NCBI GenBank assembly: GCA_027340875.1
Contig: DAIENX010000024.1
Coordinates: 1 to 48,796 of the forward strand
Direction of reading: 5' to 3'
DNA length: 48,796 nt
Source of the DNA: Elusimicrobiota bacterium
Lineage (GTDB): Bacteria > Elusimicrobiota > Elusimicrobia > Elusimicrobiales > UBA9959
Shown: positions 1 to 48,796 of the stretch, piece by piece
How the letters are laid out: every line of letters begins with the position of its first letter
Position numbering within the stretch: the first letter of the stretch is position 1
Notes under the pieces: model-generated
What the model saw: the letters and a program-made list of their open reading frames with translations, nothing else
What the model was told of the DNA's origin: nothing
Databases searched by the model: none
Made by a program: the position numbers and the translations under genes

Positions 1-456
1 GTCTTCAACGGCCTCTACATCAATTTCCTGGCCCCGGTGATCATTGCCAAGCGCACCGCCAGGGTGATGGGGGCCACGCTGCTCGGGGCGGCCGTCAACG
101 TGGCAGCCAACCTCGTCCTGATCCCGCGCTTCGGCATGCTCGGCGCCGCCTGGGCCACTTTCGCGGCCTATTTCTGCATGGCCATCTTCATGTACCTGGC
201 CGGCCGCGGTTTTTACCATGTGCCGTACGAATGGGGCCGCTCGCTGGCGGCTATCGGGGCCGGCGCGCTGCTCACCTGCGGCATGCTCTTCTCGTCGTAT
301 ATCCCGGCCGCGGCCTGGCTCGGGCTGCGCCTGGTCCTGTTCCTCGCCGTCTTCCCCCTCTTCTGCTGGAGCCTGCTGGCCCCCGGCGAAAAGGAAGCCT
401 TCCTGTCCGTCATCGGCAGGCGAGGCCCTTCGGTCCCGGAGGGAGCCGGGACCTAA
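1..456 (+). CDS. Polysaccharide flippase / MATE-like membrane protein, 3' part (runs off the window start)
   Basis: Frame is open from base 1. NVAANLVLIPRFGMLGAAWAT matches the Wzx/polysaccharide-biosynthesis C-terminal motif. Several TM segments. Confidence 0.8.
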   Translation, partial: VFNGLYINFLAPVIIAKRTARVMGATLLGAAVNVAANLVLIPRFGMLGAAWATFAAYFCMAIFMYLAGRGFYHVPYEWGRSLAAIGAGALLTCGMLFSSYIPAAAWLGLRLVLFLAVFPLFCWSLLAPGEKEAFLSVIGRRGPSVPEGAGT

Positions 457-498
457 GGCACTTCCGCCTGAACCCCGAGCCGCCTATAATCTAACTGC

Positions 499-1755
499 AT
501 GCTCCTGTCCCTGTACCTGCTAAGCCGCCTGCTGCAGCCGCTTCCCGCGAGCGCGCAGCCAGCCCTCCCGCAGCTGCCGCCCGCGGCCGGGGACCCCCCC
601 CGCGTCGCCGAGCCGTCGCCAGCCGGGGCGGCCGGCTGGACGGTGCTTTATTTCATGAACGGCAAGAACGACCTCGAGAGCTCCGCGCTGATGGACATGA
701 ACCAGCTGGAACTGTCGGGAAGTACGCCGGAGCTGAACATCGTGGCGGAAATGGGCCGCATGAACGGGCAGGAGTACGACGACAACTCCGATGGCGACTG
801 GACCGGGGTGCGCCGCTACCTCGTGACGAAGGACACCGACACCGCGCGCATCGCCTCCCCGGTCCTGGAGCACCGCGCCGCGGCGGACATGGGCTCCTGG
901 AAGGAGCTGGCCGATTTCCTGCGCTGGGCCAAGGCGGCCTATCCCGCCCGCCGCTACGCCCTGGTGCTCTGGGACCACGGCAACGGCTGGGAACCGGTGG
1001 ACCAGGCCAACGCGGGCGGCTTTTACGACCTCAAGGGCTTCTCGCTGGACGAGGAGACCGGCCACGAATTCTCGCTGCCGCAGATGGCGGAGGCCCTGCG
1101 CCGCGCCGGAGGCGTGGATTTCCTGATGCTGGACGGCTGCAACATGGGGATGGCCGAGGTGGCCTACGAGCTGAAGGATTCGGCCCGCGCCATGACGGCC
1201 TCCGAGGAGACCGAGCCCGGGGTGGTGGTGCGCTACGCACAGTTCCTGGGCATGCTGAACGCCAGGCCGCAGATGGACGCCGAGGAGCTGGCTTCGAATA
1301 CGGTGAAGACCTACCGGGACTTCTTTCTCGGCATGGCCGGGGACAACGAGGGCGCGCCGGCCACGCAGTCGGCGGTGCGGCTTTACGAGATGAGGGCTTT
1401 CCGGGAGAAGCTGGACGCCTGGGCCGGGGCGGCCATGAAGGCCGATCCCGCGGCGCTCAGGCTCGCGGCCGCCAGGGCCAAGTTCTTCGGCGAGTACGCC
1501 CCGTACAAGGACCTCTGCGACTTCGTATCGCTGGCCGGAGAGGCCTCCGGAGACCCGCGCCTGAAAGCGCTGGGCCGCGAGCTGGTCTCCTTCGTGAAGG
1601 ACCGGCTGGTCATAGAGAACTGGGCGCAGGACGCCGTGAGCCACGGCGTGGCGATAGACGTGCCGTCCAGTTACGATGACCTTTACGACGGGCTGTCCCT
1701 GTCCCGCGACTCCGTCTGGGACGACTTTGCCCGCCTGATGGCTTCCCTTAAATAG
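499..1755 (+). CDS. Clostripain-family (C11) cysteine peptidase, probably exported
   Basis: WTVLYFMNGKNDLE, ADMGSWKELADFLRWAKAAYPARRYALVLWDHGNGW (catalytic His), LDGCNM (catalytic Cys), ASEETEPG. Confidence 0.9.
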   Translation: MLLSLYLLSRLLQPLPASAQPALPQLPPAAGDPPRVAEPSPAGAAGWTVLYFMNGKNDLESSALMDMNQLELSGSTPELNIVAEMGRMNGQEYDDNSDGDWTGVRRYLVTKDTDTARIASPVLEHRAAADMGSWKELADFLRWAKAAYPARRYALVLWDHGNGWEPVDQANAGGFYDLKGFSLDEETGHEFSLPQMAEALRRAGGVDFLMLDGCNMGMAEVAYELKDSARAMTASEETEPGVVVRYAQFLGMLNARPQMDAEELASNTVKTYRDFFLGMAGDNEGAPATQSAVRLYEMRAFREKLDAWAGAAMKADPAALRLAAARAKFFGEYAPYKDLCDFVSLAGEASGDPRLKALGRELVSFVKDRLVIENWAQDAVSHGVAIDVPSSYDDLYDGLSLSRDSVWDDFARLMASLK

Positions 1756-1780
1756 AAAAGCCGGCTTCCGCCGGCTTTTT
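1756..1780. terminator. Bidirectional intrinsic terminator
   Basis: AAAAGCCGGC-TTCC-GCCGGCTTTTT between convergent genes. Confidence 0.85.
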
Positions 1781-1800
1781 CCGCTATCCCAGACGTCCGA

Positions 1801-2555
1801 TCATTTTTCCTGCTGCAGGCGGCCGAAGGCGGCCACCCCTAACGCCGCTGCGGCCAGGCAGAACAACGCTATCGCGCCCAGGTCCACCCACGCCGGGAAG
1901 TGCCCCTGGCCGAGCATGATTATCCTCATCAGGTCCACCGCGTAGGTGACCGGGTCGAACAGGCTCACCGTCCTGATGTAGGGAGCCGCCGTGCCCAGGT
2001 CGAACAGCGCCCCGCTGAAGAAGAACATCGGCCAGGTCAGGAAGCTCATCACCAGGCCGAAACCCTCCATCGACTTCATCTTGGCGCCTATCGTCAGGCC
2101 CACGCCCGTTATCATGAACGAGACCGGCACGGCCGCGGCCAGCGCCAGCAGGGCCTGCAGCGGGCCAGTCGGGAGGATGAAGAAGGCCCCGATCAGCAGC
2201 AGCAGCGCGGTCTCCACCAGCGCGCCCAGCATGCCGCCCAGCGTCTTGCCGATGAACAGCGTGGAGCGCGGTATCGGGGCGGCGAGGACCTCCTTAAGGA
2301 AGTCCAGGCGCTTGTCCCAGATGATGTAGAGTCCGTAGGTTATGGAAGTGAACAGCAGCACCATAGCTATGATGCCGGGGAAGATGAACTGCTGGTAGGA
2401 ATAGCCGGGCACCGGGCTGTGGCCGCCGCCGAGGCCCTTGCCCATCACTAACAGGAACAGCAGCGGCGAGACCAGTATCGCGGCTATGCGCTCCCTCTCG
2501 CGGAAGAAGATCTTGGCTTCCCGGAGCAGCAGCGCGTAGGCGGCGTTGAAGTTGC

Positions 2556-2559
<4 letters not shown>
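1801..2559 (-). CDS. ABC-2 type exporter permease
   Basis: About 6 TM helices, YQQFIFPGIIAM, FFSGALF, DPVTYAVDLMR. Overlaps the ATPase stop codon. Confidence 0.92.
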
Positions 2560-3530
<971 letters not shown>

Positions 3531-3632
3531 CTTTTATATTCTATCAAATCGGTCCTGCGCGGATAATGCGGTACGATTGACCGCATGCCGCTAATGGCAT
3601 ATACTAGGCGGAGATAGCCCGAATACCCCCTT

Positions 3633-4433
3633 ATGAACATGAAGGAACGCCTCGCGTCCGGCCTGCTGGTCCTGCTGGCCGTGCTGACGGCGGCCGGCTG
3701 TTCCACCATGGCCGACGGCCGCCGCAGGGCCGACGGCGCCACGCTCAGGCCGGGCTGGGCGCGTACGGGCCGGGCAGCTAAGGCCGCCCTGCTGCGTCCG
3801 GAGGTCTGGGTACCGGCCGCCGGGGCTCTTGTCATCGGCGCGGCCGGCGCCGATAAGAGGATCTCCTCCTGGGCTTCCTCGAAAACGCCGGTATACGGCT
3901 CGACCGACAAGGCCAGGAAGGCCAGCAATACCCTTATCTCGGTCTCCAACGCCGCCTACTGGGCCAGCGTCGCGGCCGCGCCGTCGGGCCCATACGGGAA
4001 CGCCTGGCTCTATGACAAGGCCAAGACCGCCGCCGCGGGCGTGGCGGCCAATACCGCCGCTTTCCAGGCCACGCTCTCGCTGCAGAGGATGGTGGGCAGG
4101 CAGCGGCCCAACGGCGCCGGCAGGAGCAGTTTCCCCTCGCTGCACACGGCCTACGCCGCTTCCCAGACCATGTCGGCCTGGACCAATTTCGAATCTCTTC
4201 GGCTGGGCGGAACTGAGCGCGCGCTTATCCGGGGCGGGCTGGACGCCGTCCCGCTGGCCACTGCCTGGGCCAGGGTGGAGGCCAAGGCCCATTACCCGTC
4301 GGACACGCTGGCGGCCATGGCGCTGTCCTCCTTCCTCAGCTCCTTCGTCGCGGAGACGTTTCTCGGCGGCGCCCCGCTGCGGACGGAAGTTCTCGGGCGG
4401 ACGCCGGTCCTCGTATACCGAGCCCGTTTCTGA
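3633..4433 (+). CDS. PAP2-family phosphatase-like lipoprotein
   Basis: Lipobox AAGC. PAP2 motifs RQRP, SFPSLH and ARVEAKAHYPSD. Confidence 0.8.
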   Translation: MNMKERLASGLLVLLAVLTAAGCSTMADGRRRADGATLRPGWARTGRAAKAALLRPEVWVPAAGALVIGAAGADKRISSWASSKTPVYGSTDKARKASNTLISVSNAAYWASVAAAPSGPYGNAWLYDKAKTAAAGVAANTAAFQATLSLQRMVGRQRPNGAGRSSFPSLHTAYAASQTMSAWTNFESLRLGGTERALIRGGLDAVPLATAWARVEAKAHYPSDTLAAMALSSFLSSFVAETFLGGAPLRTEVLGRTPVLVYRARF

Positions 4434-4440
4434 CCTCCCC

Positions 4441-4471
4441 AAAAAAAGTCCCCGCCTTGCGGCGGGGACTT
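4441..4471. terminator. Intrinsic terminator (A-tract on the left, so stronger for the minus strand)
   Basis: AAAAAAAGTCCCCGCC-TTGC-GGCGGGGACTT between convergent genes. Confidence 0.8.
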
Positions 4472-4492
4472 GCGGCCGAGCTTTCGGTTTTC

Positions 4493-6037
4493 CTAGACCA
4501 GCAGGCCGAAGCTCGCGGCGAGCCCCGCGCGGGCCGGGAACTTCTTGCCGTCTATCTCGGTCTTTTCGCTCCCGATTACTCCGGACACGTCGAAGTGCAT
4601 GAACAGCAGGTTCAGGCCGGTGCCCAGCGTATAGGCAAGCTTGGAGTCTTTCTCAGCCATATTCTTCAGCAGCCCGGCGCGCAGCGGGATGTTGAACGCC
4701 TTCCTGTTGACGATGTTGATCTCGGTGCCTAGGGCCAGTTCGCGCGAATCGAAGCCCTTCACCGCGGTGTGGTTCTTGGTCACGTCCATGTCCGCCGCGA
4801 GCGTCCAGAACCTGGCGGGGTTCAGCGCTACGCCTAGGCGCGCCTGCCTGTCCAGCTTGTAGCTGCCTCCCACCGCGTCGGGCTGGTCGAACTTGGGGCT
4901 GTTGATGTTGCGCACCACCAGTCCTACCTTGGGGCTGAGCGGCGCGCGCGGGTACTTGGCCCGTACATTCCACAGCGCGCCGATGTCGGCCGCAGGCGCC
5001 CAGCTGGACTTCACGTCCTTGAGCTTGAAGGCGTCGGAGGTCTTGGACTCGGACAGGAAGTGGAACGTGGTGGAGGCCGTGCGGCCGTTCACCATCTTGA
5101 GGTTGCCGCCTATGGAGAGGCCGCTGAGCCAGTTGTCGGCGTTCCAGGCGTAGCCGGCGGCTATCTCCACGAACGAGGCCCCCGCCACCGTCAGGTTGGA
5201 GGTGTTCTGGGAGTACGGCTTGCCGCCCGCGGCGTTCTTGATTATCGGCGCTACCTGGGAAGCGTACTCGGACATCATGTTGGCCGAGTCGGCTATCTGC
5301 TGGTCCGTAACGCTGTTGGCAACCGAATAATTGACGAAAGCGTTCGCCAGCTTCGTGGGGGTGTTTATCGCGCCCAGACATCCGCCGCTTCCGCAGAGGA
5401 GGGTTTCCAGGTCGGTGAAGCCGATCGTGGTTATCGCGGCGGCCATCGTGGCGGCGGCGGCCTGTTCCTGCGAAGTCGCCGGGGACGCCGTATTGGCCCC
5501 GGCGAAGCTTACGCCGCTCACGCCGGTCGCGGAGTTCAGCCCCACGTTGACCGTATCCACGAACGGGTTCAGACCCAGCGAGGTGTAGTTGTTGACCGAA
5601 AGGGCCACCTTGGAGAACTTGAAGTTCGCTCCGCCGGCAACTTCCAGGAGAGCACCTTTCCCGGGCTTGTTCATGTCGTCCATCAGGGATAGCGTCTTGG
5701 CGAAGGCCGCGATCTGCTGGGCGTCCACTGTGCCGCCGGAGTTCTGCGCCGACTGGATGGCGGAATAGCGGGACGCCAGGTCGCCTATCTGGCTGGCGTT
5801 CTTCACGATGCCGCCGGTGAATTCCGCGTTCACGCCCACAGGTATCTCCATGCCCGAGACGTTCTCGCTGCTCTTCACCAGGCCGGCCGGGTTCCAGTAC
5901 TGCGCTATCGGGCCCTGCGCCACCGCGACGAAGGCGCCTCCCATGCCCATCGGGCGGGTGCCTAGTATCTGCCACTGTTCGGCCGAGAGCGCCGCCGGCA
6001 TGGCAGCGCAGCACAGTAGAATAAGTAGTTTCCTCAT
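4493..6037 (-). CDS. TraF-like / FadL-like outer-membrane beta-barrel protein
   Basis: Signal peptide MRKLLILL.., then GTRPMGMGGAFVAVA..AQYWNPAGL, amphipathic C-terminal beta-strands. Start moved to the ATG at 6037 after a GGAGG RBS. Confidence 0.75.
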   Translation of the reverse strand: MRKLLILLCCAAMPAALSAEQWQILGTRPMGMGGAFVAVAQGPIAQYWNPAGLVKSSENVSGMEIPVGVNAEFTGGIVKNASQIGDLASRYSAIQSAQNSGGTVDAQQIAAFAKTLSLMDDMNKPGKGALLEVAGGANFKFSKVALSVNNYTSLGLNPFVDTVNVGLNSATGVSGVSFAGANTASPATSQEQAAAATMAAAITTIGFTDLETLLCGSGGCLGAINTPTKLANAFVNYSVANSVTDQQIADSANMMSEYASQVAPIIKNAAGGKPYSQNTSNLTVAGASFVEIAAGYAWNADNWLSGLSIGGNLKMVNGRTASTTFHFLSESKTSDAFKLKDVKSSWAPAADIGALWNVRAKYPRAPLSPKVGLVVRNINSPKFDQPDAVGGSYKLDRQARLGVALNPARFWTLAADMDVTKNHTAVKGFDSRELALGTEINIVNRKAFNIPLRAGLLKNMAEKDSKLAYTLGTGLNLLFMHFDVSGVIGSEKTEIDGKKFPARAGLAASFGLLV

Positions 6038-6131
6038 AAGCCTCCTTAATTGTTTTCCCGAACCGCGCAAAGTATAGTCTAACCCAGGCCGCGTAAGGAC
6101 GCAATAGCACGTTCGTCACATGTGACGCGGG

Positions 6132-6989
6132 TTACAGGTTCTTCAGGAAGAAGCCGCGAACGTGCTTTTCGTAATCGGATAGCGCCTTGTAGCGGGTCTC
6201 TCCGTGGCCCGCGCCCTTCACTATCCAGAGCTCTATTGCCGGGTTCGCCGCCTTTATGCGCTCCGAGCTGGAGTGGTCCACGGTCTCGTCCGCGTCGCCG
6301 TGTATCAGCAGCACCGGCGTGGTGATCCCGGCCGCGCTCTTCTCGGGGCTGACGTCGTCAATGTCGGACCCGGTCAGCAGCAGGCCCCAGAGCCGCATCG
6401 CGCCCACCAGCGGCTTCCGGAAGGCCCCGAAGGGGCTGAAAACGTCGTCGAGCGCCTCGCGCAGATTCGCGAAAGGCGAGTCCGCCACCCGGGCCTTTAT
6501 GGCCGGGTTGGTCGAAAGCAGCGTGGTCGCGGCCCCCATAGAAAAGCCGTAAACGCCGATGGACTCCATCCCCTTGTCCCGCAGCCAGGAGACGGCGGCG
6601 TCCACGTCGCGCGTTTCCCTGGCCCCTCCGGTGGAGAACATGCCGCCGCTGCGGCCCATGGCCCGGAAGTCTATATAGAGCAGGTTGAAGTCCTTGGCCA
6701 GATAAGACGTCAGACCGAGCACGTCGCTTTTGTCCATCGGGTAGCCGTGGCAGATCACCACCGCCTTGCGGGACCCTTCCCTGGGCACGAACCACGCGTC
6801 CAGCTTCACGCCGTCGGAGGTGGTCAGGGTCAGCGGCTCCGGCTTCAGGCCGAAGTTCTCCGGTTTGTTGTCTCCGACGTTGCGCCGCGGATGCACGTAG
6901 ACCCAGAGGGAGACGAACGAGATCGCGGCGAAAGCCAGGGCCGGGTAGACCACCAGCCGCCAGGCTATCTTGAAGAGCAGTGGGTTCAT
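6132..6989 (-). CDS. Membrane-anchored alpha/beta hydrolase
   Basis: N-terminal TM, CHGY, nucleophile GFSMG, HGDADETV, GAGH. Confidence 0.9.
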   Translation of the reverse strand: MNPLLFKIAWRLVVYPALAFAAISFVSLWVYVHPRRNVGDNKPENFGLKPEPLTLTTSDGVKLDAWFVPREGSRKAVVICHGYPMDKSDVLGLTSYLAKDFNLLYIDFRAMGRSGGMFSTGGARETRDVDAAVSWLRDKGMESIGVYGFSMGAATTLLSTNPAIKARVADSPFANLREALDDVFSPFGAFRKPLVGAMRLWGLLLTGSDIDDVSPEKSAAGITTPVLLIHGDADETVDHSSSERIKAANPAIELWIVKGAGHGETRYKALSDYEKHVRGFFLKNL

Positions 6990-7011
6990 CCTTCCTCCGG
7001 AGAGCGCCCCG

Positions 7012-7383
7012 CTACCAGACCCCTTTCGAGACCATGAAGCAGGCCTGCGTCACCTGGATGCCGTATTCCTTCGCCTTTGCCACGGCGGCTTCGGACTCCG
7101 AGCCGGGTTGCATCCAGACGTTCTTTATGCCGAGCTTATTGCATTCCTCCACTACTTTCTCGGTGACCTGCGGCGGGACCACGATTATCACCAGGTCCGG
7201 CAGCGACTCCAGTTCGGCCAGCGACTTGTAGACATGCCGGCCAAGCACGAAGCCGCCCTTCGGGTTGATCCCCTTAACGGGGAAACCGGCGTTGGCGAGG
7301 TCGCGGAAGATCCTGTGGCCGTACTTGGACGCGTCGTCGGAAACGCCCATTACCGCTATCAACTTGTATTGCCCCTTGTCCAT
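7012..7383 (-). CDS. CoA-binding protein (YccU-like)
   Basis: IAVMGVSDDASKYG, INPK, VWMQPGSES. Confidence 0.9.
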   Translation of the reverse strand: MDKGQYKLIAVMGVSDDASKYGHRIFRDLANAGFPVKGINPKGGFVLGRHVYKSLAELESLPDLVIIVVPPQVTEKVVEECNKLGIKNVWMQPGSESEAAVAKAKEYGIQVTQACFMVSKGVW

Positions 7384-7384
7384 A

Positions 7385-7840
7385 TCATCCCACCCTTCCG
7401 GCCGCCGTGCCGAGCTTCTCTTCCCATTCGGGCAGCTTAGGGAAATTGAATGCCCCCAGCGCCAGCGAAAAAGCCATGAAGAAGAAGGCTTCGCCGTATT
7501 TCCCCGCCAGCAGGAACAGCAGCAGGCCGGAGACCGCCGGCACTTCGCAGAGCGCGGCTTTGACGATGGCCGCCGCGGCCAGGCCCTTCGCGGTCCCTTC
7601 GGGGGTCTCCCTCGCGGCCTCCAGCCTGGCGGCCAGCGGCTTTATCAGCAGCAGCGGGCCTGCGGCCAGCGCGTAAAGGACGTAGCATACCGTCGCCGCG
7701 GCCTGTCCGGCCAGCGCGGGCCGGTAACCTGAGCGCGCCAGAAAGAACGCGGCCGCGCCGTAGGCGAGCACGGACAGCGTCATCCCGCCGGCCGCGGCCG
7801 CTGCGGGAAGATAGACGCTCTTTATCCGCTCCTTATCCAT
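7385..7840 (-). CDS. Hypothetical membrane protein (about 4 TM)
   Basis: Starts MDKERIKS after a GGAGG RBS. Hydrophobic helices. Lies within an operon. Confidence 0.7.
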   Translation of the reverse strand: MDKERIKSVYLPAAAAAGGMTLSVLAYGAAAFFLARSGYRPALAGQAAATVCYVLYALAAGPLLLIKPLAARLEAARETPEGTAKGLAAAAIVKAALCEVPAVSGLLLFLLAGKYGEAFFFMAFSLALGAFNFPKLPEWEEKLGTAAGRVG

Positions 7841-7856
7841 GTTTCCCCCTCCCCCG

Positions 7857-8468
7857 TCAATACTCGTAGAACTTAAGGCCTTCAGGGCCCGTGTGCGAGC
7901 AGTTAAGCAGCAGCAGGCCGTAGTTCTGCGAGCCTTTGTCCGAGAAATAGAGCCAGCCGCCTTCGTCACTTACGGCCTTGGGATAATCCTTATCGTATTT
8001 CTTCGAGTCCACCCGCTTCACCCCGGCGGTGGCCGCGTGGTCCGGCAGCGTCGCTTCCGGTATGGCCGCGAGGTAATCCGGCACCAGCTCCGCCAGGTCC
8101 TGCGGGTATTTTCCGTCGTGCACCCCGTAATAGACCTGCAGCGCGGCCCGCGCGGACTGCAGCAGCCGCACGGCATTCTCAGTCAGCAGGCGGTCCTCTT
8201 TCTCCTTCTCCCTCGCAGCGGCCTCCGCGAGTATCTTGTCGCCTATCGCGGCCCGCAGTCCGGCGTTGAAAACCTTCAGCTGCGGCATAAGGACGTCGAT
8301 GCGGTCCTGCGGGATCTCCGCGCCGCGCTCCTGCAGCAGGTCCAGGCCGCGCCTGGCCTCGGCTATCTCCGCAGAGACCGCGGCCGTGGAGGCGGCTGGC
8401 GGCTGCTGCGCCGCGGCGGGCACGCCGGTCAGCGCTGCCAGGGTCAGGGCGGCGGTCAGGCGGGCCAT
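7857..8468 (-). CDS. Exported protein with a pilin/pseudopilin(GspG)-like C-terminal domain
   Basis: Sec signal peptide. LQSARAALQVYYGVHDGKYPQDLAELVPDYL resembles the pseudopilin core. TGATG overlap with surE. Confidence 0.6.
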   Translation of the reverse strand: MARLTAALTLAALTGVPAAAQQPPAASTAAVSAEIAEARRGLDLLQERGAEIPQDRIDVLMPQLKVFNAGLRAAIGDKILAEAAAREKEKEDRLLTENAVRLLQSARAALQVYYGVHDGKYPQDLAELVPDYLAAIPEATLPDHAATAGVKRVDSKKYDKDYPKAVSDEGGWLYFSDKGSQNYGLLLLNCSHTGPEGLKFYEY

Positions 8469-9226
8469 CAAAGTCCCAGCCCCCATTCTTCCAGTTCCGG
8501 CATGAAGGAATAGTTGGTCAGGTCGAAATGTATCGGCGTCACGGAGACGTACCCGGAGCGCAGCGCGTTGAGGTCGGTCGCCGCGTTAGTGTCCACCGGC
8601 TTGAAGTCCCCGGTCATCCAGTAATACGTGCTGCCGTGCGGGTCCGTGCGCTTGTCGAACCAATCGTTGAAGCAGGTGCGGCTCTGGCTGGTGACGCGCA
8701 CCCCCTTCAGCCTGCGCGCCGGCAGGTTCGGCAGGTTGACGTTCAGCAGGGTTCCAGGCGGCAGGCCCCGGCGTCCCAGCTGGCGCGCCATCTTCAGCGC
8801 GAAAGCGGCTGACGGCCGGTAATCCGGCCTGACGAAGGTGTCGAGCGAGACCGCCATGGACGGTATGCCCAGCAGCGCGCCTTCGGTGGCGCCAGAGACG
8901 GTGCCGGAATAGAGTATGTTATAGGCCTGGTTCCCGCCCAGGTTTATGCCGGAGACCACCAGGTCCGGGCGGCGCTTCATTATGGCCTTGATGCCGAGCT
9001 TCACGCAGTCGGCCGGCGTGCCGCTGGCGGCGTAGCCGAAGAACTTCCCGTTGCGCCTGGCCTCGGTGACGCGCAAAGGGTCAGAGAGGGTTATCGCGTG
9101 GCCCACCGCGCTGCGCTGCGTGTCCGGCGCGACCACGGTCACGTTGCCGGCCTTCTTCAGGGCGCAGGCCAGCGCGTAGATGCCCTCGGCGTAGATGCCG
9201 TCGTCGTTGGTGATAAGTATTTCCAT
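8468..9226 (-). CDS. surE: 5'/3'-nucleotidase SurE
   Basis: ILITNDDGI, GTPADCV, VVSGINLG, YSGTVSGA, VSVTPI. Confidence 0.97.
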   Translation of the reverse strand: MEILITNDDGIYAEGIYALACALKKAGNVTVVAPDTQRSAVGHAITLSDPLRVTEARRNGKFFGYAASGTPADCVKLGIKAIMKRRPDLVVSGINLGGNQAYNILYSGTVSGATEGALLGIPSMAVSLDTFVRPDYRPSAAFALKMARQLGRRGLPPGTLLNVNLPNLPARRLKGVRVTSQSRTCFNDWFDKRTDPHGSTYYWMTGDFKPVDTNAATDLNALRSGYVSVTPIHFDLTNYSFMPELEEWGLGL

Positions 9227-9268
9227 CGTTGTTATTTTAACTTTAATCCTGCGCCCGGAACAGGGGCG

Positions 9269-9994
9269 TCAGTAGTTGACGATCACCGCCAGCGAGGTGG
9301 TGGCGTCGGTCTTGCCGAAGCCGGTCGCCGGAGAGTTCACGTACTTCCACGAGTAGGACGCCTTCAGCGAGAAATGGCTGTTTATCGTGCTCACCAGCGC
9401 GGTCTCCGCGTTCATCCGGTAGCCTTTCTGATCCTTCAGGTTGCCGAGGTACTCCAGGTCCTGGCTGGCGTTGGCGGTGGGCGAGAGCGTGCGGATGTAC
9501 TTGGCGTAGCCCCTGTAGGTGCTGAAGGACTGGTTGTCGGAGCGCAGGCGGTCCTCGAAGATGTAGCCGCCGCCGGCCTCGGCGAAGAGCTTGTCTGAAG
9601 GCGTCTTCAGGAGCTCGCGGCCCAAGCCGAGCGCCCACTCGTAGCGGTGCTTGATGCCCGAGAAGCGGTCCTTGTTCCAGCCGAATTTTTCGAAGGCGTA
9701 GTTGCTGTCGGAGAGCTTCAGGCTCACCTTCTCGGAAGCGTTGAACTGCTCGGCGGTCACGACCTTCCTGCTCTGGGTGCCCAGCCCCCCGGCGGCCACC
9801 TCCAGCGCGCTCCGGTTCCAGTCGTAATTGAAGAGGTTCTTCATGGAGAGGGTCGAGGTCTGGGTGTTGCCCGAGGTCTTGACGTAGGAGAGCTCGGCCG
9901 CGTCCTTCCACGGCTTCGGCTCCGGGGCAGGCCCCTGGGCCGAAGCCGCGGCGCAGGCGGCGAGCATGGAAAGCAGCAGGAATACGGTCTTCAT
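9269..9994 (-). CDS. DUF481 (YdiY-like) outer-membrane beta-barrel
   Basis: Signal peptide, W..AELSYVKTSGNT, KDRFSGIKHRY, terminal aromatic residue. Confidence 0.8.
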   Translation of the reverse strand: MKTVFLLLSMLAACAAASAQGPAPEPKPWKDAAELSYVKTSGNTQTSTLSMKNLFNYDWNRSALEVAAGGLGTQSRKVVTAEQFNASEKVSLKLSDSNYAFEKFGWNKDRFSGIKHRYEWALGLGRELLKTPSDKLFAEAGGGYIFEDRLRSDNQSFSTYRGYAKYIRTLSPTANASQDLEYLGNLKDQKGYRMNAETALVSTINSHFSLKASYSWKYVNSPATGFGKTDATTSLAVIVNY

Positions 9995-10036
9995 CGTCGT
10001 GGACTCCGGTGCTACGTGGATATGCGCGGAGAAGCG

Positions 10037-10450
10037 CTAGTGCATCGCCGGGCGGGTGTTCAGCAGCTTGTGCAGCAGCGCGCAGAGAGCGGCGGGCTTC
10101 ACCGGCTTCTCGAGGTATTCGCGCACGTTCGCCTCGTGAAGTATCATCTCCGAGGTGGAGCGGTCCATGGCCCGGCCGGTCATTATCACCACCGGGATGC
10201 CGCCGGTATTCTCGTCCTGCAGCTCGCGCACCACCTCGAAGCCGCCGGATTTTGGCAGCATCAGGTCCAGCAGTATCAGGTCGGGCGGCGGCTCCTGCCG
10301 GGCCTTCTGCAGCGCCTCTTCGCCGTCTATGGCCTCGGTCACCTTGAAACCTTCGCGGGCGAGGACTATCTTCAGCAGTTCCATTACCCCGCGGTCGTCC
10401 TCCACTATCAGGACCGTTTTTGAGGAGGGATACAGTGGCGTTTCCGGCAT
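10037..10450 (-). CDS. Stand-alone response regulator receiver
   Basis: VLIVEDD, LLDLMLP, MTG, KP. Start could instead be 10465. Confidence 0.9.
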   Translation of the reverse strand: MPETPLYPSSKTVLIVEDDRGVMELLKIVLAREGFKVTEAIDGEEALQKARQEPPPDLILLDLMLPKSGGFEVVRELQDENTGGIPVVIMTGRAMDRSTSEMILHEANVREYLEKPVKPAALCALLHKLLNTRPAMH

Positions 10451-10512
10451 ACTGTTATTTAACAAATTTTACGGAGGCTCTTAAAACTGTTGCGTCACAG
10501 CGCATCTCGGTA

Positions 10513-10896
10513 TCACTTCCCTTCCCGCGGGCCCAGGATGCCAGCCACCGTGCTGAGCAGCGATTTTTCGCTGAAAGGCTTGACCAGAAAATAGGCCGCC
10601 CCGAACATGGCCGCCCGCCTCTTTTCCGTCTCGAAAGACTTCGCCGACATCACCATGACAGGGATGTCCTTAAGGTGAGGATCGGCCTTGAGGGCCTTGC
10701 AGATGTCGAGTCCGGTGACCCCTGGCATCATGATATCGGTGATCACCAGCTTCGGCATGCCGGCCCTGACGGCGGCCACGGCTTCGCGGGATTCCGGCAC
10801 CAGCTGCACGGCATAGCCGGCGCCTGCCAGGATATCCCGTGATATCTCGCCCACCAGCGGGTCGTCCTCTACTATGATTATATCGGGTTTTGACAT
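10513..10896 (-). CDS. Stand-alone response regulator receiver
   Basis: IIVEDD, ITDIMMP, MSA, KPF. Confidence 0.92.
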   Translation of the reverse strand: MSKPDIIIVEDDPLVGEISRDILAGAGYAVQLVPESREAVAAVRAGMPKLVITDIMMPGVTGLDICKALKADPHLKDIPVMVMSAKSFETEKRRAAMFGAAYFLVKPFSEKSLLSTVAGILGPREGK

Positions 10897-11217
10897 AATA
10901 CTCGGCTTCGCGGGATGCCAGCGCCGGGGCTTGCTAGCTGCCGGCGCGCGGATATTTAGAATTGTATAGATTACGCTCTATCCGGTCAAATGCCGGACGG
11001 GAAAAGCGCGCCCGTTGTTCCATAATATAGCGCAAAATTAGGAACGACCTTACCTGGGTATCGGAATATAGGAAAAACCGCCTGGGACCAAATGACCTAT
11101 ATCTGTGATGGCATTTTTTCACTAAATCCCGGGACTTTCTGCTCTAGGTGCCCGCGCGGTATTCCGCTAGGATATAGTATAGATTCTCCGGGATCCCGGA
11201 ACACAGGGGTGCGTTAA

Positions 11218-13023
11218 ATGAAAAAGTCATTCCGCGCGGCGTCGTTGCTTCCTTCTCTTCTGATAGCCTCGAGCATGGTGTTCGCTTCCGACGGCTCCGT
11301 CATGCGGCTGTCGGATGCCGACGACGCCGTCAATAAGCTCATGCAGGAGCAGAAAGAATTCAACGGTCAGCAGCCCGGTGGTAACCACGGCGGTCCCAGC
11401 GGTGGTAATACCGGGTCTCAGCCGCAGCCTCAGCCTCAATCCCAACCCCAGCCGCAGCCGCAACCGGTGGATACCACCCAGGCGTATAATGCCGGCCTGA
11501 GGGACGGCGCCGACAGAGGCATTTGGGAAGGAAGGCGCGAGGGCCACAGGGACGGTATCCGCGCCGGCGAGATGGACGGCCGCAGGAACGGTATTTATGA
11601 CGGCGACAGGAACGGCCGCGCCGCCGGCAGGCGGGACGGCTGGGGCGTCGACCAGGCCGCCGGAACCCTGAACGGGAGCCGGGACGGCCAGAACGCCGGA
11701 ACCAGCAACGGCACCGCCGCCGGCCAGAAGCGCTGCTATGACGAAGGTTATGCCGGCGGCTACAACGCCGTCTACGCGGCGGCGAAGGAAGAGGGCGAGA
11801 AGGACCCCGCTTCTTACAAGGCGGGCTACGCCAAGGGCCAGGCCGACGCGGCGGTCATAGAGGTGGAGAACGGTCAGAAGGCCGGCTACCAGGCCGGGTT
11901 CAGCCAGCGCGAGACCGAGATACAGAACTCCTTAACGACCAAAGAAGCCGTCAGGGGTCTCCTCGAGAAGAGCATCCTGGAGCTGGACGGCAGGAAGACG
12001 CTGCCTATAGAGCTGGTCCGCGCCGGGTATACTACCCCGGAAGAGACGCAGGCCTACAATAACGGCTATAGAGAGGGCTATCAGAACGCCTACAGGCGCG
12101 CGTACGAGGAAGGCAAGCGGGAAGGCTACCGCGAGAGCTACGATATGGCCTACAGGCGCGCCTACGACGAGCAGTACGCCATAAGCTACCGCGAGGGCTA
12201 TATCGAGGGAAAACAGGCCGGCTACCAGGCGGCTTATTCCGCGGCGTATGATTCGGCGTACGCGGCTTATTATCAGGAATACAGCAACAGGGAATACGCC
12301 GCCCAGAGGGCCCAGGGGAACAAAGACGGGCGTGTCGCGGGCCAGAGGGAAGGCTTCGCGGACGGCTGCGCCGAGGCTACCAAGCGCGGCTATAAAGAAG
12401 GCTACGAGAAGATGGCCGCCCAGGTCTACCCCGGCGCTTTCGAGGCCGGCAAGAAGGCCGGCATAGCCGCGGCCGACAAGTATTACCGGGAGAACGCGGT
12501 CCTGAAGATCGCCTCCGTTTCGCTCTACGACGAGAACGGCAACGGCCAGTTCGAGGCGGGCGAAAACGTGCTGATGCGGGCCGAGATAAAGAACTTCGGC
12601 TTCCAGCCTTCGGGCAACATCGCCATAACGGCCAGGAGCGAGCGCGGCGATATAACCATCGCGCCCAATCTGAGCGCCGCCGGAGTGGCCGGCCGGACTA
12701 CGACCGTGGCGAATGTCCGGATCGGCAAGCTCTTCGACGTCGCCGCCCCCGGCGCCGACGCCATCTACGCGACGTTCACGGAAAAAGGCAAGTCTATCGG
12801 GGATTCACGCCAGCCGTATACCATCGTGAACAACAACAAGGTCGGCATCGTCCTGAGGGACAACGCCCCGGTGGCGGGGGTAACGGTCAGCGGCCTGAAA
12901 GCCGGCGACAGGGTGCTGATACTCGCCGACGACGGGGACTTTTACGAGGTCCGCAAGGCCGAGAACAGCACCGTGAAATGGACCGAGAGCGTGATGTACA
13001 AGAAATACATCAGGCTGCAATAA
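11218..13023 (+). CDS. Exported protein: PQ linker, long Gly/Tyr (GYxxG) helical repeats, Ig/CARDB-like domain and a possible SH3-like C-terminus
   Basis: Signal peptide, QPQPQP, repeated GYxxGYxxG, DENGNGQFEAGE, EIKNFGFQPSGNI. Confidence 0.75.
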   Translation: MKKSFRAASLLPSLLIASSMVFASDGSVMRLSDADDAVNKLMQEQKEFNGQQPGGNHGGPSGGNTGSQPQPQPQSQPQPQPQPVDTTQAYNAGLRDGADRGIWEGRREGHRDGIRAGEMDGRRNGIYDGDRNGRAAGRRDGWGVDQAAGTLNGSRDGQNAGTSNGTAAGQKRCYDEGYAGGYNAVYAAAKEEGEKDPASYKAGYAKGQADAAVIEVENGQKAGYQAGFSQRETEIQNSLTTKEAVRGLLEKSILELDGRKTLPIELVRAGYTTPEETQAYNNGYREGYQNAYRRAYEEGKREGYRESYDMAYRRAYDEQYAISYREGYIEGKQAGYQAAYSAAYDSAYAAYYQEYSNREYAAQRAQGNKDGRVAGQREGFADGCAEATKRGYKEGYEKMAAQVYPGAFEAGKKAGIAAADKYYRENAVLKIASVSLYDENGNGQFEAGENVLMRAEIKNFGFQPSGNIAITARSERGDITIAPNLSAAGVAGRTTTVANVRIGKLFDVAAPGADAIYATFTEKGKSIGDSRQPYTIVNNNKVGIVLRDNAPVAGVTVSGLKAGDRVLILADDGDFYEVRKAENSTVKWTESVMYKKYIRLQ

Positions 13024-13095
13024 AGGAACTGTTCGCCGCCGGCCGCGCTGCGGGATCGTCCCGCGGAGCGGCCGGCGGGATAGCTGGAGGGAATT

Positions 13096-14022
13096 ATGCG
13101 GCGGCCTTACGGCGTTACGCTAACCGCGGCAGCCCTGGCGGTCCTGCTGGCAGCCGGCTCCGCCGCGGCCGGGGATAAGAGCATATATGGAGCGGACGAC
13201 CGCCGGGACTATTATGAGCTGACCCCCGCACAGCGGGCGCTGGCCGATTCCACCGTGTCTTTGTGGGACGCTGAGGACGTGGAGCAGGTCCCAGGCGGCG
13301 CGCTGCTGAACGCCGGCAGTTTCGGCGAAACTTACGGGCTCTGTCCCGGAGTAAGGTTCGCGGAACAGCCTTCGGGGGCATATTGCTCCGGCGCGCTGGT
13401 GGGCGAGGACCTGGTGCTCACCGCCGGCCACTGCGTAACCAGCGTTGCGCGCTGCGCCGAGACCAGGGTGGTGTTCGGTTTCGCCGTAAAGCGTGAAGGC
13501 GGTTCCCCGGCGACGGTTCTGCCCGCTGGCGAGGTTTATTCCTGCGCCGGCATAGTGGCGCGCCTGGCGCCTCAGCCGCCCGGCCCCGGCATAAAGCCGT
13601 CAGGGGCGGATTACGCCGTCATCCGTCTGGACCGCAGGGCGGCCGGCCATGCGCCGCTTCCCGTAAACCGCGGCGCCGGTCCGCGGCCGGGGGACGGTCT
13701 TTTCATCATAGGCCACCCGGCCGGGCTGCCGCTGAAACTGGCCGACGGCGCGGCGGTGCGCGACGCCTCCGGCGGGGAGATCTTCACCGCCGACCTGGAC
13801 GCCTTCGGCGGCAATTCCGGCTCACCGGCGTTCAACGCCCGGACCCGCCTGATAGAGGGCGTACTTACGCGCGGCGGGAACGATTTCCTGGACACCCCGC
13901 AGAACTGCCTTGTTCCGGCCGTCTACCCGCAGAACGGCGGCCGCGGCGAGGACGTCACCCGGGTCCAGGCTGCTGCGGCGTTTATTCCGCTTCTTCCGGC
14001 CGAAGCCGGACAGGCGCGATAG
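13096..14022 (+). CDS. Secreted trypsin-like serine protease
   Basis: Signal peptide, IYGADDR, CSGALV..LTAGHC, DYAVIRL, GGNSGSP triad motifs. Confidence 0.92.
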   Translation: MRRPYGVTLTAAALAVLLAAGSAAAGDKSIYGADDRRDYYELTPAQRALADSTVSLWDAEDVEQVPGGALLNAGSFGETYGLCPGVRFAEQPSGAYCSGALVGEDLVLTAGHCVTSVARCAETRVVFGFAVKREGGSPATVLPAGEVYSCAGIVARLAPQPPGPGIKPSGADYAVIRLDRRAAGHAPLPVNRGAGPRPGDGLFIIGHPAGLPLKLADGAAVRDASGGEIFTADLDAFGGNSGSPAFNARTRLIEGVLTRGGNDFLDTPQNCLVPAVYPQNGGRGEDVTRVQAAAAFIPLLPAEAGQAR

Positions 14023-14059
14023 CGCTGGCATGAGTAACTATTTTGCTGTTTTGTTACTA

Positions 14060-14112
14060 ATTTCAACGTAAGTCGCAAGACCCTTGTTCGGTCAAGTCAT
14101 TGCGGTTAAACT
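14060..14112 (+). promoter_or_regulatory. Sigma70-like promoter with a 16-bp dyad box overlapping the -35
   Basis: TAAGTC-GCAA-GACCCT, then TTGTTC-N17-TAAACT. Homologous to 20231-20283. Confidence 0.6.
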
Positions 14113-14159
14113 ATGCAGCAAGAAGATCCGGGAAAACGGCTGATAGCGGAGGTAACCTT

Positions 14160-14774
14160 ATGAAAACGAGAATGGCGGTAGTCGCGGTGCTGACGGTTGC
14201 GGCGGGCGTGTTCGTCTACACGCGGCCGCACAACCACATCCCCACCGACCTGCGCGACGCGCCGGCGGACACCTGGAGCGACGGCACGGCCATGGGCCAG
14301 CTCGACGCCAAACACGCAGCCTCCGATATCAACGTCCCGGAACCCAAGGCGGCCGAGGCCGCCGGTTCGGGAGAAAAGGGGTTCTTTCAGTCATGGCCCA
14401 AGGACAAGGTCTTCACGTACGTAAGCCGGCGGTATGAAAACACGGGCGAAGCGGAAAAGTCGCGGGAAGGCTTCCTTTCCCGTCTGAAGGAAGTCAAAGC
14501 GGAGATCGTGAATGCTCCGGCCGTCGTTAAGGACAAGTCCGGGCATTATTACAAAGTTTCATTCCTCTCAAAAGAGATGCGGTGCGTGTGCTACAACAGC
14601 AAGGAGACGTTCACGTCAGAGTATAACGCTCTTTCAGCCATGATGGAGAAGGGCAATAGCCTGACGGATGACAAAGCCATAATCGCGGCCACGGATGTAA
14701 TCCCGACAGGAGAAAAGTCGTTCTCTTACAGGATTGTGTACTTTGAGAAGGCGTTTTTCAAACCTTGGTTCTAA
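14160..14774 (+). CDS. HIPxDLRDA-leader family protein 1, unknown cargo
   Basis: MKTRMAVVAVLTVAAGVFVYTRPHNHIPTDLRDA after a GGAGG RBS. Confidence 0.85.
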   Translation: MKTRMAVVAVLTVAAGVFVYTRPHNHIPTDLRDAPADTWSDGTAMGQLDAKHAASDINVPEPKAAEAAGSGEKGFFQSWPKDKVFTYVSRRYENTGEAEKSREGFLSRLKEVKAEIVNAPAVVKDKSGHYYKVSFLSKEMRCVCYNSKETFTSEYNALSAMMEKGNSLTDDKAIIAATDVIPTGEKSFSYRIVYFEKAFFKPWF

Positions 14775-14815
14775 GGGGACACAATACTCAATTCCGAAAT
14801 TAGCGCTGTGTCCCC
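14775..14815. repeat. REP-like hairpin, copy 1
   Basis: GGGGACACA-ATACTCAATT-CCGA-AATTAGCGC-TGTGTCCCC. Confidence 0.6.
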
Positions 14816-14858
14816 GGTTCCGGGAGCGCGGAGGCGGTTGATTTCAGGAGGAAACATT

Positions 14859-15680
14859 ATGAAAACGAAAATAGCGCTAGTTGCGGTATTGACGGTTACC
14901 GCGGGCGCGTTCTTCTACGCGCGGCCACACAATCACATCCCCTCCGACCTGCGCGACGCCCCGGCTGACAACGCCGTCGCCTTCGGGGAGCTCAAAAGCG
15001 GCTCCAGCGGCGTTGAAGCCCCCGTACCGGCGGAACCGGCGGCCGTGGAGGCGCCGGCGCCGGAAAGCGCCGATATCCGCGCCCGGGCGCTCCCGGTATC
15101 GGAGATCTTCAATACGGCGTCGGAAAAGAGCGCCGATCGCTCGGCGCGGGCAGCGTTGACGAAGAGCGCCGCTCCCGCTAGCCGTGAATACGCCCCGGAG
15201 GAACTGGGCCCATTGCGGCTGGCTCCCGGAGAGGCCCCTTTCGAAAAGCTCCGGGAAATGTTCAGCAAAGGCGTTCCCGCCACGCAGAAAGACATGGACG
15301 GCATCCGGGTAGGGCGGTTCGTCACGGCGAACGGCGACGTCTACGGCAAGCTTCTGGGGTGCTACGCCGGCCGGATAACCGGGCGCGTCAGGGTGAGGGA
15401 TATGGCGGCGAAGCGTCATGTCGGGGCGGATTATTTTGAGCACGTTCGGACGATCTGGGCCGTGCTGGAACACTACGAAGTCGCCGACAGATGGGATATA
15501 AAGTTTCCCGAGGCCATAGCCGCGTACGAAGAGGATAAAGAACTGATACAGGAATTCCGCGTCTCCGACGGCTGGATCGTGGCCGAGATGAGGAGGCATG
15601 GGGAACCAGGCGCGGTGGCGTACAGCTACTACTTCATACTCAGGAAAATACCAGCCAGGAACGCCCCCACGATATTTTAA
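14859..15680 (+). CDS. HIPxDLRDA-leader family protein 2, unknown cargo
   Basis: MKTKIALVAVLTVTAGAFFYARPHNHIPSDLRDA after an AGGAGG RBS. Confidence 0.85.
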   Translation: MKTKIALVAVLTVTAGAFFYARPHNHIPSDLRDAPADNAVAFGELKSGSSGVEAPVPAEPAAVEAPAPESADIRARALPVSEIFNTASEKSADRSARAALTKSAAPASREYAPEELGPLRLAPGEAPFEKLREMFSKGVPATQKDMDGIRVGRFVTANGDVYGKLLGCYAGRITGRVRVRDMAAKRHVGADYFEHVRTIWAVLEHYEVADRWDIKFPEAIAAYEEDKELIQEFRVSDGWIVAEMRRHGEPGAVAYSYYFILRKIPARNAPTIF

Positions 15681-15714
15681 GCGGGCGCGGCGCGCTGAAA
15701 AGCGAGGCAACCTT

Positions 15715-16668
15715 ATGAAAACGAGAATGGCGGTAGTCGCGGTACTGACGGTTGCGGCGGGCGTGTTCTTCTACACGCGGCCCCACAGCCACATCCCCTC
15801 CGACCTGCGCGACGCCCCGGCGGACAACGCCATAGGACAACTCGACTCCGGGCGCTCCGCGGACAAACTGGCCCTGCCGGTCCCGGTGACCGCCAGGGCG
15901 GGCGCCAACGTCCTGGCCCCGGCCAAGGCCATACAGTTGCGCGCCGCAGCCGGACAGTTCGACCCGTCGGCCTACTCCGTCTCGATGGCCGTCACCTGTT
16001 CGTATCTGGGCGGCATCTGGGCCCACCAGCACGACTGCGGCAGCCGCGCGCCCAAGGCCGAGCTCACCGCCGACGGCCGCCTGCTGCTGCCGGCCATAGA
16101 GGCTTTCGACGGCCGCGGCGGCTCCGACCCCGCCAACTTCGACCTGACGGTCACTCTCAGGAAGAAGAGCGACGGATCCACGCTGTTCACCCTGGGGGCC
16201 CGCGGCCGGGACGGCCTGGCGGCCTACGCCCTCAAGGCCGGAGCCATCAGCCTGGTACAGTTCGACCCGGCCAGAGTGGAAGTTTTCGTGGAGGGGAAAC
16301 CTCTGGCTGGCTCCGAACTCTCCCGCGACAAAATCGCTGTGCTGATGGCTTTCCTGGACCGCGAGCATACCTCGGCGGGCGACATAGACCAGGTAATCCT
16401 CGATACCCCGCTGACAGGGATACGCAGCTTCGACAACGCGCAACACAGCTATCCGAAGACCCCGCTCTCGCAGTTCCAGGCGCTCGAGTTCGAGCGTGGC
16501 GTCATAGCCGAATGGGCCGACAGTCCCCGCCCATGGGCTCTTTCCGCGGACCTCAGGCTGAGCCTGACCTATACCGTGATCGATAGCTACCGCGGCCGCG
16601 CCGAGATAACCAAGACGGTCGACGGCCTTGCCAGGATAGGCCGCATAGACCTGAAGAAAAAGAACTGA
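15715..16668 (+). CDS. HIPxDLRDA-leader family protein 3, unknown beta-rich cargo
   Basis: MKTRMAVVAVLTVAAGVFFYTRPHSHIPSDLRDA after a GAGG RBS. Confidence 0.85.
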   Translation: MKTRMAVVAVLTVAAGVFFYTRPHSHIPSDLRDAPADNAIGQLDSGRSADKLALPVPVTARAGANVLAPAKAIQLRAAAGQFDPSAYSVSMAVTCSYLGGIWAHQHDCGSRAPKAELTADGRLLLPAIEAFDGRGGSDPANFDLTVTLRKKSDGSTLFTLGARGRDGLAAYALKAGAISLVQFDPARVEVFVEGKPLAGSELSRDKIAVLMAFLDREHTSAGDIDQVILDTPLTGIRSFDNAQHSYPKTPLSQFQALEFERGVIAEWADSPRPWALSADLRLSLTYTVIDSYRGRAEITKTVDGLARIGRIDLKKKN

Positions 16669-16676
16669 CGCGGACC

Positions 16677-16712
16677 GGGCACATTATTTAATCCGGCAGG
16701 AGTGTTGTGTTC
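16677..16712. repeat. REP-like hairpin, degenerate copy 2
   Basis: GGGCACATTATTTAATCCG...GAGTGTTGTGTTC resembles 14775-14815, and both are followed by GTTCC(C/G)GG(A/G)AGC. Confidence 0.4.
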
Positions 16713-16751
16713 ACCGTTCCCGGAAGCAGTCGATCGCGCGGCGGCGGCATT

Positions 16752-18209
16752 ATGAAAAGCAAGATCGCAGTGGTTGCGGTATTGACGTTTACGGCGGGCG
16801 CGTTCTTTTACGCGCGGCCGCGCAACCACATCCCCTCCGACCTGCGCGACGCGGTGGCGGACAGCGGCGCCATGTCGGAACTTAAAACCGCAGGCCAGGA
16901 CATGTACGGGCAGGAACAGGTCCCCGCGCCGGCGGAGGCCGCTCCGGCCGCCGCTGAGGAGACCGCGCAAAAAGGCCTGCCATCCGCGCCTGCCGCCGTC
17001 AGAGAATGGACCGTTATGGTCTTCATGAGCGCCCGCAACAACCTGGGCGACAGCCGTATGCTCGGGTTAGCCGGGAAATTCGACAAAAAAGACCTGGCCG
17101 AAATGGCCCGCGTGGGCAGCACGGACAAAGTGAACGTGGTGGTAGAGCACGCCTCCAACGGCAAGCCGGCGCGGCGCCTGCTTATTACGAAAGGCGGCTC
17201 CGTCCCCTACGGGGAGTTCCCCGGCGCCGACATGGGCGACTACAACCGCTTGGCGGATTTCGCCGTCTGGACCAAGCGTGCTTTCCCGGCGAAGCGCTAT
17301 ATGCTGGTGGTCTGGGGCCACGGCCTCGGCTGGCTGGACCCCGCCAGGCGGCGACCGGAGGGCGGAGGGAACAAAGGGGTAGCTTTTGACGACGAGACCG
17401 GCAATTACATCCGCACGCGCCAGCTGGGCGAGGCGTTGCGCAGGATAGGGCATGTGGACGTGCTCATGCAGCACGCCTGCCTGATGCAGACGGCGGAAGT
17501 GCTCTACGAGCTGAAGGACGACGTGGGGCTGTTCGTGGGTTCGGAGGAGGAAATGCTGGCCCTGGGCTACGAGTATGACAAGCTGCTGGCCTTCCTGAAC
17601 GCCGATCCCGGGGCGACCTACGGCCGGCTCTCCGCGTTCCTCATGGCCAAACAGCGCGAGTACTTCGTCGCAGGCCTGCCGGTGGGCCCGGTCCGCGTCT
17701 CGCTCGAAGCCAAAGGGGCCACGCTCTCGGCGGTGCGCGGCGAGGCGCTTAAAGAGCTGCCTGCATATCTGGACGCTTTCGCGGACGCGGCCATGCGCAA
17801 CAGGGAGGAAGCCGCGGTGAAGAAGGCAGTATCCGCTGTGATACGGTTTGCCAGCCTCTACGCCGACGACGAGGATAAGCTGATGTCGCCCGGCATGGAC
17901 CTCTATGATTTTGCCCGCATAGTCGGCGCCAACGCCGAGAACCCGGAAACAAAGCGGGCCGCCGCCGGGCTGGCCGCTTTCATAAAGAACAGGCTGGTTG
18001 TGGATAGTGTCGGCATTAACCGCGACCGACGTAATGACTACACCTATGCGAAAGTGGGCGGCATCGCCATCAACATGACGCTGAAGGCGAAAAGTTTCCC
18101 GGCCAGTTTCGCGGGCGCTTTCGATGGCGAATACCGGGACCTGGCGCTCTCGAAGGATTCCCGCTGGGACGAGTTCGTGGAGTGGACGGACCGCGTCTGG
18201 CGCAGGTAA
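16752..18209 (+). CDS. HIPxDLRDA-leader family protein 4: clostripain (C11) peptidase cargo
   Basis: Leader, then EWTVMVFMSARNNL, ADMGDY, FPAKRYMLVVWGHGLGW, HACLMQ, GSEEE. Confidence 0.9.
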   Translation: MKSKIAVVAVLTFTAGAFFYARPRNHIPSDLRDAVADSGAMSELKTAGQDMYGQEQVPAPAEAAPAAAEETAQKGLPSAPAAVREWTVMVFMSARNNLGDSRMLGLAGKFDKKDLAEMARVGSTDKVNVVVEHASNGKPARRLLITKGGSVPYGEFPGADMGDYNRLADFAVWTKRAFPAKRYMLVVWGHGLGWLDPARRRPEGGGNKGVAFDDETGNYIRTRQLGEALRRIGHVDVLMQHACLMQTAEVLYELKDDVGLFVGSEEEMLALGYEYDKLLAFLNADPGATYGRLSAFLMAKQREYFVAGLPVGPVRVSLEAKGATLSAVRGEALKELPAYLDAFADAAMRNREEAAVKKAVSAVIRFASLYADDEDKLMSPGMDLYDFARIVGANAENPETKRAAAGLAAFIKNRLVVDSVGINRDRRNDYTYAKVGGIAINMTLKAKSFPASFAGAFDGEYRDLALSKDSRWDEFVEWTDRVWRR

Positions 18210-18249
18210 ACGGATTGCATAAAGTGGATGGTTTCAGTGAGGTGACCTT

Positions 18250-19131
18250 ATGAAAACGAAAATAACCTTAGTTGCGGTATTGGCGGTAACCGCGGGCGCG
18301 TTCTTCTACGCGCGGCCGCACAATCATATACCCTCCGACCTGCGCGACGCCCCGGCGGACACCTGGAGCGACGGCACGGCCATGGGCCAGCTGGACGCCA
18401 GACACGGCGCTTCGGAGATAAAGGCGCCCGATCCCAAGGCGGCCGCGGCCGGGGAAGAGTTCGCCGGGCGTAGGCCGCTCGCGCCCGGTTCCGTCCTCTA
18501 CGGAAAGCGCATAGACCGCCAGACCTTTTCCGCAGGCCTTTCTCTTGACCCCGCAACTTTTCGTGACCGCAGCGAGAGCCTGACTAAAGAGGTGGTTTAC
18601 CAGGCTTTCAAGGGGAAAGGGATGACGATCCTCTCTTATCGCGACCACTACTCCGTCCGCCATGCGGAATTCGTGGCTACCGGCAAGCCGGACAGCCGTA
18701 AGATCATCAAGGCGCTGGAAGCCCTCCCCGAGGTGGCCGAGGTGCGGGAGAAAGAGGCTTTCAGCGGGCCGGTGCGTTTAGCAATTGCATTTAAGGACGG
18801 AATTTATCCGCCAAGGCTGAAGGAGATCTTTGATATGTTCGCGGACCTCGAAGTGGCGCACGCCATCACGTACGGGAAGGGGGAATACGGGGACGTGCGG
18901 AACGCTATAGATGTGGAGATAGAGGTGACGGGCAACCCGGAAAGAGCGGCGATGTGGCTGCTTAAGAACATGTACGGCATAAAAAAAGAGAAGAACGGCA
19001 TGAAGCTGGCCGGGATAAACATGATGACCTTCTCTCCCGGAAGCGTGGATACAGAAGCGCTGGGAGTGGCCACCTGCATGGGCGACACCTGCACAGTGTC
19101 GAAAATAGGCGACCGCGCCGGAGAAAAGTAG
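18250..19131 (+). CDS. HIPxDLRDA-leader family protein 5, unknown cargo
   Basis: MKTKITLVAVLAVTAGAFFYARPHNHIPSDLRDA after a GAGGTG RBS. Confidence 0.85.
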   Translation: MKTKITLVAVLAVTAGAFFYARPHNHIPSDLRDAPADTWSDGTAMGQLDARHGASEIKAPDPKAAAAGEEFAGRRPLAPGSVLYGKRIDRQTFSAGLSLDPATFRDRSESLTKEVVYQAFKGKGMTILSYRDHYSVRHAEFVATGKPDSRKIIKALEALPEVAEVREKEAFSGPVRLAIAFKDGIYPPRLKEIFDMFADLEVAHAITYGKGEYGDVRNAIDVEIEVTGNPERAAMWLLKNMYGIKKEKNGMKLAGINMMTFSPGSVDTEALGVATCMGDTCTVSKIGDRAGEK

Positions 19132-19155
19132 CCGCAATTTTTTCAGGAATTATCC

Positions 19156-19195
19156 GGACCGGATACTCAGCTTGGTTGAATTGAGCATTCGGTCC
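19156..19195. repeat. REP-like hairpin, copy 3
   Basis: GGACCGGATACTCA...TGAGCATTCGGTCC imperfect inverted repeat sharing the ATACTCA core with copy 1. Confidence 0.5.
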
Positions 19196-19233
19196 TCGGC
19201 TCCCTTCAAATTTCCCGCGGCAAAGGCCGGCAT

Positions 19234-20193
19234 ATGGCGAAGAACAAAGGCGTTAACGCGGCGGCAATGGCCGCCCTTCTCCAGCTCGCGGCCGGCTCCG
19301 GCGGCGCGGCTCCGGCCTTTGTATATCTGCGCGGCTATCCGGGCGACATCCTCTATGCCGACGGCTCGCGGACCCTGGACATCACCCCGCCAGGTTTCGC
19401 GCGCAAGGCCGGCAACCCCTCCGTGTCGCCGGACGGGAAAAGGGTGGTCTTTCCCGCCAACCTCGACGACAACTGGGACCTGTACCTGGGGGAGTTCGAC
19501 GGCTCGCGGCTGGCCGGCGTCCGGCCGCTGACGCGGACGCCGCGGGACCGAGAGGAGGACCCCAGGTTCTCCCCGGACGGGAAACGGATCGCCTACCGGG
19601 GCGGCTCCAACGCCTCGTCCCGGATCTTCATCCATGAATTGTCCACGGGACGTTCCCGGCAGGTGACCACGGACGCCGCCGGCGAGGAATGGGCGCCGGC
19701 TTTCAGCCCGGACGGCAAATGGCTGGCCTTCACGCGCGGCACATCGAGGACCGAGCCGCGCGCGGACGTTTACCTGGTCCCGGTTTCTGGCGGCCCCGCG
19801 CGCCGGCTGACATATAACGGCGGGGTGGACTGGTACCCTTCCTTCTGCGCCGACGGCACGCTGGTGTACGTCTCGCAGCGCGGGGACGGCAATGACGACG
19901 ACCTTTACGCCATTCCGCCCGGACGCCTTGGCGAGCCAAGGCCGGACGACTTTGCCCGGCGCCTGCCGGTAAATTCCCACGCCAGCGAGGCCGACCCGGT
20001 CTGTTTCGCGGAGGGCGGCGCCGGTCTGGCTTATGTCTCGAACGCTTCCGGGCGGTACGCGGTTTATATCTGGGCCCCGCCGGCGGCGGCGTCCGCGGCG
20101 GCGTCCGACCCCGGCGGCGACCTGCTTGGCCCGGTTATCATCGCCGGCGGAAAGCCGAAGGCGGCCGCGGAACAGGACACGGCGAGGAATTAG
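19234..20193 (+). CDS. TolB-like PD40 (WD40-like) beta-propeller protein
   Basis: Repeated PSVSPDGKRVVF, PRFSPDGKRIAY, PAFSPDGKWLAF. Confidence 0.85.
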   Translation: MAKNKGVNAAAMAALLQLAAGSGGAAPAFVYLRGYPGDILYADGSRTLDITPPGFARKAGNPSVSPDGKRVVFPANLDDNWDLYLGEFDGSRLAGVRPLTRTPRDREEDPRFSPDGKRIAYRGGSNASSRIFIHELSTGRSRQVTTDAAGEEWAPAFSPDGKWLAFTRGTSRTEPRADVYLVPVSGGPARRLTYNGGVDWYPSFCADGTLVYVSQRGDGNDDDLYAIPPGRLGEPRPDDFARRLPVNSHASEADPVCFAEGGAGLAYVSNASGRYAVYIWAPPAAASAAASDPGGDLLGPVIIAGGKPKAAAEQDTARN

Positions 20194-20230
20194 CGCGGCT
20201 CCGGGAGTTAATTCGCCGCGTTTAGTTCGC

Positions 20231-20283
20231 ATTTCAACGTAGGTCAATGGACCCTTGGCGGCGCCGCTCCCCGCGCGTAAACT
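20231..20283 (+). promoter_or_regulatory. Sigma70-like promoter with a 16-bp dyad box overlapping the -35
   Basis: ATTTCAACG-TAGGTC-AATG-GACCCT, then TTGGCG-N17-TAAACT. Confidence 0.6.
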
Positions 20284-20325
20284 ATGGAAAGCGGGAATGC
20301 TGGCAGACGGCGGAATTGAGGCGTT

Positions 20326-22281
20326 ATGGGTGATAAGAGGAAATGGGTATTTGCGGCGGCGGTGCTGGCGTCCTTTATTTACTCCTGCGCCATGCGCCGC
20401 GCCGCGACGGCGCACATCCCCTCCGACCTGCGCGACGCGGTGGCGGACGCGCCGTTCTCAGCCGCGGAGCGCGCGCTGATAAAGGAGTGCGGCGACAACG
20501 TGCGCCACGACGGCCCTCGCTCGCCGGAAACCGCTGTCCGCTGCGCGGAGGCTTTCAGCGAGGGCGCGCCGGAGCCGCTGGTGAATAGATTCTCCGAAGA
20601 CGATCCGGCCATGGCCGGTCTTATCCTGGGCCGCAACAACGCGCTCATTGACCTGAAAAAGATAGTGTCCACCCAGAAAGGCCGCGGCGCCGTTATTGCG
20701 CTGGAGCGCATGTGGAACGTGCCCTCCGGGCCGGCGAAACCCGCCGACTGGAGGCCCGCGGACTGCGCGCTTTGCGACATGGGCCTTGGACCGAAGCCGG
20801 AGCACATCTCGGACTGGCTGGGCAGATACAGCCCGGAGGACCGCGCCGCCATCGAATACGCTTTCCGCCTGTGGGATTCGCTCGGTCCCGTGCGCCAGAA
20901 GTCGCTCTCCGGCGGCAAGTACCAGCGGACGCGCGAGAACTGGGACGCCGAGGGAGCCCGCCGCCGCTTCGCCTACCTCGGCATGTGGGCCGGCCTGGAA
21001 TGCGAGAAGGCCGCCGCCGCGGCTGAAACGCTGGCTATTTCCCCGCCGGACCGGACAAAACTGGAAACGTTGGCGTCCATCTTCAGCGACGATCTTGAAG
21101 TGGCCGGGATCTCGGATCTCTCCTGCGTCGAGCGTATCAGGTCCGCGCTGAACTCGGCCCCGGTCGGAGACGGCCGGGGTTCTGTTCCGCCGCAGGAGAA
21201 AAAGACCGCCGGCCTTGCCGCAGCTAAAGGGCGGACCGCCGGCCTCTCCGGCAAGAGCGTAGAGGACCAGAGGAGCGGTCTCGGGGGACTGTTCGACAAC
21301 AGCGCCGGCGGCGCGGAACCGACTGCCGCCGGTAGCGGCGCGGCTGCGCTCGCCTCCCGCGGAACGCCGGCGCCGCAGCAGTTGACGCTGAAGCAGGTGG
21401 ACGAACTTGGTTCGCGGATGCTGCGCATGGAGGACGGCAAGATAAAAGGCGATCTGGCCGAGGTAATGCGGCAGACCGCCGCCGGCCGGCGCGCCCTGGC
21501 TTTCTACGAGGACCCGGCTTACGCCAAAGCCGGCACCAACAGGCTCGACTTCGGCTTCGACCTGGACAGGGGATACCTCGGCGTATGGCGGCCCGACACC
21601 AGGCAACTGCGGCTGAACCTGACGGCCGCCGAGGAGTTCGCCGAAGCGCGCGGCACGACGCTGCCGCGGCTCATAAAAGACCCCGCTGGCATGAAGGCCC
21701 TGGCGGCGTACCTCTCGCCGATCATGGTGCACGAGGCGGAGCACCAGAACCAGACCGCCCGCGCCGCGGCCGCGGGGGTGGACTGGGTGAAGTACGGCTC
21801 CGGCCCCGGAAAAAGCTCCCCGTACACCCGCGCCATGGAAAACCTTTCCAACAAAGAAGGCACGGAGCACGCCATCGAATACTGCCGCAAACACGGCGGC
21901 GCGGCCTGTCTGGCGGGGATGAATACGGTCGTGCGCGAGGACATAAGGAAATTCATGGAGGACGGCCTGTCCGGCCTGGACGCGAGCAAGGCGCCTGTCT
22001 ACTCGCACATAGACGGTTACGAAGGCGGCGTGTCGCGCGAGTTCCGCGAGGCGCAGCTGCGCGCCTTCCAGCTCAACACCCTGGAAACCCTCAAGCGCGG
22101 CCACCCGGAACTGATGACGCCCAAGCGCGAGAGCGAGCTGAAAGAGCTGCGCGAACTGATGAACACCCGCTTTAAGTGGTACCTGCAGACCCGGCGCGAA
22201 CTCCAGGAGGCCGAGCGCGAGGCGCTGGAGTTCCGGCGCAAGTACGCCGACAGCCTCTCAATGGCGCCTTCGCCGCTGTAA
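20326..22281 (+). CDS. HIPxDLRDA-leader family protein 6 with a putative zincin (HExxH) region
   Basis: TM leader plus HIPSDLRDAVAD. SPIMVHEAEHQNQ with a downstream Glu (RAMENL). Confidence 0.75.
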   Translation: MGDKRKWVFAAAVLASFIYSCAMRRAATAHIPSDLRDAVADAPFSAAERALIKECGDNVRHDGPRSPETAVRCAEAFSEGAPEPLVNRFSEDDPAMAGLILGRNNALIDLKKIVSTQKGRGAVIALERMWNVPSGPAKPADWRPADCALCDMGLGPKPEHISDWLGRYSPEDRAAIEYAFRLWDSLGPVRQKSLSGGKYQRTRENWDAEGARRRFAYLGMWAGLECEKAAAAAETLAISPPDRTKLETLASIFSDDLEVAGISDLSCVERIRSALNSAPVGDGRGSVPPQEKKTAGLAAAKGRTAGLSGKSVEDQRSGLGGLFDNSAGGAEPTAAGSGAAALASRGTPAPQQLTLKQVDELGSRMLRMEDGKIKGDLAEVMRQTAAGRRALAFYEDPAYAKAGTNRLDFGFDLDRGYLGVWRPDTRQLRLNLTAAEEFAEARGTTLPRLIKDPAGMKALAAYLSPIMVHEAEHQNQTARAAAAGVDWVKYGSGPGKSSPYTRAMENLSNKEGTEHAIEYCRKHGGAACLAGMNTVVREDIRKFMEDGLSGLDASKAPVYSHIDGYEGGVSREFREAQLRAFQLNTLETLKRGHPELMTPKRESELKELRELMNTRFKWYLQTRRELQEAEREALEFRRKYADSLSMAPSPL

Positions 22282-22468
22282 CACCCCTGAAAAGACCGCG
22301 TAAAAACTATTTCACGCGCCAACCCGGCGCGGGCCGGCCTCGGCCGCGCCCGCCGAACGGATACTTGCAGCCGGCAGGGACTTCTCCTGCGTTATGGGTC
22401 TGAGAACTGCTGGTCAGTGATGCCGCAGTGAAGCCCGTCCGCGGCCGCCATACGCTTGCCGGCGATTC

Positions 22469-22586
22469 AAAATAACATCTTTAGTTCTCCCTCGCGCGTA
22501 AGTCTCCGGGGCAGGAGCGGGGGGGCGAATAACATGCGCTATGGTGCCCCGCGCCCCAGGCGGTCCGGTGCGGTGCGGGCTAAAAT
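22469..22586 (+). promoter_or_regulatory. Fixed-spacing island promoter element, copy A
   Basis: AAAA 22469, CGTAAGTC-TCCG-GGGCA 22497, CAGGC 22557, TAAAAT 22581. Confidence 0.7.
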
Positions 22587-22700
22587 ATTCTCATGGACGC
22601 AACTTCCGGCAAAGGACGGGTTCAGCCGATAATTATGAGAAAAGCGATGCTTCTCCTCACGATTCCCCCGGGGCAAAGGAGCACGGAGTTGCTGAAAATT

Positions 22701-23750
22701 ATGCCTGCGCCGGGCAGGCGCGCGCTTGCGGCGGCTCTCCTGGCAGTTCTTTCAGCCACTGTGCAGGCGGCGGCCGCCGTGCTCTGCTTCAACGACCGGC
22801 CGTTCTACCAGATAGATCGTTTCGCCCCGGACCTCCCTTCTTACGTGGACAGGGATTTCCGCCACCTGGCGCCGTTGAGCGGCTATATCAGGGAAATGGA
22901 CAACTACTCCATCAGGCTCTGTCCTGGCGCCATCGCCCTGGACAGCCTGCAGCCGCGCGACCGCGAGGACCTGGCGCGCAATAACGACAGGTTGTGGGAG
23001 GACGAGTACAAGTACAACATCCACAACAACGTCCTGTCGCAGGACATGGGGCTTTACCACCAGCTCTATTTTCCGTACGAGCTGTTCACTCCAGCCGCCG
23101 CATTCCCGTCAGCAGCGGAGACCGCCGGCCCGGCGGAGGCGGACATGCTCAATTCCACGGCCGCCGCGCTCTGGGGCATACTCGACAATGTCTGCAACGA
23201 CGGCGACGGACAGAAGGCCAGGGTCAAGTACCTTTTCGGGCGGCGGATGTGCGGGGACCAGAGCGGCGAACTGCGTTCCCGGATGCGCGATCTCCGGAAA
23301 GCGGCGCGCGCGCTGGCGCGGCGGAACGGCGAACTGCGCCTGGCCGGCAAAGCCCACCCGCTGTTCGTGCAATTGCTGCTGGAGGAGCTGGCCGGGGCTT
23401 ACGTCTGGGGCGGGCCGATGACGGCTGTCAACGCGAATTTCCCGGAAGCGCGTAAGGAGACGATACTGAGGGTCTCGAGATTCCTCGCGGATACGCCTCT
23501 CACTTGCGCCCAGTTAGGCTTGTGGCCGCTGCACGCGCGGGCGCTGCTGGCCGCCACGCAGCACAGGGCCACTATCATTCCGGGAGTGAACGGCGTAAGC
23601 GACTACAATTCACCTGCCGGCAGGCTGGCCTATAAAGCCGCCGCCATCTGCGGCGAGTACGGGAGCGGGGCCTCTTCGTTCTACGATCTCGAAACCACGG
23701 CCCCCAGGGACCTGTACCTGCTGGACGCAGGCTACGAGGAAAAACCATGA
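22701..23750 (+). CDS. Exported hypothetical protein
   Basis: Signal-like RRALAAALLAVLSATVQA. Alternative starts at 22593 and 22635. ATGA overlap with the next gene. Confidence 0.65.
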   Translation: MPAPGRRALAAALLAVLSATVQAAAAVLCFNDRPFYQIDRFAPDLPSYVDRDFRHLAPLSGYIREMDNYSIRLCPGAIALDSLQPRDREDLARNNDRLWEDEYKYNIHNNVLSQDMGLYHQLYFPYELFTPAAAFPSAAETAGPAEADMLNSTAAALWGILDNVCNDGDGQKARVKYLFGRRMCGDQSGELRSRMRDLRKAARALARRNGELRLAGKAHPLFVQLLLEELAGAYVWGGPMTAVNANFPEARKETILRVSRFLADTPLTCAQLGLWPLHARALLAATQHRATIIPGVNGVSDYNSPAGRLAYKAAAICGEYGSGASSFYDLETTAPRDLYLLDAGYEEKP

Positions 23751-25681
23751 CAGGAACAGCGCGCTTTATTCTGCCTCTGCTGACGCTCTGCGCGGGCGCG
23801 GCGCACGCCCTTACCGCGGCAGACGCGGTCGAGGATTACTATAAATACGACCTGAAGCGCGGCTACGTCACGCTGGCCGTCCACACCGAGCTCAAGCCGG
23901 GAGAGGTCTGCTCGCACGAGTCGGGGCCGCTGATGGACACTATGATGGCGGGCCGCCTGGCGCTCGACGCGGCCTGCACGGAGAACCAGTGGGGGCGCAG
24001 CTCCCTCTACGACGTGAAGAAGATCGACAAGAACGCCCTCTGCGGCGCCATAGTGGTGGTGGAATGCCTGGACAACCGCGGCGGCTACGGGCGCATCCCG
24101 CCGCCGCTGGCGCTGGACAAGGCGATGCGGGAGGATTACCAGGCGAACGGCCTGCAGCCGGGAGAGTTTTATACGGCCGCCATGGTCAAGGAGATGTTCC
24201 GTATAGGGAACCAGAACTGCTCTCAGATGACGCATACCACGGCCGGTTCCGTCATGCCGGGAATGGGCAGGGACTGCTCCTCCGAGGAGGCGCAGAGGTG
24301 GGCGAAGATCTTCATACGCGGTATCCTGCGCGGCCTGACCATAGGAATGGGGCAGGCCAACGCGCGCATGGGGCAGGTGATGGTCCAGGGCAGCCTCGCC
24401 CAGGGCAACGCGCTCCTTTCCATGGGCCAGGCGCAGATGCAGGGCATGCAACTGCTCGCCAGCGGACAGGTGCAGGGCATGACTCTGCTGGCCCAGGGGA
24501 ACAGGGAGATAGGTTTCAACATGGTGCGCATGGGTCAGGTAATGGCCCAGGGCCAGGCCGCCATCGCGGCCGGGCAGGTGCAGGGCATGCAGACGTTAAG
24601 TTCCGGCATGATGACCATGGGCCACGCGCTTACGAGCATGGGCGCTACGATGGGTTCGGCCATGAATTCGCTGGCCGCCGCGCAGACCGCCGGCATGAGC
24701 ATGCTGTCCGGCGGCATGCTAAATACCGGCCAGGCGGCGGTCCAGATGGGCGTGACCATGGGAAACGCCATTCTCAGCCAGGGGCAGGCCATGGCGAAAG
24801 GCCAAGCCATGCTCGCCCAAGGACAGGTAGGCGGAATGAAACTTCTCTCGGCCGGGATGGTGCAGCAGGGGACCAGCTTGATGCTCATGGGGCGCCAGAT
24901 GGCGGATTCGCAGGCGATGATAGCCCTGGCGCAGACAGGCGGTATGGCTACGCTGGCGGAAGGTCTGGCCAGCACCGGCCGGAGCCTGCTGCAGACCGGC
25001 GAGATGATGGCCAAGGGCCAGGCCGGCCTGGCCGAAGGAGAGGTGCTTGGCAGCAGGCTGTCGGCCCAAAGCATGAAAGAACTCGGCGGCCGGCTCGTGG
25101 ATATCGGGCGCCGCATGTCGGAAAGCCAGGCGCTGCTGGCTTCCGGCCGCACGGACGGGATGAAGGAACTGATGGCCGGAGTGGCCGCCGCGGGCAGTTT
25201 CCTGGTGGAGGGCGGCGTCGCCATAACCCCGCCCGTAGACGGCGGCCTCCTGGCGCGCCGGGGCGAAGCCCTGGCGCGCGGACTCTCCCTTACTGCCGCG
25301 GGCGCGGCGGATGGCCAGGCGGTGTTGGGTGAGGGTCTGTCCGGCGTAGGCGAGGCGCTCCTCTCCTCCGGCATGTCGCTTTCGCAGGGCTACAGGCGCA
25401 TAGCGCTGGGCGACGCTGCTTCGGCCCGGGAACTCCAGGCCGGCATTTTGCGCCTGGGCAGGACGCTGTCGGAGATACAGCGCGCGCCGGCCGGCGTGAA
25501 CATAGAGGCCGTCAGGAACAACGGCCGACTCCTGACGGAGATAGGCGAAGCCATGTCCCAGGCGCTGTCCGATCTTGCCGTAGGCCGCACCGAAGGCATG
25601 AAAGCGGCCATAGAGGGCCTCGACCGGATAGGCGTGGAAATGCTGGCTTCCGGAGCGGCTGCCGCTTTCGGCGGAGTGTAA
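23747..25681 (+). CDS. Exported protein: Cys-containing N-domain plus Met/Gln/Gly-rich ~36-aa helical repeats
   Basis: Signal peptide ending AHA. Repeats like AQGQAAIAAGQVQGMQTLSSGMMTMGHALTSMGATM. Confidence 0.8.
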   Translation: MTGTARFILPLLTLCAGAAHALTAADAVEDYYKYDLKRGYVTLAVHTELKPGEVCSHESGPLMDTMMAGRLALDAACTENQWGRSSLYDVKKIDKNALCGAIVVVECLDNRGGYGRIPPPLALDKAMREDYQANGLQPGEFYTAAMVKEMFRIGNQNCSQMTHTTAGSVMPGMGRDCSSEEAQRWAKIFIRGILRGLTIGMGQANARMGQVMVQGSLAQGNALLSMGQAQMQGMQLLASGQVQGMTLLAQGNREIGFNMVRMGQVMAQGQAAIAAGQVQGMQTLSSGMMTMGHALTSMGATMGSAMNSLAAAQTAGMSMLSGGMLNTGQAAVQMGVTMGNAILSQGQAMAKGQAMLAQGQVGGMKLLSAGMVQQGTSLMLMGRQMADSQAMIALAQTGGMATLAEGLASTGRSLLQTGEMMAKGQAGLAEGEVLGSRLSAQSMKELGGRLVDIGRRMSESQALLASGRTDGMKELMAGVAAAGSFLVEGGVAITPPVDGGLLARRGEALARGLSLTAAGAADGQAVLGEGLSGVGEALLSSGMSLSQGYRRIALGDAASARELQAGILRLGRTLSEIQRAPAGVNIEAVRNNGRLLTEIGEAMSQALSDLAVGRTEGMKAAIEGLDRIGVEMLASGAAAAFGGV

Positions 25682-25784
25682 CGCGCCATTATTGCGCGCG
25701 TTAAGCGCTGACTGCGGCGCCAGGGTGAATTAAAGATACTTTCCAGCGCTGTGCATGGAGTATCGTGATTTGGTGCGGAAAAAC

Positions 25785-26026
25785 CAGACCTGTCCGGTTA
25801 AAATTTAAGGGGAACCCTTCGTAATGGTAAAATTCTTTTGTCCAGAAAGCGTTTTACCGACGGAGGATTCCCTGTGTCCCATTATAACACAATAATGCAC
25901 CAACTGCTTACGCTCGTGCCCCGACATCACTTCAACAAACTGGCTGCTGGGCTTGACTCTGACCGTTACGTCAAGACCTTTACCTCCTGGAACCAATTCT
26001 CAACACTTCTTTATGCCCAGGCCGGC
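25785..26026 (+). mobile_element. IS4-family element remnant (left end plus the first ~50 codons of the transposase, DUF4372-like)
   Basis: CAGACCTGTCCGG end-like sequence at 25785. GGAGG RBS and GTG at 25874 give VSHYNTIMHQLLTLVPRHHF...DRYVKTFTSWNQFSTLLYAQ. Confidence 0.75.
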
Positions 26027-26183
26027 GGCTCGCTTTACATCTCCGACAATCTCTCTTTCCGGCTGTACACCCCGGAAGAGAACAACTGGTTCATCCCGGT
26101 ATTCTCTTTCAGCGAGACCGGCGTGTGGAAATACGCCCCTGCGGCCCTCCGGGAAACGGAGACCGCCGAGGGCCGGCGGATTT

Positions 26184-26466
26184 ATGGCGAAGAACAAAGG
26201 CGTTAACGCGGCGGCAATGGCCGCCCTTCTCCAGCTCGCGGCGGGTTCCGCCGGCGCGGCTCCGGCCTTTGTATATCTGCGCGGCTATCCGGGCGACATC
26301 CTCTATACCGACGGCTCGCGGACCCTGGACATCACCCCGCCAGGTTTCGCGCGCAAGGCCGGCAACCCCTCCGTGTCGCCGGACGGGAAAAGGCTGGTCT
26401 TTCCCGCCAACCTCGACGACAACTGGGACCTGTACCTGGGGGAGTTCGACGGCTCGCGGCTGGCCG
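26184..26466 (+). pseudogene. Truncated near-identical duplicate of the 5' 283 nt of the TolB-like gene (19234-19516)
   Basis: Only a few substitutions relative to 19234-19516. Similarity ends abruptly after GGCTGGCCG. Confidence 0.9.
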
Positions 26467-26482
26467 CGGGCGGACGTGCATT

Positions 26483-26600
26483 AAAACCGCGTTTTTACTC
26501 CGCCACGAAGCGTAAGTCCCGGGGGCAGAGGGGGTGGACCGCATATTTCCACGCAATGGGGCCAACGCTCCATGCTGCCGGCCGCGGCGGCGGCTAAAAT
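26483..26600 (+). promoter_or_regulatory. Fixed-spacing island promoter element, copy B
   Basis: AAAA 26483, CGTAAGTC-CCGG-GGGCA 26511, CATGC 26571, TAAAAT 26595. Confidence 0.7.
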
Positions 26601-26687
26601 ATCCATGTGGCGGAACAGTGATAGCGGATCTTTCAGCTGCGGTAACGGTTCTGGCGCAGCCATCCGGCGGATATGGGAGGAATTTTT

Positions 26688-27290
26688 ATGAAAAGGCCCC
26701 TGGTCATGATCGTGTTCACCCTGTTCCCGTTTTTATCGCCTGTTGTCCACGCCGGACATGCGGAGAAAGCGGTAGACTCCCTAGTGGAGCTCGCCGGAGC
26801 CTCCGCCGGCGCTTCCGTGGCGCAGGAGATCATCCCCGAGCCTCGACCCGCGCAGTATCCCGGCGCAGGAGACCGCACTGCCGCGGCTGCCGCCGCCGAC
26901 CTGGCCGGTCTTGTGGAGAGTTTCCTGCGGGCGGATGAGCCCTTGAGGATAACCCTGATCGGACGCATCGGCGGGTTAAGGACCGCCGGATCGAACGCTT
27001 TTCTGAAGGCGGTATCCGGGCTGGAAGTGGAAAGGCCGGCGGTCCGTGCTGCCGCCTGCGAAATGCTGGGCGAAGCCGCGGCTCCGGGAGCAGGCGTTAA
27101 AAGCGGCTTAACCGCAGCCGCGCCGCTTGCCGGCAGTTCAGAAATGACAGCCGGGGACTCTCAGCTCACCCGGCCTGAAAAACTGGAACTTCTCAAGCAA
27201 TTCCTGCGCACGGTTACCGGCATTATCAACCGCTATAATTCGCCCGAACTGCGAGAACAATACGGCGCCGCTCTCGGCATCAGAGGCTGA
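26688..27290 (+). CDS. Exported hypothetical protein
   Basis: GGAGG RBS. Signal peptide MKRPLV...VVHA. Confidence 0.7.
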   Translation: MKRPLVMIVFTLFPFLSPVVHAGHAEKAVDSLVELAGASAGASVAQEIIPEPRPAQYPGAGDRTAAAAAADLAGLVESFLRADEPLRITLIGRIGGLRTAGSNAFLKAVSGLEVERPAVRAAACEMLGEAAAPGAGVKSGLTAAAPLAGSSEMTAGDSQLTRPEKLELLKQFLRTVTGIINRYNSPELREQYGAALGIRG

Positions 27291-27423
27291 ACGGCAGCCT
27301 TAACTGTCTGTGACCGGGATCCCCGGCTCCGCGTTCACGGGAACCCGATACGCGATCCCATCGGGTTTGGGACCGCGTCCCGCCCTCCTTCGCAATTCTC
27401 CCGCCGAGCGCCCGCCGCGGACC

Positions 27424-27542
27424 AAAAGCGTGATTTTAACGCGTTCCGCGGCGTAAGCCGGCAGGGCAAAAAACGTAGTGCCAAATACGCCATAACCGGC
27501 GGCCGGCCGGCTCAGGCGCGCCGGTGCGTCTACGACTATAAT
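27424..27542 (+). promoter_or_regulatory. Fixed-spacing island promoter element, copy C
   Basis: AAAA 27424, CGTAAGCC-GGCA-GGGCA 27452, CAGGC 27513, TATAAT 27537. Confidence 0.7.
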
Positions 27543-27612
27543 ATTCGCGACACAACACAACATCGCCTGGCTTATGCGGCGCAGGTCGCCATGAGCATCA
27601 AGGCAGGGAGCT

Positions 27613-29022
27613 ATGATGAAAGGTACACTTAAAATTATTTCCACGGCGGCATTCCTGGCGGCGGCCTTTCTTTCCCCGGGCCTTTCCCCGGCCGGGGAGA
27701 ACTGGGCCGCCCCGCTGCTGGAGAATCCCGTTCCGCGCTGCCTTCCGGACGCCGCGGGAACGCCGGCGCCTTCCAGGCCGCCGCGTGCGCCCGCCACGCT
27801 GATGTTCTATCTGGACGATCAGAACGGGGGGGACTATGTTGACAGCTATATAGCCCGCCAACTGAAGACCATAGAGGACCTCAGCCGCAGGAACAGGGCC
27901 GTCCGCTGGCTGACGATCTCCGCGCAGAACGGCGCGCTCCCGGAAGGGAAGCGCTATGAGCTGGAGGAACAGAACCTGGCCGTAACCGAATGGGACGGCG
28001 GCACGCCCGTTCCCAGGGGGGACTTCAGGACCGAACGCAAAGAGCAGAAGCCCTCTTTTTCCAACCCGGCGGTACTGGCTTATTTCGTGGAAAAAGGGCT
28101 GGCGCTGGGGTCCGCGCGCAATATCCTGGTCATGGCGGACCACGGCGAGGGCAGCCACGGACTTATGACGACCACCCTGAAAGAGAACGGGAAGGACCTT
28201 AAAGAAATAATGCGCAACAGGGACGCCGCGGCCGCCCTCGCCGGCGCCATGAAGAAGACCGATTCCAGGATAGACCTCATCGTCCTGGACGCCTGTCTTA
28301 TGAGCAGCATCGAGGCCATGACCGATTTCCGGGAAGAGGGGCTTGAGATGCCCGTAGTCGCGTCGGAGAACACGACCACCCCGACAAGCGGCTCCCTTAA
28401 TTACCGCAAGGTCTTCGGGGGCGCGGCCGACGCGCTGGAGGAAGGCGGACCTTTCGACGCGCTCCTTTCCGGGGCCGCGATCGTGGAACAGAGCAAGGGC
28501 AACAGCGCCATAGATCTCTCGCTGGTGAATCTGCGGCTCCTTACCAAAGACCTGCTAGAAAGCCTGAACGGCCTTTTCTCCGGGCTGGCCTCCGAACTGC
28601 GCGAACCGAAGAAGAACAAAGCCTACAGGAAAGCCTTCCTGGCGAAAATAACGGCCGAAAAGACAATAAACGTAGGCGAGACCGAAATAGATCTCCGCGC
28701 CTGGCTGCAAATGCTTCAGAAGCTCAAGAGCCTCTCGGAAGGCGTCAGAAATTCCGCCGCGGAGATAGAAAGAACGGCTTTCCCGGAAACGTCCTCGGCG
28801 GACGTCTCAAAACTGGTCGCCGCCTCTGAAAACGACAAGGCGGCCTATACCAGCGAAAAAGGCCTCTCCATTTCGCATCCGCTGGTTATCGGAGAGGAGC
28901 CGCTGGGGGTTTTCGAAGCCGACTGCAGGCACGCCGAAAGCCTGCGCTTCTCGGCTTTGACGGGTTGGGCGGAAGTTCTGAAAGCGTATGCGGGCGTCGA
29001 TGCCTGCGAAGGGCCCCGGTAA
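27613..29022 (+). CDS. Divergent exported clostripain-family (C11) peptidase
   Basis: Signal peptide, TLMFYLDDQN, NPAVLAYF, MADHGEG, IDLIVLDACLMSSIE, VASE. Confidence 0.8.
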   Translation: MMKGTLKIISTAAFLAAAFLSPGLSPAGENWAAPLLENPVPRCLPDAAGTPAPSRPPRAPATLMFYLDDQNGGDYVDSYIARQLKTIEDLSRRNRAVRWLTISAQNGALPEGKRYELEEQNLAVTEWDGGTPVPRGDFRTERKEQKPSFSNPAVLAYFVEKGLALGSARNILVMADHGEGSHGLMTTTLKENGKDLKEIMRNRDAAAALAGAMKKTDSRIDLIVLDACLMSSIEAMTDFREEGLEMPVVASENTTTPTSGSLNYRKVFGGAADALEEGGPFDALLSGAAIVEQSKGNSAIDLSLVNLRLLTKDLLESLNGLFSGLASELREPKKNKAYRKAFLAKITAEKTINVGETEIDLRAWLQMLQKLKSLSEGVRNSAAEIERTAFPETSSADVSKLVAASENDKAAYTSEKGLSISHPLVIGEEPLGVFEADCRHAESLRFSALTGWAEVLKAYAGVDACEGPR

Positions 29023-29241
29023 GGCGCGGCTGCCTGGAAAAGCGCCCGCAGCGCTGTCATCAGACGAAACTTCCCGGCCGAGAACGCGAGAAGGTTCTCC
29101 CTGATAACCGGGGCGCCGGAAGCTTGGAAAATTGCCGTATTTTGCGGCTTACGGAGCAAGACATGAATAAGCGGTTTACGGAACACAGATAGCGTTAGTG
29201 TTGAAGCAGCACGAAGCCGGGGTCCCGGCGGCCGCGGGGCT

Positions 29242-29412
29242 GCCGTCGCGGCTTTCAGGGAAGGAGGCAAACTGATACAGGAGTTCCGCGTGCTGCCCAA
29301 CGGCATGGTGGGGTCCGCGATCAGAATGGAAGGAGAGAAGGAGGCGGTGGGTTACAGCTATTATCCCTGGAGAGCCAAGGTGGACCCGAGGATGATTCCC
29401 TTCATTTACTAA
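29242..29412 (+). pseudogene. Orphan C-terminal fragment paralogous to the end of the 14859-15680 protein
   Basis: AVAAFREGGKLIQEFRVLPNGMVGSAIRMEGEKEAVGYSYY versus AIAAYEEDKELIQEFRVSDGWIVAEMRRHGEPGAVAYSYY. No in-frame start upstream. Confidence 0.75.
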
Positions 29413-29442
29413 GTCCGGCACTGGGGAGGTATCCCAGCCGGA

Positions 29443-29475
29443 GAAAAAGCGGCCCGAAGGCCGCTTTTTCTTTTT
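29443..29475 (+). terminator. Intrinsic terminator
   Basis: GAAAAAGCGGCC-CGAA-GGCCGCTTTTTC-TTTTT. Confidence 0.85.
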
Positions 29476-29508
29476 CCTCAAGAATTTGCGCGGGCATGCT
29501 CGCGCATC

Positions 29509-29626
29509 AAAAACGCTTTTTTGATGCGCGCGTCCGCGTAAGTCCTGCGGGCAGAACAGGGAGGCCGTATTACGGACCTACCGGGGGCATTGGCCTCATG
29601 CGGCGCGGCCCGGCGGAAGCTAAACT
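29509..29626 (+). promoter_or_regulatory. Fixed-spacing island promoter element, copy D
   Basis: AAAA 29509, CGTAAGTC-CTGC-GGGCA 29537, CATGC 29597, TAAACT 29621. Confidence 0.7.
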
Positions 29627-29674
29627 ATCCTTATGAAGCCCGGCGGCAAAAAACCGGTAATAGAGAGGAAGAAT

Positions 29675-31912
29675 ATGAACAAGAACATAAAGACCCTGAT
29701 GGCGGCCATAATGTGCGTCTGCGCGGCGCAGGCCGGCGCGGCGGACTTCGGCCCGGAGGCCCTCTCGGGCCTGTCCTTTTCGGACGGGGTGAGGGCGCTC
29801 AAGGAACAGTCCGCGGCTCTCGGAACGCCCGCCGTTTCCACGGCCGCGCCGGTCTCTACGGAACTGCAGCATTTCATGGAGGAACTGGGGCGGGACGTGG
29901 CCGACAGCGTCTGCCGCAACGCCCAGCTCAAGCTGAACCGTGAAAGCACGCTGGCCGACGTAGCCGGCCTTTCCGGCGGCTTCCGCCGGCGCTTCCGCAG
30001 GTACGCCGACGGCAAACTGGCCCTGCTGGACGAGGCGAACGTCACCCTAATCAGCAATCTGGGCAACGAAACGCTGCACCTGCCGAACCTGGGCGCGCTG
30101 GGCGTAAATATTTCCGCTGTTCTGGACGGCCGGTCCCAGGTGGTGCGCCCGCTGGAGAGCGACCGCTACTGCAAGGAGATGAAAACGCTCTTCAAGCTGC
30201 GCGAGGTGAAGACAATTATTCCCGCCACGGCCGGGCGTATAGCCGCCATGAAGAACGGCGAGCTCTGGAAGCTGCCTATTACGCTGCACTTCGGCTTCAG
30301 CGTGGGCGCCGGCGCCAACGTGGGCGGCAACCTGGCGGTCTCCGTCTCTGCCGGCACGGCCAAGGAGCGCAAGCCGTCCGTGACGCTTTACCGCATGGAC
30401 GAGGGCAAACTGCGCCTGCGCCTGCGGCTGGACCGCGTCAGCGTGCGCAGCTCCGGTATCTCGCTTTCGGCCATAGAGGTGCCCTTCTCCGACATAGGCC
30501 AGGCCGGCGCCGAGAACCTCTTCGCCCGCGAACTGGGCAAGGAATGGGCCAGGGAGGCCAACAAGAACCTGGCCTTCAGGCTGTCCTTCGGCCGGTCCAC
30601 CAGCCTCGGCAAGCGGCTGCTGCTGGAGTTCATCCTCGACCCGCGCGACCAGGCGCAGATGGCCGGTCTGGAGAAGTTCCTGCGGGGCGACCTGGGCGTG
30701 ATCAAACGCTTCATAGAGATGGGGCTGCGCTTCGACAACCTCTCCGAGGACGAGAATGTCGCCGAAGGCGCCGGCGAGATAGAAGGCATTTCAGGGGAAG
30801 CCGGGCAGACCATAGGCGCGCAGGCCGCTTTCGCCGGCAGCAACCTCTACCACGGCCACGGCCACAGCGTGCAGGTGCAGCTCCCGATACTGCACAACCA
30901 GACCGTGGGCTGGGGCTCGGCCTATAACCGTTACCAGTCGCTCGCCAGGGACGGCGAGACGCTGCACGCCCAGTCCTACAGCCGCACCTCCAACGCGGCC
31001 TCCATTAACATCCCCTTCATAGGCAGCAACTCCAAATACGACTCCTCGCGCGGCGTCACCGTGGTGAACCGCGAGCGCAAGGACGGCTCGGTTACCCGCG
31101 CCAGCCTGATGTACAACCAGTACGAGGGCTTCGTCAGCGACGGCGACAACGCCGCCCGCTACATGATGAACAACGCCAACGGCGTGCTCAAGTACGTGGG
31201 CCGCCGCGGCGACGGCGTGGATAATTCCAACACCGTGCCGGCCATGGGGCTCTTCCCGCCGGACTTCGGCCAGCCGGTGCCGCCGCAGGTGGTGAAGACC
31301 AAGCTCTACGACAAGGTGATAATGAGCTTCAGCCTGATGATCAACGCCAACGGCGTGGAGGAGGTTGTGCTGGCCCCGGCCAACGCCATCCTGCGGGCCT
31401 ACCTGAACATGATGCGCGAGGCCGAAGGCGCCATCCTGGACAAGGTGGCCGACCTCTTCAGCGTCGGCGCAAAAGGCGAGGTCTCCTACGACAGGGCCGA
31501 AGCCGCCCGCCGCCTGGGAGCCTCGGCGCTGGATTCCGCCAGTTCCGACAGCCCCCTCAATATAGTCCACAGGCTGGCCTATACCGCCGCCTGCGTCATA
31601 AGCGACATAGCCTCCGCCCGCGACGCCGCCGGCTGGAAGGAGCGCTCGGAGAAGCTGGCCATGTCCGTGGGCGGCCGGTCCCGCAGCGGCCTGAAGTACG
31701 AGGATTTCCTCAAGGTGGCCGTGCAGCTGGTCAGCCCGGAGAACGTCTCCGCCTCGGTGTACGTCCTCACCGACAAGGGCGTGCCCGGCGAAGCCGACGT
31801 AGCGCAGACCTACAGGTTCTTCAACACTTCCGACAACAGCGTGGGGGAGGACATGACCGAGGTGACGCAGATGGCCAACCGCTTCGCCGCCGGCTCGGAG
31901 CTGACGGACTGA
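29675..31912 (+). CDS. Large exported hypothetical protein (about 745 aa)
   Basis: GAGG RBS. Signal peptide MNKNIKT...AQAGA. Host-like codon usage. Confidence 0.85.
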   Translation: MNKNIKTLMAAIMCVCAAQAGAADFGPEALSGLSFSDGVRALKEQSAALGTPAVSTAAPVSTELQHFMEELGRDVADSVCRNAQLKLNRESTLADVAGLSGGFRRRFRRYADGKLALLDEANVTLISNLGNETLHLPNLGALGVNISAVLDGRSQVVRPLESDRYCKEMKTLFKLREVKTIIPATAGRIAAMKNGELWKLPITLHFGFSVGAGANVGGNLAVSVSAGTAKERKPSVTLYRMDEGKLRLRLRLDRVSVRSSGISLSAIEVPFSDIGQAGAENLFARELGKEWAREANKNLAFRLSFGRSTSLGKRLLLEFILDPRDQAQMAGLEKFLRGDLGVIKRFIEMGLRFDNLSEDENVAEGAGEIEGISGEAGQTIGAQAAFAGSNLYHGHGHSVQVQLPILHNQTVGWGSAYNRYQSLARDGETLHAQSYSRTSNAASINIPFIGSNSKYDSSRGVTVVNRERKDGSVTRASLMYNQYEGFVSDGDNAARYMMNNANGVLKYVGRRGDGVDNSNTVPAMGLFPPDFGQPVPPQVVKTKLYDKVIMSFSLMINANGVEEVVLAPANAILRAYLNMMREAEGAILDKVADLFSVGAKGEVSYDRAEAARRLGASALDSASSDSPLNIVHRLAYTAACVISDIASARDAAGWKERSEKLAMSVGGRSRSGLKYEDFLKVAVQLVSPENVSASVYVLTDKGVPGEADVAQTYRFFNTSDNSVGEDMTEVTQMANRFAAGSELTD

Positions 31913-32094
31913 CGGGCCGAAGAGGTGATCAAGGTGGAACGGATGGATCTGAGCGCCCTTAAGCCGCTGGTGGAGATAATGACCTGCCGCCGGTTAGAAC
32001 ATCCCTCCACGCCTCGTTACCAGCGGCCGGATGCTCAGCATTGGAATCACGCGCAACTGCCGCTCCGGGGCGGATCCGCGCGTTCCGGGACAAG

Positions 32095-32200
32095 GCCTTT
32101 GCTGCTTGTGCTGGGCGGCGGGGTCGGCAATGGCCTCAGGTTATCCTGACAACCACATGGACCAGCGCGAGGTGCTTGGCCGGGAGTCCGTGGCTGGAAA
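32095..32200 (+). pseudogene. Degenerate 5' fragment paralogous to 37323-37925
   Basis: AAGSAMASGYPDNHMDQ versus AAGGAMASGYPNNYMNQ. Boundaries are approximate. Confidence 0.7.
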
Positions 32201-32239
32201 TGCTGATGGGAACAGGGAAGCCTGTTCCGAGGATGGGCG

Positions 32240-33964
32240 ATGTCTATGTTATTCTCTGATGCTCTGCGCAAGTTGAGGAAAGACGCCGGGTTTCCTACTG
32301 CCTACCGCTTTTTTCATGATAACGGCGGACAGGCGGCGCTCGGGTTTTCCTACCGGCAATACATGGGCATGGAAAGCGGAATGCTGCCGGACGCGGACAA
32401 ATTGAGCCGGCTTATTCAGGCTCTCCGGCTCTTTTACCTGTCTCCGTGCTCCAACAGGCTCATAACCGCGTGGCTGCGCACGCGCGCCGGCGACGAGGCT
32501 TATGACCGGCTTATCAAGCCTTTCCTGCCTGCGCCGACCGAAGAAGAGGTTAAGACCCCCCTGTACGGTCTGGTGCGCGCGATGATGAGGGAACGGTCCT
32601 ATTACCTTTCCCACGAGCAGTTCGCGGCGTCCATGGCGGATTATCCCACGTACCTCTGTTACATGGCGCTGATCTCGGATACGGGGTTATGGTCTTCCGA
32701 CGGCCTGGCCGGGGCGCTGCACATTCAAAAAGAGGATGCGGACCGCGCGCTGAAGCGGCTGGCTGCGGCTAAAATAGCCAAAAGGGTGAGGCCGGGCCTC
32801 TACAGATGCGCCTTTCCACACAGGATGGTGCAGACTCCGCGGCTGAGCGCGATCTCCGCGGAACTATATAAAAAAGCTGATGAGAACGTCACGCGCCTGG
32901 CCGCGACCGCGGAAACGCGGCTGCACGAGGGGGTCTTCGTGCGGGCGGACAAGGACCAGTTCCTGGGGCGTTTCTCGCCTTCGCTGCGTTTCGCGGTCGA
33001 GGCGTCGCACGGCTACAGCGTGCAGGAAAAAAGCCCTACGACGGCGATCTTTTACGTGGAAGGGCGGGTGGTCCAGGTGTGTGACTTCCGGCGCGGACGC
33101 GTGGAGGAAGAGCCGCGCGGGAGAACGCGGTTCTCGGATACGCTCAGGAAGTTCAGGCTGGAAGCCGGCTATCCGACGGCTTACAAGTTTTACCACGGCT
33201 GCGGAGGGCGGGCCGCCCTTGGAATATCCTACCGCCGCTATCTGCTGCTGGAACAGGGTGAGCCTCCGGAGGGAGGAGTGCTCCTGAAACTGCGGCTTCT
33301 CCTGTCTCCCGCGCCGCCTGACGCGCGCGCCGGCGCCTTTGTCGCGGCCTGGATAAGGACTGTGGCCGGAGAGGAGACCTACAACGGGCTGATCTTGCCT
33401 CTGCTTTCCGCCGCGGCAGGCGGGACGCACCCTCCGGCCGCGCAGGCAGGGCCGGCATGCGGCAGGCCGGAGTTGCGGCTGCTCTCGCTGCCGCAGGCGG
33501 AAGCGGTATTGTACGACTATGACGCTTTTGTCTGTTTTACCGCTCTCAGCGCGGATGGCGGAGTCTGGACCCCGCCCGGGCTTTCCGGTGCGCTGCGGCT
33601 TGATGCCGCCGCGGCCAGGAAAGCGCTGCAACGGCTGGCTAAGGCGGGGGTGTTGCTGAAAGAAGGCGCAAACGGCTGCAAATCCGCTTTTGCCCCCGCG
33701 GCCGCGGACCTGCCAAGAACGGACATGGACTCCGGACTGCTCCGCAAATTGGGAACTTATACCGACAGGTTCGCGGGGAGCGGCTGTCTGCGTCACAGGG
33801 CCAGGAACTTCTTCCGGGCGGAGGCGGGGGAGGTTATGGGAAGCTACCTGCCGTTGCTGCGGCAGAGCCTTGAGACTGCGCGCAACAGCGGCGTCCGCGG
33901 GGGAACGGAGGATTCCACCCTTTTTTACGTCGAATGCAGCCTGGCGAAAGTCCGGGATTTCTGA
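32240..33964 (+). CDS. Two-unit fusion of putative HTH regulators (XRE-like HTH, winged helix and C-terminal domain, twice)
   Basis: FSDALRKLRKDAGFPTAYRFF and FSDTLRKFRLEAGYPTAYKFY. The halves align to 40761-41612 and 41622-42467. Confidence 0.75.
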   Translation: MSMLFSDALRKLRKDAGFPTAYRFFHDNGGQAALGFSYRQYMGMESGMLPDADKLSRLIQALRLFYLSPCSNRLITAWLRTRAGDEAYDRLIKPFLPAPTEEEVKTPLYGLVRAMMRERSYYLSHEQFAASMADYPTYLCYMALISDTGLWSSDGLAGALHIQKEDADRALKRLAAAKIAKRVRPGLYRCAFPHRMVQTPRLSAISAELYKKADENVTRLAATAETRLHEGVFVRADKDQFLGRFSPSLRFAVEASHGYSVQEKSPTTAIFYVEGRVVQVCDFRRGRVEEEPRGRTRFSDTLRKFRLEAGYPTAYKFYHGCGGRAALGISYRRYLLLEQGEPPEGGVLLKLRLLLSPAPPDARAGAFVAAWIRTVAGEETYNGLILPLLSAAAGGTHPPAAQAGPACGRPELRLLSLPQAEAVLYDYDAFVCFTALSADGGVWTPPGLSGALRLDAAAARKALQRLAKAGVLLKEGANGCKSAFAPAAADLPRTDMDSGLLRKLGTYTDRFAGSGCLRHRARNFFRAEAGEVMGSYLPLLRQSLETARNSGVRGGTEDSTLFYVECSLAKVRDF

Positions 33965-34081
33965 CGTTTACCGTAGTCAACTGCGGCAGTTCTTGTTTAT
34001 CGAGGAGAATGACGGAGATACTACGGAAGCTATGATAATGGGCATGATGTCAGTTATGGCGAAGGTGCGCCGGAGGGTGCT

Positions 34082-34474
34082 ATGGCGAAACGGTTGCTGA
34101 TAATTGACGACAACGAGGGCTACGCGAGTATCGTGGCCAGGTACTTCGTGGCCGTAGGCGGCTACGAGGTGGAAACCGCGTGCTGCGGCGCCGAGGGGTT
34201 GGAGAAAGCCTCTCGGATGAAGTTCGACGTGGTGCTGGCTGACATGATGCTGCCGGACATGGACGGCTGCGACGTGGCCAGGGAGCTGGAGAGGAAAGGC
34301 GTGGAGTCCCCGGTGGCTATACTGTCGGGATATGAAGCCCAAAAAGTGATCAAGTGGGGCATGGCGAAAAGCGGGCTGCCAGGGAACCTGCGGCGGGTCC
34401 TTTCCAAGAGCGAGAAGCTTGGCGAGATCCTTGTCAAAGTGAACGGACTGTCTGGTGACGCCCTGGCGGTATAG
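34082..34474 (+). CDS. Stand-alone response regulator receiver
   Basis: LLIIDDN, LADMMLPDMDG, LSG. GGAGG RBS. Confidence 0.88.
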   Translation: MAKRLLIIDDNEGYASIVARYFVAVGGYEVETACCGAEGLEKASRMKFDVVLADMMLPDMDGCDVARELERKGVESPVAILSGYEAQKVIKWGMAKSGLPGNLRRVLSKSEKLGEILVKVNGLSGDALAV

Positions 34475-34613
34475 GTTTTCGCCCTGCCCTGGTTCGTCCG
34501 GACAACGCGGGCATCGGCCGGCCTGAACAGCGGCATATCTTCGGCCAAGCATTGTCGAAGTCCGCGCAGAACTTGTTCCAGCTGCGCCAGGAAAGCGGGA
34601 TACGTAGCAATAA

Positions 34614-34659
34614 TAGGTCCAATGGTCCTTGCCTATCCGGATATTTCCCTCAATAATAT
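34614..34659 (+). promoter_or_regulatory. Putative promoter with dyad box TAGGTC-CAAT-GGTCCT
   Basis: The box overlaps TTGCCT. AT-rich -10 candidates at 34652-34659. Precedes leader-family gene 7. Confidence 0.45.
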
Positions 34660-34690
34660 ATTCAATAACCGGAAAGCCCGTGGTTGCATT

Positions 34691-35647
34691 ATGAAAACGC
34701 CGCTCAGGATGATAGCTGCCGCGACGATAACCGCCGCCGCCGCGTTCTATCTTTACGGCCAGCGGCCGCAGAGTCATATTCCGGCGGATCTCAGGGATGC
34801 CGTGGCCGGCAGCGCCGCGGAACAGCTCGGCTATGACAAGGGCGCGGATGTCCCCGTCCCGGTGCCGGGCCCGGCGCAGGCCGCAGCCGGCAAGAAGATA
34901 TATGTTTCCGGCTGGCCGGCGGACGGTGTTCCCGGACGGCCGGTGGAATGGGTCAGGTTCGGAGGTGGCAGGTTCTTGATGGGCGCAGAGGACCTTAGAT
35001 TCTGTCCTGAAGCCCGGCCCGCTCACGAGGCCGCGGTAAAGCCTTTCGAGCTCTCCCGGACCCTCGTGACGGTGGAGCAATACGCCGAATGCGTGGTCAG
35101 GGGCAAGTGCCCGCTTCCAGGCACCGATAAGAACAGCAACGCCGGCGCCAACTGCAACTGGGGCAAGGAAGGCAGGCAGTTCCACCCCATAAACTGCATC
35201 ACCTGGGAGCAGGCCAGGCAGTACGCCAGGTTCAAGGGCGCGAGACTCCCTACCGAAACCGAATGGGAATTCGCCGCCACCGGCGGCGGCAGGGCGCAAA
35301 AATATCCATGGGGCGACGAACCGCCGACCTGCGCCCGGGCCGTGATGGACGAAGGGGGCCCCGGCTGCGGCGGCAAGGCGACAATGCCCGTCTGCTCCAG
35401 GCCGAAAGGCAACACGGCGCAGGGACTTTGCGACATGGCCGGCAACGTAAGCCAGTGGCTGGAGAATAAGGCCACCAGTTCTTACGGCGGCGAGGCGGAC
35501 TGGATGCCCAAGCGGGCCACCAGGGGCGGGAATTTTTACCGGGACGGCGGCGAGAGCGGCTATCTGAGGGCCCAGTTCCGCGATTTCGGCATGGAAGACG
35601 AAGTGAAGGACTACAACGGCTTCCGCATCGCGCGCTATCCCCGCTGA
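34691..35647 (+). CDS. HIPxDLRDA-leader family protein 7: formylglycine-generating-enzyme (FGE-sulfatase / CLec fold) cargo
   Basis: RPQSHIPADLRDA, then GGRFLMG, HPINCITWEQA, RLPTETEWEFAA, GLCDMAGNVSQW, RGG..GFRIAR. Confidence 0.9.
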   Translation: MKTPLRMIAAATITAAAAFYLYGQRPQSHIPADLRDAVAGSAAEQLGYDKGADVPVPVPGPAQAAAGKKIYVSGWPADGVPGRPVEWVRFGGGRFLMGAEDLRFCPEARPAHEAAVKPFELSRTLVTVEQYAECVVRGKCPLPGTDKNSNAGANCNWGKEGRQFHPINCITWEQARQYARFKGARLPTETEWEFAATGGGRAQKYPWGDEPPTCARAVMDEGGPGCGGKATMPVCSRPKGNTAQGLCDMAGNVSQWLENKATSSYGGEADWMPKRATRGGNFYRDGGESGYLRAQFRDFGMEDEVKDYNGFRIARYPR

Positions 35648-35745
35648 GCCGGGTAAGTCGCTGACGTCCAGCGTATTGCCCTGGGTCCCAGGGACAAGAT
35701 CCACACGGAAAGTCCGGCGGCCTGGCCGTCCGGACAGGGGAAAAG

Positions 35746-35770
35746 AAAGCGGCCTTAGGCCGCTTTTTTA
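35746..35770 (+). terminator. Intrinsic terminator
   Basis: AAAGCGGCC-TTA-GGCCGCTTTTTT. Confidence 0.8.
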
Positions 35771-35871
35771 TCTTCCCTTCCAGAAAACCCCGGCCTTTCA
35801 AGGCCGGGTATGAATGGCAGCCCGGGCTAGAACTGCCCGTGCTCCGCCGCGGCCTGCCGGAGACGCGTAAC

Positions 35872-35990
35872 AAAAGGGTGTTTTTAAAGCGTTCGGGCGC
35901 GTAAGCCGTGCGGGCAATCCGCCTGGGAAATATAACTGCAGCGGCGGGGGGCCGGCGCCTCATGCGTGCGGGCCTCCTGACCGGTAAACT
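35872..35990 (+). promoter_or_regulatory. Fixed-spacing island promoter element, copy E
   Basis: AAAA 35872, CGTAAGCC-GTGC-GGGCA 35900, CATGC 35961, TAAACT 35985. Confidence 0.7.
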
Positions 35991-36083
35991 GTATATACGC
36001 AGCCGCGTTAACGCGGCCGCGCCGGAAAATCTACGGCAGACGGCAGTAAGGCGCTCCGGAACAACATATAAGGAGAAAGTAAA

Positions 36084-36995
36084 ATGACGAAGATGATAGC
36101 GATGCTGATACTGGTTTCCGTCGCGGGCGCCGCCCGGGCGGGGGAATTCGAGAAAGCTGCCTCGGCCGCTTCGCTTGAGAAGGTTAATATAACTCAAGCC
36201 ATGGAGGCAAAGGTCGCAGTCCCGAGGCCGGAAATAGTTCCTCTTTCAGCCGCGGAGGTCCTGGAGATGCACCGCGCCAAGCTCATGGCCATACCGGGCG
36301 TGACCGGCCTTAAGGTGCTTGGTCACGGCGGCGAGCAGGCCATAGTGGTGACTTTCAGCAGCGAGAAGACCTACAAGGACGCCGTCAGGAAGAAGCTGCT
36401 GCCCGCGGCCCTCTACGGCTACCCCGTGGGGCATACGATAGAGAGCGACAAGATAGCCCCGCTCTCGGACATGGCTTATGAAGCCAATCCGTTCTGTTAT
36501 ATCCTCAGCAACGACCAGGGCCGCTGCAGCGCCACCCCCGGCTGTTCCTGGACCCCCGCCTCGGACGAGTCTTACTGCGCCGGCCGGCCGGGAATGAACC
36601 CTACTCAGACCCAGTTCTGTTATATCAATAACAACAATCCGGCCGGTTGCAACAACACCCCGTTCTGCCGGTACGTGCGGAACGTGATGCCTTCGTCGTG
36701 CAATTCCAGGCCGCCGGCGCCCCAGCCGTACTACCCACCGCAGCCGGGGCCCCAGCCTCAGCCGCATAACCCGTTCTGTAATATCCTCAGCAACGACCAG
36801 GGCCGCTGCAGCGCCACCCCCGGCTGTTTCTGGACCCCCGCCTCGGACGAGTCTTACTGCGCCGGCCGGCCGGGAATGAACCCTACTCAGACCCAGTTCT
36901 GCTATATCAATAACAACAATCCGGCCAAGTGCAACAACACCCCGTTCTGCCGGTACGCGCAGAACGTAATGCCTTCGTCGTGCAACTCCCGCTAA
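36084..36995 (+). CDS. Exported protein with two 75-aa Cys-rich repeats
   Basis: AAGGAG RBS, signal peptide ending ARA, duplicated 8-Cys module. Confidence 0.85.
   Translation: MTKMIAMLILVSVAGAARAGEFEKAASAASLEKVNITQAMEAKVAVPRPEIVPLSAAEVLEMHRAKLMAIPGVTGLKVLGHGGEQAIVVTFSSEKTYKDAVRKKLLPAALYGYPVGHTIESDKIAPLSDMAYEANPFCYILSNDQGRCSATPGCSWTPASDESYCAGRPGMNPTQTQFCYINNNNPAGCNNTPFCRYVRNVMPSSCNSRPPAPQPYYPPQPGPQPQPHNPFCNILSNDQGRCSATPGCFWTPASDESYCAGRPGMNPTQTQFCYINNNNPAKCNNTPFCRYAQNVMPSSCNSR
36486..36992 (+). repeat. Intragenic direct repeat of 225 nt, two copies (36486-36710 and 36768-36992)
   Basis: Near-identical DNA copies separated by a Pro/Gln linker. Confidence 0.95.
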
Positions 36996-37045
36996 CCGGG
37001 CCGGAACCAGATAATTTGGGCGATTATATTTTAGGGGAAGAAGGC

Positions 37046-37267
37046 ATGAAGAAATGTGCGATGGTGGCGTCCGTGCTGTGCATGGCAGGCGGGGGAAATG
37101 CGGCGGATTTTGGCGCTTTCTGTGGCGTCACGGCCGCCGGACTTAAGGAGGGTTTTGCCGGAAGGTGGGCTGAAGGTCCACCCGCGCGTGCCCAAGTCCG
37201 CCGGCGCCGGAATACTCTGACCGGCGGCAGCGGCAGGAGAGAACGCTGCGCGGCGGAATACGCTTAA
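37046..37267 (+). pseudogene. Short ORF with a signal peptide, probably a truncated secreted-protein gene
   Basis: MKKCAMVASVLCMAGGGNAADF.. then a non-protein-like tail. Confidence 0.4.
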
Positions 37268-37322
37268 CGGTCTATTCTAAGGAAGTTTAAAACTATATTA
37301 CCTGAAGGAGATAACACGGATT

Positions 37323-37925
37323 ATGAAGAAAGCGATGATAGCGGTTGCGTTGGCGGTGATGGCGGCGGGCGGGGCGATGGCCTCCGGCTATCCTAACAAT
37401 TACATGAACCAGAGCGCGGTGGCCGCGGTTAACGGCCCGGCGGTGCTGGCCGAGGTGAGCACCGTGCAGGCCGGCCAGAAGTACGTGATAGCCTATAAAG
37501 GCTCCGGCATGCTGGCGGGCAAGGCCGGAGAGGTCAACGCCTACCTGAAGGTGCATTACAAACTCATCCCCTTCAACAGCAGCCTGGGCGGCGTTATTCC
37601 CGGCACGGCCGAGAAGCAGATAAAGCTCATGCCGGAATGGCACGGCGCCGGTTACATCAGCGGCGAGCTGTCCCAGAACAGCAGCTGGGGCAACGACGGG
37701 CTGGTGCAGCTGCCCGCGCAGGCCGTCACTTATAACAGGCTGCAGATCGAGAGCGTGGAACTGGCGTTCAACGCGGCTGGCCAGTGGGATTCCGTCTATG
37801 GGAAGAATTACGTGATCGTCATGGACAACCTGTACCGTTCCGGAGAGCGCTTCCAGTCGGCCGAGGCTTCGCAGAACATAGCGAACGACGTCTGGAACTT
37901 CATAGTGGGGCTGATGCGCAGGTAA
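37323..37925 (+). CDS. Exported beta-rich hypothetical protein
   Basis: AAGGAG RBS and signal peptide. ELAFNAAGQWDSVYGKNY loosely resembles a CBM21-like end. Confidence 0.8.
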   Translation: MKKAMIAVALAVMAAGGAMASGYPNNYMNQSAVAAVNGPAVLAEVSTVQAGQKYVIAYKGSGMLAGKAGEVNAYLKVHYKLIPFNSSLGGVIPGTAEKQIKLMPEWHGAGYISGELSQNSSWGNDGLVQLPAQAVTYNRLQIESVELAFNAAGQWDSVYGKNYVIVMDNLYRSGERFQSAEASQNIANDVWNFIVGLMRR

Positions 37926-37980
37926 GAGGCCGTAAGGCAGGAACGAATGCTGCCGGAGAACAGCGCTTACGCCGCGTACC

Positions 37981-38099
37981 AAAACTGGGTTTTTGGGCCA
38001 TAGCGCGGCGTAAGCCGGCCGGGCAACTGGATTAGGCGTAAATATCGTTCCTGCGTAGGTCTCCTTCCTCATGCGCGGAGCCTGCATGAAGACTACACT
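37981..38099 (+). promoter_or_regulatory. Fixed-spacing island promoter element, copy F
   Basis: AAAA 37981, CGTAAGCC-GGCC-GGGCA 38009, CATGC 38070, TACACT 38094. Confidence 0.7.
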
Positions 38100-38150
38100 A
38101 TATACATGAAGCCGCGGTCGTGAACCGGCGGCTGGATGGAGGGGAAGAAC

Positions 38151-39008
38151 ATGAAAAAGAGCCTGATATTCTCGGTACTGATAGGACTGGCCGGCACGGC
38201 CGCAGCCGGAGGGTTCGCCGACCTGGCTGGGACCGCCGGCGGGGACGCCGCGCGGCTGAACGCGCCGGCCGTTCCGGAGCCCGCCAAGGCGAGGCCCGTT
38301 TACGGGGCGCCGCGCAACAACCAGCAGAACATGGCGCTGCGCAAGCTGAAGATGAACCCGGACTGGGACGCCGCCGATAATATCCTGATAGCCAGGGTCG
38401 CCGAGCAGGCCGACATGGCCGTAGTCCTGCGCGAGCTGGCCGCCGGAGGCTTCAAGGTCTCCGTTATGAGCGAGCGCACGATCGCCGCGGACGTGTCCGG
38501 CAAGAACCCTGGCAGCGAGGCTGTGGGCCTGGCCAAGTACTACTACATAACCGAGGTGATGGTAAGCTGCAACGTCTACAGCGGCCTTTTTCCGCGCTCT
38601 GACAAGAGCGTTACCCGCGAGGAACGCCAGACCTTGACCATGAGGGCCGACGGCGGCGCACTGGCGCAGGTCAGCTACGGCCTGGGCTCCCTCGCCGCCA
38701 ACGACGGCAATGAGAGCTACGTTTACGCCGACGAGATCATGCTTTCCGTTACGCTGCCCGGCGCGGCGGGCCCCAGGCAGGTGCGCGTGACGCTGCAGGA
38801 ACCCCGCGTGACGGTGGACCTGAAATACGCCGGCGGAGGGAAGTTCATGGCCCCGCTCGGGCGCTCGCTCACGCTGCTCTCCAGGAAGAACGGCGGGGTC
38901 GTTCTCACCAATACCAGGGAGCTTACTATAACTGTGGACGGCATGGCGCTCACGAACGCCGCTACGCATTCCGACCTGTTCAGGTTCGCTATGCCGTACG
39001 GGGACTGA
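38151..39008 (+). CDS. Exported hypothetical protein
   Basis: GGAGG RBS. Signal peptide MKKSLIF...AAA. Confidence 0.8.
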   Translation: MKKSLIFSVLIGLAGTAAAGGFADLAGTAGGDAARLNAPAVPEPAKARPVYGAPRNNQQNMALRKLKMNPDWDAADNILIARVAEQADMAVVLRELAAGGFKVSVMSERTIAADVSGKNPGSEAVGLAKYYYITEVMVSCNVYSGLFPRSDKSVTREERQTLTMRADGGALAQVSYGLGSLAANDGNESYVYADEIMLSVTLPGAAGPRQVRVTLQEPRVTVDLKYAGGGKFMAPLGRSLTLLSRKNGGVVLTNTRELTITVDGMALTNAATHSDLFRFAMPYGD

Positions 39009-39061
39009 AGGCCGCCAGGCGCCTGGGGAAGAGAACGGGATGGATAGTTTGGAGGAATGTT

Positions 39062-39781
39062 ATGAAAATGTTGATCACCGCGCTATTATTGCTGTCAGGA
39101 ACGCTGCCCTCATGGAGTCAGTCCGAAAAGGGCGCGCTTGCGGCGCGAGGCGGAGAGGAACTCTCGATCCCCGCCGCCAGAACAGCCCCGGCTTCCCGCC
39201 TGCGCTACAGCTACGACGAGCTGATGCGGATGGAAAAGTCCGCGCTGGCCGGCATGGTGCTGGCGCTGCAGAACGGTGGGAACTGCGACGGACACGATAA
39301 CGACGGCAATGACGACGACGATCAGGACGGCTACGATCGTTGCCAGACATACGCCGCGGACGCCGCCGCGACCGGAATGGTCTTTTCGCGGGTAACTCAT
39401 TCCGGTTATGACAACGACGGCACGCTCAAATGGCAGAACGGGAACGTCTTCCTGCTGCGCCACGACGGCTATGATAATGACAGGACCATTTACTGGCCGA
39501 ACGGGCAGAAACTGGTGCTGCGCCGCGGCGGTTATGACAATGACGGGACCATTTACCATTCTGACGGATCCACCTGGCTGCTGCGCCACAACGGTTATGA
39601 CAATGACGGGCAGCTAAGCGGCCCCATGACGGAGAGTCTGCGTCTCGATAACGGCGCCACGCTGGAAGTTGTAAAGTTCGGAGACTCTTTCGAGTTCACT
39701 ATCAAAGGACGCGCTTTCAGGACCAGCTTCTCCATCAGCGAGAAGGGCGATCTGGGAGAGATAAAGGAATGTATCAGGTAA
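39062..39781 (+). CDS. Exported protein with ~21-aa GYDNDG repeats
   Basis: GGAGG RBS, signal peptide, four GYDND(G/R) units. Confidence 0.8.
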   Translation: MKMLITALLLLSGTLPSWSQSEKGALAARGGEELSIPAARTAPASRLRYSYDELMRMEKSALAGMVLALQNGGNCDGHDNDGNDDDDQDGYDRCQTYAADAAATGMVFSRVTHSGYDNDGTLKWQNGNVFLLRHDGYDNDRTIYWPNGQKLVLRRGGYDNDGTIYHSDGSTWLLRHNGYDNDGQLSGPMTESLRLDNGATLEVVKFGDSFEFTIKGRAFRTSFSISEKGDLGEIKECIR

Positions 39782-39808
39782 TAATGGGTAGCTAGGGAGG
39801 ATATCGAG

Positions 39809-40636
39809 ATGAAACGTAAAGCACTGGCGGGAGCTGGGATAGCGGCGTTGGCGGCGCTGGCGGGCTGCGGCATAAAATTCAGCGGCATGCTGGACGTGCA
39901 CGAGCCCATAACCATAACGCAGAAGGGCGCGGCCAATTGCAACCAGCAGTGGAACTGGTGGGACTGCAAGCCGGACAAGACCGTGACTCTGACCCCCGGA
40001 CAGTTCCCGGCGCGGGTGACGCTGGGCATGGCCAATCTGGAGAAGTCCATAAAGCTCGAGGTGGATAACGCCAAGCCCGCCACCAGCGTGGAGATAGCGT
40101 TCAGCAAGGACATCAACATCGGCGGCCATTTCCTGCTGACAGCGGCCCAGACGGGGCAGAACTTCGACCTGGGCGGCGACATAGTCACGAACGTGACCGA
40201 CTCTCCCGAGGAGGAAGGCACGGAAAGCTGCTCCTTCGACGAGGAGGAGCTGGTCTGCGACGATAAGCCCCAGGCCAGGACCGGCGGGCCCTCGGTCGAG
40301 GCCGCAAGGACCGAAGTGCGGAAACTCCTGGCGGACGGGCGGCTGCCGGATACCGACGGTATACAGGCGCCGCGCCCGGTCCTCGCGGGGGGCGCCGTTG
40401 AAGGCAGCCGCCGCTACTACCATGACGTTCCTCCCGGCTGCCATACCGTGCTGGTCAGCCATCCCGGCGAGATGTTCGTGCGCTACTACTACGAGACCAC
40501 CGACCGCGACATCAAGGCGAGCTTCCTGCAGGGGGGGAAGAGCCTGGCCGATTATACCGGCCACGCGTCCGATACCAGGAAGATCTATACCTACAAAGGC
40601 GAGTGCCGGCCCGAGCATTATCATCCCTGGCATTAA
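39809..40636 (+). CDS. Lipoprotein of unknown function
   Basis: GGAGG RBS, lipobox LAGC, paired cysteines. Confidence 0.82.
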   Translation: MKRKALAGAGIAALAALAGCGIKFSGMLDVHEPITITQKGAANCNQQWNWWDCKPDKTVTLTPGQFPARVTLGMANLEKSIKLEVDNAKPATSVEIAFSKDINIGGHFLLTAAQTGQNFDLGGDIVTNVTDSPEEEGTESCSFDEEELVCDDKPQARTGGPSVEAARTEVRKLLADGRLPDTDGIQAPRPVLAGGAVEGSRRYYHDVPPGCHTVLVSHPGEMFVRYYYETTDRDIKASFLQGGKSLADYTGHASDTRKIYTYKGECRPEHYHPWH

Positions 40637-40646
40637 GCGGCGCTGC

Positions 40647-40690
40647 AAGCCCGTCATGGCGGCCTGATCGGGGCCGGCCGTGACGGGCTT
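40647..40690. terminator. Long hairpin, possible terminator
   Basis: AAGCCCGTCATGGC...GCCGTGACGGGCTT. The U-tract is short. Confidence 0.45.
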
Positions 40691-40760
40691 GTAAACGCGG
40701 AACTGGAAAAATGTAAAATCTTGAGGACGGGAATTTGAGGCCCATACGCCAGGAGAGACA

Positions 40761-41612
40761 ATGTCCACGGTATTTTCAGATACTTTGCAGGAACTCCGGA
40801 AAGCCTCAGGTTTTTCCACGGCCTACAGATTCTTCCATGATAACGGAGGCCAGGCCGCGCTGGGGTTCACATACCGGCAATACATGCTGATGGAAAGCGG
40901 CGTATTGCCGGAAGCCGGAAAGCTGGGCAGGCTGATCCCTGCTCTGCGGCTTATCCCCCTGACCCCGCCGGCCAACAGGCTGGTAACGGCGTGGCTGAGG
41001 ACCCGCGCCGGCGAAGCGGTTTACGACCAGCTCGTCGCGCCCATACTTCCGGCGAAGACAAAGGATGCCCAGCAGGCCCCGATGCACGGCCTGGTGCGCG
41101 CGATGATGCGGGAGCGGGTCTACTATCTGACGCACGAGCAGTTCGAGGCGTCGCTGGCCGACTACCCGACCTACATCTGTTATACGGCCATTACCGCTGA
41201 TACCGGATTATGGACGGCCGCGTCCCTGGCCGAGGCGCTGGACCTCAAGAAGGGCGAGGTCGAGGCCGCCCTGAAGAGGCTTGCGTCGGTCGGGATAGCG
41301 AAAAAGGTGAAGCAGGGCGTCTACAGGTGCCCATTTTCCGACAGGATGATACAATGTCCGCAGTTGAACACTGTGTCGCCTGAGCTGCTGAAAAAAGTGA
41401 ACGAGTACATTACTCGTTTGGCGGCGTCGGCCGAAACGCGGCTGCGGGAAGGTTTCTTCGTGCGCGCGGACAGGCATCAGTTCATGGGACATTTTCCGCC
41501 TCTGCTGCGGTTCGCGATTGAGGCGTCGTACGGATATACCGTGCGGGAAAAGAGCCCCTCCACGGCCATTTTCTATGCGGAAGGACGCATCGTACAGGTA
41601 AGGGATTTTTAG
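40761..41612 (+). CDS. Putative HTH transcriptional regulator, unit type 1
   Basis: FSDTLQELRKASGFSTAYRFF..YRQYMLMESG. Winged-helix-like WTAASLAEALDLKKGEVEAALKRLASVG. Confidence 0.75.
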   Translation: MSTVFSDTLQELRKASGFSTAYRFFHDNGGQAALGFTYRQYMLMESGVLPEAGKLGRLIPALRLIPLTPPANRLVTAWLRTRAGEAVYDQLVAPILPAKTKDAQQAPMHGLVRAMMRERVYYLTHEQFEASLADYPTYICYTAITADTGLWTAASLAEALDLKKGEVEAALKRLASVGIAKKVKQGVYRCPFSDRMIQCPQLNTVSPELLKKVNEYITRLAASAETRLREGFFVRADRHQFMGHFPPLLRFAIEASYGYTVREKSPSTAIFYAEGRIVQVRDF

Positions 41613-41621
41613 GCCACCAGC

Positions 41622-42467
41622 ATGAAAACTCAATTCTCGGATACTCTGAAGAAGCTCCGTGAGGAAGCCGGCTACCAGACGGCTTACAAGTTCTACCACG
41701 GCTGCGGCGGCCAGGCCGCGCTGGGAATAACCTACCGGCGCTACCTGCTTCTGGAGCAGGGCGACTGCCCGGAAGGCGGATTGCTGTTGAAACTGCTGCC
41801 GTTCCTCGGTCCGGTCCCTTTAAGCCGGCAGTCCAACGGGCTTATTACGGCGTGGATGAGGACGGTCGTAGGAGAAGAAACTTACGCGGCGGTAATAGCG
41901 CCGTTGGTCTCCGTCGCGGCGGGCGGTACGCATCCTGCGACCGCGGCGGACGGGCAAGGGATAATGAAGCAGGAGCGCAGGCGGCTTTCGCTACAGCAGA
42001 TAGAAGCGGTGCTGGCGGACTACGATACTTTCGTCTGTTTTACAGCCCTTGGCGCGGATACCGGGGTCTGGACCCCGGATGAACTATCCGGTCCGCTGCA
42101 ACTTTCCCCGGCCTGCGCTAAAAAAGCGCTGCAACGACTGGCCAAAGCTGGGGTGCTCGCGAAAGAAGGCTCCGACGGCTACAAGTCAGGTTCTCCTCAG
42201 TGGCAGACCGGCCTGCGCCGGGAGGCGCTGGACGAGAAACTGCTCCGCAAATTGGAAGCCTATACCTCCAAATTGGCCGACTCCGGCCGCCTGCGTCACA
42301 GGACGAGGAATTTCTTCCGCGCGGAGGCCGGAGAGGCGATGAACGGTTATATGCCGCTACTCCTGCAGAGCCTGGCCATGGCTCAGGGCAGCGGCGTCAC
42401 GGCCAGGACCGGCAACACGGCCCTGTTCTATGTGGAAGGCCGGCTGGCCAAAGTACGCGATCTGTAA
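41622..42467 (+). CDS. Putative HTH transcriptional regulator, unit type 2
   Basis: FSDTLKKLREEAGYQTAYKFY..YRRYLLLEQG. Paralog of the upstream gene. Confidence 0.75.
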   Translation: MKTQFSDTLKKLREEAGYQTAYKFYHGCGGQAALGITYRRYLLLEQGDCPEGGLLLKLLPFLGPVPLSRQSNGLITAWMRTVVGEETYAAVIAPLVSVAAGGTHPATAADGQGIMKQERRRLSLQQIEAVLADYDTFVCFTALGADTGVWTPDELSGPLQLSPACAKKALQRLAKAGVLAKEGSDGYKSGSPQWQTGLRREALDEKLLRKLEAYTSKLADSGRLRHRTRNFFRAEAGEAMNGYMPLLLQSLAMAQGSGVTARTGNTALFYVEGRLAKVRDL

Positions 42468-42468
42468 C

Positions 42469-42622
42469 GGTCTGTTGAAAAGCCCCTTTCAGCGTCTTTT
42501 GGCCGGCGCCTTTGCGCCGCTCTACTCACAGTCTCTCGTCGAGAATGCTCGTTTCGCATCGCTGCGGCTCGGCTTCAAAATCGGCTCAAAATACATCAGA
42601 GTAGGCTTTTTTCAACAAGACT
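42469..42622. mobile_element. MITE-like element with IS5/IS1182-style inverted ends
   Basis: GGTCTGTTGAAAAGCC ... GGCTTTTTTCAACAAGAC. No credible ORF inside. Confidence 0.55.
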
Positions 42623-42664
42623 GCTGATCCGGCTTTAAAGCTGGCAAGCGGGGCGGTCCTTGTC

Positions 42665-42970
42665 TTACCCCGCCTTTCTGGAGCTCTCTTTTCTCAATAG
42701 TTCCAGTTTTGCCTTCATTCCTCCGGGAGCGGAGAAGCCCCCGGGAGTGCCGTCGGACTTGATGACCCTGTGGCAGGGGACCGCAGGCGCGAAGGGGTTC
42801 TTTCCCAGGGCGTTGCCGACGGCCCTCACGGCCCCGGGTTTCCCTATCCGTTCCGCTATCCACTTATAGCTGCGCGTCTGGCCGGAAGGTATCTCCATGC
42901 AGGCCTTCCAGACCGCCTGCTGGAACGGCGTATACGCCTTCATCTTCATCAGAATTTCATTTTTAGTCAT
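42665..42970 (-). CDS. ogt: Methylated-DNA--protein-cysteine methyltransferase (MGMT domain only)
   Basis: TPFQQAVW, RAVGNALGKNP, active-site PCHRV. Confidence 0.93.
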   Translation of the reverse strand: MTKNEILMKMKAYTPFQQAVWKACMEIPSGQTRSYKWIAERIGKPGAVRAVGNALGKNPFAPAVPCHRVIKSDGTPGGFSAPGGMKAKLELLRKESSRKAG

Positions 42971-43056
42971 TTTGTTTTTCCTCCAGCTGAGGGATAATGT
43001 ATCAGGGAGTATGCTGATGGCCGAAAACTTAGGCAGGCTGATGCTATAAATTGCGG

Positions 43057-43275
43057 GAGATCATGGGGATGGGTTAGCAAAACCGTCGCGGGATGGAGCG
43101 AAGCGACAGTTCTGTGACCCGAGCTTGCGTAAGCGCGAGGGTCGGGTGGAGCGAAGCGACACCGCAGTGTGCCGAGGCGCGCGCACGGTGGCCGCTTGTT
43201 GAGCATAGCTCTTTATGCGGCACGGCCACAGGCCAGTGCGCGACGCCGTGTTTTGCGTTCCATCCCCATGAGCTC
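43057..43275. mobile_element. MITE/REP-like structured element
   Basis: Terminal inverted repeat GAGATCATGGGGATGG / CCATCCCCATGAGCTC. Internal direct repeat TGGAGCGAAGCGACA at 43094 and 43147. Confidence 0.6.
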
Positions 43276-43286
43276 ACGCTCCTAAG

Positions 43287-44591
43287 TCACTCAGAGAGCT
43301 CCGACCTGCCGCGGAGCTTGCGGTGATACGTTATCCCGAAGCGGTGCGCCTCGTCCCGCAGAGCCTGCAGCAGCCGCAGGCCCGGGTGCGCGCGGTCGAG
43401 CAGTATGGGCCTGGCGTGCAGGGGGGAATAGATCTCCTCCAGCCGCTTGGCCAGGCTTATCACGGGGATCTTCATCTTCGCCGCGCCCAGCGCTTTCATC
43501 GCCGCCGCCAGCTGGCCCGGACCGCCGTCGATAAGCAGCAGGTCCGGGATCTCGGCGCCGGGCTTCTTCAGCTGGGCCAGCCGCCGCCCCACTATCTCCT
43601 CTATCATCGCGAAATCGTTGGAGCCGGACTCCGTATTCCTGAAATTTATCCGGTAATGCCGGTAATGCGCGGCGTGTTTCTCGCCGTTGACGAAGCAGAC
43701 CGAAGAGCCCACGGCCTGCCTGCCGAACAGGCTGGAGGTGTCGAAGGCCTCGATATGGGCAGGAGGGCGCTTAAGCCCCAGCGCGTCCTTCAGCGCGGTG
43801 ACCGCGCCTGTGCGGCCCACCGACCTCTCGAGGAAATCCAGCTCCAGTTTGCCTACCAGGACCCGCTCGCGCATATGGTCGAAGGCCGTCAGGAAGTCCC
43901 GGTAGAGCCCCGCCTCCTCGTATTTAAGGCCCTTGGAGGCCTTGTTCATCTTCTCCGTGAAGCCCGAGCGCAGCTTCTCGAAGTCGCCCCGGAGGAAGTC
44001 GGCCACACGGCCGGCCAGCGCCTGGTAGTCCCCGCGCGAGATGCGCCCCGCGCAGGGAGCCGTGCACTGCCCGGTGTGGAAGTACAGGCAGGCCTTGATC
44101 TTTTTCTCCTCCAGCGGCTTCGCGAGGGAGAAGTCCCAGCGGCAGCGCCGCAGGTCTATGAACTTTATCCGCCAGAGGAAGGACAGGAGCTTTCGCAGCG
44201 GCTCCACCTTCGGGTACGGGCCGAAATAGAGGCCGTGGCCGCGCAGCTTGCGGCGGGTGAACTGCAGGCGGGGGAAGTCCTCCTTCGTCAGCTCTATGTA
44301 AGGGTAGGTCTTGGAGTCCTTCCACATCGCGTTGAAGAAGGGCTGCAGCTTGTGGATGAGCTGGCGCTCGGTGAGCAGGGCCTCGCGCTCGCTCGCGGAG
44401 GCGATGTAGTCGATGCGGCGTATCAGGGCGGTGAGGCTCGGCACCTTGCCGCGCTTGTCCGCCGGATGCTCGCCGAAATACTGCGCCACGCGTTTGCGCA
44501 GGCTCTTGGCCTTGCCCACGTAGAGCACGGCGCCGGAGGCGTCGCGCATCAGGTAGACTCCGGGAGAATCGGGCAGGTGTGAAAGGTCCAT
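43287..44591 (-). CDS. uvrC: Excinuclease ABC subunit C (short form, no C-terminal HhH)
   Basis: GIY-YIG PGVYLM..LYVGKAKSLRKRV, Cys cluster, UVR region, IEAFDTS, LLIDGGPGQL, RDEAHRFG. Confidence 0.92.
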   Translation of the reverse strand: MDLSHLPDSPGVYLMRDASGAVLYVGKAKSLRKRVAQYFGEHPADKRGKVPSLTALIRRIDYIASASEREALLTERQLIHKLQPFFNAMWKDSKTYPYIELTKEDFPRLQFTRRKLRGHGLYFGPYPKVEPLRKLLSFLWRIKFIDLRRCRWDFSLAKPLEEKKIKACLYFHTGQCTAPCAGRISRGDYQALAGRVADFLRGDFEKLRSGFTEKMNKASKGLKYEEAGLYRDFLTAFDHMRERVLVGKLELDFLERSVGRTGAVTALKDALGLKRPPAHIEAFDTSSLFGRQAVGSSVCFVNGEKHAAHYRHYRINFRNTESGSNDFAMIEEIVGRRLAQLKKPGAEIPDLLLIDGGPGQLAAAMKALGAAKMKIPVISLAKRLEEIYSPLHARPILLDRAHPGLRLLQALRDEAHRFGITYHRKLRGRSELSE

Positions 44592-46162
44592 CAGAATTTC
44601 CCCGCCGTCAGCAGCCGGCGTTCTTCTACCTTGAGAAGGCGGAGCCCGAGAAAATATACCGCCACCGCGGCCGGCACGGCGGTCCCGGTCACGGCCAGCG
44701 GGCCGGCGCCGGCCAACAGGATTTTAAGCAGCAGCGCCGTCCCGGCGGCAACGGCGGCGGACAGGGCCGGGCGCCACAGGGGAAGGTGGTAGAAAGGGCT
44801 GAACCCCGACGTCCTTTTCAGGTCCAGCAGGAAGGCTGCCGCAGCGGCCCAGGAGCTTATCGAGGTGGCCAGCATGAGGCCGGAAGCCCCCATCCTGCCC
44901 ATGAAGGCCATGCAGAGCGCCGCGTTCAGCAGCAGCTGAGCAGTTATTATGACGAGCGGCCCTTTGGGCCTGCCAAGGGCGTACAGGGAGGAGGCGGCGA
45001 CCTTGTTGAAGCCGTAGGCCGGCAGGCCGAGGGCAAGCCAGAAAAGGGCGCCGGCCGTCATCGCGCTCTGTTCGGGGGAGAAGCGGCCGTGCTCGAACAG
45101 GGCGCGGCAGATGGGGAGCGCGGTAACGGCTATGCCGGCCGCGGCAGGCAGCATGATGAGCCAGGAGGCGGACATGGCTTCGGCCAGTCGCTCCCTGAAA
45201 CCGCGCATGTCGCCGGCCGCCCTGCTGCCCGCCAGGTCCGGCAGGGACACGGTGGCCGCGGCCGCCGCGAACAGCGAGACCGGGAACTGCACCAGCCTCG
45301 CGGCGTTATAAATGGCGGTGATGGAGCCCGCCGGCAGGAAGCTGGCGTAGAGGGTGTTGACCAGCATGGAGACCTGGTCCTGCGCCAGCGTCACGGCCGC
45401 CGGAGCCGCGGCCAGCAGGGCAGGGGCCGCGCGCAGGCTGCTGAGAGGATTGGAGAACTTAAGCCCGTACCCCTGCCTGAACAGCAGGGGCAGCAGCAGG
45501 CCCGCCTGCAGCAGGCCGGAGGCGGAGGCGGCGGCCGCCACCAGGATGATGCGTCCCCTGGCGTCCAACTGGCCGAAGAAGCCGGCGCGGAAGGAGAGCA
45601 GCACGCCTATGATCAGCAGCGAGAACGCGGCCGGGGCCAGGGCGGGCAGGAAGAACTTCCTGGCTGAGTTCAGCGCCGCGGTGAACAGGGCCGAGACGTT
45701 GACGAAGAGTATGTGCGGCATCAGCACCGCCGCCAGCAGGGCCGTAAGCTCGAACTTGTCGGGAGAGCCGCGGAAGCCCCAGGCGCTGAGGGCGGCGAAT
45801 TCGCGCCTGAAAAGGATGCCGGCCGCCGCCAGCGCGGCCGACAGGAAGAATACTATGGTCCAGGAGGAGGCGAAGAAATGCCCGGCCGCCTCCGGCCCTT
45901 TGAGCTTCTCCTCCTCCAGTCGCGGTATGAAGACGGCGTTTATCGCCCCTTCCCCGCCCGTCCTCCGGAACATGTTGACCAGCCTGAAGGCGGCGTAATA
46001 GGCGTCCGCCAGGGCCCCGCCGCCGAAAACGGCCACCAGCAGGGCGTCCCTGGCGTAGCCCAGGACCTTGGTGACCAGGTTGGCGACGGTGATGCCGGCC
46101 ATGCCCCTGGAGAAGCCGCCCGCCGTGGCGGCCGGTACCCGGGCATTTGCTTTTTCCGTCAT
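44591..46162 (-). CDS. murJ: Lipid II flippase MurJ
   Basis: KVLGYARD, DAYYAAFRLVNMFRR..GEGA, RLVQFPVSLF, LFEHGRF. Start at the ATG at 46162. Confidence 0.93.
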   Translation of the reverse strand: MTEKANARVPAATAGGFSRGMAGITVANLVTKVLGYARDALLVAVFGGGALADAYYAAFRLVNMFRRTGGEGAINAVFIPRLEEEKLKGPEAAGHFFASSWTIVFFLSAALAAAGILFRREFAALSAWGFRGSPDKFELTALLAAVLMPHILFVNVSALFTAALNSARKFFLPALAPAAFSLLIIGVLLSFRAGFFGQLDARGRIILVAAAASASGLLQAGLLLPLLFRQGYGLKFSNPLSSLRAAPALLAAAPAAVTLAQDQVSMLVNTLYASFLPAGSITAIYNAARLVQFPVSLFAAAAATVSLPDLAGSRAAGDMRGFRERLAEAMSASWLIMLPAAAGIAVTALPICRALFEHGRFSPEQSAMTAGALFWLALGLPAYGFNKVAASSLYALGRPKGPLVIITAQLLLNAALCMAFMGRMGASGLMLATSISSWAAAAAFLLDLKRTSGFSPFYHLPLWRPALSAAVAAGTALLLKILLAGAGPLAVTGTAVPAAVAVYFLGLRLLKVEERRLLTAGKF

Positions 46163-46184
46163 AGAATGATAAACTATGTCCACT

Positions 46185-46481
46185 ATGGCAAAACTCAAGA
46201 CCGGCAGGCATACCAGCGCTATAAAGGCCTGGCGCAAATCAGAAAAACTGGCGTCCCGCAACAGGGGCGTGAAGGCCCGTATCCACGATACCACCAAGGA
46301 TTTCGGCGCGCTCGTGTCCAAGAAGGACATGGAGAACGCGCAGAAGATGCTCCCGAAGGCCTACTCGCTGCTCGACAAGGCCGCCAAGACCGGCACCCTG
46401 CATTGGAAGGCCGCCGCCCGCAAGAAGGCGCGCCTCGCCGCCAAGATCAGGACGATCGCGCAGAACCCTTCCGTAAAGTAA
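46185..46481 (+). CDS. rpsT: 30S ribosomal protein S20
   Basis: SAIKAWRKSEK..RN, LDKAAKTGTLHWKAAARKKARL. Alternative start at 46176. Confidence 0.95.
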   Translation: MAKLKTGRHTSAIKAWRKSEKLASRNRGVKARIHDTTKDFGALVSKKDMENAQKMLPKAYSLLDKAAKTGTLHWKAAARKKARLAAKIRTIAQNPSVK

Positions 46482-46500
46482 CTTCCGCATTGGAAAGAAC

Positions 46501-46530
46501 GAGCCCCGGCGCAGTCAGCCGGGGCTTTTG
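46501..46530. terminator. Intrinsic terminator
   Basis: AGCCCCGGC-GCAGTCA-GCCGGGGCT-TTT between rpsT and holA. Confidence 0.85.
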
Positions 46531-47532
46531 TCATCTGGTCCCGGTGATCTCGTAGGCGAGCTGCCTTATCACCAGGGCCGGGTCGCGCCTTGAGGTGGAC
46601 TTCAGCAGCTCCTCGGCCTCCAGGCAGCGGCGCAGCGAGCGCAGCAGCTTGTCCTCCGCGAACCTGTCGGCGTCCTTCATGGCCGCGTGATACTGGCCCG
46701 GCGACATCCCCGCCTGATAGGCCGTGGCCGGGCCGCCGCCGGCCGCTGAAAGCCTCTTCACCTTGAGAAGCCTTTCCAGCGCCCGCGAGATCTGCGAGAG
46801 CAGGGCCAGCGGTTCCGAGCCGGCGTCCAGCATCTTCGTCACGGCCTGCGCCGCCCCGGCCGCGTCGCGCCTGCAGACGGAGTTGGAAAGCTCGAAAGGG
46901 TTCTGTACCCGCGCGAAGCCGGTCAGGGCCAGCGCGTCGTCGGGTCCGAATATCCTGTCCTGGCCGTGCATGTAGAGGGCGGCCTTCTCGGCCTCGCCGT
47001 CAAGGGTGACGGAGTCGGTTCCCACCAGTTCCACCATCAGGTCCAGCGCGTCGCGGTCGGTCTTGATGCTTCTGGCCAGCAGGGCCGAGTTGAGCCTTTC
47101 GGCCGCCTGGGCCGGGGTGAGGGGCGAGAAGTCCACCAGGGCGCAGTCTTTGCCCAGCGCCGCCGGGATAGGGTCCTGCTTCTCGCGGGGCCAGTCCGCC
47201 AGCAGCAGCAGGGTCGCGCTCGGGCAGGGGTCCTCCAGGTAGGACAGCACCTGGCCAAGAGGGTCTTTTCTGAGCTTTTCCGCGCGCTTTATGGCCACGA
47301 AGCGTGTCTCTGCCAACATCGGGGCGGTGCGCGCCTCGTCGAGGGCCTGGGCCACGTCGGACGTCTCCGCGTCCCGTACCGAGAAATTGAAGGATTCCGG
47401 CTTGAACGCTTCCTGCAGCCGGCGGAGGGCGGCCTCCTTCATCGCCGCCTCCTCGCCGCAGAGGTAGTAGACCGGCCGGGTCTTGCCGGCGGCCCATTCC
47501 TCGGCCAGGGCCCTGGGGGTGAGCGTCTGCAT
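46531..47532 (-). CDS. holA: DNA polymerase III subunit delta
   Basis: PVYYLCGEE, EAEKAALY, NPFELS. Follows leuS-lptE in the conserved order. Confidence 0.9.
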   Translation of the reverse strand: MQTLTPRALAEEWAAGKTRPVYYLCGEEAAMKEAALRRLQEAFKPESFNFSVRDAETSDVAQALDEARTAPMLAETRFVAIKRAEKLRKDPLGQVLSYLEDPCPSATLLLLADWPREKQDPIPAALGKDCALVDFSPLTPAQAAERLNSALLARSIKTDRDALDLMVELVGTDSVTLDGEAEKAALYMHGQDRIFGPDDALALTGFARVQNPFELSNSVCRRDAAGAAQAVTKMLDAGSEPLALLSQISRALERLLKVKRLSAAGGGPATAYQAGMSPGQYHAAMKDADRFAEDKLLRSLRRCLEAEELLKSTSRRDPALVIRQLAYEITGTR

Positions 47533-48116
47533 CAGGGTATGGCCGGCTGCTGCGCCGCCTCTCCGGCGTTGGGGACCCTCTTCTGCGAGGTGCTGGAGAC
47601 GGAGCCGAAGCCCTGCACGGTGCGCAGCACGATGTCCTTGGCGAGTATCTCCCAGAGCGCCTCGCGGGCCTGCTCCTCGGTCAGGCCGCCGGGCAGGTTG
47701 GCGGCGGAGTACATCTTGGTCACCTGCAGCGCCGGTTCCTCCCACAGGTAGCGGTTGTACTCCTTGTCCAGCAGCCGCACCGAGGCTATCACGTTGAGCT
47801 TGTAGACGGTAGGCACGAGGTTCACGTCGTACTGTATCGGGGTGAGGATGTAGTGGGTTATCTCGCCCACTATCACGCCCTGCGCCGAGCTCTCGGGGGC
47901 GATGGAGTATTCCCCGTTCTTCAGGAACTCGTCTATGACCTTGAGCGTGATCTTCTCCTCGAGGCCGAACTGCTGCGTCTTGTTGGCGAAGGGACGCACG
48001 GCTATCTGCTTGATATGCTCCGGCAGCTTCTGCTCGGCCGGCCGGTAGATGATGTCAGGCGACGAGGCGCAGGCGGCGAGCCCCGCCAGAGAAGCAAGTA
48101 ACAGCAGTTTCTTCAT
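47532..48116 (-). CDS. lptE: LPS-assembly lipoprotein LptE-like
   Basis: Lipobox LAAC, IAVRPFANKT..GLE. Located between leuS and holA. Confidence 0.8.
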   Translation of the reverse strand: MKKLLLLASLAGLAACASSPDIIYRPAEQKLPEHIKQIAVRPFANKTQQFGLEEKITLKVIDEFLKNGEYSIAPESSAQGVIVGEITHYILTPIQYDVNLVPTVYKLNVIASVRLLDKEYNRYLWEEPALQVTKMYSAANLPGGLTEEQAREALWEILAKDIVLRTVQGFGSVSSTSQKRVPNAGEAAQQPAIP

Positions 48117-48135
48117 ACTTTAACCCCCGGTTCCC

Positions 48136-48796
48136 CTACTTTATGACTATGCTGACCAGCCGGCCGGGCACCACTATCGTCTTCACGATGGTCTTGCCGG
48201 CCGTGTGGGGCGCCGCGGCCTCGAGGGCCAGGCGCTTTATCTCGTCCTGAGTCGTCGTTTCCTTGACGTGCAGCTTTTCCTTGATCTTGCCGTTGACCTG
48301 CACGGGTATCTCCAGTTCGCGCGACGCGATGACGGCCTTGTCGGCCGCGGGCCACGCTTGCTTCATAAGCGTGCCCTGTCCGCCGGAAACCTCCCAGAGC
48401 TCGTCGGTGATGTGCGGCGCGAAAGGGTGCAGCAGGGCGAGGAAAGTCTCGAAGTCCGCGCGCGCGGTCTCCTTCTGCTCTGTCAGCCGGTTCAGGTAGA
48501 TCATCAGCGCGGAGATGGCGGTGTTGAACTTGAGCGCCTCTATGTCCGCGCCGACTTTTTCTATCGTCTGGTGGCGCAGTATCAGGTCCTGGCCGGAGAC
48601 TTCGTGGTCGGTCAGCGCGGAGTGGCGCTCCAGACCCCAGGCGTAGGCGCGCTTCAGGAAGCGGTTGACGCCCTCTATGCCGCGTATGTTCCACGGCTTG
48701 GTGTCCTCCAGCGGGCCCATGAACATCTCGTAGAGGCGGAACGGGTCGGCGCCGTAGCGCTCGAGCACCTCGTCCGGGTTTATCACGTTCTTCTTG
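48136..48796 (-). CDS. leuS: Leucine--tRNA ligase, 3' part (runs off the window end)
   Basis: KNVINPD..YGAD..RLYEMFMGP, FNTAISALM, PFAPHITDELW, VQVNGK. Confidence 0.95.
   Translation of the reverse strand, partial: KKNVINPDEVLERYGADPFRLYEMFMGPLEDTKPWNIRGIEGVNRFLKRAYAWGLERHSALTDHEVSGQDLILRHQTIEKVGADIEALKFNTAISALMIYLNRLTEQKETARADFETFLALLHPFAPHITDELWEVSGGQGTLMKQAWPAADKAVIASRELEIPVQVNGKIKEKLHVKETTTQDEIKRLALEAAAPHTAGKTIVKTIVVPGRLVSIVIK

Follow-up and report, generated by a model that had tools for sequence, protein, structure and literature searches.

A conserved N-terminal leader that resembles a lineage-specific anchoring or sorting signal on unrelated cell-envelope enzymes of Elusimicrobiota

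Seven genes in the window, the whole 48,796-nucleotide stretch of Elusimicrobiota DNA analysed here, encode proteins that share a short N-terminal leader and nothing beyond it. The leader resembles a lineage-specific anchoring or sorting signal heading hundreds of unrelated cell-envelope enzymes in the family of the source organism. The best reading in brief is a Sec-type signal anchor (or a short cleavable signal) that fixes a docking or processing box above the inner membrane, before a flexible stalk. In its favoured form, the leader would be a lineage-specific modular Sec-type export leader, retained as a signal anchor with a docking or recognition box, and not the mark of a gene family; we tentatively assign this a probability of about 0.4.

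All seven genes lie on the + strand. As the first-pass annotation had described, each begins with MK(T/S)K, followed by 16-17 uncharged residues ending in aromatic ones and then by (RP)xxHIP[STA]DLRDA. They are listed with a neighbouring peptidase gene (a slash marks the signal peptide cut):

13096..14022, + strand: trypsin-like serine peptidase with an ordinary signal peptide (..AGSAAA/GDKSIYG)
14160..14774, + strand: leader gene 1 (g14160), 204 aa; leader residues 1-37 (14160-14270), linker ending in ..INVPEPKAAEAAG; cargo of no known family
14859..15680, + strand: leader gene 2 (g14859), 273 aa; leader 14859-14969; cargo without a Pfam family
15715..16668, + strand: leader gene 3 (g15715), 317 aa; leader 15715-15825; cargo without a Pfam family
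16752..18209, + strand: leader gene 4 (g16752), 485 aa; leader 16752-16862; cargo a clostripain-family C11 cysteine peptidase (Peptidase_C11, PF03415, 9.6e-33)
18250..19131, + strand: leader gene 5 (g18250), 293 aa; leader 18250-18360; cargo without a Pfam family
20326..22281, + strand: leader gene 6 (g20326), 651 aa; divergent leader 20326-20448 (includes ..IYSCAMRRAATAHIPSDLRDAVAD); cargo with an HExxH motif (VHEAEHQ)
34691..35647, + strand: leader gene 7 (g34691), 318 aa; leader 34691-34810; FGE-sulfatase/C-type-lectin-like cargo (PF03781, 5.4e-41)

The C11, HExxH and FGE/CLec assignments made earlier were borne out, and a Pfam search of the seven proteins found no family in the five other than g16752 and g34691. 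The g14859 cargo has a leader-bearing relative in another genome (locus L022 of G022). Five such relatives of the g18250 cargo occur in other genomes, and this cargo gave no usable match in the ESM Atlas. Three C11 genes lie in the window, together with one trypsin-like gene.

In an all-against-all BLASTP comparison, similarity among the seven proteins was confined to residues 1 to about 65-87, which comprise the leader and the Pro/Ala linker. The E values for this region ranged from 1e-11 to 3e-33 among six proteins and were about 1e-3 in pairs with g20326. No cargo-versus-cargo HSP was better than E 0.1, so that the proposed complete divergence past the leader holds and the genes are not plain whole-gene paralogues. 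The five tandem copies are 60-84% identical over their 213-nt 5' ends. The first 67 residues of g14160 and g18250 are 75% identical, and the two proteins are unrelated beyond.

The leader was nearly exclusive to these genes within the genome. The pattern IP.DLRD, searched in six frames through the whole 2,805,542-base assembly, occurred at exactly seven sites, those of the seven genes. An HMM of the seven leaders recovered all of them (E 6.5e-25 to 4.1e-17) among 33,450 stop-to-stop ORFs, and a weaker eighth match, 'AVPADLRDAPAD' (E 2.8e-4), lay on contig C70 in a paralogue of the HExxH gene g20326. The shorter string DLRDA was found 20 times in six-frame translation against 5.2 expected from composition, and 8 of the 20 sites lay 27-33 residues past a start Met with a hydrophobic stretch; for P.DLRDA the genome-wide expectation was 0.5. 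Longer upstream starts are possible in the ORF list, but the MK(T/S)K ATG is preceded by a GGAGG-like site, and DNA conservation starts only at this ATG. The box codons differ synonymously, being CACATCCCCTCCGACCTGCGCGAC in most copies and CATATTCCGGCGGATCTCAGGGAT in g34691. Because the box survives synonymous codon changes and nothing is conserved upstream of the ribosome-binding site, the leader is real and under protein-level selection.

The leader has a regular anatomy. After M-K-x-K comes an uncharged stretch of 16-17 residues, in which [TAIV]-[AP]-[GAS] is conserved and precedes an aromatic cluster. Next are a short polar turn (T/A-R-P-x-x-x) and the box [IV]-P-[SAG]-D-[LFI]-R-D-A-[VP]-[AS]-[DG], located 7 residues past the hydrophobic core. 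About 15-20 variable residues then lead to a [VI]-P-x-P or Pro-Ala linker, after which comes one of dozens of periplasmic domains unrelated to each other. In 42 aligned leaders, collected by profile search and by a regex for the box, P, R, D and A of the box were invariant. Counted from the gene callers' own starts, the box Pro lay 27 residues from Met in 69 of 147 proteins and 29 in 41. Of 139 leaders, a set picked by the box regex, 116 had an uncharged run of 16-17 residues; one set used for flank charge and aromatic belt was picked in the same way, so that box invariance in these two sets is partly circular. The hydrophobic stretch was charged on both flanks, with an aromatic belt on the outer side. 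The AF2 model of residues 1-80 contained a helix from 2 to 21 (pLDDT about 95), helical turns from 29 to 47 (pLDDT 66-70) and otherwise coil; the box may start a short amphipathic helix, a part of the model with low confidence. Among the 139 leaders a lipobox occurred once and twin arginine or prepilin motifs never, in keeping with the original impression that these signals do not apply. Isolated 65-residue leaders matched nothing in Pfam-A and NCBIfam at E up to 10, the sole rows (13.7 and 12.4 bits) falling under the cut-off, and the element thus still appears undescribed.

The distribution was sharply restricted. The leader profile was positive in 33 of 47 sampled genomes of the source's family and in none of the 118 and 89 genomes of two other large families, and the leader is rare elsewhere in the class. 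A library of 1.84 billion representatives yielded 203 protein clusters at E<=1e-3; among the best 150 of these, 147 had the box inside the first 75 residues. These profile-hit sets, like the profile hits feeding the alignment, are free of the regex circularity. The box kept the same spacing in at least seven genera with a mean leader identity of about 35%, only the box being invariant. Other families of the class have small four-haem cytochromes with a transmembrane stretch and 'FPADLRDSVGE'. That the leader has no special function and is shared only because the 5' end of one gene was recently duplicated in tandem is disfavoured and scarcely credible: the five tandem copies would suit it, but not the synonymous changes inside the box, the variants on cytochromes or the persistence of box and spacing across genera and clusters.

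The cargo is housekeeping-type periplasmic machinery and not an effector family. Across the family it includes FGE/PorK-like, trypsin-like, DegS-like HtrA (trypsin+PDZ), C11, MlaC, M23, glutaminyl cyclase and ChaN proteins and many unknowns. Pfam assigned 28 of 149 cluster representatives to 11 families in total and left 121 with none, and 55 cargos fell into 25 BLAST clusters. Toxin, adhesin or immunity-type families were absent among 150 representatives and 30 relatives.

Several cargos also occur with ordinary signal peptides. The trypsin-like protein at 13096..14022, itself with such a peptide, shares 48-52% identity with seven trypsin-like proteins of sister genomes that bear the leader. 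A leader-negative genome (G393) encodes an orthologue of the g34691 FGE protein, 54% identical, with an ordinary signal peptide, and MlaC orthologues were also found with AxA signal peptides. Within the source genome, contig C53 carries a pair of g15715 paralogues (51% and 41% identity) with AxA signal peptides, and g16752 has more than ten leaderless C11 paralogues, with AxA signal peptides among them. Besides the weak-leader paralogue on C70, g20326 has one on C86 with an ordinary signal peptide, 43% identical to P0113, which is itself a relative 62% identical to g20326. The leader-MlaC gene of G024 includes 'KSIYGADDRLDYY', the N-terminus of the trypsin-like family. The occurrence of the same cargo orthologues with AxA signal peptides in this and sister genomes indicates that the leader is an exchangeable module for export. 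It may move between genes through recombination at the 5' end and be interchangeable with cleavable signal peptides on orthologous cargo.

We propose that the hydrophobic stretch enters the membrane in N-in orientation and is retained as a signal anchor, its uncleaved state being suggested by anatomy. The enzyme would then be suspended from the inner membrane by a flexible stalk of 30-60 residues, and the box, about 7 residues above the membrane, might be a common docking or recognition site for a putative shared envelope partner. Several observations cast doubt on parts of this. In 116 of 139 leaders the small residues of [TAIV]-x-[GAS] conform to the -3/-1 rule for signal peptidase I, and the h and c regions of a normal signal peptide together also give an uncharged run of 16-17 residues, which weakens the case for an uncleaved anchor. 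The DegS-like trypsin+PDZ class among the cargos is membrane-anchored in model bacteria and favours an anchor; MlaC is a soluble shuttle there, and its presence speaks against one. The docking-site reading is weakened by the low AF2 confidence for the box helix and by the search for a partner, in which no conserved non-leader neighbour was seen across 70 leader loci. No dedicated export or sorting gene was found to co-occur with the leader.

An unlikely alternative, though one to be taken seriously, is that the leader is a short signal peptide cut by signal peptidase I after [TAIV]-A-[GAS]. The aromatic cluster would form the mature start, and the box, some 12-15 residues in, would be a variant of the lineage's post-signal module for docking, sorting or as a pro-segment of soluble periplasmic or secreted proteins. 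The -3/-1 rule is satisfied at positions -14/-12 in the 116 leaders, and the ordinary signals on orthologous cargo suggest a soluble destination. At least 20 exported proteins of the genome with clear AxA sites have the mature start x-[DE]-[FL]-x-x-[LM]-x-A-x-D-[LI]-[RK]-A ... [VI]-P-x-P, examples being ANA/FELEGLKASDLRAPAQDFQTPAP and, in the G393 FGE orthologue, AYA/ADFGDLGGVKAAGLKA..VVPEV. A leader cut after AG(A) would place [LI]-[RK] at mature +14/+15 in both FFYARPHNHIPSDLR and ADFGDLGGVKAAGLK. D-[LIFM]-[RK] also peaked at mature positions 11-15, with 14 cases (4 of them leader genes) against about 2-7 per other 5-residue bin. However, the signal-peptide heuristic was crude and chose AxA sites by the same rule under test, and a profile-profile comparison of the leaders with the post-signal module gave a probability of 0.8% with only VPxP aligned, which does not support homology of the two boxes. 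The cut would also fall within the hydrophobic stretch, so that the mature protein would start with 3-4 aromatic or hydrophobic residues and the h-region would be only about 9 residues long, and the near-fixed length of the n plus h region would go unexplained.

It is improbable that the leader is a removable pro-anchor, holding the protein at the membrane until a cut at ..D-L-R/D-A.. by a C11 or trypsin-like protease, or at an intramembrane ..A-G/A-F.. by rhomboid, releases it, as a bacterial counterpart of PEXEL-type cleavage or of ectodomain shedding. The box Arg is invariant, with K or R at the equivalent place in the post-signal module. In a by-eye line-up of MlaC (L075) and gene 26673 with leader proteins, the signal peptidase cut gives a mature N-terminus just past ..RDA. 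Arg/Lys-type proteases, C11 and trypsin-like, are among the commonest cargos and neighbours, and the trypsin-like protein was the only or best profile match in several genomes (L015/G005, L017/G020, L018/G006). This family has an Asp six residues ahead of the catalytic Ser (..DLD[AT]FGGNSGSP..), which we take to correspond to Asp189 of trypsin. Yet these proteases could simply be abundant envelope enzymes, in 11 of 58 leaders the residue after the box Ala is Pro, and cleavage sites of this kind seldom have Asp at P1'. Rhomboid was present in all 33 leader-positive genomes of the family and absent from 8 of the 14 negative ones, but genome size explains this co-occurrence, because rhomboid is missing only from reduced genomes. 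A second S26 paralogue likewise tracked only genome size. All 75 genomes sampled from ten other class families (f4, f5, f6, f7, f9-f14) encoded rhomboid, and of the genomes of these families searched with the leader profile at most one matched.

The first-pass annotation had proposed a targeting, anchoring or processing tag of a polymorphic surface or effector family. A real conserved leader on unrelated cargo stands; the polymorphic family, with a constant trafficking head, variable toxic or adhesive tails and cassette exchange, is very improbable. The tandem array, the mosaic 5' ends and the arrays of G024, which include truncated leader-only ORFs, would fit such a family. Against it are the housekeeping cargo, the small size of the head (about 40 residues), the leaderless orthologues and the scattering of leader genes over genomes, most copies elsewhere being single genes on separate contigs.

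The leader can be compared with known systems. YSIRK/GxxS, KxYKxGKxW (TIGR03715) and ESPR (PF13018) are likewise lineage-restricted conserved N-terminal export leaders on unrelated exported proteins, probably with an extra routing or handling step beyond plain Sec export. Their motifs are situated in the n-region, ahead of the hydrophobic core, on Gram-positive surface or type V secreted proteins, whereas the box described here follows the core. Specialised-signal models run against nine leaders gave at best TIGR03715 on one of them (E 0.1, 12.4 bits, cut-off 18). Lipoprotein post-signal codes (Lol-avoidance and the Bacteroidota lipoprotein export signal) also combine a short code after a membrane-embedded signal with a reach-setting flexible linker; disordered N-terminal tethers of lipoproteins were reportedly described by El Rayes et al. 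The leader differs in lacking the lipobox Cys (in all but one of 139) although Lgt and LspA are encoded in the genome, and its anchor, if kept, would be a peptide helix instead of an acyl group. In TonB/TolA, DegS and NapC/NrfH-type cytochromes, too, a Pro/Ala-rich spacer joins a periplasmic domain to an N-in transmembrane helix, and a DegS-like protease and small multihaem cytochromes themselves bear the leader or its box. Their anchor belongs to one family, whereas the leader is a cassette common to dozens of unrelated domains with an invariant juxtamembrane motif; no ExbBD/TolQR-type link to it was seen. The Plasmodium PEXEL or host-targeting motif (RxLxE/Q/D, cut by plasmepsin V) is likewise short, charged and at a fixed distance past a hydrophobic signal on many unrelated exported proteins. 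It is unrelated in sequence and belongs to a eukaryotic ER system with known cleavage and reader, whereas for the leader both are putative. If the leader were cleaved, it would recall N22 of curli CsgA, a conserved mature N-terminal segment serving as an address for a downstream envelope partner. N22 serves one secretion substrate family through the known channel CsgG; leader cargos are mostly periplasm-resident enzyme types, to which no channel was linked. The leader is missing from curated family libraries and heads hundreds of unrelated envelope enzymes in one bacterial family.

The seven + strand genes that the first-pass annotation had credited with a common N-terminal leader were confirmed by their translations, by a six-frame regular-expression search and by a leader profile. 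They are named here by their starts in the window:

14160, + strand: g14160, leader gene
14859, + strand: g14859, leader gene
15715, + strand: g15715, leader gene
16752-18209, + strand: g16752, leader gene with a C11 peptidase domain
18250, + strand: g18250, leader gene
20326-22281, + strand: g20326, leader gene encoding the HExxH protein
34691, + strand: g34691, leader gene with an FGE-sulfatase domain

Each product begins with MK(T/S)K and 16-17 uncharged residues, the last of which form an aromatic cluster, and continues with (T/A)RPxxHIP[STA]DLRDA[PV]A[DG]. The leaders of g20326 and g34691 are looser versions of this consensus. We call P-x-D-L-R-D-A the box and everything downstream of the leader the cargo. 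Some frames in the ORF listing could be extended to upstream TTG, GTG or ATG codons. When the DNA of the seven 5' regions was aligned, conservation began at a GGAGG-like site a few bases 5' of the MK(T/S)K ATG, and no conserved DNA was seen 5' of that site. The starts first assigned to these genes are therefore likely. The regular expression IP.DLRD, applied to six frames of the whole assembly (112 contigs, 2,805,542 bases), returned the seven sites and no others. A profile of the seven leaders searched against 33,450 ORFs recovered the same seven (E 6.5e-25 to 4.1e-17) together with one gene on contig C70, a paralogue of the HExxH gene that bears AVPADLRDAPAD. Composition predicts 5.2 occurrences of DLRDA in the six-frame translation; 20 were observed, eight of them in a leader-type N-terminal context.

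The cargos of the seven are unrelated, also as proposed: in an all-against-all BLASTP comparison, similarity was confined to the first 65-87 residues. The products of g14160 and g18250, for instance, were 75% identical across 67 residues and unrelated beyond. Pfam recognized the domains of g16752 and g34691 and gave no match for the other five genes. The cargos of g18250 and g15715 had no usable feature match in the ESM Atlas, every structure row having a TM value below 0.5.

A search of 1.84 billion cluster representatives with the leader profile gave 203 proteins at E ≤ 1e-3, 56 of them at E ≤ 1e-10. Among the best 150 of the 203, the box lay within the first 75 residues in 147, and two more had a degenerate box. 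The lone false positive, P0087, carries RCC1 repeats (..GQTDVPSDLRDVVAVAAGG..) that mimic the box; leader models should consequently demand an N-terminal hydrophobic stretch. A Pfam family (E ≤ 1e-5) was assigned to 28 real members of these 150 representatives, and 121 had none. The 28 included FGE-sulfatase (10), trypsin-type (5, one with PDZ), C11 (3) and Lcl_C (3) domains, and single cases of MlaC, ChaN, alpha-L-fucosidase, glutamine cyclotransferase, M23, Lnb_N and Tyr-phosphatase. Similar cargo, plus a phosphodiesterase and a trypsin-HEAT-FGE fusion, was carried by thirty relatives within the genus and by one in a neighbouring family. BLAST grouped 55 cargo regions into 25 clusters, with FGE and trypsin joined in one of them through this fusion. 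The suggestion of a polymorphic surface or effector family found no support in this inventory, which consists of ordinary extracytoplasmic enzymes and holds no toxins or adhesins. A polymorphic toxin system, with its large head, C-terminal toxin and adjacent immunity, fits poorly: the head is just ~40 residues long and the cargo is FGE, trypsin, C11, Lcl_C, MlaC and the like.

The geometry of the leader is rigid. In an alignment of 42 leaders, assembled from profile hits and the box regular expression, the P, R, D and A of the box were invariant and the first D nearly so. The distance from the initial Met to the box Pro, measured from the gene callers' own start codons, was 27 residues in 69 of 147 leaders, 29 in 41 and 25-31 in 135. 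Among 139 leaders drawn from an independent protein library, 116 had 16 or 17 residues in the uncharged run after MK(T/S)K, a Sec-type hydrophobic region behind a basic n-region. Membership in the sets of 139 and 147 was prefiltered by the box regular expression, so that box invariance there is partly built in; the profile results are unaffected. A [TAIV]-[AP]-[GAS] triplet occupies positions -14 to -12 from the box Pro, with three or four aromatic or hydrophobic residues between it and T/A-R-P. Downstream of the box, a variable segment of about 15-20 residues leads to [VI]-P-x-P and then to a stretch rich in Pro and Ala. AF2 modelling of residues 1-80 with a 40-row alignment gave a confident helix at residues 2-21 (pLDDT ~95), low-confidence helical turns at 29-47 and coil thereafter.

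The lipoprotein, Tat, prepilin and extended signal classes did not account for this arrangement. A lipobox-like string ([LVI][ASTVI][GAS]C) was found in just one of the 139 leaders, and among the seven only g20326 has a Cys within the leader. Lgt and LspA are present in the genome, so the leader is no substitute for a missing lipoprotein pathway. The twin-arginine motif was found in none of the 139, and no Tat model of NCBIfam or Pfam matched either. In prepilin signals a short basic leader closes with G and is followed by F/M-T-L-I-E and hydrophobic residues; this motif too was absent from all 139. The proposal that the leader lies outside described Pfam domains was borne out, since it had no Pfam-A or NCBIfam match in whole proteins or in nine isolated 65-residue leaders (E ≤ 10), where the only rows were two sub-threshold chance matches, one of them to TIGR03715 (NCBIfam). 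In the parts of the literature open to searching, nothing on the motif was found, and the string SDLRDA stood in no paper. The leader has functional likeness to specialised signal peptides (YSIRK, KxYKxGKxW, ESPR) and to post-signal lipoprotein sorting codes with disordered tethers, and it resembles PEXEL in logic. In the YSIRK, KxYKxGKxW and ESPR signals, however, the motif lies in the n-region before the hydrophobic core, whereas the leader box follows the core, and none of these family models reached its cut-off on the nine isolated leaders. The leader is a member of none of these groups, because every testable defining feature was absent. We rate it as a lineage-specific export or anchoring leader with a previously undescribed box.

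The leader can take the place of an ordinary signal on similar cargo. The window's trypsin-like serine peptidase gene at 13096 encodes a plain signal peptide, ..AGSAAA/GDKSIYG (a slash marks the cut). In seven relatives of its product (48-52% identity), the leader, the box and a linker of ~30 residues precede the same KSIYGxDDR start. In a genome of the genus that lacks the leader, the orthologue of the FGE gene (54% identity) starts with MKRILIAAVMLGLAGGAYA/ADFGDLGGVKAAGLKA..VVPEV, and MlaC has an ordinary signal in genome G112 and the leader in G024. Within the source genome, ordinary AxA signals are found in six trypsin-like genes, more than 10 C11 genes, two g15715 paralogues (51% and 41% identity) and a g20326 paralogue, itself 43% identical to the relative P0113. 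From these exchanges on like cargo, we infer that the leader moves by recombination at gene 5' ends and substitutes for the normal signal peptide. The MlaC gene of G024 (L076, or L021:11578-12360, on contig C28) is a mosaic of the leader, the linker, the 13-residue KSIYGADDRLDYY and a complete MlaC domain. The 13 residues are a piece of the trypsin-like protease family N-terminus, and the gene is direct evidence of recombination between the 5' ends of leader genes.

Of the 47 genomes sampled in the same family, 33 had leader matches with the 42-sequence profile; the matches were spread over seven genera and numbered up to 10 per genome, with at most 18 candidates scored in each. Family members without the leader belong mostly to small-genome genera (1.4-2.1 Mb). 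The same profile detected no leader in the 118 and 89 genomes of two other well-sampled families. Weaker matches in two other families of the class were genuine variants; one such protein begins MRTKAILGLSLVLIPALYLAVAHRNHLNVPSDLKDAPNSG...IVPEV. Others are small cytochromes of ~190-210 aa with four CxxCH motifs (L125 on G351:C25, L122 on G261:C24, L126 on G335:C62), in which an N-terminal hydrophobic stretch precedes FPADLRDSVGE, VPSDLRDSVGE or PPLDLRDAVGS. Their occurrence in two other families implies that the box is older than the family that uses it widely. In most genomes the leader genes lie on different contigs, and arrays like that of the window were seen on G024:C28 (six copies, including truncated ones) and G022:C16 (three copies). 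A word-index search with residues 1-45 of g14859 returned only the genome's own two copies, the method being too insensitive for such a query. Among the sequencing runs listed as containing this DNA none was of RNA; the four DNA runs came from a single study, and two of them may be its source.

At least 20 exported proteins with AxA signals share a different mature start, x-[DE]-[FL]-x-x-[LM]-x-A-x-D-[LI]-[RK]-A, followed by 6-10 residues and [VI]-P-x-P. This post-signal module may be a second undescribed N-terminal module. It was found at:

29633-31912: exported protein, mature start ADFGPEAL..
about 37046-37267: exported protein, MKKCAMVASVLCMAGGGNA/ADFGAFCGVTAAGLKEG
source assembly (G000), contigs C53, C78, C22, C80, C5, C29, C63, C69, C71, C72, C93 and C52: further genes with the module

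With a 16-segment profile of the module, 22 of the best 24 genome matches lay directly behind a signal-peptide-like N-terminus, 16 of these 22 being the seeds. D-[LIFM]-[RK] peaked at mature positions 11-15, with 14 cases against about 2-7 in the other five-residue bins; four of the 14 were leader genes. A 20-row profile, built from the source genome alone, was tried on 22 genomes from within the family, where it matched 8, and on 278 from outside it, where it matched none. The leader box resembles the second half of the module (IPSDLRDA compared with KASDLRAP, RASDIRAM and RAADLKAQ). A profile-profile comparison (hhalign) did not support homology, giving a probability of 0.8% and aligning only VPxP, and the putative link between box and module is a lead, not a result.

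Other features of the window were as follows:

499-1755, 13096-14022, 16752-18209, 20326-22281 and 27613-29022: C11, trypsin-like and HExxH genes
6132-6989: alpha/beta hydrolase
19234-20193: PD40 beta-propeller gene
19233-19516 and 26183-26466: direct repeat, 284 nt, 98% identity
25838-26206: short ORF, putative transposase fragment from its appearance
32240-33964: protein with two ~285-residue halves in tandem and a weak DUF4423 match

The window is a peptidase-rich island, with three C11 genes, one trypsin-like gene and one HExxH protein alongside the hydrolase and the PD40 protein. Contig C53 of the same assembly holds a sister island of paralogues (g15715 relatives, C11 genes and others) with ordinary signals and the post-signal module. 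The direct repeat gives the 5' end of the PD40 gene a second, truncated copy 6.9 kb downstream, which the short ORF adjoins. The DUF4423-like protein lies upstream of the leader-FGE gene, and single-length relatives adjoin leader-FGE genes in two other genomes (L022, L009/L049); it may be a local regulator.

Across ~70 loci, the only recurrent non-leader neighbours were an RRM protein beside trypsin-like genes, the DUF4423-like protein beside FGE genes and artefacts of alternative reading frames in GC-rich DNA. The PD40 gene inside the window array did not recur at other loci. The short, second S26 signal peptidase I paralogue was rejected as a reader of the box; it is missing only from reduced genomes (the small-genome genera) yet present in several leader-negative genomes, and is thus not leader-specific. 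Every one of the family's 33 leader-positive genomes has a rhomboid. This co-occurrence does not single it out as a dedicated reader, since a rhomboid was also found in all 75 sampled genomes of ten other families (f4, f5, f6, f7, f9-f14), where the leader profile matched at most one genome. Rhomboid genes occur throughout the class and are missing only from reduced genomes. Of 37 sampled f2 genomes, mostly 95-99% complete, 36 gave no PF01694 match, and none was found in the small-genome genera g7, g10, g13 and g14 of f1, with 14 of 14 control genomes positive. This looks like lineage-wide loss in reduced Elusimicrobia. Complex prediction with residues 27-308 of the 13096 product (8-row alignment) and leader residues 18-60 (40-row alignment) scored 0.00 in both runs and gave no verdict.

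The data establish that the N-terminus is Sec-type and rigid in length, that an invariant charged box stands behind it at a fixed distance, that a flexible linker leads on to unrelated periplasmic cargo, and that the leader is interchangeable with ordinary signals. We favour the reading that the leader would be an uncleaved N-in signal anchor, tethering the enzyme to the inner membrane and presenting the box above it as a docking site. It is favoured because the hydrophobic run has charges on either side, closes with an aromatic belt without AxA behind it (the run ends ..FFYA-RP) and keeps a constant length while its sequence drifts. The cargo also argues for an anchor, since DegS-like proteases and small multihaem cytochromes, which are membrane-anchored in model organisms, carry the leader. 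The main rival is that signal peptidase I cuts at the small-residue triplet, so that the mature protein would carry the box close to its N-terminus, like proteins with the post-signal module. In 116 of 139 leaders a [TAIV]-x-[GAS] fits positions -3/-1, but its place is four to five residues within the hydrophobic run. Were the cut at ..AG(A)/, the [LI]-[RK] pair would stand at +14/+15 in leader and module proteins alike. In a third reading, the protein would be released by a rhomboid or by cleavage at the invariant Arg.

Beyond the anchor, a bolder proposal is that the box would serve as the address label in an undescribed Elusimicrobia pathway for sorting or maturing envelope proteins, and so be the bacterial counterpart of PEXEL-type elements. 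A dedicated reader at a fixed height above the inner membrane would recognize it on dozens of unrelated pro-enzymes and release or station them. Candidates for the reader are a C11 or trypsin-like protease with Arg specificity that cuts at DLR/DA, a rhomboid that cuts at AG/AF, and a docking scaffold; E-L-x-x-L-x-A-x-D-L-K-A ... VPxP behind ordinary signals would be a second entry. We consider this proposal as a whole unlikely, at roughly one chance in five.

Leaders common to unrelated proteins have repeatedly led to dedicated sorting machinery, as with sortases, exosortases, type IX secretion and PEXEL. The leader described here lies outside the curated libraries and has a very rigid geometry. 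The envelope enzymes that it marks are a defined set, and they come from a diderm lineage that is uncultured and, to our knowledge, almost unexplored in its envelope biology. A leader model would flag hundreds of 'hypothetical' proteins as extracytoplasmic, and the single invariant R-D-A box offers a clean handle for fusion and proteomic work. If a reader exists, it would represent a new protein-sorting or maturation step. If there is none, the leader would still be a clear natural case of signal or anchor cassettes moving between genes by recombination.

Follow-up and report, generated by a model that had tools for sequence, protein, structure and literature searches.

Phased promoter-type elements upstream of predicted exported-protein genes in an Elusimicrobiota genome, and their candidate regulators

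Introduction

The motif GCGTAAGYC-N4-GGGCA recurs in front of a series of genes on a 48,796-nt stretch of DNA from an uncultured Elusimicrobiota bacterium (the whole stretch is called the window below). What is this repeat, and which proteins might read it? An earlier reading of the same DNA (the original prediction) had proposed an activator-dependent promoter with phased binding sites, and had suggested binding tests with helix-turn-helix proteins encoded nearby. Very little has been published on how Elusimicrobiota control transcription, and we found no description of the element or its motif in the literature searched, with subscription journals and bioRxiv supplements outside reach.

Results

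The motif has exactly six perfect matches in the window, all on the plus strand (Table 1); a second-order Markov model predicts 0.0012 for the window and 0.07 for the whole genome. In all six, AAAA starts 28 nt 5' of CGTAAG, a TAnAnT hexamer starts 84 or 85 nt 3' of it, and CA(T/G)GC starts 24 nt ahead of the hexamer, exactly as predicted. The spacers are divergent while the spacing is kept, identity in the spacer columns being near random (0.36, with 0.31 expected). Each window copy also precedes a candidate secreted-protein gene, as had been claimed: a same-strand start codon lies 42-87 nt from the inferred start site, and the ORF has a signal-peptide-like leader, judged by eye and with a crude rule rather than SignalP.

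The element also occurs beyond the window. The studied genome (G000) holds nine exact and three one-mismatch copies, 12 together, plus two degenerate variants; contig C53 has six copies. A further one-mismatch match, on contig C3, lacks the other boxes. All 12 copies aim at the next gene and end in the -10 hexamer. Judged by sequence, the six repeats are genuine DNA modules of promoter type that keep a constant internal spacing and precede genes of predicted exported proteins.

Table 1. Coordinates of the elements, related sites and candidate regulator genes in the window
Feature	Coordinates	Strand	Parts and remarks	Downstream ORFs
Copy 1	22463..22586	+	palindrome 22463-22488; CGTAAG 22497; half-site 22521; proximal 16-bp site 22543-22558; -10 at 22581	22635-23750, 23747-25681
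Copy 2	26477..26600	+	palindrome 26477-26502; CGTAAG 26511; proximal site 26557-26572; -10 at 26595	26688-27290
Copy 3	27418..27542	+	palindrome 27418-27443; CGTAAG 27452; proximal site 27499-27514; -10 at 27537	27613-29022, clostripain family
Copy 4	29503..29626	+	palindrome 29503-29528, arms perfectly complementary; CGTAAG 29537; proximal site 29583-29598; -10 at 29621	29675-31912
Copy 5	35866..35990	+	palindrome 35866-35891; CGTAAG 35900; proximal site 35947-35962; -10 at 35985	36084-36995
Copy 6	37975..38099	+	palindrome 37975-38000; CGTAAG 38009; proximal site 38056-38071; -10 at 38094	38151-39008, 39062-39781, 39809-40636
One-site form, not in the original prediction	14033..14112	+	distal palindrome 10 bp above single 16-bp site (14069), itself 38 nt above -10 hexamer	gene run 14160-19131
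Second one-site form (probable)	20204..20283	+	weaker palindrome	20326-22281
Lone 16-bp response-regulator-type site	34614..34629	+	no distal palindrome	34691-35647, FGE-sulfatase domain
Fused tandem pair of XRE+winged-helix (DUF4423-like) regulators, 572 aa	32246..33964	+	candidate reader of distal palindrome	
XRE+winged-helix regulator, 283 aa	40761..41612	+	first gene of unfused pair; candidate reader	
Second regulator of unfused pair, 281 aa	41622..42467	+	candidate heterodimer partner	

Tests of the -35 region, of consensus matches and of palindrome position supported the proposed promoter type, sigma-70-type and activator-dependent, with a poor -35 and phased sites. All 12 copies carry A(T/G)GC-NN as the hexamer 17 bp upstream of the -10, and a consensus sigma-70 scan found none of the six window copies, its count being at shuffle level. 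The genome has 11 sigma-70 region-2 matches; a dedicated alternative sigma factor was set aside because the -10 of the element is of the commonest type in the genome. With a -10 hexamer, a non-consensus -35 and a predicted activator site overlapping the -35, the copies have the layout of class II promoters.

The phasing of the weak half-sites held: relative to the -10 hexamer the boxes lie at -83, -61 and -38, and their periods are 22 and 22-23 bp instead of a uniform 22. They match, weakly or in one half only, a 16-bp palindrome with DevR-like geometry that occurs genome-wide, TRGGNC-N4-GNCCYA. It has 20 exact upstream matches in G000 (1.5 in shuffled sequence), and among the spacer lengths tested N4 alone was clearly enriched, N5 weakly and the others not. 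In 28 cases, with 0.9 expected, the palindrome starts 38 or 39 nt ahead of a -10 hexamer, and 43 of 47 such promoters are followed by an ORF that the crude rule scores as signal-peptide-like, compared with 493/1148 overall. Upstream-region counts are approximate because our gene calls, made with a home-made codon model, are wrong for some genes (e.g., an ORF antisense to copy 6, and the gene of the C109 regulator below).

In the 12 copies the left halves of the three sites score 3.9, 1.7 and 3.4 bits and the right half of the proximal site 1.9 bits (null -12 ± 6.6); the proximal site thus scores on both halves. The right halves of the two upstream sites fail as half-sites (-7.5 and -10.4 bits), and the half-site reading therefore leaves the conserved GGGCA unaccounted for. 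CGTAAG, GGGCA and CCTCA are conserved beyond the demands of the general palindrome. For the best full site upstream, the mean is -1.7 bits in four element promoters and 6.9 bits in 17 others. The proximal boxes belong to a regulon much wider than the element, whose reader is probably a NarL-family regulator encoded on another contig.

The likely reader is a NarL-family response regulator on contig C109 of G000, downstream of a receiver-histidine-kinase gene. Its KTVKN aligns with K179, K182 and N183 of DevR, described as base contacts (PMC4082495), and K, K and N are invariant in 12 orthologues. At least three exact 16-bp sites were present in 91/99 genomes with a close orthologue and in 0/41 without, a clade-level co-occurrence that any gene of like range would fit. 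The comparison covered the NarL-type regulators of G000, which also encodes 15 of OmpR type. The other two NarL-type regulators of G000 were rejected, being present in 5 and 31 of 151 genomes, a distribution unlike that of the 16-bp site. The C109 response regulator is likely common to much of the class.

The location of the predicted 'AAAA then T-run' was correct in all six copies; the sequence there is not a pair of plain runs and is instead a 26-bp palindrome, placed 10 bp above the first half-site. The G and C at its mirror positions are invariant in 12/12 copies, and its base pairing peaks at a single centre (14.2 of 26, compared with 2.8-10 when shifted). In other genomes, the distal matrix gave 21 matches at offsets -1/0 and at most two at any other offset (5507 half-sites). 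The distal box has two positions, -120 and -96 to -99, which differ by one repeat unit, and the first half-site follows 27-30 nt below it. The palindrome offset is unchanged between forms with one, two and three sites, whose lengths differ in two-turn steps; in the short forms, an ordinary half-site occupies the position 28 nt below the distal site. The half-sites of the palindrome are arranged tail-to-tail in the G000 copies and head-to-head in most relatives. Of the two one-site candidates in the window, the one at 14033 had a held-out score of 12.7 (rank 13/557 candidates; 0/4456 of the null at 8 or more), while the one at 20204 was weak (score 2.6, rank 14/557).

The original prediction suggested the helix-turn-helix proteins of the island for binding tests. 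Comparative evidence links them to the distal palindrome but not to the CGTAAG box. In relatives, half of the strong elements (21/42) have a gene of the XRE+winged-helix family no more than 300 bp away, and 38/85 family genes outside the training set have such a promoter within 450 bp, compared with 9/500 random genes. Eleven of the 42 elements have no listed family gene on their own contig, and contig C53, with its six copies, encodes no family member.

Site sequence varies with the regulator. Residue 40, within predicted helix 38-45 of the XRE-like domain, tracks the inner bases of the distal site: K goes with GG in 26/28 half-sites and N in 2/36, after exclusion of 16 of 59 promoters with no palindrome scoring above 6. 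In a held-out test the figures were 20/22 for K and 0/10 for N. Counted as independent changes, residue 40 gave five with, none against and one unchanged (p = 0.0625), and residue 37 gave 3/0/3 (p = 0.25). Gene pairs with one K and one N lie beside mixed sites (contigs C234 and C232 of G002, and C11 of G000), and a K+K pair lies beside a GG/GG site (G003 C41). Family copies thus appear to switch DNA target by one amino acid. For the Q found at residue 40 in the window, four family genes in relatives had no matching promoter within the 8-16 kb examined.

A predicted model of a family protein (pLDDT 84) resembles XRE domains in residues 1-87 (Z about 7-7.7, rmsd 2.4-2.8) and winged helices in residues 123-207, the Z scores being middling in both cases. 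Foldseek with this model gave no match at E <= 0.001, the NCBIfam profile search no match to TIGR02147, and a metagenome scan with the protein encoded at 40761 no relative. The PF14394 (DUF4423) profile scored 21-22 bits, below its cut-off of 30. DUF4423/TIGR02147 proteins of Bdellovibrionota and Fibrobacterota, also of ~280 aa with an N-terminal XRE-like HTH, a winged helix and paralogue expansions, are nevertheless the named clusters nearest to the window family by features and structure. No binding site or function for either was found in print, where DUF4423 appeared as a table entry only.

Discussion

We favor, with a probability of roughly 0.6, a promoter that needs two keys: a NarL/DevR-type regulator on the proximal boxes and an XRE+winged-helix dimer on the distal palindrome. 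A promoter without a usable -35 would fire only when the two different regulators are bound in phase. The C109 regulator would act as a class II activator, recruiting RNA polymerase from the proximal site, whose centre would lie at about -42.5 relative to the start site. As the copies carry only half or weak sites, its occupancy would depend on the dimer upstream, whose centre is 31 bp, or three helical turns, above that of the first site. Which subset of exported-protein genes of a global regulon is expressed would thereby be set by the local regulator. For the 12 copies, the readers would most likely be the two regulator pairs of the window, probably as heterodimers. Co-dependent activators at phased sites are a logic of known kind.

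Repression is an unlikely reading of the same parts, in which the XRE+winged-helix dimer blocks cooperative loading of the response regulator until released by a ligand or signal. Many structural neighbours of the family domains are repressors (ImmR, P22 c2, ArsR/MarR types), and 32/56 promoters next to a regulator gene are oriented divergently from it, a layout common among repressors. However, a 10-bp gap keeps the palindrome clear of the response-regulator sites, and helical phase is kept in one-, two- and three-site forms. The sites below the palindrome are also weaker than those in promoters without one, which fits help better than blocking.

Somewhat more doubtful is a single factor, with the XRE+winged-helix protein reading both the palindrome and the CGTAAG, GGGCA and CCTCA boxes, and likeness to the genome-wide site reflecting ancestry. 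The two predicted DNA-binding domains of the protein and the extra conservation of these three boxes would suit it. Against this, the proximal site is identical in position and key bases in promoters and genomes without a family gene, and the short forms carry the ordinary half-site noted above.

There is little chance that the copies are relics of promoter-plus-leader duplication with no dedicated second regulator. Some downstream genes have common leaders or N-termini, about 120 bp of 5' sequence is common to five window genes, and the 5' edge of copy 2 coincides with the end of a gene fragment of 98% identity. Yet the spacers have decayed while boxes and spacing persist, the palindrome pairs base for base, and site sequence tracks a regulator residue across genomes. 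Duplication accounts for the spread of the copies, not for their conservation.

A recombination site, MITE or structured RNA is very improbable: the copies are interspersed through a gene array, and the edge of one, beside an IS scrap, is a rearrangement junction, but they all face the next gene and end in a -10 hexamer, their spacers diverge and their length varies in two-turn steps, a MITE or integron-type cassette site was rejected on the purely internal 26-bp palindrome, the 12/12 co-orientation and the near-random spacers, and RNAalifold gave 7 pairs with no compensatory change, with no Rfam match near gathering score.

The closest known arrangement is that of DevR (DosR) of Mycobacterium tuberculosis, whose 18-bp boxes, with key G4, G5 and C7, are described in PMC3177182 as tandem and located at -42.5 and -63.5. 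Besides the conserved contact residues of its candidate reader, the genome-wide core shares the palindromic 18-bp-type box, with G4, G5 and C7 in each half, and the proximal box of the element fits about -42.5 if the -10 hexamer starts at -12. DevR promoters combine strong and weak boxes, two to four in a tandem series kept in helical phase at a period of 21 bp, whereas the upstream two boxes of the element are left halves only and its periods are 22-24 bp. The element further differs in its distal palindrome, tied to a second protein family, and in its targets, predicted exported proteins. Orthology to DevR with a haem sensor kinase is not indicated: the full-length best matches of the C109 regulator are VraR/LiaR-type proteins, scoring above DevR, and the neighbouring kinase gene starts with a receiver domain and has no sensor domain in its assembled part. 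The best solved match to the C109 DNA-binding domain is DegU (PDB 7X1K; Listeria monocytogenes, Bacillus subtilis), with KTVKNH common to both, a likeness at domain level. B. subtilis DegU controls degradative-enzyme genes, according to PMC9263151.

The element hints at a master two-component regulator that governs exported proteins in much of the class. For an uncharacterised regulator family, it also supplies a concrete DNA target, a residue-to-base rule and a heterodimer prediction. More tentatively, the XRE+winged-helix paralogues may form a reprogrammable address system, in which one or two recognition-helix residues would set the half-site of each homo- or heterodimer, and each dimer, held in fixed phase, would gate a class-wide DevR/DegU-like master regulator onto a cassette of exported-protein genes of its own. 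If true, this would be the first function for DUF4423-like proteins, and may reach their expansions in Bdellovibrionota and Fibrobacterota.

An element of fixed spacing in G000 and its relatives

All six predicted copies of GCGTAAGYC-N4-GGGCA (CGTAAG at 22497, 26511, 27452, 29537, 35900 and 38009) were found on the + strand of the window, where 0.0012 copies are expected by chance, and the spacings of 28, 84/85 and 24 nt are kept in 6/6 copies. The window is contig C66 of the 2.8-Mb Elusimicrobiota genome G000. A genome-wide scan revealed 12 full copies, six in the window and six on contig C53; C53 also has a degenerate copy, and contig C11 has a variant. A model built from the sequences of the 12 copies alone matched 58 of 80 genomes of the taxonomic family, G000 counted, and 39 of the 42 other genomes of the genus; many of the weak matches span the downstream half only. 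The six-copy element is real and conserved. Literature searches found nothing on this element.

Each copy aims at the next gene and has a -10 hexamer at its end. A MITE or cassette site is argued against by this orientation and terminal -10, by near-random spacers (identity 0.36 among copies, 0.31 random), and by the downstream proteins, which are mostly unrelated (N-terminal or wider similarity links four of them, and a common leader two). A structured RNA is excluded, because RNAalifold gave 7 pairs with no compensatory changes and the three Rfam matches were all at chance level.

Coordinates of regulator genes, one-site promoters and repeats (window unless a contig is named)
Feature	Position	Remark
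Fused family pair	32246-33964	proteins of 283-aa type
Unfused family pair	40761-42467	proteins of 283-aa type
Family gene pair	C11	directly behind gene headed by C11 variant
Family single gene	C111	
One-site promoter	14033-14112	held out, within top 13 of 557
One-site promoter, weak	20204-20283	ranked 14th of 557
Shared ~120-bp 5' sequence	14148-14271, 14847-14975, 15701-15831, 16748-16869, 18226-18451	
580-600-aa repeat-protein copies	11070-12846; C80:20362-22269; C53:1-354	

Two tiers of palindromic sites

The 16-bp palindrome TRGGNC-N4-GNCCYA has 20 exact matches in G000 upstream regions (1.5 when shuffled). In 28 cases (vs 0.9) a -10 hexamer lies 38-39 nt below the start of the palindrome. 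Signal-peptide-like ORFs, called by a crude rule on home-made gene calls, lie behind 43/47 such promoters, compared with 493/1148. The -38 box of the element is a weak full copy of this palindrome. CA(T/G)GC recurs as the original prediction claimed, and is identified here as the right half of this weak site; the predicted phased half-sites correspond to the full weak site at -38 and to two left halves, one at -60/-61 and one at -82/-83 (TAAGYC within CGTAAG). At the two upstream sites, the right half departs from the palindrome. The conserved GGGCA may be touched by the second protein, or may form another direct half-site 8 bp further along.

The AAAA and following T-run are likewise present, but their description was incomplete: a 26-bp palindrome, CG-N-A-(C/T)-Y-AAAA-N6-TTTT-R-(G/A)-T-N-CG, has them as its inner arms, with G and C unchanged in 12/12 copies. 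Ranking 557 G000 half-sites with a -10 at suitable distance puts the 12 copies and one held-out one-site promoter in the first 13 places. In other genomes (5507 half-sites), the distal matrix gave 21 matches at the same offset and at most two at any other. Most relatives pair the same central half-site head-to-head with an upstream one (TAGTGAnn-N5-nnTCACTA); the general distal layout is therefore three half-site positions, of which each promoter retains two or three. Three-site promoters have the distal box at -120 and two-site promoters have it at -96 to -99; in every case the first response-regulator half-site follows 27-30 nt below it.

Candidate regulators

G000 encodes three NarL-type regulators. 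One, on contig C109, lies behind a receiver-kinase gene, is 77-95% identical to its orthologues (11 aligned), and shares K179/K182/N183 with DevR. Among 151 genomes of the class, at least three exact sites were present in 91/99 with a close orthologue, 3/11 with an intermediate one and 0/41 with none, which shows a shared range rather than binding, the genomes being kin and not independent. The other two NarL-type regulators lack this co-occurrence pattern. The C109 regulator, the candidate master response regulator, and its kinase (C109:25807-28132; loci L144, L147) directly precede a Flp-pilin-like gene and TadE-like genes; a pilin-like ORF also follows the response regulator in loci L149-L151.

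The candidate distal readers have a predicted XRE-like domain and winged helix; their nearest named clusters are DUF4423/TIGR02147, with Pfam scores under the cut-off. Their profile matches 374 representative proteins and 49/80 genomes of the taxonomic family. G000 has only two family loci outside the window. Of 42 strong elements, 21 have a family gene at a distance of 300 bp or less and 31 at 10 kb or less, and an element promoter lies within 450 bp of 38/85 held-out family genes, compared with 9/500 random genes. Counts of elements and family genes per genome correlate within the genus (Spearman 0.70), these genomes being kin and not independent. In six relatives, remote elements share their site with the element next to the regulator in their own genome, consistent with action in trans, as the C53 copies would require.

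XRE domains have helix 3 as their recognition helix. Across 43 of 59 family-adjacent promoters with a scored palindrome, the inner bases are GG in 26/28 half-sites where residue 40 is K and in 2/36 where it is N; judged from these sequences, residue 40 predicts the inner bases. On a family tree made without the recognition-helix segment, K/N changed seven times, and independent pairs (five with, none against, one unchanged; p = 0.0625) are suggestive but do not reach significance. Where the residues of a gene pair differ, the adjoining site is mixed, and a K+K pair adjoins a GG/GG site; this match, with the natural fusion in the window, points to putative heterodimers. Q40 proteins of four relatives had no matching promoter nearby, so the case for the window pairs as candidate readers of the 12 copies is made by their closeness, by the small number of other family members and, weakly, by residue 37.

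Neighbouring repeats and rearrangements

A 284-bp fragment (26183-26466), which matches the 5' portion of a PD40-repeat gene (19233-19516) at 98% identity, ends ~10 bp above the copy 2 palindrome, beside an IS4-type (DUF4372) scrap (25838-26020); a recent rearrangement deleted sequence upstream of copy 2 and spared the module. Five neighbouring genes have ~120 bp of 5' sequence in common (82-94%), which encodes a single leader joined to otherwise unrelated proteins; the motif of this leader is found again at 20326 and 34691, and next to a family regulator in locus L164. Three paralogous copies exist of a promoter with its gene, which encodes a repeat-containing protein of 580-600 aa. The C53 locus may continue elsewhere, because its array leaves the contig end inside the third copy. 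Inside the ORF behind copy 5, a 222-bp cysteine-rich module is doubled at 95% identity (36486-36989); the protein of this ORF resembles one encoded behind a C53 copy in its N-terminal half (75% identity) and differs from it at the C-terminus. Two short intergenic repeats (42496-42623, 43118-43261) are probably REP- or MITE-like; other G000 contigs contain many copies of each at 76-91%. The 90% identity of 1-712 to the end of another contig (C88:1-712) reflects either a duplication or variation between strains within the assembly.

A proposed two-regulator promoter

Class II activators provide the concept for the proximal site. With the -10 hexamer set at -12, this site would be centred at -42.5. 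The DevR proximal box is centred at -42.5 (PMC3177182). Anatomy, enrichment, linkage and covariation are shown by the sequences. The element promoter is most likely an AND gate of two regulators, and is best read as a variant of co-dependent activator promoters. Binding, start sites, the sign of regulation and the signal are what we infer in proposing that a global response regulator would activate from the -42.5 site. Its loading would depend on a distal dimer three turns above, because its sites here are weak (-1.7 bits for the best full site upstream in element promoters vs 6.9 in other promoters). The regulated genes mostly encode uncharacterised exported proteins, clostripain-family peptidases included. 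The element would give an as yet uncharacterised family of regulators a first function, one open to testing.
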